DNA from: an uncultured Clostridium sp.
GTDB taxonomy: Bacteria; Bacillota; Clostridia; TANB77; CAG-508
DNA length: 62,765 nucleotides
Direction of reading: 5' to 3'
Assembly (NCBI GenBank): GCA_946545015.1
Contig: CAMNMV010000002.1
Location: 1 to 62,765 of the forward strand
Within the stretch, counting starts at the first letter, position 1. The number at the start of each line of letters is the position of its first letter. Position numbers and translations under genes: made by a program. The notes under the pieces were generated by a model. The model did not search any database. It had not been told where the DNA came from and saw only the letters and a list, made by a program, of their open reading frames with translations. Shown here in pieces: positions 1-62,765 of this stretch.

Positions 1-180
1 CACAGAAGTCACACAAGTATGAGCCATAGAAGTAGCATGAGTCATAGAAGCCATAGAAGTAGCTTAAGTCATAGAAGCAGTTTAAGCCATAGAGGAATTG
101 GACATAGTAGTACGATGAGAAGAAGTAGTCTAAGTCATAGAAGTAGTTTGAGTCATCGAAGTATAGGTCGTACTTCAATT
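1..180 (+). repeat. Degenerate 18-nt tandem repeats encoding SHRSSL units
   Basis: Reiterated agtcatagaagtagyttr-like units are read directly in the first 180 nt. Confidence 0.6.
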
Positions 181-642
181 TTACATTCAAATATGTTTAG
201 AAGTCGTGGAATATCTAATGCACATGCATTTGCTGTTGGGAAAGCAACGGGAGTAAATATCAATGGAAGCCATATGGCAGCACATGGAGTTGCACTACAT
301 CATAGTAGGCTTAGAAGAAGGGCTACTTCATCAAATAATAGACATCATTTTACAGGAATGAATAATAATATTAGAAAAAGAGCTATGAATCATAATATTG
401 GAGGTATTAAAAGAAATAATTCTAGATTTAGGCAAAAAAGATATCATTCTAAAAAGTATGATTTTAAAAATTTTGAAACATTAAATGATAGATTAAATGA
501 TGTATTAAATAACTCATTTGAACAAGTAAATCATCAAATGACAGGATTTGTTTTTGTAGCAATAATAATATTTATATTTATCATGATAACTATGTTTATG
601 TCATTTTCAATGATGTCAAGACCAATGTTACCTAGATTTTAA
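1..642 (+). CDS. His/Arg/Ser-rich repeat protein with C-terminal transmembrane anchor; 5' end probably outside the window
   Basis: The frame is open from base 1 (HRSHTS precedes the first ATG at 19). It has SHRSS[LM] hexapeptide repeats, a very basic middle region and a single hydrophobic helix (FVFVAIIIFIFIMITMFMSF) near the C-terminus. A hairpin terminator follows. Confidence 0.55.
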   Translation, partial: HRSHTSMSHRSSMSHRSHRSSLSHRSSLSHRGIGHSSTMRRSSLSHRSSLSHRSIGRTSILHSNMFRSRGISNAHAFAVGKATGVNINGSHMAAHGVALHHSRLRRRATSSNNRHHFTGMNNNIRKRAMNHNIGGIKRNNSRFRQKRYHSKKYDFKNFETLNDRLNDVLNNSFEQVNHQMTGFVFVAIIIFIFIMITMFMSFSMMSRPMLPRF

Positions 643-660
643 TTAGTTAAATATAAAAAT

Positions 661-690
661 AGTCTGAATTGATTTCAGACTATTTTGGTT
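661..690. terminator. Hairpin terminator between convergent genes
   Basis: agtctgaa / ttcagact 8-bp stem with a 5-nt loop, followed by attttggttttt. Confidence 0.6.
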
Positions 691-691
691 T

Positions 692-1294
692 TTATAACTT
701 ATTTTTATAATAACTATCATATTGGTAAATTGCACCTAATGGATTATGTGCAAGAGCTCTATCTTTAACTGCAAGAACAGTAACAGGAGCTTTAGAATAT
801 TTGAAAAATAGTGTATCATGTCCTACACATAGTCCTAAAACTATATTAAATTCAGTCTTTTCTTTATTTAAAAACTCAGCTTGTGCAATAGGATTACACA
901 TAGGAACATCACAATCTTTTATTCCGATATTTTTGCGATTAACATTACCAAGCTTACATATAACAGATTCAACATCAAATCCATGTTTTCGTAGTATTTG
1001 TGCAAAAACATTAGCTTCTTTAGAAAGACCAACACAAAATGCTAATCCTAATTTTTTGTATCCCATTTTGGTACAGAAATCTACTATTTCTTTTACTCTG
1101 GGTTTAGCACCATAATTATCCATAACAACTTCTGCAGAAGCTTTAGCTATATCATAGTTTTCCTTATCTTTATATTCTTCAAGGATTTCTTTTAATTTAC
1201 CATCTTCATTTCTAGTTGGACAATTAGCTGGTCCATTTTCAACATCATTCTTATGACAAGAATGTTTAACACAATAGGCACATGTATATTTCAT
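692..1294 (-). CDS. DUF1847-like Cys-rich metal-binding protein
   Basis: Begins MKYTCAYCVKHSCHK and contains an LGLCVGHDTLFFKYS motif. I chose the internal ATG at 1294 rather than the ORF-track start at 1363. Confidence 0.6.
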   Translation of the reverse strand: MKYTCAYCVKHSCHKNDVENGPANCPTRNEDGKLKEILEEYKDKENYDIAKASAEVVMDNYGAKPRVKEIVDFCTKMGYKKLGLAFCVGLSKEANVFAQILRKHGFDVESVICKLGNVNRKNIGIKDCDVPMCNPIAQAEFLNKEKTEFNIVLGLCVGHDTLFFKYSKAPVTVLAVKDRALAHNPLGAIYQYDSYYKNKL

Positions 1295-1367
1295 AGATAT
1301 CACATCCTTACGATTAATTAATATTAAAATTATATCATATATTATTTGAAAAATAAATATCAAATTT

Positions 1368-1396
1368 TAAAAGAAAAAAGGCAGCTAAATGCTGCC
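1368..1396 (-). terminator. Intrinsic terminator for the minus-strand gene 1407-1751
   Basis: ggcagc / gctgcc stem, followed on the minus strand by a T-rich run (complement of aaaagaaaaaag). Confidence 0.5.
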
Positions 1397-1406
1397 CTTA
1401 CTTTCC

Positions 1407-1751
1407 TTAACCACTCATTTTGGCAAAAGTTGGAAGCTTCTGGCTCTTATCAACAAAAATTCTGTAAGGTAATTCATCAACAGAATCATATTCTGAAAAT
1501 GAGAAATGCCCATCACGATGAGAGTTAAAGCCAATCATAAAACGGTCTGTTCTGCCACTAGTTAAAAACCAATCGCCGTCATTAAGACTTTCCTCAATGA
1601 CTAGATCGTTTGATTTCCAAACCAGATAGATAGGCCTGATAACCGGGTTTGTGTTTCCTTCTAATACTGCAAGTGCATCAAGGATTTCATCAAGGTTATG
1701 TAAATCTACTTCCTTGACGTTTTTGTATGCTGTCAGCTCATAGCTGTTCAT
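1407..1751 (-). CDS. Hypothetical small protein (higher-GC islet)
   Basis: 114-aa ORF with visibly higher G+C than its neighbours. I recognise no family motif. Confidence 0.5.
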   Translation of the reverse strand: MNSYELTAYKNVKEVDLHNLDEILDALAVLEGNTNPVIRPIYLVWKSNDLVIEESLNDGDWFLTSGRTDRFMIGFNSHRDGHFSFSEYDSVDELPYRIFVDKSQKLPTFAKMSG

Positions 1752-1987
1752 TTAATATTCCTCCTTTCAGTAAAATTTTAATGTTAATGAATATTAAATG
1801 TGCATAAAACTATTATACTACTAAAAAAAGATATTATCAAATAATTGTTAAAATTTAGAATGAATATTGCAATTAACATAAAATTGACTAAATTGCAAAA
1901 TTATGTTAAAATAGAGGTATGCATGAAAGTGCGTCATAAGCCACCAACCAACTATAATGAAAGACATCTTGAAGGAGGATGCACATT

Positions 1988-2380
1988 ATGAACATTACAT
2001 TAACATTAGAAGAATTGGCAAACATCATTAAGTTATCAAAACTGGCTGAAGAGAGTATCAATGCAGAAAGGCTGCTTAAGGCTAAGTATGCAGAAGAACT
2101 CAAAAATGCCGGACATGATATCAGAGTGTATGAGAGATACGCTGATGAATATTCTGGCGTAGGATATCTTACAACTGATTGGAAGTTCAAATTCATGGAT
2201 TCCTGGAATCCCTCTGAAGTATTCGAACTTCAGGTTACAAAGGAAGAGATATATGCTTGTTTAAAAGCAGACTTCTACAAGAGTACTTGTCAGGAACATC
2301 TCATACCTGATGAGGACAAGAAAAAAGCGAGATATTCCTTCTATGTGAAGGAGTGGATTGAAAGATCCAAACGTTGGTGA
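1988..2380 (+). CDS. Hypothetical small protein (higher-GC islet)
   Basis: The ATG at 1988 lies about 10 nt after gaaggagg. A strong GC hairpin terminator follows. I recognise no family motif. Confidence 0.5.
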   Translation: MNITLTLEELANIIKLSKLAEESINAERLLKAKYAEELKNAGHDIRVYERYADEYSGVGYLTTDWKFKFMDSWNPSEVFELQVTKEEIYACLKADFYKSTCQEHLIPDEDKKKARYSFYVKEWIERSKRW

Positions 2381-2384
2381 GGTG

Positions 2385-2416
2385 GAGCCCCCCTTTCGAG
2401 GGGGCTCTATTCTTTT
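2385..2416 (+). terminator. Rho-independent terminator
   Basis: gagccccc / gggggctc 8-bp GC stem with a 7-nt loop, followed by tattcttttt. Confidence 0.8.
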
Positions 2417-2458
2417 TATAAAAGATAGTGTATAATACAAAAAAGAAAGGATATTAGT

Positions 2459-2962
2459 ATGAAAAGGATAGAAGATATAATAGGAGATAAGATATTAGAT
2501 TTAGCTCATCTAGTTTTAACTAAATTAGTAAAAGCTGATTTGCAAGTTGAAAATGTAAGAGAGATAACTCCTGATATGATTAAAAAGTTAAAAGAAGATT
2601 ATAACATAGAAGGTGTAATAATAGATGTAGATGAAACATTAAGAAAAGATATGAAGGATATGCCGAAATGTAATAAAGAATGGTTGGGAAGTTTAAAAGG
2701 TGAATTAAAAGTAGTAATATTAACAAATGGAATAGATAAAGAGCTTGGAAAATATTTTAAAAGTCAAGATATAGACTATATAGACTTTGCTATGAAGCCA
2801 CTAAAAAGAAACTTTAAAAAAGCATGTAATAGGATGGATGTAAAGCCAGAAAATGTATTAGTAATAGGTGATGACTTATTCGATGATATACATGGTGGAC
2901 AGAAAAATAAAATGAAAACTATACTTGTAAAAAATGTAGAAGATGATGAGGGAGAACGATAA
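2459..2962 (+). CDS. HAD-IIIA family phosphatase, YqeG-like
   Basis: VIIDVDETL (DxDxT-type motif I) and a GDDLFDDIHGG motif; about 167 aa, typical for YqeG. Confidence 0.7.
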   Translation: MKRIEDIIGDKILDLAHLVLTKLVKADLQVENVREITPDMIKKLKEDYNIEGVIIDVDETLRKDMKDMPKCNKEWLGSLKGELKVVILTNGIDKELGKYFKSQDIDYIDFAMKPLKRNFKKACNRMDVKPENVLVIGDDLFDDIHGGQKNKMKTILVKNVEDDEGER

Positions 2963-3098
2963 AATCAATTAATATATATTTTTATTTTAAAATCTATTTA
3001 TTTAAAAATTTTATATAAATTATCCATATATTGTGATATAATTGTGGAAAAGAATAGGAAAAAATATCAAATGTGCAAAAATAAAAGGAGGTATTATA

Positions 3099-3494
3099 AT
3101 GCAAATAGAAGAAAGATCATGTGGATGTATAATAATAGATAAAAAAGATGTACTATTAATACAACAAACATCAGGAGCATGGGGATTTCCCAAAGGACAT
3201 CCAGAACATGATGAAGATGAAGAGGCAACTGCGATAAGAGAGGTAAAAGAAGAAACAAATTTAAGTGTAAAAATAAATCCTAAAAAAAGATATACAATGT
3301 ATTATAGAACTGATGCTGGAAAAAATAAAGAAGTGGTGTTGTTCTTAGCCGAGAAAGTAGGAGGAGAGTTAAAAATACAAGAAGATGAATTATTGGATGC
3401 TAAATGGCTAGATGTATATGATGCATTAGAATTATTAACTTATGAAAATACAAAAGAATTATTTGAACAAGTATTAAAAGAAAATAAATTATAA
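3099..3494 (+). CDS. Nudix hydrolase
   Basis: Nudix box GFPKGHPEHDEDEEATAIREVKEETN. The ATG at 3099 lies 7 nt after aaggagg. Confidence 0.8.
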   Translation: MQIEERSCGCIIIDKKDVLLIQQTSGAWGFPKGHPEHDEDEEATAIREVKEETNLSVKINPKKRYTMYYRTDAGKNKEVVLFLAEKVGGELKIQEDELLDAKWLDVYDALELLTYENTKELFEQVLKENKL

Positions 3495-3532
3495 TATTAT
3501 AATTAAAAAATGAAAATAAAAATAATATAACT

Positions 3533-3566
3533 AAAAAACACAACTCACTTTGAAGTTGTGTTTTTT
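3533..3566. terminator. Bidirectional hairpin terminator
   Basis: aaaaaacacaact / agttgtgtttttt 13-bp stem between convergent genes. Confidence 0.75.
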
Positions 3567-3629
3567 AGTTATTATCCTATTACTAAATATAAATTAATTA
3601 TAATTTATTAACTAATATTTAAATTATAA

Positions 3630-4880
3630 TTATTGTAATTTTTTACCACATTCTGTGCAGAATTTTGCACCAGGTGTTAATTTTGTTCCACATTCTGGAC
3701 AGAATTTAGGTCCTTCTGAAACTGGAGCTTCAGCTTCTGCATTTTCTACTGGAGCTTCAGTTGGAGTTTCTGTGTTTTCTACTGGTGTTTCAGCTGGTGC
3801 TGGTTCTTCAGCAGGAGCAGGTTCTTGATTAGCTACTGGGCTAACTGGTTGTTGTGGCATTACTGTATTTTCATTTACTCTAGAGTTTGCAAGACCATCT
3901 TGTGAAAAAGCGTTGTTAGTTGTACCTTGCATAGCTCCTCCTACAGCTCCACCTGTTGACATATTCATCATACCAAGTCCCATGAACCCATTCATAGCTC
4001 CATTTGCATTACCTGCAGCTGTCTCCATAACATCAATAATACGACCTTGTTGCATGTAAGCATTTGAGTTGTGTTCGTATTCTGTAATTTTCTTTTCTGA
4101 TGCTTCATCAAGAGAAACTCCTTCAACAGTAAATCCTGTTAATTGAAGACCTCTTCTTCTGATTGGTTCATCAAATGTTGAATTAGCCATCATTTCTTTA
4201 ATTTCATCTGTTTGGCTAGGTAATTCCATAGCTGGTATTTGATGTTTTTCTGTTCCTAATTGATTTAATAAGTTTTGGAAAGCATCTAATACTTCTGATA
4301 ACATTTGTTCTAATAATGTATCTTTTCTGTATACATCTGCAATTCCTGCAATTTCATTCATAAATACTGCTGGGTTTTCCAATTTGAAAGTATATTTACC
4401 AAAGCATTTGATTTTTAAACTAAGTGGTATTAATTTACCTGTCATTTGATTTGGGATAGCATGTGCCCAATCTTGGAATAAAACTGGTGTTTTTGTTCCA
4501 AAGTTATTATTAATTATTTCTTTAGTATTGAAATAGAATACTGCTTGTTGTTTTGCAGATGCGCCATTGTATGTAAATCTTTGCCACATTTCTTTGAATA
4601 CTGCACCAAATTGTCCAGCAAAGAAAGATGGTGATGAAGAAGAATCAAATGTATAAATACCTTCTTCTGCTGATGCATCTAAAACTCTACCGTTATCATA
4701 GATGATAGCACATTGTCCAGGACCTACTATAATTGTACTTTTATTTGTAATAACTCCTGTTGGAGTTGTAACTTTTTTCATAAGAATATCATTTCCTAAA
4801 TCTTCGCATCTAATGGCTTCTTTCCATTGATCTTTGAAAGTGCTTCCGATAGCACCTGCTGCTGCTCTAATTAATCCCAT
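3630..4880 (-). CDS. SPFH/band-7-like (virion-core-protein-like, YdjI-type) protein with Pro/Glu-rich linker and C-terminal zinc ribbon
   Basis: N-terminus MGLIRAAAGAIGSTFKDQWKE, a PAPAEEPAPAETPVEN linker, and C-terminal CPECGTKLTPGAKFCTECG. Confidence 0.65.
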   Translation of the reverse strand: MGLIRAAAGAIGSTFKDQWKEAIRCEDLGNDILMKKVTTPTGVITNKSTIIVGPGQCAIIYDNGRVLDASAEEGIYTFDSSSSPSFFAGQFGAVFKEMWQRFTYNGASAKQQAVFYFNTKEIINNNFGTKTPVLFQDWAHAIPNQMTGKLIPLSLKIKCFGKYTFKLENPAVFMNEIAGIADVYRKDTLLEQMLSEVLDAFQNLLNQLGTEKHQIPAMELPSQTDEIKEMMANSTFDEPIRRRGLQLTGFTVEGVSLDEASEKKITEYEHNSNAYMQQGRIIDVMETAAGNANGAMNGFMGLGMMNMSTGGAVGGAMQGTTNNAFSQDGLANSRVNENTVMPQQPVSPVANQEPAPAEEPAPAETPVENTETPTEAPVENAEAEAPVSEGPKFCPECGTKLTPGAKFCTECGKKLQ

Positions 4881-4938
4881 AATTTTTCATTCCTTACTTT
4901 ATATATTTAGATTTTGAGAAAATCTATAAAACCATTTT

Positions 4939-5829
4939 TTAATATGATGCTCTTTCTAAGTTTGATAAGCACCAATTGTATTCTCCAGTTGTGATAACAC
5001 TTCCACAATAATCACATTTTCCTGCTGAAGTAATTAAAGTTGGAGCACCACAATTTGGACAATTTGTTGTATTAACCCTAGTTGTACCAGGTTTTGTTTT
5101 AACACCTAATTTTCTTTCAAAAGTTAAAAGATAAGAGTTTGTTCTTTCAATTTTAGGGTCGCCCTGTATAACTTTCTTAGTTTCAGCATTAATTATATAA
5201 TCTTGCATTCTAGAGTTTAATTTGATAACAAGAATTTCTTTATCACCAGAAACTCTATAATCATACAAGTTTGCATAGTTAACACAAATTCTATCCATTA
5301 CATTAATAGTTCCATTATCAATATAACCTTGTAATTGATTTTTGTGTTGTTCAAATAATGTGTTTGTTTCGAATACTCTTATTTCTGACCAATCACGTTT
5401 TGACCAAGCTTGTTGTAGACGAACAAATAAATCTTTTGACCAAGCAATAATTTCTTCTTTATTAAATAATTCGTCATGAGCTTGGATTTCTGACACGATT
5501 TGATCTTCTGTTTTTCTTGATGTAGACGCATTTGGATTTGGAGTAAATGTAGATTGATTTCCGCCATTGCTTCTTCTATATATTTCATATATAACTGCAA
5601 TTATTATAAATATAATAATACCAGTTGGACTAGTAAATAAGAAGAAAGATCCTCCACCACCAGAACCTGAATAAGAAGAGCCACTATGACTGCTAGATCT
5701 ACCACTGCTATAAGATTCGAAACTACCAACATCAGCAAAACTTATATTAGAAAGTAATATTAAGCAAGCTAAAATAATAATTGCAAAAACTATTATTTTC
5801 TTTAATCTGTTGTTAGTTTTCAAATTCAT
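4939..5829 (-). CDS. Membrane protein with Tim44-like domain and C-terminal zinc ribbon
   Basis: Signal/TM segment, a Gly/Ser-rich segment, a second TM, then a Tim44-like region (WSEIRVFETNTLFEQHKNQL) and CPNCGAP...CDYCGS. The ATG at 5829 follows a ggagat SD. Confidence 0.5.
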   Translation of the reverse strand: MNLKTNNRLKKIIVFAIIILACLILLSNISFADVGSFESYSSGRSSSHSGSSYSGSGGGGSFFLFTSPTGIIIFIIIAVIYEIYRRSNGGNQSTFTPNPNASTSRKTEDQIVSEIQAHDELFNKEEIIAWSKDLFVRLQQAWSKRDWSEIRVFETNTLFEQHKNQLQGYIDNGTINVMDRICVNYANLYDYRVSGDKEILVIKLNSRMQDYIINAETKKVIQGDPKIERTNSYLLTFERKLGVKTKPGTTRVNTTNCPNCGAPTLITSAGKCDYCGSVITTGEYNWCLSNLERASY

Positions 5830-5962
5830 TATATATCTCCTTTCACATAAGATTATATGTATTTTGTCGCTTATTGTCAATAGAAAATAGTTACATAAAG
5901 TTTAAAAAAAGTAAAAGTGGAAATACTTCATGTATAAATATATTAAGAAAGGAAGATGATTT

Positions 5963-6151
5963 ATGACAAATTTAAATCAATTAGAACTTCAACATTTAAG
6001 ACATTTAATTGGAGCGCATGAAACAGCATATCAAAAATTAAATACTTATTCTGCTCAAGCTGTTGATCCACAAATTAAACAAATATTTACTAAATCAGCA
6101 CAAGATGCATTGAACACAAAACAAAAATTAATGAGTTTTTTAAATAATTAA
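5963..6151 (+). CDS. Small spore coat protein, CotF-family-like
   Basis: LELQHLRHLIGAHETAYQKLNTYS pattern; paired with a second CotF-like gene. Confidence 0.6.
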   Translation: MTNLNQLELQHLRHLIGAHETAYQKLNTYSAQAVDPQIKQIFTKSAQDALNTKQKLMSFLNN

Positions 6152-6191
6152 ATCAATTATTTATTTTAAATTTTATTTAGGAGGAAAAAAT

Positions 6192-6437
6192 ATGGATGAA
6201 AAAGTAATGGTTAATGATATATTAGCAGGAGTCAAATCAGATTTAACTGCATATCAGACAGCAATAACTGAATGTGAAAATATTGGACTTAGACAAACAT
6301 TACAACAAATAAGAAATAGTGATGAGAGTTTCCAATATGAACTTTTTAAAGTAGCTATGACAAAAGGATATTATAAACCAGCGGCTAAAGCAACTACAAC
6401 AGAAGTGGATGATGTGAAGAATCAAGTTCAAGGCTAG
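6192..6437 (+). CDS. Spore coat protein, Coat F domain-like
   Basis: NDILAGVKSDLTAYQTAITECENIGLRQTLQQIRN...LFKVAMTKGYY matches the Coat F pattern. Confidence 0.7.
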   Translation: MDEKVMVNDILAGVKSDLTAYQTAITECENIGLRQTLQQIRNSDESFQYELFKVAMTKGYYKPAAKATTTEVDDVKNQVQG

Positions 6438-6450
6438 TAAAAATCAATCA

Positions 6451-6523
6451 AAATAAGGTGTATTTAATTTTCCTAAAGCGGGAAAAGGCTAAATAATTAG
6501 CTTTCAAATACATCTTATTTTTT
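6451..6523 (+). terminator. Branched (three-way junction) hairpin ending in a T-run
   Basis: A 15-bp outer stem (6451-6465 with 6506-6520, one G-U) encloses two inner hairpins, ttttcc/ggaaaa and gctaa/ttagc. It is followed by tttttt. Confidence 0.55.
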
Positions 6524-6756
6524 ATTAAAAAACAAATACAAAAACATAAGAAAAAATGTAAAAAAAAGAGAAAAAAAGAAAAAAAGAGTGAAAATAGACT
6601 TTGGTAAGTTTAGTAACATATTGCAAAAAAATAAATGTTACAATATTATTACAATAATGACATAGAAATGTAATAATTTTCTTATTGAGTTAGTATTAGC
6701 CGTAAGAAAAAATACATAATCCAAAGAATAAATATATAAAAAACAAGGAGTAATAT

Positions 6757-7788
6757 ATGTTTAAAAAAATATTAATACACACAAGAAGATCTATGAAGAT
6801 TTTAATATTACTTGCAATAGCTGCTATAATAATAGCAGGTGTAGTAGTATTCTTTTATAGAAGAACATACAGTGTAAAAATAAATGGAGTAGAAGTTGGA
6901 TATACGCAAAATAAGCATGAGCTTCAAAAGAAGATTAATGAGTATGTAGAACATGGAGATAGTGAACAAGTGGCATTTGTACAAATACAAGATATGCCAG
7001 AATATGAAATGTGTCTTTTAAAACGTGATGTTGAGCCAAATGATAATGAAATCTTCGAAAAAGTAAAAGAGTCTGGAATAAAATACTACAGATATTATGC
7101 TGTTGTAGAAGGTGAAGAAGAAAAATTATATGTATCTAAATTTGATGAAGCAGAACAAATTGTAAATGGTTTAAAAGAAAAGAAAAGTAAAAATTCAGAT
7201 AAAATATCAATAAAAGAAAAATATGAAACAGAATTAAAAGAGTTTACAGGTAAAGATGATGCGATTGCAAAACTATATGTAGAACCTCCAAAAGTAGTTG
7301 TAGCAAAAAGATCATACTCAAATTCTAATTCAGGAGTAACTTCTAGATATGCATCTAGTGGTTCAGTAAATACAGCATCAACAATATCTGGTGGAAGTGC
7401 TGATTTAGGAATTTCACTAATAAAACCTGTTTATGGAATTGTTTCATCAAGATTTGGAGTAAGTAGTAGTATTAGAAGATCTTATCATACAGGATTAGAT
7501 ATAGCTACATCAACTGGAACCCCAGTAGCAGCTGCAGCATCAGGAACGGTAACTTTTGCAGGATGGAAAGGTTCATATGGAAATTTACTTGTAATAACAC
7601 ATGCTAATGGTGTACAAACATATTATGGACATTGCAGCGCATTATATGTATCAGCTGGTGCTCAAGTAGCACAAGGACAAACTGTAGCGGCAGTCGGATC
7701 AACAGGAAATTCAACAGGGCCACATTTGCACTTAGAAGTAAGAGTAAATGGAGTAGCATATAATCCACAAAATTATTTAAGTTACTAG
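6757..7788 (+). CDS. M23 family peptidoglycan metalloendopeptidase with N-terminal membrane anchor
   Basis: HTGLDIA...GTVTFAGWKGSYGNLLVITHANG...GSTGNSTGPHLHLEVRVNG. Confidence 0.85.
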   Translation: MFKKILIHTRRSMKILILLAIAAIIIAGVVVFFYRRTYSVKINGVEVGYTQNKHELQKKINEYVEHGDSEQVAFVQIQDMPEYEMCLLKRDVEPNDNEIFEKVKESGIKYYRYYAVVEGEEEKLYVSKFDEAEQIVNGLKEKKSKNSDKISIKEKYETELKEFTGKDDAIAKLYVEPPKVVVAKRSYSNSNSGVTSRYASSGSVNTASTISGGSADLGISLIKPVYGIVSSRFGVSSSIRRSYHTGLDIATSTGTPVAAAASGTVTFAGWKGSYGNLLVITHANGVQTYYGHCSALYVSAGAQVAQGQTVAAVGSTGNSTGPHLHLEVRVNGVAYNPQNYLSY

Positions 7789-7802
7789 AATAGGAAATAA
7801 TA

Positions 7803-7838
7803 AAAAAGCTAAATTATAATGGAATAATTTAGCTTTTT
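7803..7838. terminator. Bidirectional hairpin terminator
   Basis: aaaaagctaaatta / taatttagcttttt 14-bp stem between convergent genes. Confidence 0.75.
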
Positions 7839-7842
7839 TCTA

Positions 7843-8502
7843 TTAAGAAAAATATTTAGAAATAGTTTTAAAAGCATTTTTAGAAATTATAGGTTTTCCG
7901 TATTCTGATAATTTTAATAAAAAATTATCAGAGTTTTTTACTAAATAAGAAAATTCACTTAGTAAAGAAAAAAGTTTTCTAAAATTTGTATAACTTAAAT
8001 TTAAATCTAAAAATATAAGATAATATGTATTTTTATAATAAAAAAGTGAAATTTTCTTAGCAATTCCATCAATTGAAATGTTGAATTTCTTTAGGGCTAT
8101 ACACAAATTACAAAATTCCTCGAAATTAGAAAATTTATAAATTGGATTTTTAATTATTTTTGTTTTGTTCATATTTGCATTTGCAGTTACATTTGTATTT
8201 ATATTTAAATTTGGATTTTTATTTTTAGTGATCTTAATATTTTTAACTTTTTTAGTTTTTTCTAATTTAGTTATTGTAAAAATAAAAATTTCATCAATAG
8301 AAGAAAATGATTCGATTAATAATTTACAGTCATCTGTATAGAAACCAATTTCCTTTTCAGCTTTATTTAATATATCTAAAAAGAATTTTTGAGATTTAAT
8401 ATTATCAAGCATAAAATCATTTAAATCAATCTTATTATTAGATAATTCATTGATATTTACAATTATTCTAATTTTATTATCTGTAAGTTTTTCAATTTTC
8501 AT
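7843..8502 (-). CDS. mecA: Adaptor protein MecA-like
   Basis: MKIEKLTDNKIRIIVNINEL N-terminus, typical of MecA. The ATG at 8502 follows a ggaggta SD. A poly-Asn linker is present. Confidence 0.6.
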   Translation of the reverse strand: MKIEKLTDNKIRIIVNINELSNNKIDLNDFMLDNIKSQKFFLDILNKAEKEIGFYTDDCKLLIESFSSIDEIFIFTITKLEKTKKVKNIKITKNKNPNLNINTNVTANANMNKTKIIKNPIYKFSNFEEFCNLCIALKKFNISIDGIAKKISLFYYKNTYYLIFLDLNLSYTNFRKLFSLLSEFSYLVKNSDNFLLKLSEYGKPIISKNAFKTISKYFS

Positions 8503-8648
8503 ATAATGCCTACCTCCTAAAAGGAATATATCTAAATTAATTATACTACTTAGACTATTATATTTAAACAAGTAATTTTTGGTAACTATTTTTAGAAAGT
8601 AAAATAGGAAAAATAATAGATAAAAGCCATTTAAATATCAAATAATAC

Positions 8649-8677
8649 TTGAAAAATTTTATAAATAAATATATAAT
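8649..8677 (+). promoter_or_regulatory. Sigma-A type promoter of the DUF4321-radC-mre operon
   Basis: TTGAAA, 17 nt, TATAAT read directly. Confidence 0.6.
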
Positions 8678-8730
8678 ACGGATGTACTTGAAAAAGGAAT
8701 ATCCGTAAGGAAAAAAATGGAGGTATAGAT

Positions 8731-8988
8731 ATGGCAACAAAAGAAAAAAATGTATGGATTTTATTAATATTTGTTTTATCAGGAATAGTTCTTGGAGGAC
8801 TACTTGGAGAACTTGCTAATCAAGTAAGCTGGCTAAAATGGATGGCATTTGGACAATCTTTTGGATTAGAAAATCCAATAGTATTAAATTTAGGAGTATT
8901 AACACTTACTTTTGGATTAATGATAAAAATAAATATTGCAAGTATAATAGGGATAGCAATAGCAATCTTTATATATAGAAAAATTTAA
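8731..8988 (+). CDS. DUF4321-like small membrane protein
   Basis: 85 aa with two hydrophobic segments, in the position upstream of radC/mreB that is typical in Clostridia. Confidence 0.6.
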   Translation: MATKEKNVWILLIFVLSGIVLGGLLGELANQVSWLKWMAFGQSFGLENPIVLNLGVLTLTFGLMIKINIASIIGIAIAIFIYRKI

Positions 8989-9023
8989 GGGGCTAATAAC
9001 AAACTTGGAAAGGAAGAAAAAAT

Positions 9024-9737
9024 TTGGCATTAAAGATAAAGGACTTACCATTTGCAGAAAGACCATATGAAAAATTAGAATTATATGGAGAAAAGCATCT
9101 GTCAAATGCAGAATTATTAGCTATAATTATAAAAACTGGAACTAAAAGTGAAACATCATTAGAATTAGCACAAAAGATATTGAAATTAAATCAAAATACA
9201 AAAGAAGATGAATTAAATTTTTTAAGTAATATTAGCTTAGAGGAATTTATGCAAATAAAAGGTATAGGAAAAGTAAAAGCAATACAATTAAAAGCAGTTT
9301 GTGAACTATCTAAAAGAATGAATAAACCAACTAATTACAAAAAAATACAAATAAAAAGACCTGATGATATAGCTAAATTAATGTTTCCTGAATTAAAAAA
9401 TGAAACTAAAGAGATTGTAAAATTAGTGATGTTAGATAGTAAAAACATGATTACGAAAATATTAGATATAGCAGTTGGAGGAAACAATTTTGCTAATTTT
9501 TCTATTACTGAAATATTAGGAGAAACTTTAAAAGCAAAAGTACCCAAAATAATTGTTATTCATAATCATCCATCTGGGAGTTCTGAACCAAGTAAAAAAG
9601 ATATAGATGCTACAATTAATTTGTATACAGTTGCTAAAACAATGGGAATAGAACTTTTAGACCATATTGTGATTGGAAATATGGAATATACGAGCATAAT
9701 GAGCAAAATTGCAAATGAAATTAATAAAGATATATAA
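9024..9737 (+). CDS. radC: RadC-like JAB/MPN domain protein (TTG start)
   Basis: HhH-like N-terminus (LSNAELLAIIIKTGTK) and the JAMM motif HNHPSGSSEPSKKD. Confidence 0.85.
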   Translation: MALKIKDLPFAERPYEKLELYGEKHLSNAELLAIIIKTGTKSETSLELAQKILKLNQNTKEDELNFLSNISLEEFMQIKGIGKVKAIQLKAVCELSKRMNKPTNYKKIQIKRPDDIAKLMFPELKNETKEIVKLVMLDSKNMITKILDIAVGGNNFANFSITEILGETLKAKVPKIIVIHNHPSGSSEPSKKDIDATINLYTVAKTMGIELLDHIVIGNMEYTSIMSKIANEINKDI

Positions 9738-9763
9738 GATAAAACGTTTAGAGGGGAACAAAA

Positions 9764-10795
9764 ATGAAAATATTTAATTTAACTTCAAAAGATATTGGAA
9801 TTGATTTGGGAACGGCAAATATGCTAGTTACCATTAAAGGAAAAGGAATTGTATTAAATGAACCATCAGTAGTTGCAATAGAAACTAAAGATGGAAGTAT
9901 TGTTGCTACTGGAGAAGAAGCTAAAGAAATGTTAGGTAGAACTCCTGAAACTATAACAGCAATAAGACCATTAAAAGATGGAGTTATTGCTGATTTTACA
10001 GCAACACAATTGATGTTAAAAAACATTATTCAAAAAGTATCAAGAAAACATAAAATCGGGAGACCAAGAGTTGTTGTAGGAGTACCATCTGGAATTACTG
10101 AAGTTGAAGAAAGAGCAGTTGAAGAATCAGTATTGCAAGCTGGAGCGCGTGAAGTGTATTTAATTGAAGAACCTATGGCAGCAGCTATTGGCTCAGGATT
10201 AGATGTTGGTGAGCCAAGTGGAAATATGGTAATAGATATTGGTGGGGGAACAACGGAAGTTGCAGTAATATCTTTAGGGGGAATAGTACTTAGCCATTCA
10301 TTAAGAATTGCAGGAGATGAATTAGACGAAGATATAATAAATTACATCAAAAAAGAAGAAAATTTAATTATTGGTCAAACACAAGCAGAACAAGTTAAAA
10401 TGCAGATTGGATCTGCAATGCCATTAATGACAGCGATGAGTATGGAATTAAAAGGAAGAGATTTAGCAACAGGATTACCAAAAACAATATTTATAAATTC
10501 AAATCAAATATTAGATGCTATGGCAGAATCAATTGAAAAAATTGTGGAAGTAGTAAAAGCTACTTTGGAGAAGACACCTCCAGAATTAGCGGCAGATATT
10601 ATGCAAAAAGGAATAGTACTTACAGGTGGAGGAGCATTAATTAGAGATTTGGATAAAGTCTTAATAAGAGAAACTGGAATGCCTGTATATGTTATAGATG
10701 AACCATTAGATGCAGTTGTAAGAGGTACAGAAAAAGTACTTGATAACATCGAAAAATTAAAATCTGTATTAATGAATTCAAGAAGAAGAAGATAA
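9764..10795 (+). CDS. mreB: Rod shape-determining protein MreB
   Basis: [43 protein letters not shown] and [15 protein letters not shown]. Confidence 0.95.
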
Positions 10796-10828
10796 GACTA
10801 AAACAAAAATAAGGAAGGAATGTGTTAT

Positions 10829-11641
10829 ATGTACAAGGAGAAAAAACACAAAATATGGGGAACAGTAATAGCAATAGTATTATTGATATTAATTGTTATA
10901 TTTTCAAACAATGATGGAGAAAATTCTGTTTTAGAAAATATAGGAAGTAAGCTTATAATGCCTTTTCAAAATGCTTTCACATATATTAGAAACCAAGTAA
11001 GCGGAAATAGCACATTTTTTTCTGATGTAAATTCATTGCAAGAAGAAAATGAAAGACTAAAGAAAGAAAATGATGAATTGCAAAAATCATTAAAAGAAAT
11101 TGAAAATATCAAAACAGAAAATGAAACATTAAAAGATTATTTGGGATTAACAAAAAAATATAGTAATTACAAAACAATACCTGGAGATGTAATAAATAAA
11201 GATATAAGCAATTACTCAAGAACAATTACTATCAATGTAGGATCTAAAGATGGAGTAAAAAAAGATATGACAGTAATAGCAGAAGCGGGATTAGTTGGAC
11301 ATGTTATATCGGTAACTGATAATACTGCTAAAATCCAAACAATAATAGATCCGGCAAGTTCAGTAAGTAGTATGCTAAGTACGACTAAGGAATCAATAAT
11401 CTGTAAAGGAACATTAGAAAATAAAACAACATTAAAAGCAATGTATATTCCTACTGAAGCAAGTGTTATACAAGGGGATACAATACAAACTTCAGGATTA
11501 GGAGGATTGTATCCAAAGGGATTACAAATAGGAACAATAAACAAAGTAGTTGATACTGAAAACTTAACTGATAGATATGCATTAGTGTCAATATCAGTAG
11601 ACTTTAATAAATTAAATAGTGTTTTAGTAATAGATCAATAA
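10829..11641 (+). CDS. mreC: Rod shape-determining protein MreC
   Basis: N-terminal TM, coiled coil (LQEENERLKKENDELQ) and a beta-rich C-terminus (GLVGHVISVTDNTAKIQTIID...SGLGGLYPKGLQIG). An alternative ATG lies at 10820. Confidence 0.8.
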   Translation: MYKEKKHKIWGTVIAIVLLILIVIFSNNDGENSVLENIGSKLIMPFQNAFTYIRNQVSGNSTFFSDVNSLQEENERLKKENDELQKSLKEIENIKTENETLKDYLGLTKKYSNYKTIPGDVINKDISNYSRTITINVGSKDGVKKDMTVIAEAGLVGHVISVTDNTAKIQTIIDPASSVSSMLSTTKESIICKGTLENKTTLKAMYIPTEASVIQGDTIQTSGLGGLYPKGLQIGTINKVVDTENLTDRYALVSISVDFNKLNSVLVIDQ

Positions 11642-11684
11642 ATTGATTTTAAAAATAAAAAATTATAAATAATGGAGGTGCCAA

Positions 11685-12218
11685 TTGAAAAGATTCATAA
11701 TAAATTTTAGTTTAATATTAATAGCATTTTTAATATATTTTTTGCAAGAAAACTTTTTTGATTGGTTTACTATTGCAGGAGTAATGCCTAATTTATTTAT
11801 AATTTTTATTTTGTTTATAGGTTTATTTACAGGAAAAAATAAAGGAACAGCTTATGGATTTGGAATAGGATTAATGTTAGATATAGTTGTTGGAAATAAG
11901 ATAGGAATATACACAATTGTATTAGGAGGAGTCGGATTTGTATCAGGGATTTTTGCAAAAAACTTTTCCAAAGATAGTAGATTAACAATAATGTTTATGG
12001 CAGCAGGATTAACAGCTGCATATGAAATAGTAGTATATTTATTAAACTATTTCATATTAGATACAAACTTAGAAATATTAATTTTTCTTAGAATATTAAT
12101 TTTAGAAGTTATTTATAACATATTATTAACAATAATATTATATCCATTATTAAAGAAATTTGGATATTATATAGAACATGAATATAATGGTGATAGAATT
12201 TTAACAAGATATTTTTAA
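11685..12218 (+). CDS. mreD: Rod shape-determining protein MreD (TTG start)
   Basis: Polytopic 177-aa membrane protein immediately after mreC. Confidence 0.7.
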   Translation: MKRFIINFSLILIAFLIYFLQENFFDWFTIAGVMPNLFIIFILFIGLFTGKNKGTAYGFGIGLMLDIVVGNKIGIYTIVLGGVGFVSGIFAKNFSKDSRLTIMFMAAGLTAAYEIVVYLLNYFILDTNLEILIFLRILILEVIYNILLTIILYPLLKKFGYYIEHEYNGDRILTRYF

Positions 12219-12276
12219 CAATATATAAATAAATATCAAGATAATATAACAATATAATGAAAGCGGAGGTGAAAAA

Positions 12277-14379
12277 TTGGCAAAAAAAGCAATCAGCAAA
12301 AATAATATAAATTTAAGGTTTAATATAGCTACAATTTTAACATATTTTGTTGGTATAGTTTTGATTGTACAATTGTTTAACCTTCAAATTGTTCATGGAG
12401 AAGAATATAGAGAACAATCTAATACAAGACTTACGAGGGAATCTTCGCTGGAAGCGGCAAGAGGAAAAATATTAGATAGAACAGGAAGTGTACTAGTAAC
12501 ATCAGAAACTACATTTGCAATAGAATTATATAAAAGTAAAGTAGATTCAGAAACTTTAAATAATTCGATGTTAGCAATAGTAAATACATTATCAAAATAT
12601 GAAAAGTATAAACCAGATACATTTCCAATACAAGTAAAACCATATAAATATACAATAGAAGGTGAAGAACTTGTTAATTGGCAACAAACAAATGGAATAA
12701 CAATAGGCAAAACTGCAGAACAAGTATTTAATGAATTTAAAGAAAAATATGAAATTAAAAACAAAAGTGTAGAAGATGCAAGAAAAATAATAGGTTTAAG
12801 ATATGAAATAGGAAAAAATGGCTATAGTAGTACAAGACCATATAGATTAGCAAATAATATGCCAAGAGAAGCTGTTTCAGAATTTTGTGAAAAAAGTGCG
12901 GAATTTCCGGGTATAAATATAGTTGTTGAACCTAAAAGACAATATACATCAGGGACAGTTGCATCACATATACTTGGATATTCAGGAAGAATTACTGAAA
13001 AAGAGTATGAATCTAGAAAAGATAGATATGATATAAATGATATAATAGGAAAAACAGGAATTGAATATGTATTTGAAGATTATTTAAAAGGTACAAACGG
13101 AATTAAACAAATAGATATGGGTGTAGATGGTACTGCATCAGGAGAATATGTTACACAAGATGCTATAGCAGGCTCAAATGTAGTACTAACAATCGATGCT
13201 AACTTACAAAAAATAGTTGAAAATGCATTAGCAACTAATATACAAAAAATAGCAAGTGGCGGTTTTGGAAAAACATATGATGCGCAAGCTGGTAGTGCTG
13301 TTGTTATGAATGTAAAAACAGGAGAAATATTAGCAATGGCGAGTTACCCAGATTATGATCCAAGCTTATTTATAGATGGAATAAGTACAGCTAACTGGAA
13401 CAAATACAATAATGATCCTAATAAACCACTTGTAAATAAAGCAATGCAAATGTCATATCCACCAGGATCTACATTCAAAATGGTATCTGCAATAGCAGCA
13501 TTGGAAAGTGGAGTAATATCACCATATGATAAAATAAATGATACAGGAATATATCATTTTGGAAACCAAGATTGGAGATGCTGGTATTATACTGATTATC
13601 ATACAGGTCATGGCTGGTTAGATGTATCGGGAGCAATAAAAAATTCATGTAACTATTATTTCTATGAAGTTGGAAATAGAATGGGAATAGATAACTTAGT
13701 TAAATTTGCTAAATATTTTGGATTAGGAAATAAAACAGGTGTAGAACTTAGAGGAGAAACTAAAGGTGTTTTAGCAAGCGTACAAGCAAAAGAAAAATTA
13801 GGAGAATCTTGGGTTCCAGGGGATATGCTAAATGCAGTAATAGGACAAGGACTAAATGAATTTTCACCACTTCAAATGGCAAAATATATTAGTACTTTAG
13901 CAAATGGCGGAAATAAAATTGATGTTTCAATCGTAAAAACAATTATAAATGCAGATGGTACTGAAGTCCCAAGAGAAGAAATAAATGAATATGTTAATAA
14001 AAAGTTAGGAATTGAACCAGAAGAAGATGATGGCATAGAATTGAATAAAGATTATCTAAATATAGTCTTAGGAGGAATGCAATCAGTTACACAAGAAGTT
14101 GGGGGAACAGCATATAATATATTCAAAGATTTCAGTATTAAAGTTGGTGGAAAAACAGGATCTGCAGAAGCTCCAGGAAATAAAGTCCATGCGTGGTTTG
14201 TTGGCTATGCACCATTTGATGATCCGGAAATTGCAATAGTAGTTATGGTTGAAAATGGAGGACACGGAAACTATACTGCTGAAGTTGTAAGAGATATAAT
14301 GGCAGAATATTTTGGAATGAATACACAAGATATACAAGAAGATATATCTGCTCAAGTATATACGGAAATACTAAATTAG
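12277..14379 (+). CDS. mrdA: Penicillin-binding protein 2 (class B transpeptidase, TTG start)
   Basis: N-terminal anchor, a dimerisation region and transpeptidase motifs (STFK in PPGSTFKMVSA, SCN in KNSCNYYF, KTG in GGKTGSAE). Confidence 0.9.
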   Translation: MAKKAISKNNINLRFNIATILTYFVGIVLIVQLFNLQIVHGEEYREQSNTRLTRESSLEAARGKILDRTGSVLVTSETTFAIELYKSKVDSETLNNSMLAIVNTLSKYEKYKPDTFPIQVKPYKYTIEGEELVNWQQTNGITIGKTAEQVFNEFKEKYEIKNKSVEDARKIIGLRYEIGKNGYSSTRPYRLANNMPREAVSEFCEKSAEFPGINIVVEPKRQYTSGTVASHILGYSGRITEKEYESRKDRYDINDIIGKTGIEYVFEDYLKGTNGIKQIDMGVDGTASGEYVTQDAIAGSNVVLTIDANLQKIVENALATNIQKIASGGFGKTYDAQAGSAVVMNVKTGEILAMASYPDYDPSLFIDGISTANWNKYNNDPNKPLVNKAMQMSYPPGSTFKMVSAIAALESGVISPYDKINDTGIYHFGNQDWRCWYYTDYHTGHGWLDVSGAIKNSCNYYFYEVGNRMGIDNLVKFAKYFGLGNKTGVELRGETKGVLASVQAKEKLGESWVPGDMLNAVIGQGLNEFSPLQMAKYISTLANGGNKIDVSIVKTIINADGTEVPREEINEYVNKKLGIEPEEDDGIELNKDYLNIVLGGMQSVTQEVGGTAYNIFKDFSIKVGGKTGSAEAPGNKVHAWFVGYAPFDDPEIAIVVMVENGGHGNYTAEVVRDIMAEYFGMNTQDIQEDISAQVYTEILN

Positions 14380-14426
14380 AGATTTCAACTTTAATATAAA
14401 TCAATAAAAAAGAAAGGATGTTTAAA

Positions 14427-15038
14427 ATGAAAAATTGTATTAACATTAATTTAAAAAAGAATGAACTAGTTATGAGAATTCAAGAAGATGCTAGCTATGA
14501 AAATATTATTGATAGTCTAAAGAAAAAATTACCAGAATTAAGAAAGCTATATAAGGATGATAAAACTCCAATAAGAGTTTCTGGTAAAATCTTGAAAAAT
14601 AAAGAAATAGATGAGTTACAAGATATGATAAAACAAGAAATTGATGTTGATATTGAATTTGATACACCAAAAACATTTGGATTAGCCGGAATAAAGAAAA
14701 CATTTAATCAAGAAATAGCTGTTTCTGAAACAAAATTCCATAGAGGTTCATTAAGATCTGGACAAAAAATGGAAGTAGAAGGAAGCATAGTAATAATGGG
14801 AGACGTCAATTCTGGTGCTGAGATAATGGCTTTAGATAATATAATTGTATTGGGAAACCTAAGAGGATTAGCACATGCTGGAGCAAAAGGAAATAAACAA
14901 GCTATTATAGCTGCTGAAGTATTTGATTCTGTTCAAGTAAGAATTGCAAATGTAGTAAAAGAAATAGATAGGGATGAAGAACCTTTACACAAAAACTCAT
15001 ATATTTATATACATGATGATAAAATTGTTATTGAATAA
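14427..15038 (+). CDS. minC: Septum site-determining protein MinC
   Basis: C-terminal beta-helix pattern GSIVIMGDVNSGAEIMALDNIIVLGNLRGLAHAGAKGN. An alternative ATG lies at 14418. Confidence 0.8.
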   Translation: MKNCININLKKNELVMRIQEDASYENIIDSLKKKLPELRKLYKDDKTPIRVSGKILKNKEIDELQDMIKQEIDVDIEFDTPKTFGLAGIKKTFNQEIAVSETKFHRGSLRSGQKMEVEGSIVIMGDVNSGAEIMALDNIIVLGNLRGLAHAGAKGNKQAIIAAEVFDSVQVRIANVVKEIDRDEEPLHKNSYIYIHDDKIVIE

Positions 15039-15045
15039 TGTTAGA

Positions 15046-15417
15046 TTATGATAATAAAAGTAGAATTAAACAAATAAATAACATTTCATCTTTTATTCCT
15101 TCAGTATACAAGAAAAACAAAATGCAAAAAATTAATATATCATCAGAATAAAATTTGAAACCTAAAAGGTTAATAGAAGATGTATTATTTTCATTATTGC
15201 AATTGTTTTTAGAAAAATTATCAGAAGAATTATTATGAGCGCTAGCGTTGATGTTAGTGTTGGCATTAATATTTGAATTGCAATTATTAACAGTACTACT
15301 AGAATTAATATTAGTAGTACTGTTTTTGCGTCTATTTGGAATTCTATAATATGGAAAATGCCAATAAGGCATACCAAAAGGAAAATAATTAGGCATTACC
15401 ATCATCCTTTTTATCAT
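15046..15417 (-). CDS. Asn-rich hypothetical protein with hydrophobic C-terminus
   Basis: Has an aromatic/Pro N-terminus (PNYFPFGMPYWHFPYY), an Asn/Ser/Thr low-complexity core and a hydrophobic tail. The start is uncertain (several ATGs between 15396 and 15417). Confidence 0.45.
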   Translation of the reverse strand: MIKRMMVMPNYFPFGMPYWHFPYYRIPNRRKNSTTNINSSSTVNNCNSNINANTNINASAHNNSSDNFSKNNCNNENNTSSINLLGFKFYSDDILIFCILFFLYTEGIKDEMLFICLILLLLS

Positions 15418-15913
15418 TTTTTAATATTTCAGCTACTTTAGAAAAATTCAATAAATTTACATATTGATCTAATTTTTCTTGTTTTGTTTGTCTTAAGTAA
15501 GGCTTTAACGAATAAAGTAAATTTGAACGTGGATCATCTGAATTATTCATATTTTCCATAACAGATTTCATTTTTAAAATTGTATTCATATCAATTTGGC
15601 TAAAATCGAAATTTTTTTTATTATTAGTGTTGTTATTAGCTTTGTTGCTACTATTATTACTATTATTATTAGCATTATAGTTTTTTTGATTATAATTAAT
15701 TGTTTTATATGTATTAGTAGTATTAGTATTATTAGTATTATTAGAGTTGTTCGAATTATTGGTGTTATTGTTGTTATTAGAATTCATCATTTTAGAAAAA
15801 TTTTCTATCATTTCAGGAGAAATTTTTGAAATTGCTTCTGAAATATTACCATTATCTACTAAATTTTTAATATTATTCATAGTTTCATTATCAAAATTAT
15901 TATCCAATATCAT
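15389..15913 (-). CDS. Asn-rich hypothetical protein with conserved-looking C-terminal helical region
   Basis: The ATG at 15913 follows a gaggtga SD. It has a poly-Asn core and a C-terminus reading DPRSNLLYSLKPYLRQTKQEKLDQYVNLLN. Confidence 0.5.
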   Translation of the reverse strand: MILDNNFDNETMNNIKNLVDNGNISEAISKISPEMIENFSKMMNSNNNNNTNNSNNSNNTNNTNTTNTYKTINYNQKNYNANNNSNNSSNKANNNTNNKKNFDFSQIDMNTILKMKSVMENMNNSDDPRSNLLYSLKPYLRQTKQEKLDQYVNLLNFSKVAEILKNDKKDDGNA

Positions 15914-16063
15914 CACCTCATAAGTTTTATTATTAATTATATGTGAAAACGTAATAAATGTTTCAAAAAATATAAAAAAATATGAAAAAATACGATATTT
16001 AATAAAATAAAAATAATATAAAACCTGTTTTACATAAAAAGTTAATAAATTTTTCCAAAAGTG

Positions 16064-16092
16064 TTGAAAAATGACTAAAAACAGTGTATAAT
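16064..16092 (+). promoter_or_regulatory. Consensus sigma-A promoter upstream of giant gene A1
   Basis: TTGAAA, 17 nt, TATAAT with an extended TGn. It predicts a ~180-nt 5' leader. A second weaker candidate (TTGACT, 16 nt, TATTAT) lies near 16216. Confidence 0.55.
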
Positions 16093-16276
16093 ATAAGTTA
16101 GGGTCAGTATGCAAATTGTGTGTAATATAAATGACATAAAAAATTAAACAAAATGTCAAAAAAACGGGAGAAATACTTCCGTAAAAGCATACAGTAGCAT
16201 CAAAAAAAGTATATTGACTTCTTTATAAAAAAATATATTATTATATTAAGTAATAAATTTTAAGGAGGAAAAATTT

Positions 16277-19200
16277 ATGGAAGGAAAATTATTACGAAAA
16301 CTAATTGCGTTTGTTTTAATACTATGTTTAACAGCAACTAATTTTATTTTTGCTGCAGTAAACACAGTATATGCTATAAGCGCATCATCAGAACTTGAAG
16401 GAGGAAATATTGTTTTTGAAGCATATTTTAAACAAGACGAAACAAAAGTTATAGACAAAACAGCATATGTTTCAGAAGGAGCTGATTTATATATCAACTT
16501 AGCAATCAAAGCTGGTAAATTACAAAATGCTAGTATAAAGATTGACAATGCCAATTTCAAGATAGAAAAAGATAAAGTTGATAGCAAATATGTTAAGGGT
16601 ATTAACACAGATACAAATGAAATTTTATTGAATGAAATAGGATATAGTGATGGACAAGCTGGAAGTGTAGAGATAAAACTACCAGTTAAATTTGAGGAGG
16701 CACAAAGAATTGACCTTTCTTATTTCTCAATGGAAAATAGTATAACCCTTTCAGGACATTATATAAATTCCTCTGAAAACGGAAAAGATATTAAAAGTGA
16801 TCCTATAAAAACAAGATTAACATGGAGTGAAAGTAGTATAAGTTACAATTGGGTTCCTACTGTAGAAAAAATAGTTTCTGCTGATAACAAAACTATTGTA
16901 CAAGTAAGCATAAATTCTATTTTAGATAAATTATACTTACCAAAAGAATCTGAAACTGTAACAATAAATGTTCCAAAAGTAGGAAATGTAACACCAAGCT
17001 ATACAGTATTAGTAAATGGAGAAAAATTAGATATTAGTAAAATAAATGATGATTTTGCAAATCAAAAAATATCATTTACAAATAATTTCGTAGATGGTAA
17101 TAGTATTTTATGGGATAAATCAGGAGATACATATAAAGTGATTTATGTATATGATAATACTGATTATTTAGAAAAACCATTAGAATTTAAAACACAAGTA
17201 ACAACAAAAGTATATAATAGAGAGGCAAAAACAAGTAATGAAATGAAAATGGCTTCAAATAAGCCACAAGGAACTATAGCATCAGTTACAGCTACTTCAT
17301 TATCAAATGAAGTATATAAAGGTTATATGTATGCTAATTCAGCAGAAACATTATATACAGAAAAATATGATTTAGAATTATCATATACAGATACAGTTGC
17401 AACATTTAAATTTGCTGAAGATAATTTTACAACTGAATCTCAAGAAAGAAAAATAACAAATGGAAAAACAGTTTATAAAGAATTAAAAATTAATAAAGCA
17501 AATTTAGTAAATGTATTAGGAACAACAGGAAGTTTAAAAATTGTAGATAAAAATATAATTGTAAATTCAAATACACAAGCTGATAAAGATGGAAATATCG
17601 TTATTAAAACAGATGATGCACATATTTTAAAATTAGACTTAATATCAGCTGAAAATGAAGGAACGATTAAAATATTTGCAACAAAAGCAATTCAAGGAAA
17701 TGCAGGTTATGATAAAGAAACATTAAAATCGATAAATGCCATAGAAACAACAGTAAAGGCATCTACAGATTTAGATCAAGAAGTTTCTACAGCAACAGCT
17801 AGAACAGAATTAAAAGAAACAACAACTGAAGCAACATTAGTTATGAATAATAACAATATATTATCAACAACAACAGCAAATGACATTGAATTTTTAGCAA
17901 CATTAAAAACAGGTACTATGGATACAGACTTGCTTAAAGCACCAACATTAAAATTAATATTACCTGAAGATGTAGATCAAGTTACAATTAAATCAGTTTC
18001 AGCATTATATGCAGAAGAAAAATTAAATGTAGCAGATCAACAAGTTGTTGAAGAAGAAGGAAGAAAAGTAATATTAGTAAAATTAGATGGTGAACAATTA
18101 AGTTATGACAACAAATTTATTGAAGGTATTAAAGTTACAATTAATACAGAAATAACATTAAAAGAAGGAACAACATCTAAAGATGATGTTATTACAATGA
18201 AATATACAAACGAGAATAGCACAGAAAAAGAATTTGAAACACCTATAAAAGTATCAATTCAAGCACCATATGGATTAATGACAACAGCTACAGCAAATGC
18301 TGAATTTGAAGGAAAAACTGCAGATGAAACAATTTCAGCACAAGCTATAAACAATTATGGTAAAGTAATAGAAAATTTATCATTTATTGGAAATATGCCA
18401 ACTGTAGAAAAATCTAAAGAAGATTTTGAAAATTCAATTAAAGATAGCTTTAAAGCAACAATTGGAGAAACAGTAGTTGATGCAAATTCTATAACAATAA
18501 AATATTCTAAAGATGGAAAAGAATGGACAGATGATATAGAAGATGCAAAACAATATAAAATAGTACTTGGTGAAAATACAAAATTAAATGCAACAGAAAA
18601 ATTTGAAGTTGCTTATACAATAGAAGTATCACAAGTAATAACAGGACATAAAATAGCTTATACACTTGATGGTATGGAAAAAGTTGATGAATTAAAAGAA
18701 AAAGTAACTGTAAAAGGATTAGAAATACCAGATTCTGAACCAGATCCAGACCCAACACCAGTAGAACCAGTAGTAAATGAAGATGGACTTTCAGTTACAA
18801 TGACAGCAGCATCAGCAAATAAAACAATTACCAAAGATGATGAATTAACAGCTGGTCAAGTAATAAGATATTCATATGTAATTAAAAATACTTCAGAAAA
18901 TGCAATTGAAAATGTAAAATTTGAAGCAGAACATACAAATACAAATGTATTTGAATATAAAACAGATAAACAAACAAATACAATAAAACCAGATGAAGAA
19001 ATTAGCTTTACATTTGAAAAAGAAGCAGATGGAAAATCAACTGTTGAAAAACAAATTGGAACTTTAGAAGCAGGAAAAGAAATAAAACTTACATATCAAG
19101 CAAGAGTTAAAGAAAATGCAAATAAAGTTGAATCAACAGTAGTAGTTACAGGAAAAGATGTAGAAGAAATCAAAATAGAATCTGCAAACGACGTAAAATC

Positions 19201-21070
19201 AGCAGCATTAAAACTTACACTTTCAAATAATATTTCAAATGAAGAAGGAATAGAAGCTGGTAAAGTATTTGCAAATACATTAAGTGTTAAAAATACTTCT
19301 AATGGAAAATTAGAAAATATAACAGTAAATATGGCGATTCCAGAAGGATTCGAAGTATTTGAAATATATGAAATTGGAAATAGTAAAAACTTTACTATTA
19401 TAAGAAAAGATAATACTGCAGTTACATTTAATATAAATGAACTAGCAGCTGGTGCAACAAAAGATATGGTTGTATCATTAAAAACAGTAGAAACAAGTAA
19501 AACAACAAAAGCATTAAAATATTCAGCAACAGTTAATCAACAAACATATTATTCTAATGAAGTAAAAGTTGGAATAAGAGAAAAAGTTGAATCAAAAATA
19601 GAAGCAACTCAAACAGCAAATATTGATGAAGAAGTAGTAGAGACAGGAGATAAATTAAACTATACATTTAAAATTAAAAATACTTCTGAATGTAAAGATA
19701 CAATTACATTTAAAGATACAGTACCAAAAGGAGCTGTTATCAAAAATGTATACTATACAAAAAATGATGAACAAGTAAAAATAGAAAAAGTAACAAACAA
19801 TATGATTTTAGCAGTAATTGAAATAGAACCAGGAGAAGAAATAGACTTAGTTGTAGAAACAGAAATTGATGAATCAAAAACAGGTTCAGAAGAAATAACA
19901 AATTATGCAACAATATCTGGTGAATTATTACCACAAGAAGTAAAAACAAGTTCAATTACATATAAACTAAAAAATAATATTAAACCAGTAAAACCAAATG
20001 ATCCGGATGACCCAGATGATCCAGATGTACCAACAATACCAGGTGAAAAAGATTCTAAATTTACAATTTCTGGTACAGCTTGGATAGATGCAAATAAAGA
20101 TGGTATTAGAGATGAAAAAGAAAAAGTGCTACCAGGAATTAAAGTATCACTTGCTAATACTGAAGAAGGATTTGTTAAAGATTCTAAAGGAAATAAAATC
20201 GAATCTGTAACAGATGCTAAAGGACAATATAAATTTACAGAAATACCAAAAGGTAAATATATTGTAGTATTTGCTTATGACAATGTTAAATATAGAAATA
20301 CAGAATATAGAGCAAAAGCTGCAACAGAAAAAACAAATTCAGATATCATAACAAGTAAAATAGCTCAAGAAGATGGAATTAAATATGGATTAACAGATAC
20401 ATTAGAAATAAGTAAAGAAAGTCTTGAAAATATAGATGCTGGATTTATTGAAAACGAAATATTTGATTTAAGTTTAAATAAATCAATTACTAAAGTAACA
20501 GTACAAAATTCAACTGGAACACAAGTAAAACAATATAATAAAGAACAATTAGCAAAACTTGAAATTGACAGCAAAACATTAGCAGGATCTACAGTACTTG
20601 TAGAATATACAATAGAAGTTAAAAACGAAGGTGAAATTGCAGGTTATGCAAATGAATTAGTAGATTATATGCCAAGAGACTTAACATTTAATTCAGAAAT
20701 AAACAAAGATTGGTATAAATCAACAGATGGAAATCTACATTCAACAGCATTATCTAAAGAATTAATTGAACCAGGACAAACTGTAGCAGTTACATTAACA
20801 TTAGTTAAAACAATGACTGAAGCAAATACTGGTTTAACATCAAATAAAGCAGAAATTGCAAAATCAAGCAATGATTACTTAATACCAGATAAAGATTCAA
20901 AAGCTGGAAATACAGCACAAGGAGAAGACGATATGAGTACAGCAGAATTAATTGTATCAATTAGAACTGGTGTAGGATATACAATAGGAGTTATAACAAC
21001 AATGGTTGTTATAGCCACTGCAGGAACAATAGTCTTCATAAAGAAGAGAAAGGAGGCAAGCCATGAGTAA
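16277..21070 (+). CDS. Giant surface protein, A-type (module 1): DUF11-like repeats, SdrD-B-like unit, C-terminal SIRTG + TM + KKRKE
   Basis: Contains a signal peptide (LILCLTATNFIFAAVNTVYA) and DUF11-like units (GQVIRYSYVIKNTSENAIENV, GDKLNYTFKIKNTSE). PDPDP and DPDDPDDPD linkers precede ISGTAWIDANKDGIRD...GKYIVVF. The C-terminus is a TM anchor. Confidence 0.85.
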   Translation: MEGKLLRKLIAFVLILCLTATNFIFAAVNTVYAISASSELEGGNIVFEAYFKQDETKVIDKTAYVSEGADLYINLAIKAGKLQNASIKIDNANFKIEKDKVDSKYVKGINTDTNEILLNEIGYSDGQAGSVEIKLPVKFEEAQRIDLSYFSMENSITLSGHYINSSENGKDIKSDPIKTRLTWSESSISYNWVPTVEKIVSADNKTIVQVSINSILDKLYLPKESETVTINVPKVGNVTPSYTVLVNGEKLDISKINDDFANQKISFTNNFVDGNSILWDKSGDTYKVIYVYDNTDYLEKPLEFKTQVTTKVYNREAKTSNEMKMASNKPQGTIASVTATSLSNEVYKGYMYANSAETLYTEKYDLELSYTDTVATFKFAEDNFTTESQERKITNGKTVYKELKINKANLVNVLGTTGSLKIVDKNIIVNSNTQADKDGNIVIKTDDAHILKLDLISAENEGTIKIFATKAIQGNAGYDKETLKSINAIETTVKASTDLDQEVSTATARTELKETTTEATLVMNNNNILSTTTANDIEFLATLKTGTMDTDLLKAPTLKLILPEDVDQVTIKSVSALYAEEKLNVADQQVVEEEGRKVILVKLDGEQLSYDNKFIEGIKVTINTEITLKEGTTSKDDVITMKYTNENSTEKEFETPIKVSIQAPYGLMTTATANAEFEGKTADETISAQAINNYGKVIENLSFIGNMPTVEKSKEDFENSIKDSFKATIGETVVDANSITIKYSKDGKEWTDDIEDAKQYKIVLGENTKLNATEKFEVAYTIEVSQVITGHKIAYTLDGMEKVDELKEKVTVKGLEIPDSEPDPDPTPVEPVVNEDGLSVTMTAASANKTITKDDELTAGQVIRYSYVIKNTSENAIENVKFEAEHTNTNVFEYKTDKQTNTIKPDEEISFTFEKEADGKSTVEKQIGTLEAGKEIKLTYQARVKENANKVESTVVVTGKDVEEIKIESANDVKSAALKLTLSNNISNEEGIEAGKVFANTLSVKNTSNGKLENITVNMAIPEGFEVFEIYEIGNSKNFTIIRKDNTAVTFNINELAAGATKDMVVSLKTVETSKTTKALKYSATVNQQTYYSNEVKVGIREKVESKIEATQTANIDEEVVETGDKLNYTFKIKNTSECKDTITFKDTVPKGAVIKNVYYTKNDEQVKIEKVTNNMILAVIEIEPGEEIDLVVETEIDESKTGSEEITNYATISGELLPQEVKTSSITYKLKNNIKPVKPNDPDDPDDPDVPTIPGEKDSKFTISGTAWIDANKDGIRDEKEKVLPGIKVSLANTEEGFVKDSKGNKIESVTDAKGQYKFTEIPKGKYIVVFAYDNVKYRNTEYRAKAATEKTNSDIITSKIAQEDGIKYGLTDTLEISKESLENIDAGFIENEIFDLSLNKSITKVTVQNSTGTQVKQYNKEQLAKLEIDSKTLAGSTVLVEYTIEVKNEGEIAGYANELVDYMPRDLTFNSEINKDWYKSTDGNLHSTALSKELIEPGQTVAVTLTLVKTMTEANTGLTSNKAEIAKSSNDYLIPDKDSKAGNTAQGEDDMSTAELIVSIRTGVGYTIGVITTMVVIATAGTIVFIKKRKEASHE
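20957..21067 (+). other. A1 C-terminal sorting-signal-like tripartite tail
   Basis: SIRTG, then a 23-aa hydrophobic segment, then KKRKEASHE. Confidence 0.5.
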
Positions 21071-24000
21071 GATAGATATATTTAAAAGTATAAAAAATCT
21101 AACTATAGTAGGTATCATACTTGTATTAATAGTAGGTTTACTATCAAGTATGACAACAGCTTCAACAGTTAATGAAGCTGGAACAGTAGGTGACCTTATT
21201 AATTGTACTTATGATGATTCATGGTATGAATTTGACCCTTCTTCAGAAGTTGGAAGAGGTGTTACTGCAGGAACTAACATTCCTACAGATAAACCAGGTG
21301 GATATTGTGTTGACCCACATACATATTATGCAGGAACATATAAAGTAGTAAATATCATAGATATTAATAATAATACAACAGCAAATACTGTAAAAGTATA
21401 TGGTGAAGGTGGATTCGAGAAAGAATATTCTTTCTCAAATCCAAATGTTAGACCATACTTAATGTTAGCATATTTAGCTGATAAAGGTAGAAATGAAGCT
21501 GGAGTATATGGAAATTATATGGCAAACTCATATAAAGTAGCTATGAGTGCAATATTCTTAAATACAACATATAATAATCAAATGAGAAATGCAGGATTAT
21601 CTAGTTATTTAGTACCAGTTTCATATGGTTATGGATCAAGTTCAGCTAAATTACAAGAAGCAATTGTAGAAGCTGAAAAGATGTCAAAACAAGGAAGTAT
21701 GACAGCTGGAAACATAACATATAATCCAACACAAGAAGAAAAAGACAATGTATCAGTAATTCCTTCTGGAGATGGAAAATACTTTGTAGGTCCATATAGA
21801 TTAGGTATAACTGGAGATTGTACTATAGAAGATATAACAATAAATGGTTCAATACATGCAACAGGAATGACAACAGACTTAGAACATGTAAAAACATTAG
21901 ATAATATTGCAGATAACCAAGAATTCTATATTGTAATAAATGAAGAAGTTGAAGAATTTAGTAAAATTAAAGTTAAAGGAAGCGAAACAGTTAGCCAATT
22001 AAGATCAAGATTCTTAATCGTTAGTGGTGGTGCTTCACAAAACTTCTTTATATATAAAGCAGATAGTACACCTGCAAAACCAGAAGTTGAATTAGAAGTT
22101 CCTAAATATGGAACAATTCAAATCTTGAAAAAAGATAGTATTAAAGATAGTAATTTAAAACTTGAAAATATTGGATTCATGGTTTGGAGCGTAAATAAAC
22201 AAGCATATATAATTGAAAACAAAGAAGGTAAAATTGAATATGTAGATTTCAAAACAGCAAAAGCAAATGAATTTAAAACTGATGCTGAAGGTAAAACAAA
22301 AGTTATTAAAAATTTACCTGTAGGTAGATATAAAATTTACGAAACATCTATACCAGATGAATTGAAAATCTATTATGAATTACCAGAAATTGAAATGCCT
22401 GAAAAAGGTAACAAAGAAAAAGTAAAAACTAATGGAAAATTAGTAAGTAACGAAGAAGACAAAAAAGATTATTTTGATATAACAAGTGGTGCAGTAGTAC
22501 CAGTTATAGCAACAAATATAAGAGACTTTACAACATTAGTATTAGAAAAAATTGATAAAGATACAAGTCTACCAGTACCTGGAATAGGATTCAAATTATT
22601 CAGTACAATTAAAGATAAAGAAGGATGGGTTGTTGTAAATGATAAAAATGAAGTAACTGGAACAACAACTGTATTTGATGAAGCAACAGAATTTGTAACA
22701 GGTGAAACTGGTCTTACAGCAAAAATAAATAGAGTACCAGTTGGTGACTATTTAGTATATGAAACAAATTTAGGTTCATATGAAGATGTATATGAAGAAT
22801 TAAAACCTATAAGAATTGCTGGTGGAAATACTGGTGGATTAGGTTTATATAAAGGAACAGCACAAGTTGTAGCTAATGAAAATAATGAATTTAAATTTAC
22901 AGCTAAAAACAAACAAGTTAATATAAATATATCAGGGAAAGTTTGGGAAGATGTTCCAGAACAAAGAAAAAATGATAATGTTCTAAACAATTTATATGAC
23001 CAAGATAGAGACAGATTAATAAATGGAATTACTGTTAAATTAATTGATAGAACAACAGGCGAAGTAATTAAGGAAACAGTAACTAAAGACGGTGGAAAAT
23101 ATAGATTTGAAAAAGTAAAATATATAGAAGAACAAGAAGATGGAACAGATAAAAACTTATTGGAAAATTACTATGTAGAATTTACATATGATGGAGTTAC
23201 ATATCAAAATGTTGTAACACCAGAAAATGAAAAAGATTTAACAAGAACATCAAAAGCATCTGAAAAAGCTAGACAAGCATTTAATGATATATTTACAGAA
23301 CTTACAGGTGAAGGACAAATATTAAATGGAGTTAAATTAACTTATACTAAAGAAGGAAATAATGTATACTCAAATAATATTTGTGATAGAAGAACTAAGA
23401 TTGATGATGAAAATAGATTAGTAAATCTTTCAACATTAGGTGATTTCACAATAACAGCTGTAACAGATGAAAATTACTTAAATAAAGCATATGCAAAATT
23501 AGCAGCATCAACAACAACAGGTACAGAACCAGTTAAAGAAATTACAGATGTTGACTTAGGATTATATCCAAGATCACAATCAGCAGTAATGGTTGTAAAA
23601 GATGTTCATAGTGCAAAACTTTCAATAAATGGATTTAATCATATTTATACATATGGTAAGAAATCTCAAGAATTCTATGAAAAAAGTGCTGAAGACTTCA
23701 ATGTAGGAGTATCATTCAAGAGAAATATGTTATTAAATGGAATGAACCCATACTTAACTCCAGTATATAGATCAGATTATAGATATGAATCTGATGATAA
23801 GAGTAAAGAATTAAAAGTATCTGTAGTATACAAAATCACATTAATAAATAATAGTGCAAATAGATCATTAGTAACAAAAATAAATAAAATAGTAGATTCA
23901 CATGATATTAGATTTACAAATATGGAAGTTGGAACAAAATATGACGAAGCAACAGGTACAATTAGTGATAACTTAGAAGTTAGAGAGTTACCAGCATTAC

Positions 24001-25727
24001 AAAGATTAGGTAGTCCAACTACTAAATATGCAAAAGCAGAAATAAAAACAGATATGGAAATTCCTAGAACAGCTGAAGGAAATTCAAAAGAAATATATGT
24101 AAAATTTGATTTATCAAAAGAACAAATTGGATCAATTCTTGAAAATGGTGAAATCTTAGACAATGTTGTAGAAGTTTCATCATACACAGTAAAACAAGAT
24201 GGAAAATTATATGCATCATTTGACGAACACTCAATACCAAATAATGCTAATCCAGAACTACCAGCTGAATTTGAAGATGATACAGATAATGCACCAGGAT
24301 TAAAATTAGATCCAAAAGATGACAGAACAATGTCAGGTGTTGTATTTGAAGATAATGCAATTTCAGAAGGTGCTGGAAGTGTAAGAAAAGGTAATGGAGC
24401 ATATGATGAAGGTGAAACAACAGTTTCAGACGTAGCAGTAAAACTTATTGAAACTGACAAAGAAGGAAATGTTAAAGAAGACGGAAAAACATATGATGCA
24501 ACAGGAAAAACAACTGCAGATGGTAAATTCACGGTATCTGGATATGTACCAGGATATTATAAATTAATGTATGTATGGGGTAAAAATTCTGAAGGTAAAT
24601 ATGACGTAAATGATTACAAAGGAACAATTTATATCCCAAGAGATACAAGCAAGATGGATTGGTATAAAAATGATAACAGATATTCTGATGCAATGGACAA
24701 TTATGATTTAAGACTTGCAATTGACAGTGGAGATACATCAGTATATAGTGATTTAACAAAAATGGAATCTTCAACAGAAACTTTCGGTATAGGTATAGAA
24801 TATGGTGCTGGAACACCAGGTGATAACATCATAACAATATCTGAAGGAGATAAATTCGTAAGATGTGATGTTTCAACAATGGATTTCGGTATTATAGAAA
24901 GAGCTAGACAAGCATTAAGAATAGACAAAAAAGTTAATTCAGTTAAAGTAACAACACCAGATGGTTCAACATTAGTAGATGCAATTGTAAATGATGAAGG
25001 AAAACTTGAAGGAGCTGCTGGACAAGAATTAAAATATATAACAGGTGGAAGGGATCTTGGATTCTATAAAGTTGAAATGGATGATGATTTAATACAAGAT
25101 TCAAAAGCTAATGTAGGTTATAATATCATAATTACAAATATAAGTGAAATTGATTATGACTCAAAAGAATATTACTTATATGGTGAAGAAAAAGGTAATA
25201 TAATCACATTACAAGCAACTAAGATATTTGATTATCTAAAAGGTGCAGAACTTGACCCTAATAAAGAAGATGACAAATGGGAAATAGTTGATTTAGATAG
25301 AGTAAGAGAAATGAATTCAGCAGTAGTAAAAGATAGAACAGTTATGGAATACTTAAAAGATAATCTAACAAGAGAAATAAGTCCATTAGACGCTACAACA
25401 TCTGAAACAATCTATGTTTTAAAACCATTAACATTAAGTGGTGAAATTGCTATAGATAATAATGCAGAAATTACTAATATAGTAATTGGTGGAACACCTG
25501 TAGATGATGAAGGAAATGCAACAGGACCATCAACAAAATTCAAAACAGCAAGAAAACCAGACTTAGCAAATAGTACATTATTTGCAGTAGCAGAAACAGT
25601 TACAGTAACAAAACCTACTGGTGAAAACAGAGATTATACAGTTATAATAATTAGTAGTATAGCAGCAATTGCAGTATTAGGAGCAGGAGTTATTGTAATA
25701 AAGAAAAAAGTTTTAAATAATAAATAA
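21063..25727 (+). CDS. Giant surface protein, B-type (module 1): SpaA/Cna-B-like units, SdrD-B-like unit, C-terminal KPTGEN sorting signal
   Basis: The ATG overlaps the A1 stop (ATGAGTAA), with aaggagg 6 nt upstream. The protein has a signal anchor and prealbumin-fold-like units (LPVGRYKIYETSIPDE, VPVGDYLVYETN). Other landmarks are SGKVWEDVPEQRKNDN and FGIIERARQ. Confidence 0.85.
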   Translation: MSKIDIFKSIKNLTIVGIILVLIVGLLSSMTTASTVNEAGTVGDLINCTYDDSWYEFDPSSEVGRGVTAGTNIPTDKPGGYCVDPHTYYAGTYKVVNIIDINNNTTANTVKVYGEGGFEKEYSFSNPNVRPYLMLAYLADKGRNEAGVYGNYMANSYKVAMSAIFLNTTYNNQMRNAGLSSYLVPVSYGYGSSSAKLQEAIVEAEKMSKQGSMTAGNITYNPTQEEKDNVSVIPSGDGKYFVGPYRLGITGDCTIEDITINGSIHATGMTTDLEHVKTLDNIADNQEFYIVINEEVEEFSKIKVKGSETVSQLRSRFLIVSGGASQNFFIYKADSTPAKPEVELEVPKYGTIQILKKDSIKDSNLKLENIGFMVWSVNKQAYIIENKEGKIEYVDFKTAKANEFKTDAEGKTKVIKNLPVGRYKIYETSIPDELKIYYELPEIEMPEKGNKEKVKTNGKLVSNEEDKKDYFDITSGAVVPVIATNIRDFTTLVLEKIDKDTSLPVPGIGFKLFSTIKDKEGWVVVNDKNEVTGTTTVFDEATEFVTGETGLTAKINRVPVGDYLVYETNLGSYEDVYEELKPIRIAGGNTGGLGLYKGTAQVVANENNEFKFTAKNKQVNINISGKVWEDVPEQRKNDNVLNNLYDQDRDRLINGITVKLIDRTTGEVIKETVTKDGGKYRFEKVKYIEEQEDGTDKNLLENYYVEFTYDGVTYQNVVTPENEKDLTRTSKASEKARQAFNDIFTELTGEGQILNGVKLTYTKEGNNVYSNNICDRRTKIDDENRLVNLSTLGDFTITAVTDENYLNKAYAKLAASTTTGTEPVKEITDVDLGLYPRSQSAVMVVKDVHSAKLSINGFNHIYTYGKKSQEFYEKSAEDFNVGVSFKRNMLLNGMNPYLTPVYRSDYRYESDDKSKELKVSVVYKITLINNSANRSLVTKINKIVDSHDIRFTNMEVGTKYDEATGTISDNLEVRELPALQRLGSPTTKYAKAEIKTDMEIPRTAEGNSKEIYVKFDLSKEQIGSILENGEILDNVVEVSSYTVKQDGKLYASFDEHSIPNNANPELPAEFEDDTDNAPGLKLDPKDDRTMSGVVFEDNAISEGAGSVRKGNGAYDEGETTVSDVAVKLIETDKEGNVKEDGKTYDATGKTTADGKFTVSGYVPGYYKLMYVWGKNSEGKYDVNDYKGTIYIPRDTSKMDWYKNDNRYSDAMDNYDLRLAIDSGDTSVYSDLTKMESSTETFGIGIEYGAGTPGDNIITISEGDKFVRCDVSTMDFGIIERARQALRIDKKVNSVKVTTPDGSTLVDAIVNDEGKLEGAAGQELKYITGGRDLGFYKVEMDDDLIQDSKANVGYNIIITNISEIDYDSKEYYLYGEEKGNIITLQATKIFDYLKGAELDPNKEDDKWEIVDLDRVREMNSAVVKDRTVMEYLKDNLTREISPLDATTSETIYVLKPLTLSGEIAIDNNAEITNIVIGGTPVDDEGNATGPSTKFKTARKPDLANSTLFAVAETVTVTKPTGENRDYTVIIISSIAAIAVLGAGVIVIKKKVLNNK
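25611..25724 (+). other. B1 LPXTG-like sorting signal
   Basis: KPTGEN, then a hydrophobic helix, then KKKVLNNK. Confidence 0.55.
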
Positions 25728-25775
25728 ACTTAGAATTAATAGATTAGACTTATAATAAATTTTATATAGAACTTT

Positions 25776-25820
25776 CATAAAGAGCAGGTTATACCTGCTC
25801 TTTATGTTTTGTTGTTTTTT
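25776..25820 (+). terminator. Rho-independent terminator of module 1
   Basis: cataaagagcagg / cctgctctttatg 13-bp stem with a 5-nt loop, followed by a T-rich run. Confidence 0.85.
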
Positions 25821-25840
25821 TACTAAAAAGATAAAATATT

Positions 25841-25854
25841 CTTAGGGAAACAAG
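25841..25854 (+). promoter_or_regulatory. CTTAGGGAAATAAG motif copy (one mismatch)
   Basis: Reads cttagggaaacaag, directly after the module 1 terminator. Confidence 0.5.
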
Positions 25855-25899
25855 TAATTAAGGAAAAATATATGTGAAAATATTAAAAAATAAATCTTA

Positions 25900-25919
25900 A
25901 TATTACAAAAATGTAATGT
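25900..25919. promoter_or_regulatory. Palindromic candidate operator in the module 2 leader
   Basis: ATTACA aaaa TGTAAT is a perfect 6-4-6 palindrome. It aligns with ATATTAC-N6-GTAATAT in the module 3 leader. Confidence 0.45.
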
Positions 25920-25944
25920 AAATTTAAAGTATAGTTAGTAAAAA

Positions 25945-25986
25945 GTGTTTCAAATACTTTCCGTAAAGGTATTTGGGACACTTTTT
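25945..25986 (+). promoter_or_regulatory. Leader hairpin presenting TTCCGTAAAG in its loop, followed by T5
   Basis: gtgtttcaaatac / gtatttgggacac 13-bp stem (two G-U pairs) with an 11-nt loop tttccgtaaag, followed by ttttt. Confidence 0.45.
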
Positions 25987-26093
25987 GTAATATTTACTTA
26001 TATATATAAAAAGCTATATTGAATTAATTTATATATAATAATAAGATAAAATTAAGTAAAAATGTCAAAAGAAAAAGTAGGAGGAACCAACAA

Positions 26094-29000
26094 ATGAAAG
26101 GGAAAATTTTAAAAGTATTATTGGTGTTAATGATTATTGCAAGTATGACATTAATCAATTTTTTACACACAGGAATGTTAATTGCATATGCTGCAGGGGA
26201 AAATGCTGAAGAAAATTCAGTAGAATTTAATGCAACAATAAATACTGAAAATGATTATGAAGGAAAATTAAATATTGGTCAAACAGGAAATCTTTATATT
26301 AACTTAAAAGTTAGTAAAGGTTCATTAAATGATGCTAAAATACAGTTGAAAAACTCAAACTTCAAGATGGGAAAAGCAGATAGTAAATATGTAACTGTAA
26401 ATGACAGTACAAAAACTATTGAATTTAATGCAAATGTCCAATATGGAAATAATATAAAAGTTAAAGTTCCAATTACTTTTGAACAACAATCAATGATTGA
26501 TGAAAATTATTTTAATAGAGATACAACAGTTGAATTAGCTGGTACATATGTAGAAGGCGAGAACAGTTCAAATCTAAATATACAAAAAAACATTAAATTA
26601 GGTTGGGAAGCCAAAGCTGAAACAACTTTATCCACACAAATTGAAAAATATGTGGAAATCAGTGAAGGAAAATACTTAATTGAGCAAAAAGTAACAGCTA
26701 CAACTGTAAATAATATTTTACCAAAACAATCTGAAAAAGTTGAAATAACATATGGTGGAGAAAATGATAAATTTCCAAGTGAAATTGTAGTTTTGAAAAA
26801 TGGAAAAAAATTAGATGGAAGTAAAGTAACAAAGGATGAAACAAATAGAAAAATAGTAATAACAACAATGAATGATGTATCTACAGGAAAAGTATTATGG
26901 GATGAAGGAAAAGATATATACAAAGTGATTTATATACTTGAAGAAGAACAACCAAAAACAAGTATTTTATTAAATACTTTAGTTAGCACAAAATTTTATA
27001 ATAGCGAAGAATTAGTAGAAAAAGCAGATAATAAAAATGATAAAGCACAAGAATTAAGAATAAAAGGAGAAATAATAACAACAGAAGCTGAAGGAACAAA
27101 AGAACAATATAAAGGTTATATGTATTATGCAAAAGCCAATGAAACATTATATAGCCAAAAATATAGCATTGAAGTTTCAAATGTTGCAAATGAACAAGTA
27201 ATAAACTTTGAACAAAATGGTGAAGATTTTATTAGAGGAGACGGTAAAAAGCTAGAAACAAATAATTCTACATATTTCAAAAATATATCATTAAGCAAAG
27301 AAAATATAAATAATGTTTTAGGAAATAATGGACACATTGATTTAATATGTGATGGAGTAACATATAGAATTAATGCTAATCAAGAAGCAAATGAAAATGG
27401 ATATATCGTATTTGGAATAGATGAAAATAATTCTAGATTTAGTGAATTAAAATTAACGACAAGTAAAGTAATCAATGAAGGTGTACTAGATATATTAGTT
27501 GATAAAGTAGTAGCTGGAAATACTTCATATAGCAAAGAAGAATTAAAACAAATTGCTAAAATCGAAACAAATGTAAAAGTGCAAGATCAAGAAGTAAGAA
27601 CACAAACACAATTGTTAGATACAGTAGAACCATCTGCTAAATTAACAATTGAAAATGATGTAATTTCCACAATTAATCAAGAAAATAATAATGTAAAAAT
27701 GTATGTAACATTAAATACTTCTTCAAACAAATATGATTTATACAAAAATCCACAAATAGTAGTAACATTACCAAGAGAAGTAGAAGAATTTAATTTTGTG
27801 CATAATGAATTATATGCAGAAGGATTTAGATTAACAAATGAACCTAAATTACAAGTAAATGCTGATGGAACAAAATGTATAATGTTTACTTTTGAGGGTG
27901 AACAAGCAAACTATGGAAACAATGCAGTTGAAGGATTAGTAATTGAAATAAGTGGTAATATTAGACTAAATAAATTGACTCCAAAAATGACTAAACAAAT
28001 TAGTATGACATATTCAAACGAAAATAAAAATTACCAAACATATGAGAAAAAAGCAGATATAAAAATTGTTTCAAAAGAAGGAATATTAACATATACACAA
28101 GTAAAAGGTTATAACGAAGCTGGAGAGACTATTGAAACAATGAGTAATGAACTAGCTGAAGGTACTCTTGATATGGATGCTGAATCTAGAAATGTAAGAG
28201 TAAATATGGCAGTTATAAATAATTACGACAAAAATGTAACTAATGCATTTATATTAGGAAAATTAAAAACAACATATGAAGGAGAAATAACTTCTCCTAT
28301 ACAAATAAGTGGTTTAGAAGGTGCAAAAGTACTTTATAGTACAAATGTTGAAGAAGAAGTAAATAGTAAAAATTGGACAGAAAATTACGAAGGTGCTAAA
28401 GCTTATAAAATTATACTTCCAAATGGACAATTAAAAAGTGGACAAATTATGGGATTTGCTTATAACTTTAATGTGCCAGAAAACTTAGAATATAACGAAA
28501 TAGCAAATGCGGGATATCAATTTAATTATAAATATGATGATATAAATAATAAAATTTCTTCAGTATTCAAATTAGCAACAGAAGAAAAGACATTAACAAA
28601 TCAATTAAAAAGAATAGCAAGAAATAGTAATAAAACATCTAATATTTATAGTGTTAGTGAAGGGGTAAAATTAGATGTTAAAGCTATATCTGCATTAAAT
28701 GAATTAAATGATGGTGATACAGTAAAAGAAGGACAAACAATTAGATATGAAGTTACAGTTAAAAACAATTCACAAGAAGATATTGAAAACTTAAAATTAA
28801 CAGCAAGACATACAAATGCGATATTCTTTGTTGAAAAGAAAGAAGAAAATGTATTTGGCGTAACAAATGGTATACCATATAATACATATATTGATGAAGA
28901 TGAATCAGTAGAAAAATTAGAATTTGAATTAGAAAGATTAGGTGCAGGAGAAGAAAAAACATTTGAATATGAATTTTCTGTAAAAGAAATAGAAGGAGAA

Positions 29001-31166
29001 AATGAAACAACACAAGGTACTTTAACAGTAGAAGCATCTGGAATAGATACTAAACAAATATCAACAATATCAAACAACATAGAAAGCTCAAGATTAAAAT
29101 TATTAATTAGAAATAATCAATCAGAAGATCTTCCGATTACAACTGATGATTATATACCAGTAGTATTAATATTAAAAAACATATTTAATAGTGATTTACA
29201 AAATGTAATAGTTGAAATGAAATTACCTGAAGGAAGTAATGTAAATATTAATGATTTAAATGAAGCAAAAGAAATATATCCAGATTTAAATTGGGATTTA
29301 GTAAATTATGATAAAGATACTAATATTATAAAATTTAAAATACCTAATATGACAGGAAAAAATGGAGAACATGAAGGAGAAACTGTTAATATTGGTTTTC
29401 CAATAATGTTTACTGATATTCCTGTAACTAGTGGTAATATTCCGATTGATATCTATTATGAAGCATATTTAGAGAGTGCTCCAGAAAAAAGATATATTTC
29501 TAATGAAATAAGAAAAGAAGTACTTCAGTTAAAAGCTGATGCTACTATTGAACAAACTACTTCATTAGAAGAAAATACAGTGTTAACAGAAGATGATGAT
29601 GGAAAAGAAATAACTTTTAGAGCAAAAATAACTAATACAGGTGTAACAGATTTTGTCGCAACAATAACAGATATGTTACCACATGGATATAAAGTAGACG
29701 AAGTATATATTGTTAAAAATGGAGAAAAAATCCAATATGAATTTGATAAAAGTTTACAAGATATTTCTATTGAAAGAGAATTAAAAACTCAAGAGTCAAT
29801 AGAGGTTTTTATAAAGACGATTTTTAGAATAAGTGATGTTAGAACTAGAACACCTAAAAATTTATTTTTAGTTAATGGACCAGGGTTAAGTAAAGAATCA
29901 AATGAAATTAAATGGGAAGTAGATTTGGGAGAAAATCCGGATTATATAAATGAAAGCATTACAAAAGAAGATGAAGTAGAAGAAAAAGATATAGATGTGA
30001 TTCAAGAAGAAACAAATGAAAACGATACTATCAAACCAATATCTACTGATGATGAGAGAGAACATAATAATGAAGAAAATGAAAATTTGAATGATGATCC
30101 AAATGGAAATGGTGAAAATAAAGATGATGAAAATAATAAAGAGAAGAGAACGATAACAGGAAAGGTCTGGTTAGATCAAAATAAAAATGGACAACGAGAC
30201 AATAACGAAAAAGGTATTGCAAAAGTAAAAGTTTTATTAGTAGATGCAAAAACAGGAGATGTTATTAAAAATGATAAAGATGAAAAAATTGCTGTTATCA
30301 CATCTGATGATGGAACTTATAAATTAGAAGGAATTGAAAAAGGTGAATATGTAGTTGTTTGTGATTTTGATACAAATAAATATAGAATAACAGATTATCA
30401 AAAAGAAGGAATAGATGAAAGCGAAAATTCAGATATGATAATCAAAGAAGCGGGAATAGGAACAGAAACGAAGAAAGTCGGAGTAACTAATAAAATTACA
30501 GTAGAAGACAATAATTACGAAAATATTGATATGGGATTAATTGAAAATGAAATATTTGATATGTCTTTAGAAAAATATGTAAGTAAAATTATTGTACAAA
30601 ATGCTCAAGGAACTATTGTTAAAGAATTTTCGAAAGCACAATTAGCTAAAGTAGAGATAGATAGAAAACAATTGGCAAATTCAGTAGTAACAATAGAATA
30701 TACATTAAATATTGCTAATGAAGGTGAAATATCTGGATATGCTGGAGACATTATTGATTATATGCCAAAAGATTTAGTGTTTGATCAAAATTCAAATACT
30801 GGATGGGTATTAGAAAGTGATGGAAACCTACATAATACTACTTTAGAAAATGAAGAATTAAAGCCAGGAACAGTAAAAACATTAAAATTAACATTAACTA
30901 AAACAATGAATGAAAATAATACTGGAACAGTAATAAATACAGCAGAAATTGGAAAAGCAACTAATGAATACGAAATTAAAGATATAGATTCAACTCCAGA
31001 TAATGGAGTACAAAAAGAAGATGATATGAGTACAGCAGAAGTAATTATATCAATTAGAACTGGTGAAGTATTAATTAGTGTAACAATTATTTTATCAATT
31101 GCAATATTAATTGCAATCGCGATTATACTAAAGAAAAGAAAGGAGGGGGAAAATGAAAAAGAATAA
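26094..31166 (+). CDS. Giant surface protein, A-type (module 2)
   Basis: Same architecture as A1. It has a signal peptide, DUF11-like units (GQTIRYEVTVKNNSQEDIENL, KEITFRAKITNTGVTD) and an acidic linker. ITGKVWLDQNKNGQRD and a conserved terminal domain follow. The protein ends EDDMSTAEVIISIRTG + TM + KKRKEGENEKE. Confidence 0.85.
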   Translation: MKGKILKVLLVLMIIASMTLINFLHTGMLIAYAAGENAEENSVEFNATINTENDYEGKLNIGQTGNLYINLKVSKGSLNDAKIQLKNSNFKMGKADSKYVTVNDSTKTIEFNANVQYGNNIKVKVPITFEQQSMIDENYFNRDTTVELAGTYVEGENSSNLNIQKNIKLGWEAKAETTLSTQIEKYVEISEGKYLIEQKVTATTVNNILPKQSEKVEITYGGENDKFPSEIVVLKNGKKLDGSKVTKDETNRKIVITTMNDVSTGKVLWDEGKDIYKVIYILEEEQPKTSILLNTLVSTKFYNSEELVEKADNKNDKAQELRIKGEIITTEAEGTKEQYKGYMYYAKANETLYSQKYSIEVSNVANEQVINFEQNGEDFIRGDGKKLETNNSTYFKNISLSKENINNVLGNNGHIDLICDGVTYRINANQEANENGYIVFGIDENNSRFSELKLTTSKVINEGVLDILVDKVVAGNTSYSKEELKQIAKIETNVKVQDQEVRTQTQLLDTVEPSAKLTIENDVISTINQENNNVKMYVTLNTSSNKYDLYKNPQIVVTLPREVEEFNFVHNELYAEGFRLTNEPKLQVNADGTKCIMFTFEGEQANYGNNAVEGLVIEISGNIRLNKLTPKMTKQISMTYSNENKNYQTYEKKADIKIVSKEGILTYTQVKGYNEAGETIETMSNELAEGTLDMDAESRNVRVNMAVINNYDKNVTNAFILGKLKTTYEGEITSPIQISGLEGAKVLYSTNVEEEVNSKNWTENYEGAKAYKIILPNGQLKSGQIMGFAYNFNVPENLEYNEIANAGYQFNYKYDDINNKISSVFKLATEEKTLTNQLKRIARNSNKTSNIYSVSEGVKLDVKAISALNELNDGDTVKEGQTIRYEVTVKNNSQEDIENLKLTARHTNAIFFVEKKEENVFGVTNGIPYNTYIDEDESVEKLEFELERLGAGEEKTFEYEFSVKEIEGENETTQGTLTVEASGIDTKQISTISNNIESSRLKLLIRNNQSEDLPITTDDYIPVVLILKNIFNSDLQNVIVEMKLPEGSNVNINDLNEAKEIYPDLNWDLVNYDKDTNIIKFKIPNMTGKNGEHEGETVNIGFPIMFTDIPVTSGNIPIDIYYEAYLESAPEKRYISNEIRKEVLQLKADATIEQTTSLEENTVLTEDDDGKEITFRAKITNTGVTDFVATITDMLPHGYKVDEVYIVKNGEKIQYEFDKSLQDISIERELKTQESIEVFIKTIFRISDVRTRTPKNLFLVNGPGLSKESNEIKWEVDLGENPDYINESITKEDEVEEKDIDVIQEETNENDTIKPISTDDEREHNNEENENLNDDPNGNGENKDDENNKEKRTITGKVWLDQNKNGQRDNNEKGIAKVKVLLVDAKTGDVIKNDKDEKIAVITSDDGTYKLEGIEKGEYVVVCDFDTNKYRITDYQKEGIDESENSDMIIKEAGIGTETKKVGVTNKITVEDNNYENIDMGLIENEIFDMSLEKYVSKIIVQNAQGTIVKEFSKAQLAKVEIDRKQLANSVVTIEYTLNIANEGEISGYAGDIIDYMPKDLVFDQNSNTGWVLESDGNLHNTTLENEELKPGTVKTLKLTLTKTMNENNTGTVINTAEIGKATNEYEIKDIDSTPDNGVQKEDDMSTAEVIISIRTGEVLISVTIILSIAILIAIAIILKKRKEGENEKE
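31050..31163 (+). other. A2 C-terminal sorting-signal-like tripartite tail
   Basis: SIRTG, then a hydrophobic helix, then KKRKEGENEKE. Confidence 0.5.
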
Positions 31167-34100
31167 GCAAGACTATTCTATAAAATATAAAATTATTTTT
31201 TGCCTAATATTTTTAATAGGAATAATATTAGCAATAGTAACTCAAGTAAAAGCAGGATTATTAACTGGTAGTTATGATTTTACAGGAAATGGATACATTA
31301 CTGAATTTGATTTTGGATGGGCAGCAAGAAATGACTATGATAAATTTTATAATTATGATTCGTCTTTAGATATGAGTTCTAGTAATTTGATTGGAAAATC
31401 AGTATATATGAATGTTGGATCTTTTGGCGAATGGGGAGCTTCTATAGAACAAAATAATTGTTTTTGTATAGGACATGGTACATCTCAGGCTATTCCTGGA
31501 TATAATCAGAATCAACCAACTTATAGAATAGAAACTATATGGGATACTGATATGGATGACAATACTCCTCCTGGAACATCTGATATATATATATATAATA
31601 ATTCAGGAACGGTATCAAGCTATAAGAATAGGTATATTGACAATAATGCTGGATATGCTTTAGCTAAATGGGCTGTTATAGCAAAAGAGACACAAGGTCA
31701 AACTTACAATTATCAAGCATTTTATAATGGACAGACTATAGGAAATTATTTAAATAAAGTAAAATCAATGGCTATTTCACCATATATTAAAATTGATGAT
31801 AATTTTGGATTTACAGAAGATGCTAATATGGTAGAATATGCAAATAGATTGCGTAATTATAATTTTGCTGAAGCAAAATTGAATGAAGCTAAAGGAGTAA
31901 ACAAAGTAAATGGAAAAATATATTTAGGACCATTTGGTATAAATGCTTCAAAAGATGAAAATGGAAAAGATAATATTTCTAAAGTTGTTGCTACAGTTAA
32001 TGGGGCTACAACGCAGATATTGGGATTTTCATCTACTAAAGGTGGAAGTTTATATCAAGCATATAATCAAATACCTTGTGACGGAAGTAAATTTTATGTG
32101 GTTATAAATAATATAGAAGATATTAATGGACTAAAATTTAAAATTACTATAACCAAAAGTATACAAGTAATAAGAGCAAGGACATTTTTCTTTAGACATG
32201 GTGGCTATACTACTAATGGACAAAACCTTATTGTGTATAGAGGGGATTTAAAACTTAAAGAAGATAAATTAGAATTAGTAGTTACAGGTGAAGAGGATGA
32301 AGAAGAATCAACAGGTATTCTTTCTATAATCAAAGAAGATGAATATACTAAAGAACTGCTTGGAGGAGCTAAATTTGTTGTTCAAAATTCTAAAACAAGA
32401 AAATACGTTAAAGCACAAAAAGAGACATCAAGCGGAAATGCAAATGTATTTAAATTTACTGGATATGTAAACAAATTAGATGAGGCTACTAAATTTTATA
32501 CTGACAATGGACATGGCATATTTAGATTGACAGGTTTAGAAGAAGGAAATTATCATATAACAGAAATTGAGAAGCCAGCAGGTTATTTGAAAGAAGAAAA
32601 TGAAGTTGATGTATATGTATATTCTGAGAAAAAATTGGAAGAAATATATAATTCTAATAATACAGGGTATGCTATTAAAGCTATGCTAGATGATAATAGA
32701 GAGTATCCAGAAATGTATAAGATTTTAAATGCTTTATTAGGAAGAAATTATAGTAATAATGATGAAATTTTTAATGCTGCACAAACAATAAAAGCAGCTT
32801 ATAACCAAGAAAAAGCAAAAAAAGGTTATGACAAAATGACTAAAGAGGAAAAAAATATATTCAATATTAATTTTGTAACGAATAAATTTGCAGATTATAA
32901 TATTGAGTATTCTGGATTGACTTCAATAAAGTTAAAGAATATAAAAAATCAAAATGAAGATACTAAAAAGAAATATATCGAAAATGTTTATGAAAAGTTA
33001 ATTAATTCAAAAATTAAAACTGGATTACATTATTTTTATTCAGAGAGAATGATAGGAAATGCGTCACAAATTATATATAATAAAATGAGTGGTAGAGCAA
33101 GAGTATATAAAGTTTCTCAAGATAATTCGATTGTGAAGTTAAAAGGAGCAAAATTTAAAATTCAAACACCATACTTATCATATTTAGTAGCTACAAAAGA
33201 TAGTAATGGCATATATAATGTTACAGGTACAAATGCAACAGGAACAATATTTGAAACTAATGATAATGGATATTTTGAAGTTAGAGGAATGGAGGAAGGT
33301 GGAGACTATTCTATAGAAGAAATAGAAGCGCCTGAAGGATATAAATTTATTGATACAAGTTCAAAGACTTTATATGTATATTCATATAATAGATTTTCAA
33401 ATGAAGATAATATAAAAAGAGCATTTAAACAAATGTTTACAAGTGTTAATTTGAATTCTAGTAAATATAGTAGTGAAGGGTATGCAATTTTAAAATCATT
33501 ATTATTAAATGATAATGCAACTGATTCACATTTAACAAATGAAAATGATATAGATACTATAGTTGATTATGTATTAACAAATAAAAAGAATACTATTGTT
33601 ACTTTATTAGATCATAATTATACTATTAATCAAATTATGAATGATGTAGCAGCTAACGCAAAGAGTGGAGGAAATAATACTGTTCTAGAAGAATATTTTG
33701 CACAAGTATATAGTAAATATTCTGGACAAAAAAGAAAAAGAGAAAATGCATATAATATTATGTATGCTACAAAAGCTTTAGGATATGATAGTAATGTTGT
33801 AGTAAATCCACTTGAAGATCAAAATGGTAATATAGTTATTTATAAGACAGATAAAAAAGATGAAACAAAGAAATTATCTGGTGCTACATTTAAAATTGAA
33901 AAAATGAGATTTGTTACTGTAATTGGCGGAAATAATAATCCAGTATACTTAAAAGCAACAAAGAAAAGTGATGGTATTTATGATGCAAGTGATACTTCAA
34001 ATCTTACAGATGAATTTGTAACAAATTCAAATGGATATATTCAAATTAAAAATATTCCTATAACTTCATCTGTACGTGAAATTTATGAAGTTGTAGAAGT

Positions 34101-37100
34101 ACAAGCACCATATGGATATAATATTAGTACAAGTAGTTCAAAAACTATAACTGTACAAAAAGAAGAAGCAAATAAAGGTTGGGAATTAAAAGATTTAACA
34201 AAAGCATTGGCAACTATGATATGGAATACTAAATCTAGTGATTCATCAACAATAAATGTTGTAGACATAGTTGATGCAGTTCAAGGCAATTCTCTTAATT
34301 CAGCAGTTATAGCAAATGAACTAATGAGTAAACTAGGAAAATCAAAAGTTACGACATATGATGAAATATATGATGTTATAGAATATGTAATAGAAGAAAA
34401 TCAAAGTTATGTTGTAGTAACAGTTGATAGTAGTGAAAAATATTTGTATAAGAGACACCAAAACTCTGCAATTAGCATGATTGATGCAATTCAAGCAATT
34501 AAACAAAATAAGAAAATTGGCGGTACATCAGTTAGTGATGGAAAAAAATATTTAAAAAATTATATAGCACAAGTTTATAATAAATTTACAGGAAAGAATA
34601 GAGATACTGAAAGTTTATATAATTTAAAATATTATAGTATAGCTTGTGGTTCAAGTGCTGAAACTTTTGCGAACAGTAAAGATGTAAAATTGAAAGTTAA
34701 GAAGACAGATTACAAGACAGGAAAAGGAATTAATGGAATTAAGTTTGCAATACAAAATACAGAAACTGGCAAATATCTAAAGAAACAAAATGATGGAACA
34801 TTTACATTTAGTGATACTCAATATTTATTTACAACTGCTAAAGTTGAAGGTGATGATGGAATTATATTATTAGAAGATGTTCCAGAAGCTACATATAAAG
34901 TAATAGAAATAAATACAGGTAATACAGGATATGAATTACCAGAATATGGAGATGATCGCTCATTATTAGTAAGCAGAGATTCTAAAACTAAAAAAATAAC
35001 TTCTATGTATGAATCAATACATATAGAAAATGGTATAAAAGAATTTCCTATGGAAAATGTTAAACCTAAAACTAGAAAATATCCACCAGTAACAGTTACG
35101 AAACAATTAAAAGTATCTGGAAAAGTATGGAAAGATATACCTACAGAACTTAAAGATAGAAATGTTAGAGATGATATTTATGGATCAAATGATCAATTAT
35201 TTGCAGGGGTTCCGGTTTCACTTGTACAAGATAGTAAAACAGTTGCAACTACTGCAACAAAAGCAAATGGCACATATACTTTGAATTTTGATTTAACAGA
35301 TGTAATTAAAAAAGTAAATAATGATAAAGAGGTAAAGAAGGCTAAAGAAGAAGCTGATAACTTCGAAGCAAGGGATTATACAGATGAAATAGCAAGATAT
35401 AATGAATACATTGAATACTATAAAGCTGATCTTAAAGCTGTTTCACAATATCCAAATCCAGAGTTAGTAAGACGTAGAACTATAATTGATAATGAAGCAA
35501 TATCAAAATATACAAATAGAATAAATGAATTAATTACAAGAATTCATGATGAGGATACATATCATGAAAATCTATGTAAAGTATATGAAGCTTTATTTAA
35601 TGAAAAATATAATCAATATTTATTAGAAGAACTAGGAAAATCTAAGATTATATTTAGATATAATGGTTTAGATTATACAAATGTTTTATTAAATAAAGGA
35701 AGTATTGATGAAGGTACATCATCTCTTGCAGCAGAAATACCAGACGAGAGAACTGAATTGAATACCGATTTTGGTACAGTTACAGGGGATTCTGAACAAA
35801 AAATTAGAGATAAGAAAATTGAATATGAGTTTTCTGAAGAATATGTAAATGTTAAAGAAAATGATACAATGAAGATAAATGCATATACAGCTGCAGCTAC
35901 ATTGAAAAATAGATATAATTCATTAAGTAATAAATCAAATAATGTAACTGAAATTACTAATATAAATTTAGGTGTATATGTAAGATCTAGACCAGACTTA
36001 TCACTTAGAAAAGATGTATATAGTGCTGAAATAACAATGGACGGAAAAGCATATACATATGTATATGGTAAAAAAGATGGGGAAGAATTAACAACAATTG
36101 GTGCTGCATTCGAAAGAAACATGATGTTAAGAGAAGATGATAAGTATCTTGCACCAGTATATAGAGCAGATGTTCAAGATGCAGGACATAATAATTTTAC
36201 TATGAAAGTAACATATAGAATTGCTGTTATAAATAATAGCCCTGTATTATATAATAAAGTTACAAAATTAGAAGATTATTATTCATCAAGATATAAGATT
36301 GATGCAGTTTATACAGGAACTAAAACTCAAAAAGGTGCAAAAATCAAAAATTTAACAGATTCTACTAATACTGTTGAAAAACATGTTACAATAGATGGAT
36401 TAAATTTAAGAATACCAAATTCAAAATCACCTGAAGGTAATGCTAAATATATATATGTAGATTTCTATGTAAATCCTATAAGCTTGGATATGTTTGATAC
36501 AGATTTAGAACTACATAATACAGCTGAAATATCAAATTATTCAACATATAGTAATGATGGTTATACTGAATTTTATGGTGGATTTGATATCGACTCTGTG
36601 CCAAATAACTATAAGAAAACATACAAAAATCACGATGCTAGAAGAGAAGATGATGTTGATGGCGCACCTGGATTAAAAATTACAGAAGCCACTCCAAGAA
36701 AGTTACAAGGAACAGTATTTTTAGATGAAGATATTGATGGAATAACAGGAACAGGTAAAGAAAGATTAGGTGACGGTATATTTAATTCCTCTAAAGAACA
36801 AGGAATAGCAGGTGCTGAAGTTATATTAGAGGATACAAAAAATGGAAATAAATTTACTGTTCGTACAGATGATGCAGGAAAATATACATTTAGTGATTTT
36901 CCTGTAGGAACATATACTTTAACATATAAATGGGGAAATAAAACATATAATCCATTGTATTATAAATCAACAATTATCAACAAAGGATTTAATCCAACTG
37001 ATAAAATAAACTGGTATCAAAATATAGATCCTAATAAAGCTTATTCAGTAGCTATTGATGACGAAGAAACAAGAATGAATATTGATAAGAATAGTACTAC

Positions 37101-38280
37101 TAGATATAAAGATATGCTACAAAATAGTGCTGAAGCAGTAGAAACTATGACTTCAAAGGCAATTCAAGATGTTGAAGTAGAAATGTTGTTGAGAGATAAA
37201 AATAAAGTAAAATATGAAGTAAAAAATATTAATTTTGGTATAATTGAAAGACCAAGACAATCTATGAAAATAACTAAAAATATATCACACATAAAAGTAA
37301 TGGATGATTATGGAACTGTTATTGATGAATCAGATATTGAAAATGGAAAATTAACAGCAGAGAAAATGAACTTTACAGTTTATATTCCAAAAGGACAAGC
37401 ACTAAATCCATATGGACAAGTAAAAACTGAATTAGACAAAGAATATTTACCAGCTAAAGTTGAAGCAACTTATGAAATAAAAGTTGAAAACAGAAGTGAA
37501 CAAGATTACTTCAAAAAAAATGAAAGTGGATTATCAGAATATTATAAATATGGAACAAAAGGTGTTGCAGGCGAATCACCTGTAAAATTACAAGCGACAG
37601 GTGTAATGGATTATGCAAGCTCAGCATTTGTTATAAGTGATATTAAAGAGGATAACGGAAATGTAATATCAGCTGATGATTATTTGATTGAAGATAAAGA
37701 TTATTATAAGAAAGTTGCTGAAACTACAGGAGTAGAATACCAAGATAATAAAACATATACAACAGTTATTGAAAAAGCTTATCAAAAACTTATAGAAACA
37801 ATTGGTAAAGATTCTTCAAAGATTTTAACATATGAATGGGCAACAGATGAACAAACAATAAGAGGAATATTCTCACAATGGTGTGATGAAAAAATTGATA
37901 CTGAAGAAAAAGCAAGAACAAATAAATTAAGTCAAAATAAAATCTTAGAATTAAAATGCTTAGAAGGTGCAGAGTTAGCTGCAGGTTATGCTAAAGCAGT
38001 TACAATCAAAGGTTCAATACCTGTAACTTCATTAAATAGTGATGTATTATTACAAAACCAAGCTGAAATACTTAATATTGATAAAACATCAACATTTGGT
38101 CATAAATCATATGAAACATATACAACATTGTATGATCAAGGTGAAGAAGTTAAAGTAATACCACCTACTGGTGAAAATAAAGATAATTCAGATATGATTA
38201 TAATTGCAATATCATCAATAGTTGGATTATTAGTAATAGGAATTGGAATAATATTTATCAGAAAAAAGGTTTTAAGATAA
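31153..38280 (+). CDS. Giant surface protein, B-type (module 2), with three helical inserts between SpaA/Cna-B-like units
   Basis: The ATG overlaps the A2 3' end by 14 nt, with aaggagg 6 nt upstream. Prealbumin-fold-like units include GNYHITEIEKPAGY, GDYSIEEIEAPEGY, YEVVEVQAPYGY and ATYKVIEINTGNTGY. Other landmarks are SGKVWKDIP and FGIIERPRQ. The C-terminus reads PPTGEN + TM + RKKVLR. Confidence 0.85.
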   Translation: MKKNKQDYSIKYKIIFCLIFLIGIILAIVTQVKAGLLTGSYDFTGNGYITEFDFGWAARNDYDKFYNYDSSLDMSSSNLIGKSVYMNVGSFGEWGASIEQNNCFCIGHGTSQAIPGYNQNQPTYRIETIWDTDMDDNTPPGTSDIYIYNNSGTVSSYKNRYIDNNAGYALAKWAVIAKETQGQTYNYQAFYNGQTIGNYLNKVKSMAISPYIKIDDNFGFTEDANMVEYANRLRNYNFAEAKLNEAKGVNKVNGKIYLGPFGINASKDENGKDNISKVVATVNGATTQILGFSSTKGGSLYQAYNQIPCDGSKFYVVINNIEDINGLKFKITITKSIQVIRARTFFFRHGGYTTNGQNLIVYRGDLKLKEDKLELVVTGEEDEEESTGILSIIKEDEYTKELLGGAKFVVQNSKTRKYVKAQKETSSGNANVFKFTGYVNKLDEATKFYTDNGHGIFRLTGLEEGNYHITEIEKPAGYLKEENEVDVYVYSEKKLEEIYNSNNTGYAIKAMLDDNREYPEMYKILNALLGRNYSNNDEIFNAAQTIKAAYNQEKAKKGYDKMTKEEKNIFNINFVTNKFADYNIEYSGLTSIKLKNIKNQNEDTKKKYIENVYEKLINSKIKTGLHYFYSERMIGNASQIIYNKMSGRARVYKVSQDNSIVKLKGAKFKIQTPYLSYLVATKDSNGIYNVTGTNATGTIFETNDNGYFEVRGMEEGGDYSIEEIEAPEGYKFIDTSSKTLYVYSYNRFSNEDNIKRAFKQMFTSVNLNSSKYSSEGYAILKSLLLNDNATDSHLTNENDIDTIVDYVLTNKKNTIVTLLDHNYTINQIMNDVAANAKSGGNNTVLEEYFAQVYSKYSGQKRKRENAYNIMYATKALGYDSNVVVNPLEDQNGNIVIYKTDKKDETKKLSGATFKIEKMRFVTVIGGNNNPVYLKATKKSDGIYDASDTSNLTDEFVTNSNGYIQIKNIPITSSVREIYEVVEVQAPYGYNISTSSSKTITVQKEEANKGWELKDLTKALATMIWNTKSSDSSTINVVDIVDAVQGNSLNSAVIANELMSKLGKSKVTTYDEIYDVIEYVIEENQSYVVVTVDSSEKYLYKRHQNSAISMIDAIQAIKQNKKIGGTSVSDGKKYLKNYIAQVYNKFTGKNRDTESLYNLKYYSIACGSSAETFANSKDVKLKVKKTDYKTGKGINGIKFAIQNTETGKYLKKQNDGTFTFSDTQYLFTTAKVEGDDGIILLEDVPEATYKVIEINTGNTGYELPEYGDDRSLLVSRDSKTKKITSMYESIHIENGIKEFPMENVKPKTRKYPPVTVTKQLKVSGKVWKDIPTELKDRNVRDDIYGSNDQLFAGVPVSLVQDSKTVATTATKANGTYTLNFDLTDVIKKVNNDKEVKKAKEEADNFEARDYTDEIARYNEYIEYYKADLKAVSQYPNPELVRRRTIIDNEAISKYTNRINELITRIHDEDTYHENLCKVYEALFNEKYNQYLLEELGKSKIIFRYNGLDYTNVLLNKGSIDEGTSSLAAEIPDERTELNTDFGTVTGDSEQKIRDKKIEYEFSEEYVNVKENDTMKINAYTAAATLKNRYNSLSNKSNNVTEITNINLGVYVRSRPDLSLRKDVYSAEITMDGKAYTYVYGKKDGEELTTIGAAFERNMMLREDDKYLAPVYRADVQDAGHNNFTMKVTYRIAVINNSPVLYNKVTKLEDYYSSRYKIDAVYTGTKTQKGAKIKNLTDSTNTVEKHVTIDGLNLRIPNSKSPEGNAKYIYVDFYVNPISLDMFDTDLELHNTAEISNYSTYSNDGYTEFYGGFDIDSVPNNYKKTYKNHDARREDDVDGAPGLKITEATPRKLQGTVFLDEDIDGITGTGKERLGDGIFNSSKEQGIAGAEVILEDTKNGNKFTVRTDDAGKYTFSDFPVGTYTLTYKWGNKTYNPLYYKSTIINKGFNPTDKINWYQNIDPNKAYSVAIDDEETRMNIDKNSTTRYKDMLQNSAEAVETMTSKAIQDVEVEMLLRDKNKVKYEVKNINFGIIERPRQSMKITKNISHIKVMDDYGTVIDESDIENGKLTAEKMNFTVYIPKGQALNPYGQVKTELDKEYLPAKVEATYEIKVENRSEQDYFKKNESGLSEYYKYGTKGVAGESPVKLQATGVMDYASSAFVISDIKEDNGNVISADDYLIEDKDYYKKVAETTGVEYQDNKTYTTVIEKAYQKLIETIGKDSSKILTYEWATDEQTIRGIFSQWCDEKIDTEEKARTNKLSQNKILELKCLEGAELAAGYAKAVTIKGSIPVTSLNSDVLLQNQAEILNIDKTSTFGHKSYETYTTLYDQGEEVKVIPPTGENKDNSDMIIIAISSIVGLLVIGIGIIFIRKKVLR
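38161..38277 (+). other. B2 LPXTG-like sorting signal
   Basis: IPPTGEN, then a hydrophobic helix, then RKKVLR. Confidence 0.55.
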
Positions 38281-38285
38281 AATTT

Positions 38286-38321
38286 AAAAGAAAGTAGAAA
38301 TTAAATTCTACTTTCTTTTTT
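38286..38321 (+). terminator. Rho-independent terminator of module 2
   Basis: gaaagtagaa / ttctactttc 10-bp stem (extendable by A-T pairs), followed by tttttt. Confidence 0.8.
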
Positions 38322-38335
38322 CTTAGGGAAATAAG
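38322..38335 (+). promoter_or_regulatory. CTTAGGGAAATAAG motif copy (exact)
   Basis: Exact 14-mer abutting the T-run of the module 2 terminator. Confidence 0.5.
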
Positions 38336-38379
38336 GCAAAAAGAGAAAAATTGAAAAAATTCAGTTTCAAAATTTAGAA

Positions 38380-38399
38380 ATATTACAAAAAAGTAATAT
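38380..38399. promoter_or_regulatory. Palindromic candidate operator in the module 3 leader
   Basis: ATATTAC aaaaaa GTAATAT is a perfect 7-6-7 palindrome. Confidence 0.45.
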
Positions 38400-38571
38400 A
38401 AACTTAAAATAAGATTACAAAAAATTAGAAAAATAGCTTCCGTAAAGGGATTTTGAATGATGCTTGTAATATTTACTATTATAGTAATATAGAGGGGTTG
38501 ATTAATTTTTTTCAAAATAATAATATAAAATCAAGTGTAAATGCTTAAAAAATAAGTAGGAGGAAACAAAA

Positions 38572-47981: not shown

Positions 47982-48026
47982 AACTAGAACTAAATGTGAT
48001 ATAACACAGTTAGTTCTAGTTTTTTA
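47982..48026 (+). terminator. Rho-independent terminator of module 3
   Basis: aactagaacta / tagttctagtt 11-bp stem with an 18-nt loop, followed by ttttt. Confidence 0.75.
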
Positions 48027-48087
48027 TTATGACAAATTATAAAAAAGGCAAAAGATAATAAAAAAATAAATTTAGGAGGAAAAAGAA

Positions 48088-48852
48088 ATGTTTAATCTTG
48101 TTAAAGATGAATTTGAAGAAAATGCAGATGATATATTAGCTTCAATTAATAAAATGTTAAATAGTAAAGAAGAAAAAAAAGGAAAATTGTTTGTAATAGA
48201 TGGAACTGATGGAAGCGGAAAACAAACACAATTTAAGAAATTACAAGAAAGATTAGATGCAGAAAATATTGAATATAGAGTTGTAAGCTTTCCAAATTAT
48301 GATAGCCCAAGTTCATCATTAGTAAAAATGTATTTATCAGGTGAATTTGGCAAAAATGCCAAAGATGTTAGCCCATATATAGCATCTACATTTTATGCGG
48401 CAGATAGATATGCAACATTTAAAACGGGATATCAAGAATATTATGATAATGGTGGAATTATATTAGCAGACAGATATACAACTGCAAATATGGTGCATCA
48501 AGCAGGAAAAATATCAGATGAAGAAGAAAGACAAAAGTTTTTAGATTGGTTATGGGAATTTGAATTTAATTTATATGGATTACCTGTTCCAACAGAAGTA
48601 TTCTTCCTAAATATGCCAGTTGAAAAATCATTAGAATTAATTAAAGATAGAGATAATAAATTTACAAATCAAGCACAAAAAGATATACATGAAAGTGATA
48701 AAAATCATTTGATTGATGCTCATGCTGCAGCTTGTTATGTTGCAAAAAAATATGATTGGTATGAAATTAATTGTGTAGATGAAAAAGACAATATAAGAAC
48801 AATAGAAGATATACATGAACAAATATATAATGAAATAATAAAAAATATTTAG
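48088..48852 (+). CDS. Thymidylate kinase family protein (long form)
   Basis: P-loop FVIDGTDGSGKQTQ and DRYTTANMVHQ. It is longer than a canonical Tmk because of an N-terminal extension. Confidence 0.65.
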   Translation: MFNLVKDEFEENADDILASINKMLNSKEEKKGKLFVIDGTDGSGKQTQFKKLQERLDAENIEYRVVSFPNYDSPSSSLVKMYLSGEFGKNAKDVSPYIASTFYAADRYATFKTGYQEYYDNGGIILADRYTTANMVHQAGKISDEEERQKFLDWLWEFEFNLYGLPVPTEVFFLNMPVEKSLELIKDRDNKFTNQAQKDIHESDKNHLIDAHAAACYVAKKYDWYEINCVDEKDNIRTIEDIHEQIYNEIIKNI

Positions 48853-48864
48853 AATCAATATAAA

Positions 48865-48878
48865 CTTAGGGAAATAAG
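48865..48878 (+). promoter_or_regulatory. CTTAGGGAAATAAG motif copy (exact)
   Basis: Exact 14-mer ending 16 nt upstream of the -35 hexamer of the ncRNA promoter. Confidence 0.5.
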
Positions 48879-48894
48879 GAATATATAAATTTGA

Positions 48895-48923
48895 TTGACC
48901 TAAAAAAATAAATATGTTATAAT
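48895..48923 (+). promoter_or_regulatory. Consensus sigma-A promoter of the large ncRNA
   Basis: TTGACC, 17 nt, TATAAT with an extended -10 (TGtTATAAT). Confidence 0.7.
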
Positions 48924-48929
48924 ACATCT

Positions 48930-49510
48930 GATGGTGCATTATTCTAGTCATACACAACCTTACGAGGGTGGGGCTAAAAATCCACTAAAGGGCACATCGT
49001 TGAAGTTTCTTAGTGTTGCGCGAAATGCCAGTTTTGTGTGGCTCTAGGGAGTAAAGAGGTTAGGGTAGTATGTAATGGCATATGTATGAACCCCTGGCTT
49101 CGCGGAGGCTTAAAAATGAATTTTTAAGTAAAACCTATGTTGAGTGCCAAGACACAATAAACATAGTGTAGCCTGTCTCGAGTGAGTGTATTGGGATTAG
49201 TCTAATATATATTAGAAATGATTTAGGCCAAATTGTACTAATATTGGCTATGAAATTGCACTTGCAAAAAAGACTAGTAAGGTTTTAATAGTATGTTAAG
49301 GAAAACTTCTAGAATGTTTGCAAAGTAATTTGCAAGGGAGTCTAGGGATTAAGGTACGGATTTTAGTGGCGATCTGGTGTTTACTTAAGTACAAGTAAAT
49401 ATTTTCCTCAAACGGAAACGGCTCTAGCAGTAATGCTAAGCGGAAAATAGAGAAATTCAACTAGACCTAAACCGTAAAATTTACTTAGACTTCTACCATC
49501 TAAGTTTTTT
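48930..49510 (+). ncRNA. Large (~580 nt) structured non-coding RNA, candidate OLE-class RNA
   Basis: A 760-bp gap with no credible ORF and G+C clearly above the flanks. It has its own promoter and terminator (acttaga / tctaagt stem plus tttttt at 49483-49510). Several local helices are present, two of them capped by GUAA tetraloops (49318-49335 ttgcaaa-gtaa-tttgcaa, and tagca-gtaa-tgcta near 49425). A small four-TM protein gene lies immediately downstream. Confidence 0.55.
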
Positions 49511-49615
49511 ATACATAATTAAATATAATAACTTAATAACTATAAAAAACGTAAGAAATAGATATAAAAGAAAAACAAAAATAAATAAAATATAATTAAT
49601 TACAAAGGGAGAATT

Positions 49616-50164
49616 ATGAAAAAAGATCAGAAAGAACACTCGAATATTAAATGGTTTATAGAAGTTTTTATATTAACTTTTATACTGTCTATAGTGTTTT
49701 CATATATTTCTACAAATGGTGTAGCAGGATTAAGTTTAGTTCCTGCAATATTAATATTAATATTAGTAATATTTGTAGGGATATTTTTTGACGTTATAGC
49801 AGTTGCAGTTACTGTAGCAAATGAAGAAGAATTTCATGCTAAAGCAACTAAAAAAGTCGAAGGATCCAAAAGTTCTATAAAATTAATAAGAAATGCACCT
49901 AGAGTAGCTAATATATGTGCAGATGTTATAGGCGACATTTGTGGAGTATTAAGTGGAGCAATTAGTGCATTGATAGCAGTAAAGATTACTGAACAATTCG
50001 GATTATCATTTAATTTACAATTTATATTAAGTGCAATAGTTGCAGCATTAACAGTTGGAGGAAAAGCAATAGGTAAAGAAATCGCAAATAAGAAATCAAC
50101 GCCAATAGTACATGCTGTTGGAAAAATATTAAATAAATTCAAAAAAAGGGAGGAAACCATATGA
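49616..50164 (+). CDS. Small four-TM membrane protein, candidate OLE-associated protein OapA
   Basis: 182 aa (about 20 kDa) with four predicted TM helices, some carrying Asp residues (FFDVIAVAV, CADVIGDICG). It lies directly 3' of the large ncRNA. Confidence 0.45.
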   Translation: MKKDQKEHSNIKWFIEVFILTFILSIVFSYISTNGVAGLSLVPAILILILVIFVGIFFDVIAVAVTVANEEEFHAKATKKVEGSKSSIKLIRNAPRVANICADVIGDICGVLSGAISALIAVKITEQFGLSFNLQFILSAIVAALTVGGKAIGKEIANKKSTPIVHAVGKILNKFKKREETI

Positions 50165-51687
50165 GTAGAAGCAAAGGAAGAAGATATGAACAAGAACCAA
50201 AACTAAATTTGAAAAAAGTATTTGCAGTATTAATGGCAGTTGCAGTAGTAGTTATGTTTGTGTTCATAATTAATGGAATTCTATCAAAAGGTGAAAACAA
50301 AGGAAAAGTAGTAAACCAAAGTTATTTTACAGTATTTAAAGATAATAAATGGGGAGTGATAGATTCTAATGGTGAAACTATAATTGATCCTTCTTATGAG
50401 GAAATGATTGTAATCCCAAATATAAATAGAGATGTATTTATTTGCACTTATGATGTAAATTATGATACAGGTGATTATAAAACAAAAGTATTAAATGCTA
50501 AAAATGAACAAATTTTTAAAGATTATGAAAAAGTAGAAGCAATACAAAATAGTAATACAGCCAATAGTTTGTGGTATGAAAATAATGTATTAAAAATATC
50601 AAAAAATGGAAAATTTGGATTAATAAATCTTGATGGAAAAGAAGTTCTAAGTGCAGAATACGATGAAATAACAACAATTAGTGGAATTTCAAATGCATTA
50701 AAAACAAAAAAAGACAATAAATATGGAATTGTAACAGATGAAGGAAGAGTAATTGTTGAAAATAAATATGCAGATATTACAAACTTAGGTAAAGATGATA
50801 AAGCAGGATTTATAGTAAAAAATGAAGAGGGAAAACTTGGAGTAGTAAATCATTCTGGAGAACAAGCATTAGAAACTAAATATGAAGCAATAGAAAACGT
50901 TTTTGGAAATGATATGTATGTTATCAAAGAAGCTAATGCACAAAAATTAATTAGCAAAGATGGAACTGTAATTTTAGCAGAAGGATTTGATAAAATATCA
51001 AGTATATTAAAAAATAAAGATGAAGGTATAGTATTTGAAAAAGCTGGAAAATTAGGAGTAATGAAATTAACAGGAGAAGTAACAATTCCTGCTGAATATG
51101 AAGATATTAAAGAAGCAAAAGAAGGCATACTAATTGCTAAAAAAGAAGGAAAATATGGAATAATAGATTTAACAAATACAGCAAAAATAGAATTTAAATA
51201 CTTACTTATAACATATGTTGAAAGTGCAGATATATATATATTAGAAGATGCTGATGCAACATCAACAATATTAGATAGTACTTTAGAAGTTAAATTAACA
51301 GGAATATTAAATGAACTAAATGAAGATAAAGGATATTTAAAAATAAGAGTTGCTGATGACTATAAATATTACAACTTCAAATTTGAAGAAAAACAAGCTA
51401 AAGATATTTTAACAACAAATACATTATTTTTAAGTAAAAAAGACGGAAAATATGGTTATGTTGATAAAGATGGTAAAGTAGTTGTAGATTACATTTATGA
51501 TGATGCAAAAGAACAAAATTCATGTGGATTTGTAGCTGTAAAAAAAGACGGAAAATGGGGAGCTCTAAATAATAAAGGAAATGTAGTTGTTGATACAATT
51601 TACAATTTAGATAATTATTTAGAAGTTGATTTCATAGGAAGATGGCATTTAGGTCAAGATAGGAATTTAAACTATTATATTCAATAA
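50161..51687 (+). CDS. WG-repeat (KWG-like) protein with N-terminal membrane anchor
   Basis: Reiterated units such as KWGVIDSNGETIIDPSYEEM, GKFGLINLDGKEVLSAEYDEI, NKYGIVTDEGRVIVENKYADI, GKYGYVDKDGKVVVDYIYDDA and GKWGALNNKGNVVVDTIY. An ATGA overlap joins it to the upstream gene. Confidence 0.65.
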   Translation: MSRSKGRRYEQEPKLNLKKVFAVLMAVAVVVMFVFIINGILSKGENKGKVVNQSYFTVFKDNKWGVIDSNGETIIDPSYEEMIVIPNINRDVFICTYDVNYDTGDYKTKVLNAKNEQIFKDYEKVEAIQNSNTANSLWYENNVLKISKNGKFGLINLDGKEVLSAEYDEITTISGISNALKTKKDNKYGIVTDEGRVIVENKYADITNLGKDDKAGFIVKNEEGKLGVVNHSGEQALETKYEAIENVFGNDMYVIKEANAQKLISKDGTVILAEGFDKISSILKNKDEGIVFEKAGKLGVMKLTGEVTIPAEYEDIKEAKEGILIAKKEGKYGIIDLTNTAKIEFKYLLITYVESADIYILEDADATSTILDSTLEVKLTGILNELNEDKGYLKIRVADDYKYYNFKFEEKQAKDILTTNTLFLSKKDGKYGYVDKDGKVVVDYIYDDAKEQNSCGFVAVKKDGKWGALNNKGNVVVDTIYNLDNYLEVDFIGRWHLGQDRNLNYYIQ

Positions 51688-51713
51688 TTTTCGTAGGAAG
51701 GATATAGTAATAG

Positions 51714-52943
51714 ATGGAACTAAAGATAAACTATCAATATACATATTTTATACATCCTTTTATAGTAAAGGAACAAAGGTATCAAAAATATTTATTGAAA
51801 ATGTTAAAAGATAAAAATAGTAGATTAAAAATATTCAAAAAAGAAAGAGATTTAAATTTATATAAATATTTCTTACCTGAAATTAGAGAATTCTTATTTT
51901 CTAGTTTTGACTTTACAAGTAATAAATTAAAAAGTTTAGAGACTTTACCAGTAGATACTCAAAGTGCAATACTTGCAAAATATCCTTGTACAATGTTTGA
52001 ATATAATTTGGAAAATGACATACAGGGAAAAACAGGTGAAGAAAAAGGAATATTTTTCAACATTAATAAGATCGAAATAATTTGCTTTAATACAGGAATA
52101 TGCTTTTTATGCATTAAAACTAATGTAGAAAATACTAATAGATTTGATGATGTATTGAATTTTAATTATAAATTTAGAGATATAAATCAAGAATTTAAAA
52201 CAAAACAATATGACAAAATTAAAATTCAAACAAGTGCATATGATGATATGAAAAGTTTTACAGATTTGATAAAAGATATAACAGGTGCAAATATGGATGC
52301 TGCAAGATATGATGTGGATGGTGAAAGATTTTTAACATATTCATATGCATGCATAGAACAAGATTATTGGAATGAATTTAGAAAATTTGAAAATATTGAA
52401 CATAATTTTATAAAGTTTGCTAATATACTTCCAGCAGATAATATAGCAAATTTCATAAAAGATGAATCAGTTTCAATTTCTGAATGGAAATATGCAAAAA
52501 TTGGATTAACGAAACAAGGTATAACACTATTTGCTTCGGCTACAGAAATGAATAATTTTTCAATATTTCCAGAAGAATTTGAAAATCAATATTTTTACAC
52601 ATATATATTAAATTTATATAAAAAGATTTATTTAAATAAATTAAATGTAGAGTTTAGTAATACAAAGAATATCAGAGCAATAAGAAAAAAATTCATAGAA
52701 TTCACTAAAAAAGTTTGGATTCAAGAAATAACAGGAGACGAAGCTGGAACAATTATTAATCATAGATTAAATGATGTACTTGAATTAGAAACTTTATATC
52801 TATATACAAAAAATAAATATGATGTTTTATATAAAGATTTAAATATAGAGAAAAACACAAAAATAACAATAGTATTAGCTTTAACATTATTGGCAACAGT
52901 AATAATGAATATAGTTAATTTTTGGCAGATGAGCAAAAAATAA
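51714..52943 (+). CDS. Hypothetical protein with a single C-terminal TM helix
   Basis: 409-aa ORF with native codon usage and a C-terminal ITIVLALTLLATVIMNIVNFW. I recognise no family. Confidence 0.5.
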   Translation: MELKINYQYTYFIHPFIVKEQRYQKYLLKMLKDKNSRLKIFKKERDLNLYKYFLPEIREFLFSSFDFTSNKLKSLETLPVDTQSAILAKYPCTMFEYNLENDIQGKTGEEKGIFFNINKIEIICFNTGICFLCIKTNVENTNRFDDVLNFNYKFRDINQEFKTKQYDKIKIQTSAYDDMKSFTDLIKDITGANMDAARYDVDGERFLTYSYACIEQDYWNEFRKFENIEHNFIKFANILPADNIANFIKDESVSISEWKYAKIGLTKQGITLFASATEMNNFSIFPEEFENQYFYTYILNLYKKIYLNKLNVEFSNTKNIRAIRKKFIEFTKKVWIQEITGDEAGTIINHRLNDVLELETLYLYTKNKYDVLYKDLNIEKNTKITIVLALTLLATVIMNIVNFWQMSKK

Positions 52944-52947
52944 TTGA

Positions 52948-53015
52948 TTGCCAATAATTTTAGTTTTTGAATATCAAAGTTTTTGTTCAAAAACCAAAAT
53001 TATTGGCAATTTTTA
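52948..53015 (+). terminator. Long hairpin terminator
   Basis: ttgccaataattttagttt / aaaccaaaattattggcaa 19-bp stem (one mismatch), followed by ttttt. Confidence 0.75.
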
Positions 53016-53110
53016 TAAAAAATAAAAATAAAAGTAAAATTAGAATTAGAATATAAAATATAAATTATAAAGTTGCATTAAAATATAAAAATTAGGTGGA
53101 AGGAGACAAT

Positions 53111-53488
53111 ATGAAAATATCTTGTGGAACTGATATTATAGAAATAGAAAGAGTAAAATGTTCTATTGAATCAGATGTGGGAGATAAATTTGTTGAAAGA
53201 ATTTATACTCAATATGAGATTGACTATTGTGAAAGTAAAAACAATCAAAAGTATCAACATTATGCTGCTAGATTTGCAGCTAAAGAAGCGATTTTTAAAG
53301 CAATATCAAGTGGATTGAAAAATAAATTTGGTATTGAATGGAAACAAATTGAAATAAAAAATAATGAAGACGGAAGACCTTATGTAGTGATACATAATGA
53401 TGTGATAGATAATATAGAATACATCGATTTAAGCATTTCACATTGTAAAGAATATGCTACTGCTAATGCAGTTGCAGTGTTCAAGTAA
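53111..53488 (+). CDS. acpS: Holo-[acyl-carrier-protein] synthase
   Basis: MKISCGTDIIEIERV...RFAAKEAIFKA...LSISHCKEYATA. Confidence 0.85.
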   Translation: MKISCGTDIIEIERVKCSIESDVGDKFVERIYTQYEIDYCESKNNQKYQHYAARFAAKEAIFKAISSGLKNKFGIEWKQIEIKNNEDGRPYVVIHNDVIDNIEYIDLSISHCKEYATANAVAVFK

Positions 53489-53498
53489 GGAGATAAAA

Positions 53499-54275
53499 AT
53501 GGAGTTTTTTGATTCACATTCACATTTAAATGATGAAAAATTTGATGATGATAGATTAGAAATGATAAAGAAAATAAAAGATGAAGATGTAACTAGATTT
53601 TTAACTTGTGGTTACAATTTAGAAGGATCTAAAAAAGCAATTGATATAGCAAAAAATTGTGATTATACATATGCAACTGCAGGGATTTCACCAAATGATA
53701 TTCCACAAAGTGAAGAAGAATTGTGGAAAAATATAAAAGAAATTAAAGAATTAGCTAAAAATAAAAAAGTAGTTGCAATCGGAGAAATAGGATTAGATTA
53801 TTATTGGAATAAGGATAATCATGAATTACAGATAGAAGCTTTTAAAAAACAGATACAAATTGCAAATGAGTTAGATTTACCAATTGTAATACATACACGT
53901 GATGCCGTAATGGATACATTGAGAGTTTTAAAAGAAAATAATGTTATTAATAAAGGAGTATTCCACTGTTGCCCATTAAATCGAGAATTAGTTAAAGAAG
54001 CTATAAAATTAGATTTTTACATATCGTTTTCAGGAGTAGTCACATTTAAAAATGCAAAAAATGCAGATGAAATAATTAATATGGTTCCAAGTGATAGGAT
54101 ATTAATAGAAACTGATAGCCCATATTTGGCTCCAGAGCCAGTTAGAGGAACTAGAAATAATCCAACAAATGTAAAATTAGTAGCAAAGAAAATAGCTAGT
54201 GCTAGAAATGAAGACTTAGAGGAAGTTTCAAAATATACTTATGAAAATGCAAAAAGATTGTTTAAAATAAAATAG
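53499..54275 (+). CDS. tatD: TatD family metal-dependent hydrolase
   Basis: FFDSHSHLND, AIGEIGLDYYW, PIVIHTRDA and ETDSPYLAPEPVRG. Confidence 0.85.
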   Translation: MEFFDSHSHLNDEKFDDDRLEMIKKIKDEDVTRFLTCGYNLEGSKKAIDIAKNCDYTYATAGISPNDIPQSEEELWKNIKEIKELAKNKKVVAIGEIGLDYYWNKDNHELQIEAFKKQIQIANELDLPIVIHTRDAVMDTLRVLKENNVINKGVFHCCPLNRELVKEAIKLDFYISFSGVVTFKNAKNADEIINMVPSDRILIETDSPYLAPEPVRGTRNNPTNVKLVAKKIASARNEDLEEVSKYTYENAKRLFKIK

Positions 54276-54448
54276 TTGAAGTAATTAAAAATAAATAGAT
54301 TAATATATAAAATAGTATGTTAGTCTATTTATTTTTTCTAGGGAATAAATATTTTGGAATAAATTTTATTTTAATTAATATAATATATATAAAGGCTTGG
54401 AAAATAAAGATATATGACGACTATATACATAATTGGGTTTGGACAAAT

Positions 54449-54462
54449 CTTAGGGAAATAAG
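54449..54462 (+). promoter_or_regulatory. CTTAGGGAAATAAG motif copy (exact)
   Basis: Exact 14-mer ending 22 nt upstream of the -35 of the G5-protein promoter. A degenerate copy (tctagggaataaat) lies at 54337-54350. Confidence 0.5.
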
Positions 54463-54484
54463 AGATACAAAATTGTGCCAAAAT

Positions 54485-54513
54485 TTGACAAATGATAAAA
54501 AATATAGTATAAT
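54485..54513 (+). promoter_or_regulatory. Consensus sigma-A promoter of the G5-domain protein gene
   Basis: TTGACA, 17 nt, TATAAT read directly. Confidence 0.65.
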
Positions 54514-54545
54514 ATAGTTGTTGCCAAAAGGAGGTAATATTTTAT

Positions 54546-55505
54546 ATGAAAATTAAAAGTCAAGAAAGAGCTTCAATTTCTATAGCAAAAATATTATGTA
54601 TAAGTTTAATTTTAATACTAATATCTGGTATAGGGGTTATGGCCGTAAGCGCAAAACTTAATGACGTAAAAATAGTACTTAGAAATGGATACGAAATGAC
54701 AGTATTAACATCAAAAACAAAAGTATCTGATATATTAGCTGAAAACAATATAATTTTAGGTGAAGATGAAAAAGCAGTTCCAGGTTTAGATGAAGAAATT
54801 ATTCCAGGGACAGCAATTGAGATAAAAAATAAATCTGAACAAGAAGTGCAAATATCACAAATTTCTGAAACAGGTGTACAAACATCAATGGATGATTTAT
54901 TAAAAAATTATGCACCAATTACAGAAAAAATAATTGTTGAACAAATTGAAATACCTTTTGAAACAATAACTAAAGAAGCTACAGGAACAGGTGATCAAAC
55001 AAGAAACCAAGTTATTCAAAAAGGTGTAAACGGATTAAAAGAAATTACTTATAAAGTTAAATATCAAAATGATGTAGAAATAGAAAAAATTGTATTATCA
55101 GAAGTAGTTGTAAAAGAACCAGTAAACAAAATTGTTCAAGTACAAAAAGTGACATCAAGAAGTGCAGTTGTTGATAGAGAAATACCAGCTGCTGTATCAG
55201 GAACAGTTGCAGATTATCAAGCATATGCAAGACAAAGATGTTATGATTATGGTTGGACAGATTATGATTTTAACTGTTTAGTAAAACTTTGGAATAGGGA
55301 AAGTGGATGGAGAGTAAACGCAGCTAACCCAAGTGGCGCATACGGAATTCCACAAGCATTACCTGCAAGTAAAATGGCATCTGCAGGACCAGAATATAGA
55401 ACAAACTATATGACTCAAATAAATTGGGGATTAGGTTATATAAGCGGTAGATACGGTTCACCATCATCAGCATGGAGTCATTCACAATCAAGAGGATGGT
55501 ATTAA
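54546..55505 (+). CDS. Cell-wall protein with DUF348-like and G5 domains and a C-terminal lysozyme/transglycosylase-like domain
   Basis: It has an N-terminal anchor and a G5-like region (VIQKGVNGLKEITYKVKYQNDVEIEK). The C-terminus reads LWNRESGWRVNAANPSGAYGIPQALPASKMAS...GRYGSPSSAWSHSQSRGWY. Confidence 0.7.
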   Translation: MKIKSQERASISIAKILCISLILILISGIGVMAVSAKLNDVKIVLRNGYEMTVLTSKTKVSDILAENNIILGEDEKAVPGLDEEIIPGTAIEIKNKSEQEVQISQISETGVQTSMDDLLKNYAPITEKIIVEQIEIPFETITKEATGTGDQTRNQVIQKGVNGLKEITYKVKYQNDVEIEKIVLSEVVVKEPVNKIVQVQKVTSRSAVVDREIPAAVSGTVADYQAYARQRCYDYGWTDYDFNCLVKLWNRESGWRVNAANPSGAYGIPQALPASKMASAGPEYRTNYMTQINWGLGYISGRYGSPSSAWSHSQSRGWY

Positions 55506-55524
55506 AATTAAATTGATTTGAAGC

Positions 55525-55567
55525 AAATCCAGATTGCTAGGCAGATGTTTAGCAATTTGGATTTTTT
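55525..55567 (+). terminator. Rho-independent terminator
   Basis: aaatccagattgcta / tagcaatttggattt 15-bp stem (one G-U), followed by tttt. Confidence 0.8.
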
Positions 55568-55634
55568 ATATAATAATCTAATAATTATTATAAATTAGAT
55601 ATAACAAATAAAATAAAAGTCGAGGGCAAAAAAT

Positions 55635-56390
55635 ATGAAATTAATATCATGGAATGTAAATGGAATAAGAGCATGTGTAAATAAAGGGTTTAAAGATTTT
55701 TTTAAAGATGAAAATGCAGATATTTTTTGTATTCAAGAAACAAAATGTCAAGAAGGGCAAATTGAATTAGAATTTGAAGGCTATAAAAGTTTTTGGAATA
55801 GTGCAGAAAAGAAAGGTTATTCAGGTACAGCAATATTTTGCAAAAAAGAGCCAATATCTGTGAAATATGGTATAGGAATAGAAGAACATGATAAAGAAGG
55901 TAGAGTAATCACACTGGAATTTGAAAAATTCTATATGGTAAACATTTATACGCCAAATTCTAAAAGAGAATTAGAACGTTTAGATTATAGATGCATTTGG
56001 GAAGACGAAATTAGAAAATATTTATTAGAATTAAATAAAACAAAACCAGTAATCATGTGTGGTGATTTAAATGTGGCACATAAAGAAATAGATTTAAAAA
56101 ATCCCAAAACAAACCATCATAATGCGGGATTTACTGATGAAGAAAGAGAAAAAATGACTGAACTGTTAGATGCAGGATTTACTGATACATTTAGATATCT
56201 ATATCCTGATAAGGAAGATCAATATAGTTGGTGGTCATATATGGGACATGCTAGAGAGAAAAATATAGGATGGAGAATTGATTATTTCATTATATCAAAT
56301 GATATTCAAAAAAATATAAAAGATGCTTACATATATCCTGAAATTTTAGGAAGTGATCATTGTCCTGTAGGATTAAATATTAATTTATAA
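55635..56390 (+). CDS. xth: Exodeoxyribonuclease III
   Basis: MKLISWNVNGIRA...FCIQETK...GDLNVAHKEIDL...SDHCPV. Confidence 0.9.
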   Translation: MKLISWNVNGIRACVNKGFKDFFKDENADIFCIQETKCQEGQIELEFEGYKSFWNSAEKKGYSGTAIFCKKEPISVKYGIGIEEHDKEGRVITLEFEKFYMVNIYTPNSKRELERLDYRCIWEDEIRKYLLELNKTKPVIMCGDLNVAHKEIDLKNPKTNHHNAGFTDEEREKMTELLDAGFTDTFRYLYPDKEDQYSWWSYMGHAREKNIGWRIDYFIISNDIQKNIKDAYIYPEILGSDHCPVGLNINL

Positions 56391-56486
56391 TATTGAAGAA
56401 TAATATTAGAATAATTTTAATTACTAAAATTAAATCATTAAAATTAAATCTCTTAATAAAATTTATTGAAAGGAGAAATTTTTAGA

Positions 56487-62765: not shown

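Follow-up and report, generated by a model that had tools for sequence, protein, structure and literature searches.

The window, by which we mean the whole 62,765-nt stretch of DNA analysed here, comes from an uncultured Clostridium sp. (contig CAMNMV010000002.1) and contains five plus-strand ORFs coding for proteins of 1597, 1554, 1690, 2375 and 3114 aa; ORFs of 1500-3100 codons cannot be products of chance in DNA of 25-30% GC. An earlier note on this DNA, made from the sequence without database searches, had given the lengths and coordinates of these ORFs exactly and had assigned them to two alternating families, A and B, arranged as A-B, A-B and a third pair fused in frame. This arrangement was borne out by the pairwise identities and by the in-frame junction of the third pair: A1 and A2 share 31% identity from end to end, the N-terminal part of the fusion protein AB3 is ~25% identical to A, and its C-terminal half is 32% identical to B1 and 40% identical to B2.

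All features described below lie on the plus strand. A1 (1597 aa; 16277-21070) consists of a signal peptide, an array of Ig-like domains (approximately residues 35-815), a Pro/Asp linker, CLIPPER/DUF7507 domains, a second Pro/Asp linker, an SdrD_B domain, a terminal CLIPPER-like domain, the motif SIRTG (20957-20971), a membrane helix and a KKRKE tail. B1 (1554 aa; 21063-25727) has a signal anchor, a thioester-domain-like head (21168-22112, with Cys82 encoded within 21297-21314 and Gln326 within 22032-22049), SpaA/CnaB and SdrD_B units, a terminal module, the motif KPTGEN (25611-25628), a membrane helix and a KKK tail. In the second pair, A2 (1690 aa; 26094-31166) carries SIRTG at 31050-31064 and a strain-variable mosaic segment at bases 28500-30500 (given as approximately residues 1014-1350), and B2 (2375 aa; 31153-38280) has a thioester-domain-like head (31270-32337, with the Cys of FCIG within 31456-31473 and the Gln of GQNL within 32215-32232), five SpaA stretches, an SdrD_B domain, PPTGEN (38161-38178) and a membrane helix.

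The fusion ORF AB3 (3114 aa; 38572-47916) begins with an A3 part (residues 1-1412; 38572-42807) in which SISTG (42718-42732) is followed by a membrane helix, with neither a basic tail nor a stop codon. At the junction (42799-42888), a basic loop, NTKFKIFDKLK, leads in frame into a B-type signal anchor, IFGFVLLLLFITV...TES, so that SISTG, membrane helix, loop and anchor follow one another over approximately residues 1383-1435; no ribosome-binding site is evident upstream of the B3 signal anchor. The B3 part (42808-47916) continues with a shortened head (42889-43566), a stalk of SpaA-like and SdrD_B units, PPTGEN (47788-47805), a membrane helix and a KKK tail. The exact AB3 protein is absent from the public protein collection, its junction has no close relative there, and this fusion is known from one assembly.

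Each module has its own leader and a terminator-like hairpin, in line with the earlier claim of a leader and terminator for each. Upstream of module 1 (16100-16276) are TGTAAT-type repeats, the element CTTCCGTAAAAG (16176-16187), -35/-10-like hexamers TTGACT/TATTAT (16214-16241) and the ribosome-binding site AAGGAGG; the region upstream of module 2 (25810-26093) contains ATATTACAAAAATGTAAT, TTTCCGTAAAGG (25958-25969), the -35-like hexamer TTGAAT and the ribosome-binding site GTAGGAGG, and that of module 3 (38320-38571) contains CTTCCGTAAAGG at 38437-38448. Modules 2 and 3 have paralogous leaders, and of 11 aligned regions from other genomes, 10 show the module 1-type architecture ahead of an A gene. 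As the conserved elements are found 5' of the -35-like hexamer, they have the appearance of DNA sites; a search of the leaders for known structured RNAs gave, in Rfam, only a match to OLE RNA that is located elsewhere. Two small minus-strand ORFs between minC and A1, considered as regulators, proved to be Asn-rich and without family matches. Terminator-like hairpins follow B1 (25776-25806; a 14-bp stem, then a T run) and B2 (38286-38319; palindromic, with a T run following on the plus strand), and a further hairpin after AB3, AACTAGAACTAA...TTAGTTCTAGTT followed by TTTTTT (approximately 47990-48030), was read directly from the sequence (47917-48087) and was not listed by the hairpin scan. The A and B genes of the two unfused pairs overlap by 8 and 14 nt, and the Shine-Dalgarno sequence of B sits within the codons of the A tail (KKRKE), both of which support the translational coupling of A and B suggested previously.

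Stalks, anchors and sorting signals

All five ORFs encode an N-terminal signal peptide or anchor and, at the C terminus, a hydrophobic segment with basic residues after it; the retrieved homologues of A and of B share these features. Taking as a domain call any Pfam score above the gathering score, we detected DUF11/CLIPPER, DUF7507 and SdrD_B in A, and SpaA and SdrD_B in B, so confirming the DUF11-like repeats and SdrD-B-like unit proposed for A and the SpaA/Cna-B-like and SdrD-B-like units proposed for B. Scores were 31-39 bits for DUF11 (cut-off 24.6), 43-75 bits for SdrD_B in the A proteins and AB3 (cut-off 29.7), and 47 and 122 bits for SpaA in B1 and B2 respectively (cut-off 23.1). No Pfam family covers the Ig-like array in the N-terminal ~800 aa of A, and sequence searches of A1 and B2 against the PDB returned nothing useful. 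For A residues 1-870, structure prediction (pLDDT 86) gave a string of Ig-like domains that is entirely beta, with its best structural matches among the Ig-like domains of PrgB, integrin legs and macroglobulin domains. The long beta-rich N-terminal region described in the earlier note stands as all-beta, and on the model it is more precisely a plain array of Ig-like domains; no adhesive head domain is recognisable in A, the length of which is near constant at ~1600 aa.

Internal isopeptide bonds are frequent in stalk domains of the Ig-like, CnaA-like (CLIPPER) and CnaB-like (SpaA, SdrD_B) kinds, which make up most of A and B. CLIPPER itself has been characterised as an isopeptide stalk domain in fibrillar adhesins (PMC12617251), and A and B resemble the fibrillar adhesins built from CLIPPER (DUF11)/DUF7507 and SdrD_B domains (PMC12617251, PMC9210967) in being long, signal-peptide-bearing, stalk-rich proteins with a C-terminal sorting region. 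Unlike these adhesins, A lacks an adhesive head, starts with ~800 aa of Ig-like domains that lie outside Pfam, and has a proline-less signal; nor has the cassette organisation been described for them.

The C-terminal modules of A and B are homologous (hhalign probability 99.4%, E 2.4e-21), with SIRTG of A aligned to KPTG of B. The terminal motifs previously noted for the two families are present and are kept across the retrieved homologues (~65 clusters of A, 78 of B), and the 'two different anchoring termini' indeed differ in sequence, but they are versions of one module and not unrelated. B tails have an LPXTG-like signal, [TI][IV]TP[PSA]TGE[ND], followed by a membrane helix and a basic tail, with TG before the membrane helix in all 78 B tails and Pro at -2 in 60 of them. 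At the same position A tails carry a proline-less I[IV][SG][IV][RK]TG. The pattern xPxTG is accordingly found in B2 (IPPTG) and B3 (TPPTG), B1 deviates in having TKPTG, without Pro at the usual position, and A, whose signal has no Pro, lacks it. Against the LPXTG_anchor model (NCBIfam TIGR01167), A2, B2 and B3 scored 13.9, 15.1 and 14.9 bits, all below the cut-off of 15.9, and A1 and B1 gave no match; NCBIfam scans for a named sorting-domain family returned only sub-threshold LPXTG_anchor, NPXTG and Loki-CTERM matches.

A precedent for xPxTG signals in clostridia is the SrtB sortase of C. difficile, which cuts (S/P)PXTG between T and G and did not cut a proline-less NVQTG peptide (PMC4155245). 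B tails resemble the SrtB substrates (PMC4155245, PMC4591827) in having xP[PSA]TG[E][ND], a hydrophobic stretch and Lys/Arg at the usual C-terminal distance, and differ from them in having Thr, Ile or Val in place of Ser/Pro at the first motif position, TKPTG in B1 and, in the partner protein A, I-S-I-R-T-G. Because its signal is of the LPXTG type, B would most likely be cut by a sortase between Thr and Gly, and A, having a proline-less signal, is likely to be handled differently. A sortase gene was found neither in the window nor in the 10-kb flanks of the related loci. Family scans of the window ORFs of at least 150 aa also gave no match to a sortase, regulator, glycosyltransferase or secretion family, in agreement with the earlier note, which had seen no such gene in the window.

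The N-terminal head of protein B

The predicted structure of B1 residues 1-1200 (pLDDT 81.5) was compared with the PDB using Foldseek. The top match was 6fwv (E 7.5e-19), the TIE protein of Bacillus anthracis, which consists of a class II thioester domain and three CnaB domains; the next distinct structure was SdrD (E 2.3e-9), with pilins at ~1e-9, placing 6fwv ahead by ten orders of magnitude. The alignment to 6fwv spans 651-675 columns against a target of 520 residues, and part of its score comes from the CnaB domains. Many pilins (BcpA, SpaA, SpaD and GBS52) were also among the best structural matches of the B1 model.

The topology of class II thioester domains and three thioester-domain motifs have been published (PMC6194298). 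In the B1 model, the order of secondary structures in the head (a beta lobe, a helical lobe, a beta-sandwich and a hairpin bearing Gln326) appears to fit the class II topology (PMC6194298). The motif of the bond-forming Cys, [YFL]C-hydrophobic-hydrophilic on a beta strand, is present in B1 (GGYCVD, Cys82) and B2 (FCIG), with the B1 Cys on model strand 80-82, and that of the bond-forming Gln is present as SQNFF (Gln326) in B1 and GQNLI in B2. The Gln feature was tested as a weak hydrophobic-Q-hydrophilic-hydrophobic-hydrophobic motif, ~200 residues past the Cys, in a hairpin after a beta-sandwich insert; in the B1 model Gln326 lies between strands 310-321 and 328-338, after the beta-sandwich at 217-321. 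Across 11 diverse B heads no residues are invariant other than Cys, Tyr, Gly-Pro, Tyr and Gln. A set of 112 heads, taken from 1.84 billion representative proteins, retains the Cys in 99% of cases and the Gln in 96%. The family-wide motifs [YFL]C[VIL][DEQ], xQxA[VI]W and xQN[FLM] match the three published ones. The TQxx[IV]W motif of helix 2, which is not essential (PMC6194298), is missing from the B1 clade (SYKAAM instead) and from B3, and xQxA[VI]W is present in the majority of the distant family members, as well as in the B partners at two of the related loci (L007 and L008). The B3 head is shortened, keeping the Cys, Gly-Pro, Tyr-Tyr and Gln positions and missing the helical lobe.

The Pfam thioester-domain model (PF08341) gave no significant match in B1, B2 or AB3, and when PDB sequences were searched twice with B-head profiles, no significant thioester-domain match emerged. 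One of 18 B heads had a Pfam match in register with the motifs, which at E 0.51 was not significant. Judged on the structural model and the Cys/Gln signature, B nevertheless looks like a very divergent TIE-type adhesin, the N-terminal head of which has the signature of a class II thioester domain and would carry a Cys-Gln thioester bond. The Cys-containing N-terminal domain that the earlier note had described for B is present, and it would be a divergent TIE-type thioester-like head and not a domain of unknown kind.

With known TIE proteins (BaTIE 6fwv, SaTIE, EfmTIE86 and TIEpLS20; PMC6194298, PMC8092201) B shares a plan of signal peptide, N-terminal head and CnaB/SpaA stalk, ending in a C-terminal xPxTG signal, membrane helix and basic tail, and the universal Cys and Gln of thioester domains are near-invariant in its head. 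It differs in being 3-4 times longer, with CLIPPER-like and SdrD_B units besides, in having a head that is recognised by no sequence model, lacks TQxx[IV]W in the B1 clade and is reduced in B3, and in that TIE proteins are encoded by single genes whilst B invariably comes after an A gene or is joined to one in a fusion. The B-head family is small (141 clusters among the 1.84 billion representative proteins) and undetected by current sequence models, and so would widen the known range of thioester domains to include uncultured Clostridia of the gut and rumen. Adhesins of the thioester type attach covalently to their targets and are of interest both for host colonisation and as protein-ligation tools.

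Conservation and evolution of the gene pair

Amongst related metagenomic genomes and the window, B lies directly 3' of A in all 11 A genes with readable downstream sequence (the window and loci L001, L002, L005-L008 and L011, elsewhere counted as eight other loci). This A-then-B adjacency holds down to ~27% A identity, with gaps between the two genes of -14 to +19 nt, and arrays of one, two and at least three cassettes occur in different genomes. Homologues of A and B were found together and not apart in these 11 cases, and the conserved order upholds the view of one unit triplicated and diversified, as opposed to three unrelated adhesins. In-frame A-B fusions with the same kind of junction arose repeatedly and independently (AB3, P0143, P0145 and P0154), and the fusions keep the membrane topology. 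In the literature searched we found no description of the paired arrangement, including paired thioester adhesins in gut Clostridia, consistent with its not having been recognised as a described system before; the parts are of known kinds, and the strict pairing of A and B is new to that literature.

The locus occupies the same site, after mreB-mreC-mreD-PBP2-minC, in every syntenic genome seen, with one to at least three cassettes, and in a distant lineage (L009) other giant proteins are found at the same site. A and B are 24-48% identical between genomes, compared with 49-85% for the flanking MreB/C/D, PBP2 and MinC, a rapid evolution of the sequences that would be in keeping with exposure at the surface. 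Between strains that are otherwise >99% identical, identity falls to 79% in a 2-kb segment of A2. Gene conversion from a paralogue in the window was considered as the source of this segment, and no donor was found there. Diversity-generating retroelements make adenine-specific changes; no reverse transcriptase was found in the window, and the differences do not look adenine-specific (base pattern judged by eye). The paralogues group as (A1,A2),A3 for A and (B1,B2),B3 for the B head, which is the same grouping, and as (B2,B3),B1 for the C-terminal half of B, and this incomplete congruence between A and the B C-terminal half shows mosaic exchange between cassettes.

A proposed adhesion unit and its alternatives

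Beyond what was observed directly, namely the gene structure, domain content, anchor-module homology, conserved adjacency, fusions and conserved promoter architecture, we consider that the region probably carries a conserved two-gene cassette three times in tandem, in diverged form, each copy specifying two giant surface fibres that are made together and act as one adhesion unit. In such a scheme the bacterium would belong to a Gram-positive gut or rumen lineage of Clostridia and would transcribe each cassette from its own promoter, marked by the conserved upstream element CTTCCGTAAAGG and TGTAA repeats. A and B would be translated in a coupled manner, with the ribosome-binding site of B held in the KKRKE-tail codons and the genes fused in copy 3, and both would be exported by Sec. 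At the distal N-terminal end of B, the putative divergent class II thioester domain would allow the fibre, through its Cys-Gln thioester, to bind covalently to a target, candidates for which are the host, plant fibre or another cell. A sortase encoded elsewhere would cut B between Thr and Gly for subsequent linkage to peptidoglycan, whilst A may be retained as a membrane-anchored fibre or be processed by another enzyme. A and B would be in physical contact and form one adhesion unit, the diverged cassettes and mosaic strain-variable segments providing a repertoire of surface variants. The strict pairing of B with a head-less Ig-array partner, which ends in a proline-less version of the same anchor module, suggests mutually dependent fibres, and the repeated fusion of the two genes points to the same dependence; to our knowledge no such partner dependence has been described for TIE proteins.

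A and B are each equipped with a signal peptide, a stalk and a full anchoring signal, which, together with the incompletely congruent paralogue relations of A and the C-terminal half of B, would also suit two separate co-transcribed fibrillar adhesins that duplicate together and have no mutual physical or functional dependence. We regard this as rather unlikely, given the unbroken succession of A then B in all 11 cases (to as low as ~27% identity), the translational coupling, the independent in-frame fusions that preserve membrane topology, the near-constant length of A and the grouping shared by A and the B head. Were the pairing mere co-transcription, this would be an ordinary, though very large, adhesin locus. 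A structural role in place of adhesion, the pair being a core, vertically inherited coat or spacer of the cell envelope, could draw on the constant chromosomal site after mreB-mreC-mreD-PBP2-minC in every syntenic genome seen, including L009, and on the steady ~1600 aa of A. It is most improbable, however, in view of the very fast evolution, the strain-level mosaic segment and variable copy number, the reactive-looking B head with its invariant Cys/Gln pair, and the lack of any SLH, CWB2 or other S-layer anchoring domain in Pfam/domain scans of the proteins.

The locus is like those of sortase-assembled pili in having adjacent genes for CnaA/CnaB surface proteins, one of them with a thioester-type head, and different classes of sorting signal. 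A minimal pilus, that is a two-subunit fibre in which the TPxTG Thr of B is joined to a Lys of A and the thioester-tipped B stands atop A as the base, would accord with thioester-domain proteins such as Cpa being pilus tip adhesins (PMC6194298), with the many pilins (BcpA, SpaA, SpaD, GBS52) among the structural matches of the B stalk, and with the two sorting-signal classes per operon that are typical of tip or shaft versus base pilins. It is very unlikely all the same: no class C sortase lies in or near any locus, a simple pattern test found no YPKN-type pilin motif in any of the five proteins and a single E-box-like motif in B2 only, and A and B are giant proteins, 5-10 times the size of pilins.

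Going further than the adhesion unit that we favour, A and B might be obligate partners that become joined covalently into a single heteromeric fibre, with no dedicated pilus sortase at the locus, either through ligation of the B TPxTG Thr to A or through capture of an A Lys by the thioester head of B. In that event the proline-less A motif I-S-I-R-T-G would define a new signal class, for sorting or retention, and the whole would be a hitherto unrecognised two-component surface-fibre system specific to an order of uncultured gut Clostridia and controlled by its own conserved promoter element; we hold this to be distinctly unlikely. For the study of commensal surfaces, the conserved promoter element and the strain-level mosaic segment offer handles on regulation and variation respectively.

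Organisation and conservation of the A-B cassettes

The observation made in the earlier note is confirmed: five long plus-strand ORFs (1597, 1554, 1690, 2375 and 3114 aa) had been placed at 16277-47916, and an ORF check of the window (GC content 24-31%) returned exactly these coordinates and lengths. Their division into two strictly alternating families, A and B, with the third pair fused, was borne out by all-against-all BLASTP, in which A1 and A2 were 31% identical over their full length and the 3114-aa fusion (AB3) showed ~25% identity to A over its first ~1400 residues and 32% and 40% identity to B1 and B2, respectively, over the remainder. Upstream of the cassettes lie radC, mreB, mreC, mreD, PBP2 and minC, and downstream a kinase-like gene, a WG-repeat gene and tatD. 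At 14418-16159, minC is followed not by minD and minE but by two Asn-rich minus-strand ORFs (15046-15417 and ~15389-15907) with no family matches; syntenic loci carry small minus-strand ORFs at the same position, likewise without family matches.

The A1/B1 and A2/B2 genes overlap by 8 and 14 nt, respectively, and the AAGGAGG ribosome-binding site of B falls within the stretch that encodes the KKRKE end of A. The codons of this conserved tail (AAG AGA AAG GAG G; 21040-21070 and 31130-31166) also serve the overlapping B gene as its Shine-Dalgarno sequence, and the A tail is therefore under dual constraint. Module 3 is an in-frame A-B fusion, with SISTG and a membrane helix leading through the basic loop NTKFKIFDKLK into a B-type signal anchor, ahead of which no ribosome-binding site is evident. 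A hairpin with a T run follows all three modules, in keeping with the terminators previously ascribed to each, and modules 2 and 3 share paralogous upstream regions.

A1 has an identical counterpart annotated 'hypothetical protein' (locus tag J6I85_08460) in a metagenome-assembled genome from uncultured Clostridia. Homologues of A form ~150 clusters, almost all metagenomic and none with a functional name, and the B1 search retrieved 24 clusters. The proposal that A-then-B is a fixed unit held up in related genomes, B lying directly next on the same strand for 11/11 A genes with readable downstream sequence among the DNA fetched around diverse A homologues; this tally covers the window (three cassettes) and the related loci L001, L002, L005, L006, L007 (two), L008 and L011 (two). 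The genes are fused or spaced by -14 to +19 nt, and the order is kept even at ~27% A identity to A1. The locus is nearly always 3' of mreB-mreC-mreD-PBP2-minC and two small minus-strand ORFs, with one cassette in L001, L006 and L008, two in L007 and at least three in the window and L011. The position after minC is a conserved island of giant surface proteins. A more distant lineage (L009, 4460-26109) also has giant proteins there, but different ones of 1761, 2576 and 2512 aa that combine CLIPPER, SpaA and SdrD_B domains with TPPTG tails.

In-frame fusions of an A tail to a B signal recur in the unrelated proteins P0143, P0145 and P0154; the connecting loop is basic in every such fusion, so membrane topology is preserved. 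At L011 10001-13081 lie short A-like proteins (P0170-P0173; ~870 aa) in which ISISTG and a membrane helix lead into a basic loop, a second helix and a stop; 3' of them come an 84-aa ORF and then a B-like gene, an arrangement suggestive of a decayed or rearranged A-B junction.

Domain content of A and B

Pfam assigned CLIPPER/DUF11, DUF7507 and SdrD_B units to the C-terminal half of A, and SpaA (CnaB-type) and SdrD_B units to B, in agreement with the DUF11-, SpaA/CnaB- and SdrD_B-like units read earlier from the sequence. CLIPPER, a CnaA-like domain characterised recently, builds the stalks of fibrillar adhesins and contains an internal isopeptide bond (PMC12617251). Residues 1-870 of A are covered by no family; the confident AlphaFold model of this region, already described as beta-rich, contains successive Ig-like beta-sandwiches only (pLDDT 86), and its top PDB matches are PrgB Ig-like domains, integrin legs and macroglobulin domains. 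Neither the model nor these matches revealed an enzymatic or lectin-like head. The length of A homologues is strikingly uniform (mostly 1575-1700 aa).

Residues 1-1200 of B1 were modelled with a pLDDT of 81.5, and the best PDB match was the Bacillus anthracis TIE (thioester-isopeptide-ester) protein 6fwv (E 7.5e-19), whose class II thioester domain precedes three CnaB domains; the next distinct structure (SdrD) and every stalk-only pilin scored worse by some ten orders of magnitude. In the predicted B1 head (residues ~36-350) a beta lobe is followed by a helical lobe, then a beta-sandwich and a hairpin, the order of the class II topology (Miller et al., PMC6194298). In keeping with the signature given there, only Cys82, Tyr93, Gly243-Pro244, Tyr289 and Gln326 (B1 numbering) are invariant in 11 diverse heads, B2 included. 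A profile of the head matched no more than 141 clusters in a set of 1.84 billion representative proteins, invariably at residues ~30-350 of 1300-2000-aa proteins, and across 112 heads just six positions are >80% conserved, including Cys (99%, within [YFL]C[VIL][DEQ]) and Gln (96%, within xQN[FLM]). The third thioester-domain motif, xQxA[VI]W, is present in most distant head-family members. Evidence on the other side is that QxxxW is absent from the B1 clade, that the B3 head is shortened and has no helical lobe, and that sequence models fail to detect the head: B heads gave no significant match to the Pfam thioester domain PF08341 (one sub-threshold match, E 0.51, is in register) and none in PDB sequence searches. 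We conclude that B is probably a TIE-type adhesin that has diverged very far, with a putative Cys-Gln thioester. Two distant B-like proteins, P0143 (L010 442-5538) and P0144, carry a type I dockerin domain (PF00404), which suggests that some relatives may attach to cohesin scaffolds.

Anchors, divergence and upstream architecture

The A tail consensus (~65 clusters retrieved) is N.AEI...D.DS.PGN..GEDD.S.AE.IISI[RK]TG, a membrane helix and KKRKE, and that of B is [TI][IV]TP[PSA]TGE[ND], a membrane helix and IKKKVL, with TG in 78/78 B tails and Pro at -2 in 60/78. A profile-profile comparison established homology between the C-terminal ~216 columns of A and the C-terminal ~290 of B (probability 99.4%, E 2.4e-21), with SIRTG of A aligned to KPTG of B. 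The two termini, called different in the earlier note, are therefore versions of one module, which comprises an SdrD_B unit and a terminal CLIPPER-like domain followed by a sorting signal. In B this signal is LPXTG-like, scoring slightly below the TIGR01167 cut-off, and is similar to the (S/P)PXTG signals of C. difficile SrtB substrates (PMC4155245). In that study SrtB cut (S/P)PXTG and a proline-less NVQTG peptide was uncleaved; the A version of the signal has lost its proline, and A may therefore stay membrane-anchored or depend on a different enzyme. No sortase turned up in the sequences fetched (window and related loci) and, in line with the earlier note, sortase, regulator, glycosyltransferase and secretion families had no match among window ORFs of at least 150 aa.

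In comparisons of the window with syntenic genomes, identity is 49-85% for the housekeeping flanks and 24-48% for A and B. Compared with L003, another strain of the same species, identity is 98.3% over 24.8 kb, and 297 of the 424 differences are concentrated in 2 kb (28500-30500; A2 aa ~1014-1350) encoding two CLIPPER-like domains and the acidic linker, where DNA identity falls to 79%. The window holds no donor copy for this stretch, which is a mosaic or recombined surface segment. Paralogue groupings conflict, A and the B head giving (A1,A2),A3 and (B1,B2),B3 whereas the C-terminal 900-1000 aa of B give (B2,B3),B1 at 40% identity, which suggests exchange between neighbouring cassettes.

A conserved architecture 5' of A genes runs from TGTAACAAAAATGTAAT-type repeats through CTTCCGTAAAGG to a ATATTGACT -35-like element (window 16100-16276, 25890-26093 and 38370-38571; L001, L005, L006, L007, L008 and L011). 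CTTCCGTAAAGG occurs three times in the window against 0.15 expected, in module 2 inside a long imperfect palindrome (25940-25986), and also 100-200 nt 5' of A genes in L003-L006 and L008. This arrangement implies that a dedicated regulator is encoded elsewhere.

Proposed function and neighbouring features

Cassette structure, domain content, the common anchor module, conserved adjacency with fusions and the conserved upstream architecture are established. We infer that the cell would produce A and B in equal amounts and export both through Sec, that B would be linked to the wall by a sortase and present at its tip a reactive thioester head for covalent target binding, and that A would be a head-less fibre of fixed length, anchored differently from B and acting with it; several diverged cassettes could then supply a repertoire of surface variants. 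That A and B are independent adhesins which are merely co-transcribed seems to us unlikely. It is improbable that they form a two-subunit, sortase-built fibre (the A and B proteins of the window contain no pilin motif), and highly improbable that the pair is a structural layer of the envelope.

Neither the domain types nor the concept of a TIE adhesin is new. What is new is, first, a small, very divergent and previously unrecognised family of putative thioester heads; second, that this family is obligately paired, and repeatedly fused, with a partner that has an Ig array and a proline-less homologue of the B anchor; third, the arrangement of several cassettes in tandem at one fixed site in the chromosome; and fourth, a promoter architecture specific to the cassettes. 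No description of such an A/B pair was found in the literature searched.

On the plus strand, 48915-49515 encodes a full-length OLE RNA (Rfam RF01071; score 359 bits, gathering cut-off 50), and the 182-aa membrane ORF 3' of it (49616-50164, plus strand), which has a weak CNNM-like match, is probably the OLE-associated protein OapA.

Follow-up and report, generated by a model that had tools for sequence, protein, structure and literature searches.

Paired C-terminal tails of giant surface proteins in an uncultured gut Clostridium: an LPXTG-like tail and its proline-less paralogue

Organization of the A-B gene cassette

Genes for giant surface proteins stand in the window as three tandem pairs, each composed of an A and a B gene; the window is the entire 62.8-kb stretch of DNA analysed here from an uncultured gut Clostridium (Table 1). 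The ATG of B1 and the stop codon of A1 overlapped by 8 nt, and A2 and B2 overlapped by 14 nt. Among GTDB species representatives, 78 distinct loci carried the same cassette. The A-to-B junctions (43 unique) were all ≤25 nt, 10 of them with overlapping genes, and the best 150 matches at 50% clustering each had an E-value <1e-144.

By inspection, all A and B proteins of the window began with a basic and then a hydrophobic stretch, as in secretion signals, and the N-terminal 350-870 aa gave only noise-level matches in Pfam. Domains above the Pfam gathering score included SdrD_B and DUF11 in A1 (48.7 and 38.7 bits) and A2 (43.0 and 31.4 bits), and SdrD_B and SpaA in B2 (31.0 and 121.9 bits). The SdrD_B match of B1 was sub-threshold in Pfam (21.5 bits), and the same region was homologous by hhalign. 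When the whole proteins were compared with NCBIfam and Pfam, stalk domains were the only matches and no anchor model was hit. Judged from sequence, each module encodes two putative giant fibrillar-adhesin-like proteins that are coupled in translation and in some cases fused.

In the third pair, no stop codon followed NTKFK, and the frame stayed open through another hydrophobic stretch and on into the ectodomain of B3. The segment starting at 42718, which the original prediction had counted as a third A terminus, is therefore internal to a single 3114-aa ORF. Assembly error was ruled out as the source of this fusion, since, in one gut metagenome, a 12.6-kb contig spanned 42500-43100 with zero differences, a separate goat-gut run (2025) matched 42749-42899 exactly, and 25 fusion junctions occurred elsewhere. 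The A hinge and its transmembrane (TM) helix were retained as an internal segment in at least 25 distinct natural A-B fusion junctions, so a C-terminal position is unnecessary for conservation of the A motif.

Table 1. Genes and tail features of the A-B cassette in the window
Feature	Position	Strand	Description	Basis
A1 gene	16277..21070	+	1597 aa; from N- to C-terminus: signal peptide, ~800 aa without assignment, CLIPPER/DUF11 + DUF7507 repeats, SdrD_B, terminal CLIPPER, A-type tail	ORF, Pfam
A1 membrane-proximal module	19967..21067	+	SdrD_B-like + CLIPPER + hinge + TM + basic tail	hhalign, AF2, Foldseek
A1 tail	20957..21067	+	SIRTG 20957-20971; TM helix VGYTIGVITTMVVIATAGTIVFI 20972-21040; KKRKEASHE 21041-21067	translation
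B1 gene	21063..25727	+	1554 aa; SpaA prealbumin-like domains, SdrD_B-like domains, B-type tail	
B1 tail	25608..25724	+	linker T-K-P-T-G-E-N-R-D, TM, KKKVLNNK	translation
A2 gene	26094..31166	+	1690 aa; tail SIRTG + TM + KKRKEGENEKE at 31050-31163	
B2 gene	31153..38280	+	2375 aa; five SpaA-domain stretches; tail IPPTGEN + TM + RKKVLR at 38158-38277	
A3-B3 in-frame natural fusion	38572..47916	+	3114 aa	ORF; junction recovered in independent runs
A3-B3 internal A-type tail	42718..42891	+	SISTG 42718-42732; TM1 42733-42798; basic loop NTKFKIFDKLK 42799-42831	
A3-B3 segment after the basic loop	42832-42891	+	B-type signal-like TM2 + SQTESSA	
B3 tail	47785..47913	+	TPPTGEN + KDN spacer + TM + KKKVLGANK	

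Conservation and common origin of the two tail types

Translation reproduced all six motif strings on which the original prediction had been built (20957-21067, 31050-31163, and 42718 onward for A; 25611-25724, 38161-38277, and 47788-47913 for B). The tripartite C-terminal layout of motif, ~20 hydrophobic residues, and basic tail was present in A1, A2, B1, B2, and B3, and absent from A3, where the segment is internal. Both motifs were also kept in orthologues (152 unique A tails and 251 unique B tails), a point on which the prediction had been made to depend.

The A and B C-terminal profiles aligned in hhalign with a probability of 99.8% (E-value 1.9e-28, 330 columns). Each residue of SIRTG was matched to one of TKPTG, and a 3-residue insertion followed TGEN in B. 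The paralogous stretch, which took in SdrD_B, CLIPPER/DUF11, hinge, TM, and basic tail, made up the C-terminal ~340 aa of A and ~500 aa of B. By profile comparison, the two tails are evidently diverged copies of one C-terminal module and not unrelated classes; of the two distinct signals that had been proposed, the two conserved tail types stand, and calling them distinct goes too far. The split between proline in B and no proline in A recurred in hundreds of homologues of other genomes, and the two-tail pattern lies far beyond chance.

Residue counts were taken from a KK-anchored logo. In B tails, the motif residues P, T, and G were found in 201, 232, and 237 of the 251 sequences, respectively, and the spacing from the hinge G to KK was 27 residues in 222/243. 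The window motifs IPPTG (B2), TPPTG (B3), and TKPTG (B1) all carried T-G after a proline at position 2 or 3; that of B1 belonged to a minority "xxPTG" variant with proline at position 3, not 2. Thr was replaced by F, L, M, or P in 8/251 B tails (~3%), as in VPPFG and LPPFG. At the sequence level, the TM and cytoplasmic tail of B were kept as G-x-G-[IV]-[IV]-x-I-K-K-K-V-L (I 248/251, G 245/251). In A tails, T was kept in 143/152, position -3 was I, V, L, T, or M, and proline was found in 0/152; G was fixed in 152/152 by construction, because the tails were anchored on it. Conservation of the A TM was limited to composition. More distant A relatives (P0099-P0114) carried a short polar spacer after TG.

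Against the curated LPXTG_anchor model TIGR01167 (cutoff 15.9 bits), three of five B-type homologue tails passed (24.9, 21.6, and 19.0 bits) and none of five A-type homologue tails did. Among the window tails, B2 (14.9 bits), B3 (14.4 bits), A2 (13.5 bits), and A3 (12.8 bits) scored below the cutoff, and neither B1 (TKPTG) nor A1 matched the model.

In the AF2 model of the A1 module, strand 323-333 (MSTAELIVSIR) was followed by T334-G335 and then by helix 336-366 (pLDDT 89.5; 76 for the hinge block). S-I-R thus closed the last β-strand, leaving T-G as the sole non-regular residues before the helix. The B1 model showed a strand at 458-462, a coil at 463-470 (KPTGENRD), and a helix from 471 (pLDDT 64; linker <50). 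The best Foldseek matches of the A1 module were the Gram-positive sortase-anchored pilins SpaD, BcpA, RrgB, and EbpC, as well as SdrD; a search of both tail modules against PDB sequences gave no genuine match.

Search for processing enzymes and comparison with known systems

Sortase genes were searched for in all ORFs of 90 loci, using a TLxTC-type pattern and phmmer with S. aureus SrtA. None was found in the window or its ±10 kb, nor within ±10 kb of ~88 related loci (~1.5 Mb). The sole true matches were two sortases beside an unrelated LPSTG gene in [Clostridium] symbiosum, which served as a positive control; the remaining TLxTC-type pattern matches were antisense junk ORFs. No other LPXTG proteins, taken as a proxy for sortase, were present in the flanks. 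The YPK pilin motif was absent from all five proteins in a simple string test, and a sortase-assembled pilus was rejected, as the ±10 kb around every A/B locus lacked a sortase and YPK was missing. Of the x-CTERM models, Loki-CTERM (14.9 bits, cutoff 19.9) and PEF-CTERM (10.4 bits, cutoff 23) scored best, and none reached its cutoff. No exosortase- or rhombosortase-type enzyme was found among the Pfam-annotated neighbours, and an exosortase-type signal was rejected on the basis of the HMM scores and neighbouring genes.

The B tail looks like an ordinary LPXTG-class cell-wall sorting signal. It shares with such signals (TIGR01167, PF00746) a motif ending in T-G, an acidic/polar spacer (TGEN..Y), a ~22-residue TM, and a Lys-rich end. 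It differs in having T, V, or I instead of L at position 1; moreover, the window tails fell just below the TIGR01167 cutoff, proline was at position 3 only in B1, and the A type had no proline. Proline motifs of this kind have experimental precedents. Clostridioides difficile SrtB cuts (S/P)PXTG substrates between T and G and is not encoded beside its substrates (PMC4155245); these are likewise clostridial xPxTG motifs with a non-Leu first residue, although that residue is mostly T, V, or I here. The pilus sortase Spy0129 of S. pyogenes accepts (E/Q/V)(V/P)PTG (PMC3019223), a P-T-G core whose proline occupies position 3, a feature shared by TKPTG, IPPTG, and TPPTG of the window. Spy0129, however, is encoded in a pilus operon and polymerises pilins, whereas the window cassette has neither an adjacent sortase nor a YPK pilin motif. 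These precedents and the passing homologue tails support the earlier reading of the B tail as a sortase-type signal.

The same CnaB-like and CnaA-like Ig pair beside the anchor occurs in pilin and MSCRAMM stalks (SpaD, BcpA, RrgB, SdrD B repeats) and in CLIPPER/DUF11 fibrillar adhesins (PMC12617251). Unlike these, the cassette has two paralogous bases in co-encoded, often fused proteins, one of which no longer carries the sorting-motif proline.

Possible fates of the A and B proteins

The reading that we prefer, to which we give about an even chance, is that B is linked to the wall via a sortase encoded elsewhere and A is kept in the membrane. Both end in one inherited membrane-proximal unit, in which an SdrD_B-like and a CLIPPER/DUF11 Ig-like domain are followed by a short hinge ending in T-G, one TM, and a Lys-rich cytoplasmic tail. 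The B hinge has kept its proline, as [TVIL]-P-x-T-G or, in B1, x-x-P-T-G; the B1 model predicts that the last strand stops at the proline position and that ~8 coil residues precede the helix. A sortase from elsewhere in the genome may cut B between T and G and join it to peptidoglycan. In A, S-I-[RKS] is predicted to remain in the last β-strand, with T-G alone linking the folded domain and the helix. The A hinge would then be no sorting signal and would hold the protein, uncleaved, on a permanent type-I membrane anchor, with its Ig-like domain resting directly on the membrane. A would thereby end up anchored in the membrane and B linked to the wall. Staphylococcal Ebh/Embp are giant repetitive adhesins held by a C-terminal TM helix rather than LPXTG, resembling the anchoring proposed for A, but their domains are unrelated and they have no paired wall-linked partner.

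Of the two options that had been offered for the A tail, the structure model, the HMM scores, and the fusions favour a conserved strand before a permanent membrane anchor and disfavour a second sorting class. The A tail is most likely a proline-less copy that serves as a plain hinge between the protein and a permanent membrane helix. The near-invariant T-G of A tells against this, being more strongly conserved than the end of a simple strand requires. An unlikely further reading is that A and B form an obligate integrin-like two-chain adhesin, or that S[IV][RKS]TG is a new proline-less signal, cleaved by a transpeptidase not yet recognised. If the integrin-like version were true, the paralogous stalk bases and TM helices of A and B would pair, B would be handed to the wall by sortase, and A would be held by a proline-less relic of the signal; the complex would tie membrane to wall.

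It is somewhat unlikely, though far from negligible, that neither protein is processed, both being permanent single-pass membrane proteins in which conservation of the hinge, and of the B TM and cytoplasmic sequence, would serve to pack the stalk bases and helices of A and B into a heterodimer. The lack of a sortase in the sequence inspected agrees with this, and the paralogy, tight coupling, and frequent fusion of A and B fit an obligate 1:1 complex. In the B TM and tail, sequence-level conservation exceeds what a discarded segment would call for, and the A TM, which would be retained, is conserved in composition only; replacement of Thr in some B tails seems odd for a cut site. These observations argue against cleavage of B. 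However, the complete LPXTG-class layout is seen in most B tails, several of which score above the cutoff of the curated model, and Thr and Pro are kept in 92% and 80% of B tails; further, so clean a Pro(B)/no-Pro(A) split among hundreds of sequences suggests different treatment of the two tails.

That both tails are sortase substrates, with one tolerant or two sortases cutting after Thr in xPxTG and S[IV]xTG, is quite unlikely; if true, both partners would be wall-linked and S[IV][RKS]TG would be a new proline-less sorting motif. The near-invariance of T-G in A, the tripartite A tails with TIGR01167 scores near those of B (12.8-14.8 bits), and the sorting-signal-like spacer of the more distant A relatives are all consistent with it, but S-I-R lies inside the last β-strand, without a linker, in the A1 model, no proline occurs at the equivalent position in A, and no A tail passes TIGR01167. 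The motif is also equally kept when internal, at the 25 fusion junctions. Class E sortases do use a motif without proline at position 2, LAXTG (PMC8225981); these signals, however, are actinobacterial and have L at position 1 and Ala instead of Ile/Val, and the proline-less NVQTG is not cut by C. difficile SrtB (PMC4155245). It is very improbable that a non-sortase sorting enzyme near the membrane (exosortase, archaeosortase, rhombosortase, or CPBP-type) acts on the tails. The A motif adjoins the TM, like PEP-CTERM or PGF-CTERM signals, the B TM is strongly conserved, and the Loki-CTERM and PEF-CTERM matches, weak and sub-threshold as they are, point the same way; no such model reached its cutoff, however, and no candidate enzyme was found among the Pfam-annotated neighbours. 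The enzyme gene in exosortase- and rhombosortase-type systems is usually near, or co-distributed with, many substrates, which also tells against this alternative.

The A-B cassette is widespread, yet unnamed, in uncultured gut Clostridia, and existing annotation for the most part overlooks its anchors, as the first motif residue is T, V, or I and scores sit around the cutoff. As an LPXTG-class signal, the B tail would place large adhesin-like proteins among sortase substrates. The A tail would be a clear natural example of a sorting signal decaying to a plain membrane hinge with T-G retained, and warns that not every "xxxTG + TM + KKK" tail may be a sortase signal. A and B are constantly paired and recurrently fused into a single protein with three helices, which points to an undescribed two-chain surface structure.

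Layout and distribution of the A-B cassette

The window had a G+C content of ~27% and carried the housekeeping genes radC, mreB, mreC, mreD, PBP2-type transpeptidase, and minC, followed by five very large plus-strand ORFs encoding the A and B partners of three tandem surface-protein gene pairs. A and B genes overlapped by 8 and 14 nt. Translation of the six motif intervals named in the original prediction returned exactly the quoted strings, and the observation was in essence borne out. B2 was ~800 aa longer than B1, with five SpaA-domain stretches and spacer segments without family match.

Coordinates of the cassette genes and of the conserved B termini in the window
Feature	Position	Strand
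A1	16277-21070	+
B1	21063-25727	+
A2	26094-31166	+
B2	31153-38280	+
A3-B3, single ORF (3114 aa)	38572-47916	+
TM helix and cytoplasmic end, B1	25650-25724	
TM helix and cytoplasmic end, B2	38200-38277	
TM helix and cytoplasmic end, B3	47830-47913	

Uncultured gut Clostridia share the A-B pair as a conserved cassette. Relatives were found in gut MAGs of rabbit, goat, buffalo, chicken, mouse, and human, including Clostridium sp. CAG:440, with one to three A-then-B modules per genome. In the window and the loci with inspected flanks (L001-L003, L008, L009, L011, and L093), the cassette was a short way downstream of radC-mreBCD-PBP2-minC. The A-to-B gap was ≤25 nt in all 43 unique junctions, 10 of which were overlaps. 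A profile of the B C-terminus matched 2784 clusters (50% identity) with E ≤1e-30; the best 150 of these all had E <1e-144, most spanning the whole profile at the protein C-terminus.

Neither minD nor minE was seen after minC in the window (9024-16159) or these loci, where small minus-strand ORFs were present between minC and the cassette, including Asn-rich low-complexity ORFs at 15046-16159 of the window. A 207-aa ORF (19-642) consisted mostly of SHRSS(L/M)SHRS-type Ser/His/Arg repeats with a hydrophobic segment at its end. On the same 191-kb scaffold, immediately beyond the window ends, the right flank (L091, 10973-19138) encoded a 2721-aa GH94/glycoamylase-type protein, and the left flank (L093, 1-4538) a type I restriction subunit, a GmrSD-like nuclease, and a DUF4411/M78 peptidase pair.

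Kinship and predicted structure of the A and B tails

Pfam domains of the A proteins included CLIPPER/DUF11, DUF7507, and SdrD_B, and those of the B proteins SpaA prealbumin-like and SdrD_B/CarboxypepD_reg-like domains; no Pfam family was matched by either protein within its N-terminal 350-870 residues. DUF11, lately renamed CLIPPER, has been shown to be a CnaA-like isopeptide domain of the kind typical for the stalks of fibrillar adhesins (PMC12617251).

The consensus of 152 unique A tails was E-[ND]-D-x-[SG]-x-A-[DE]-[VL]-I-[IL]-S-[IV]-[RKS]-T-G, directly followed by a TM helix of ~23 residues and KKK. T was kept in 143 tails and G in all 152, in part because G served as alignment anchor; position -3 was I, V, L, T, or M, and never P (0/152). 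The 251 unique B tails gave A-E-T-V-I-[VI]-T-P-[PNAS]-T-G-E-N-x-[ND]-Y, then TM and I-K-K-K-V-L, with P in 201, T in 232, and G in 237, and a G-to-KK spacing of 27 residues in 222 of 243. TPPTG, TPNTG, TPATG, TPSTG, VPPTG, and IPPTG were the most frequent five-mers; TKPTG of B1 belonged to a minority xxPTG group (~8% of B tails), and T was replaced by F, L, M, or P in eight tails, e.g., VPPFG. The B helix and cytoplasmic end were conserved at the level of single residues (..L-G-x-G-[IV]-[IV]-x-I-K-K-K-V-L; I 248/251, G 245/251), exceeding the conservation of most of the ectodomain in the window and the homologues.

The original prediction treated the two tails as distinct classes, but they proved to be paralogues: profiles of the last ~370 aa of A and ~500 aa of B aligned over 330 columns (hhalign probability 99.8%, E 1.9e-28). 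This alignment extends from the SdrD_B-like domain through the CLIPPER domain into the tail, and SIRTG fell exactly on TKPTG, with three additional B residues after TGEN. A and B tails thus descend from one C-terminal unit, and the A motif corresponds to the B motif with Pro exchanged for Ile or Val.

The A1 module was modelled with high confidence (pLDDT 89.5). Its last strand comprised query residues 323-333 (MSTAELIVSIR), T334-G335 were the sole non-regular residues, and a helix spanned 336-366; S-I-R is thus predicted to belong to the folded Ig-like domain, with T-G alone between domain and membrane helix. Its best Foldseek matches were the sortase-anchored pilins SpaD, BcpA, RrgB, and EbpC, as well as SdrD. 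The B1 model was weak (pLDDT 64), with the last strand reaching T462, followed by an eight-residue coil (KPTGENRD, pLDDT <50) and a helix, in keeping with a strand broken by proline and a motif thereby exposed.

In-frame A-B fusions

Position 42718, taken in the original prediction as the third A terminus, turned out to be internal: no stop codon followed SISTG and its TM helix, and a basic loop (NTKFKIFDKLK) joined this helix to a second hydrophobic segment resembling a B N-terminal signal, and then to the B ectodomain. An assembly slip was ruled out, as a 12.6-kb contig from one gut metagenome spanned the junction with no mismatch and 42749-42899 was matched exactly by an independent goat-gut run of 2025. 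Many unrelated metagenome contigs piled up at 42800-42870 (word depth up to 514 vs. ~23 alongside), so that apparent coverage there was inflated in read-laying. Other MAGs (L014-L090) contained in-frame fusions at 25 further distinct junctions. The fusion proteins, including that of the window (junction 42718-42891), had roughly 2200-3200 aa and three TM helices, and hinge position -2 was mostly occupied by S, G, or E in place of R or K.

Sortase search and fate of the tails

No sortase signature was detected in the window, no Sortase Pfam family was listed within ±10 kb past either end or around two related loci, and ~1.5 Mb flanking some 88 cassettes gave no sortase matches. As a positive control, the screen picked up two sortases in an unrelated [Clostridium] symbiosum locus (L007, 11682-15683), where a canonical LPSTG protein gene precedes both sortase genes (active sites VTLMTC and VTLFTC). 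Given the empty flanks and the working control, a dedicated pilus-type sortase was excluded.

Scanned alone, the window tails, A and B alike, scored 12.8-14.9 bits on TIGR01167 (LPXTG_anchor; cutoff 15.9), A1 and B1 giving no match. Three of five homologue B tails exceeded the cutoff (24.9, 21.6, and 19.0 bits), as did none of five A tails; no exosortase-type model came near its own cutoff. [quoted passage not shown]

The most economical reading, which we hold to be an even call, is that B keeps a working sortase-type signal and A has lost the proline, leaving T-G as hinge of a permanent membrane anchor. The common ancestor would have ended in a sortase-type signal, retained in B; loss of the proline in A would have made the former motif a part of the last strand, with T-G surviving as the hinge to the helix. 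That proline divides the tails so strictly, over hundreds of sequences, speaks for different handling of A and B. Of the two alternatives originally offered for A, a conserved strand before a membrane anchor is favoured over a second sorting class, as S-I-R lies in the modelled last strand and the hinge is kept inside fusions, where a C-terminal place is evidently not needed.

The main rival, that neither tail is cut, is distinctly less probable, and draws on the lack of a visible sortase in all regions searched, on the B tails without Thr, and on the conservation of the B helix and cytoplasmic KKKVL, unexpected in a discarded segment. Cleavage of both tails is improbable; S[IV]xTG would then be a new motif. 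Action of a non-sortase enzyme has no support and is very improbable. Under the preferred reading, that only B is processed, a sortase role for the B tail is a reasonable but unproven inference, and the enzyme may be a housekeeping sortase encoded outside the regions searched. The interest of these findings lies mainly in the annotation of surface proteins in gut Clostridia and in their unusual paired or fused architecture.

Follow-up and report, generated by a model that had tools for sequence, protein, structure and literature searches.

Very probably, an OLE RNA is encoded in the intergenic gap that follows a dTMP-kinase-like gene in the window (the whole stretch of DNA analysed here, 62,765 nt). 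There is little doubt that the locus as a whole is an ole-oapA locus, in which an OLE RNA with the consensus fold of its family is followed by a gene of the OapA family. OLE RNA, a stable RNA of about 600 nt that localizes to the membrane as part of a ribonucleoprotein, ranks among the largest and most highly conserved non-coding RNAs of bacteria that lack a known biochemical function. Since the OLE/OapA ribonucleoprotein system has been reported before from such gut Clostridia, the finding itself is not new. The features discussed below are the following.

48088–48852, + strand: dTMP-kinase-like gene, 254 aa, upstream neighbour of ole (Pfam Thymidylate_kin, 66.8 bits)
48865–48878, + strand: CTTAGGGAAATAAG motif, which ends 16 nt before the −35 box and lies outside the promoter
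48895–48923, + strand: predicted sigma-70-type promoter of ole with extended −10 (TTGACC, 17 nt, TGtTATAAT)
48915–49515, + strand: OLE RNA gene, matched by the full model of Rfam RF01071
49381–49400, + strand: P13 hairpin with a 7-bp stem (UUUACUU/AAGUAAA) and the hexaloop AAGUAC
49484–49510, + strand: weak hairpin and T6 (CTTAGA, 9-nt loop, TCTAAG), candidate leaky terminator or OLE 3' end
49616–50164, + strand: oapA, predicted four-TM CNNM-like membrane protein of 182 aa (DxxxD, basic loop, adjacency to OLE)
50161–51687, + strand: WG-repeat protein, 508 aa, with an N-terminal membrane anchor (Pfam WG_beta_rep, 104 bits)

The gap between the kinase-like gene and the next open reading frame (49616) extends from 48853 to 49615 and measures 763 bp. 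All open reading frames that touch it are on the minus strand (54 aa, 48 aa and the tail of a 106-aa frame overlapping the kinase gene) and none is credible. The region 48930–49510 has a G+C content of 37.0%, compared to a window mean of 27.2% (sd 3.1%, windows of equal size), and only 0.4% of equal-size windows are as rich in G+C. An earlier reading made from the sequence alone (the sequence-only reading) had described a G+C-enriched gap of about 760 bp with no credible open reading frame, and both observations hold.

The whole window was scanned against 4227 Rfam families. OLE is the sole family above threshold anywhere in the window, and its covariance model RF01071 (gathering score 50 bits) matches with 359.2 bits and an E-value of 6.4e-102. 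The match is not truncated and covers model positions 1–616 of 616. For ROOL, GOLLD, HEARO and raiA, which the sequence-only reading had listed as alternatives to its candidate OLE RNA, the scan of the whole window yields no model above threshold. The covariance-model comparison that it had proposed thus decides for a full-length OLE RNA. When the Rfam structure is projected onto the window sequence, 138 of the 148 consensus pairs are canonical. The helices of this structure include cttaaaaa/tttttaag, ctatgtt/aacatag, ttgcaaa/tttgcaa, tttactt/aagtaaa (P13) and tagca-GUAA-tgcta, which are the five local helices picked out beforehand by eye; all of them belong to the OLE consensus structure.

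Related loci were retrieved with the downstream protein as query and comprise 80 loci from species-representative genomes. All of them are from metagenome-assembled genomes (MAGs) of uncultured gut Clostridium or Clostridia, with Clostridium sp. CAG:440 as an example of the closest genomes. As anaerobic Bacillota of the gut, these closest genomes agree with the known hosts of OLE (Bacillota, anaerobes or extremophiles). OLE is found directly upstream of the protein homologue in 78 of the 80 loci by nhmmer, and the contigs of the other two begin at oapA. In each of the 17 loci scanned with Rfam, the homologue is immediately preceded by a full-length OLE (321–365 bits).

To evaluate covariation, 50 OLE RNAs of the clade were aligned and scored against the projected Rfam structure. 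Across these sequences 89.0% of the paired cells can form a pair, whereas only 32–50% can do so after a shift of the 3' partners by one to three columns. Both sides have changed in 63 pairs; the mean of the shuffled controls is 41, and none of 500 shuffles reaches 63. The covariation on which the earlier assignment had been made to depend is therefore strong. Because pairing is maintained across the relatives by changes on both sides, the RNA is regarded as a genuine structured molecule on which selection acts in this clade; purifying selection on the OLE RNA is already evident from the covariation.

The putative promoter of ole consists of TTGACC (48895–48900), a 17-nt spacer, the TG of an extended −10 element (48915–48916) and TATAAT (48918–48923). 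It matches 11 of 12 consensus positions in addition to the TG and is the best site between 48000 and 52000, in accordance with the near-perfect promoter previously noted in front of the RNA. In 49 aligned relatives the −10 box is located at a fixed 6–7 nt upstream of the invariant GATGGTGCA. Because this distance is kept, the transcription start is probably near 48930, where the conserved part of OLE has its first nucleotide. The likely transcript extends from about 48930 to about 49510, and the earlier size estimate of about 580 nt fits this prediction. The sigma-70-type promoter would thus drive synthesis of the OLE RNA from about 48930.

The 3' end is less clearly defined. The arms of the hairpin (CTTAGA, 49484–49489, and TCTAAG, 49499–49504) are followed by the T6 run (49505–49510), and the hairpin alone has a folding energy of −3.0 kcal/mol. 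A terminator scan of 48000–52000 called none, the hairpin failing the G-C criterion since it is too rich in A+T. Its 5' arm pairs with 49341–49346 in the conserved long-range OLE helix 15, and the T-run that follows the hairpin is not conserved in relatives. On account of its low energy and the failed scan, of the unconserved T-run and of the arm shared with helix 15, the hairpin is judged to be weak. The hairpin and T6 that had been read as a terminator are thus present, but as a terminator they are weak and compete with an OLE helix. In several relatives (L014, L063, L069 and L074), a G+C-rich terminator hairpin is found between OLE and oapA. In the window the spacer from the end of the Rfam match to the start of oapA comprises 100 nt with 13% G+C, and no promoter-like site is present on its + strand. 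A weak hairpin with an arm used by an OLE helix, together with a promoterless spacer, points to partial read-through, and some transcripts probably continue into oapA and the overlapping WG-repeat gene. Such a leaky 3' end would provide much OLE RNA and less mRNA for oapA.

The same arrangement could be taken to mean that the structured region is mainly a cis-acting 5' leader of oapA and not an independent RNA, since the weak 3' hairpin and the spacer devoid of a + strand promoter-like site make co-transcription of oapA probable. This reading is very unlikely. In many relatives, such as the four named above, a strong G+C-rich terminator hairpin separates OLE from oapA, and published work shows OLE RNA to be a stable, accumulating transcript that binds to OapA in trans (PMC12265935). 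A role in trans, furthermore, is compatible with co-transcription. Most likely, the region is transcribed as an OLE RNA that functions in its own right.

OLE RNAs have been grouped by score into full-length RNAs (at least 390 bits), variant 1 (310–390 bits) and variant 2 (Fernando and Breaker 2024, PMC11332333). Variant 1 is characteristic of the reduced gut Clostridia that make up the TANB77 clade, has a shorter P7–P9 region and often has no OapB site at its P13 tip; the organisms that carry it are mostly devoid of OapB and OapC (PMC11332333). By the Rfam model, the window RNA scores 359.2 bits and 17 relatives score 321–365 bits, the band of 310–390 bits having been set with the authors' own model. 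The window RNA shares with variant 1 the match to the full-length model, the set of helices and the single-stranded stretches of high conservation, as well as the loss of the OapB site at the P13 tip, an oapA gene immediately 3' of the RNA and uncultured gut Clostridia as hosts. The MAGs of the relatives are presumably members of the TANB77 clade, in agreement with the published description of variant 1; one literature search for a link from CAG-440 to TANB77 gave no result.

The site bound by OapB is a GNRA tetraloop combined with a one-nucleotide bulge in P13 (PMC7936274). The P13 hairpin of the window has neither a GNRA tetraloop nor a bulge, whereas in L084, with an OLE RNA of 474 bits, the bulge is present and the loop is GUAA. 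The predicted P13 of the window RNA thus lacks the primary OapB site. This fits the reduced variant 1 particles of gut Clostridia, which largely lack OapB and OapC. Among the window's open reading frames of at least 100 aa no L7Ae-type match was found with Pfam, the small frames being read by eye; this result refers to the 63-kb window. The P5 helix has 8 bp and a 3-nt loop, 27 model positions being replaced by 3 nt, and P5.1 is absent. The latter is the clear deletion relative to the Rfam model. In the long hairpin after P6, only single-nucleotide gaps are observed relative to the Rfam consensus.

Compared to the full-length OLE RNAs of Halalkalibacterium halodurans, Clostridium botulinum and C. 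acetobutylicum, which have been studied by experiment and in structure, the window RNA belongs to the same family, has the same partner OapA and shows the same order of ole and oapA. Also kept are the nucleotides on either side of P5 (GGAG ... AAACC) from which the OapC k-turn is formed. It differs by the hexaloop and the absence of a bulge in P13, by a P5 of 8 bp without P5.1 and by its G+C content of 37%. Furthermore, a promoter of its own appears to set the 5' end of the window RNA, and no 5' processing would be needed. The genetic neighbourhood differs, too. The neighbours of the window unit are the dTMP-kinase-like and WG-repeat genes and not the families that we take to be the classical neighbours in ole operons (isoprenoid, folate, exonuclease VII and recN gene families), none of which is present in the window.

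The reduced form raises the question whether the window copy is a decaying, non-functional remnant of OLE in a reduced genome. Its 359 bits are below the 412–474 bits of full-length-type OLE RNAs, the OapB site of P13 and the P5.1 extension are missing, and rare defective ole genes have been reported (PMC11332333). The published defective copies, however, occur in organisms without OapA (PMC11332333), whereas oapA is intact and adjacent in the window. Additionally, nearly all consensus pairs of the window copy are canonical (138 of 148), the promoter is conserved and close to consensus, and the same reduced form has been kept with compensatory changes in about 50 species-level relatives. Decay is therefore even less probable than a mere leader function, and the window copy most likely represents a maintained OLE RNA of reduced form. 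That the region is a member of another large RNA class (ROOL, GOLLD, HEARO or raiA) or of a new one, resembling OLE in size and context only, was a caveat of the sequence-only reading and can be set aside as having a negligible chance, since among the 4227 families only RF01071 reaches its gathering score, all 616 model positions are covered (E 6e-102) and the OLE structure covaries in the clade.

The 182-aa protein, in keeping with the ~20 kDa of OapA, has hydrophobic segments at residues ~13–33, 38–68, 100–122 and 128–150 according to its hydropathy, and its predicted model is all-helical. The four transmembrane (TM) helices previously ascribed to it are thus recovered. The DxxxD motif (DVIGD, residues 103–107) is located in the third hydrophobic segment. 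Neither this motif nor a TM2 aspartate varies among 41 close homologues or among 14 homologues at 33–45% identity. Between TM2 and TM3, residues 76–96 form a basic loop with Lys76, Lys79, Lys80, Lys85, Lys89, Arg92 and Arg96, of which Lys76, Lys79 and Lys85 are invariant in the close homologues.

The protein belongs to a family of 806 clusters (50% identity) at E-values of 1e-10 or better. Its members have ~170–210 aa and include proteins of Halanaerobiales and Oscillospiraceae; the window protein is ~33–45% identical to family members of other orders. In the loci of distant relatives (~40% identity), OLE is located directly upstream in 20 of 20 cases with 209–474 bits, including full-length-type OLE RNAs of 468–474 bits. 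NCBIfam holds no model for the OapA-like protein, for the WG-repeat protein or for a 409-aa protein.

The sole Pfam match of the 182-aa protein is CNNM, which remains below threshold (20.6 bits at a cut-off of 28.4). In a Foldseek search of the PDB with the AlphaFold model, the top three matches are all to MtCorB (7m1t and 7m1u), and all are weak (E 9.7e-3 to 0.37, TMq ~0.37). The model has a pLDDT of 66.6 and a pTM of 0.48, and the matches to the CorB fold are taken as supporting evidence only. When the sequence of the OapA-like protein was searched against the PDB, the matches were to membrane proteins of other kinds, LolE and LptF among them, and none was significant. To our knowledge, no structure of OapA has been deposited.

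OapA is defined by its position after ole, by four TM helices with a basic cluster and by a DxxxD motif that is absent from CNNM domains (PMC11332333, PMC12265935). Published OapA proteins have weak homology to CNNM/DUF21 domains of the MpfA-type Mg2+ transporters, and in structure they are matched best by CorB (7M1U) (PMC11332333, PMC12265935). The weak CNNM/CorB signal of the window protein agrees with that of the published H. halodurans OapA. The window protein resembles OapA in its four TM segments, in the DxxxD of the third of them, in the basic loop between TM2 and TM3, in the weak similarity to CNNM/DUF21 and in its position after ole. It is similar to the MpfA/CorB/CorC group of CNNM Mg2+ transporters in the predicted TM fold, MtCorB being the best PDB match, and in the sub-threshold match to Pfam CNNM. 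It differs from them in having no pair of CBS domains and no CorC/HlyC domain and in possessing DxxxD. With 182 aa, no CBS or CorC domain and a DxxxD motif, membership in the MpfA/CorB family of CNNM transporters is rejected. As far as a sequence allows, the published criteria and the adjacency to OLE (78 of 80 related and 20 of 20 distant loci) establish the protein as OapA. The earlier proposal that the four-TM protein downstream of the RNA is OapA is thus borne out for every published feature that can be read from a sequence.

In other species, OapA has been characterized as a CNNM-like membrane protein with four TM helices; it binds cooperatively to OLE RNA, which it anchors to the membrane, and the OLE particle of Halalkalibacterium halodurans helps the cell to adapt to cold, to short-chain alcohols, to an excess of Mg2+ and to poor carbon sources (PMC12265935, PMC11332333, PMC7936274, PMC9723947). 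By analogy, the OapA of the window would bind the OLE RNA and hold it at the membrane. Both this anchoring and a role in stress adaptation would be carried over from a distant alkaliphile and not from the gut lineage.

The window is otherwise ordinary chromosomal DNA with mreBCD, a PBP2-type transpeptidase gene, minC, acpS, tatD, rnc and others, and it holds five tandem genes for giant surface proteins. The ole-oapA unit is located in a small AT-rich genome. The product of the upstream dTMP-kinase-like gene remains under the NCBIfam equivalog cut-offs. A kinase homologue of at least 200 aa is found upstream of OLE in 33 of the 80 related loci.

Two further features had been proposed as parts of the locus, namely a WG-repeat gene coupled to oapA and a motif carried by the promoter of the RNA. 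For the WG-repeat gene the overlap is real. The stop codon of oapA (50162–50164) and the start codon of the WG-repeat gene (50161–50163) share the sequence ATGA. The coupling is, however, not conserved. Among 160 loci inspected by tblastn and by the repeat pattern, only L053, a rabbit-gut MAG, has a WG-repeat gene near ole; the overlap is present there as well and the encoded protein is 70% identical to that of the window. The coupling is thus common to one of the 80 related loci. In most relatives, the gene after oapA encodes a short-chain dehydrogenase of ~252 aa, which is absent from the window. Translational coupling to a WG-repeat gene is no known feature of the OapA family. A role of the WG-repeat protein as a general partner of OLE is rejected, since L053 alone among the 160 loci has the gene.

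The motif CTTAGGGAAATAAG is likewise real and repeated. Exact copies start at 38322, 48865 and 54449 and a copy with one mismatch starts at 25841, all of them intergenic and on the + strand. About one copy is expected by chance, and at least four copies occur in 1 of 100 shuffles. The copy at ole is located outside the promoter, contrary to the earlier description, and the 587 kb of related loci (all 80) contain no copy of CTTAGGGAAATAAG. Its interpretation as a conserved element of the promoter is therefore rejected. In L053, the −10 box of OLE follows the kinase gene directly. Because the 65-nt spacer with CTTAGGGAAATAAG and TTGACC is missing there, this spacer is considered specific to the genome of the window. 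An alternative-sigma promoter (SigF/G or SigH, compared by eye) was considered for CTTAGGGAAATAAG and dropped, as the four copies have no common partner hexamer. As judged from the compared loci, the WG-repeat coupling and CTTAGGGAAATAAG are particular to the lineage or the genome and no conserved parts of the OLE system.

It is improbable, if somewhat less so than the readings of the RNA dismissed above, that in this lineage, whose OLE RNA has lost the OapB docking site, the WG-repeat protein is a lineage-specific extra component of the OLE particle or, as a weaker variant, that CTTAGGGAAATAAG links ole to an envelope regulon. This regulon would join ole with the giant surface-protein genes and a G5-domain gene via CTTAGGGAAATAAG. 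For the single-anchor WG-repeat protein, the positive-inside rule places the repeats outside the membrane. According to the current cryo-EM-based model, domain 2 of OLE is outside the membrane, on the same side as the predicted WG repeats. The OLE RNA itself may reportedly span the membrane, as suggested by recent cryo-EM work.

The locus adds nothing categorically new, for OLE is detected by standard Rfam annotation and the reduced form of gut Clostridia is published. The main practical lesson is that a known RNA gene was overlooked in the annotation of this genome. The lineage-specific coupling of oapA with a gene for a WG-repeat membrane protein remains as a lead of low probability. What the window offers is a clean, minimal ole-oapA unit that has a promoter of its own close to consensus, a predicted start at the first conserved nucleotide and no OapB site. 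Situated in a small AT-rich genome, this unit could suit work on a minimal OLE particle.

Four intergenic regions of the window contain a copy of the 14-nt motif CTTAGGGAAATAAG, in which a 4-bp inverted repeat flanks GGGAAA:

25841–25854, + strand: CTTAGGGAAATAAG with one mismatch
38322–38335, + strand: CTTAGGGAAATAAG
48865–48878, + strand: CTTAGGGAAATAAG
54449–54462, + strand: CTTAGGGAAATAAG

The copy at 48865 ends 16 nt 5′ of the strong sigma-70-like −35 box of the OLE RNA gene (ole), and the copy at 54449 ends 22 nt 5′ of a comparable box (strong, sigma-70-like) that belongs to the gene of a G5-domain protein. The copies at 25841 and 38322 follow terminator hairpins and are located upstream of giant surface-protein genes. 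No copy of the motif was found in 587 kb of related loci. CTTAGGGAAATAAG may be a regulator site specific to this genome.

The giant surface-protein genes are arranged in tandem:

16277–47916: five giant-protein genes (products of 1597, 1554, 1690, 2375 and 3114 aa)

The last of these products (3114 aa), which was covered by the domain scan, contains SdrD_B, CarboxypepD_reg and DUF11 domains, with a membrane anchor at its C terminus. A long hairpin (25940–25986) is located 3′ of the CTTAGGGAAATAAG copy at 25841 and approximately 100 nt 5′ of the giant gene starting at 26094. It was counted at 20 pairs (4 G-C), the ceiling of the scan. This hairpin may be a 5′ leader structure.

Apart from OLE itself, a G+C content this high occurs in the window only at 3600–4300 (up to 39.8% in 581-nt windows), within a gene for an SPFH/Band-7 and zinc-ribbon protein (3630–4880, − strand). 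The gap at 5881–6756 harbors two small ORFs:

5963–6151, + strand: ORF of 62 aa
6192–6437, + strand: ORF of 81 aa

Read by eye, neither ORF corresponds to OapB, OapC or bS21.

The stop codon of oapA, the membrane anchor protein gene, forms an ATGA overlap with the gene of a WG-repeat protein (window 50161–51687; 508 aa, N-terminal membrane anchor). Among the 160 loci examined, only L053 (4531–6057), from a rabbit-gut MAG, has both the WG-repeat gene and the overlap with oapA. The window continues with the following gene:

51714–52943: protein of 409 aa (hydrophobic segment at the C terminus)

This protein has no match in Pfam or NCBIfam. Homologues are present in L053 (83% identity) and in the related locus L079 (52%), where the gene is located upstream of OLE, not downstream. 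In most related genomes (L001–L080), a gene for a short-chain dehydrogenase of ~252 aa is found ~20–400 nt 3′ of oapA; the window contains no copy of it. L154, a metagenome contig, has a ribosomal-protein leader of the L31-Firmicutes family (RF03156; 2083–2116; 37.8 bits) directly 3′ of an oapA homologue.

Within the clade, the tip of the OLE helix P5 is very variable (columns 218–276 of the OLE RNA alignment A3; L001, L011, L025, L063 and others): the window's 3-nt loop is one extreme, and insertions of 20–56 nt in relatives are the other. The long hairpin 3′ of helix P6 lacks its distal part in L078 and L079.

Several relatives, including L014, L063, L069 and L074, have a G+C-rich terminator-like hairpin (e.g. 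GGCAGA...TCTGCC) directly 3′ of OLE, between it and oapA, whereas the window has only a weak A+T-rich hairpin. Thus, the transcriptional coupling of ole and oapA may differ between species.
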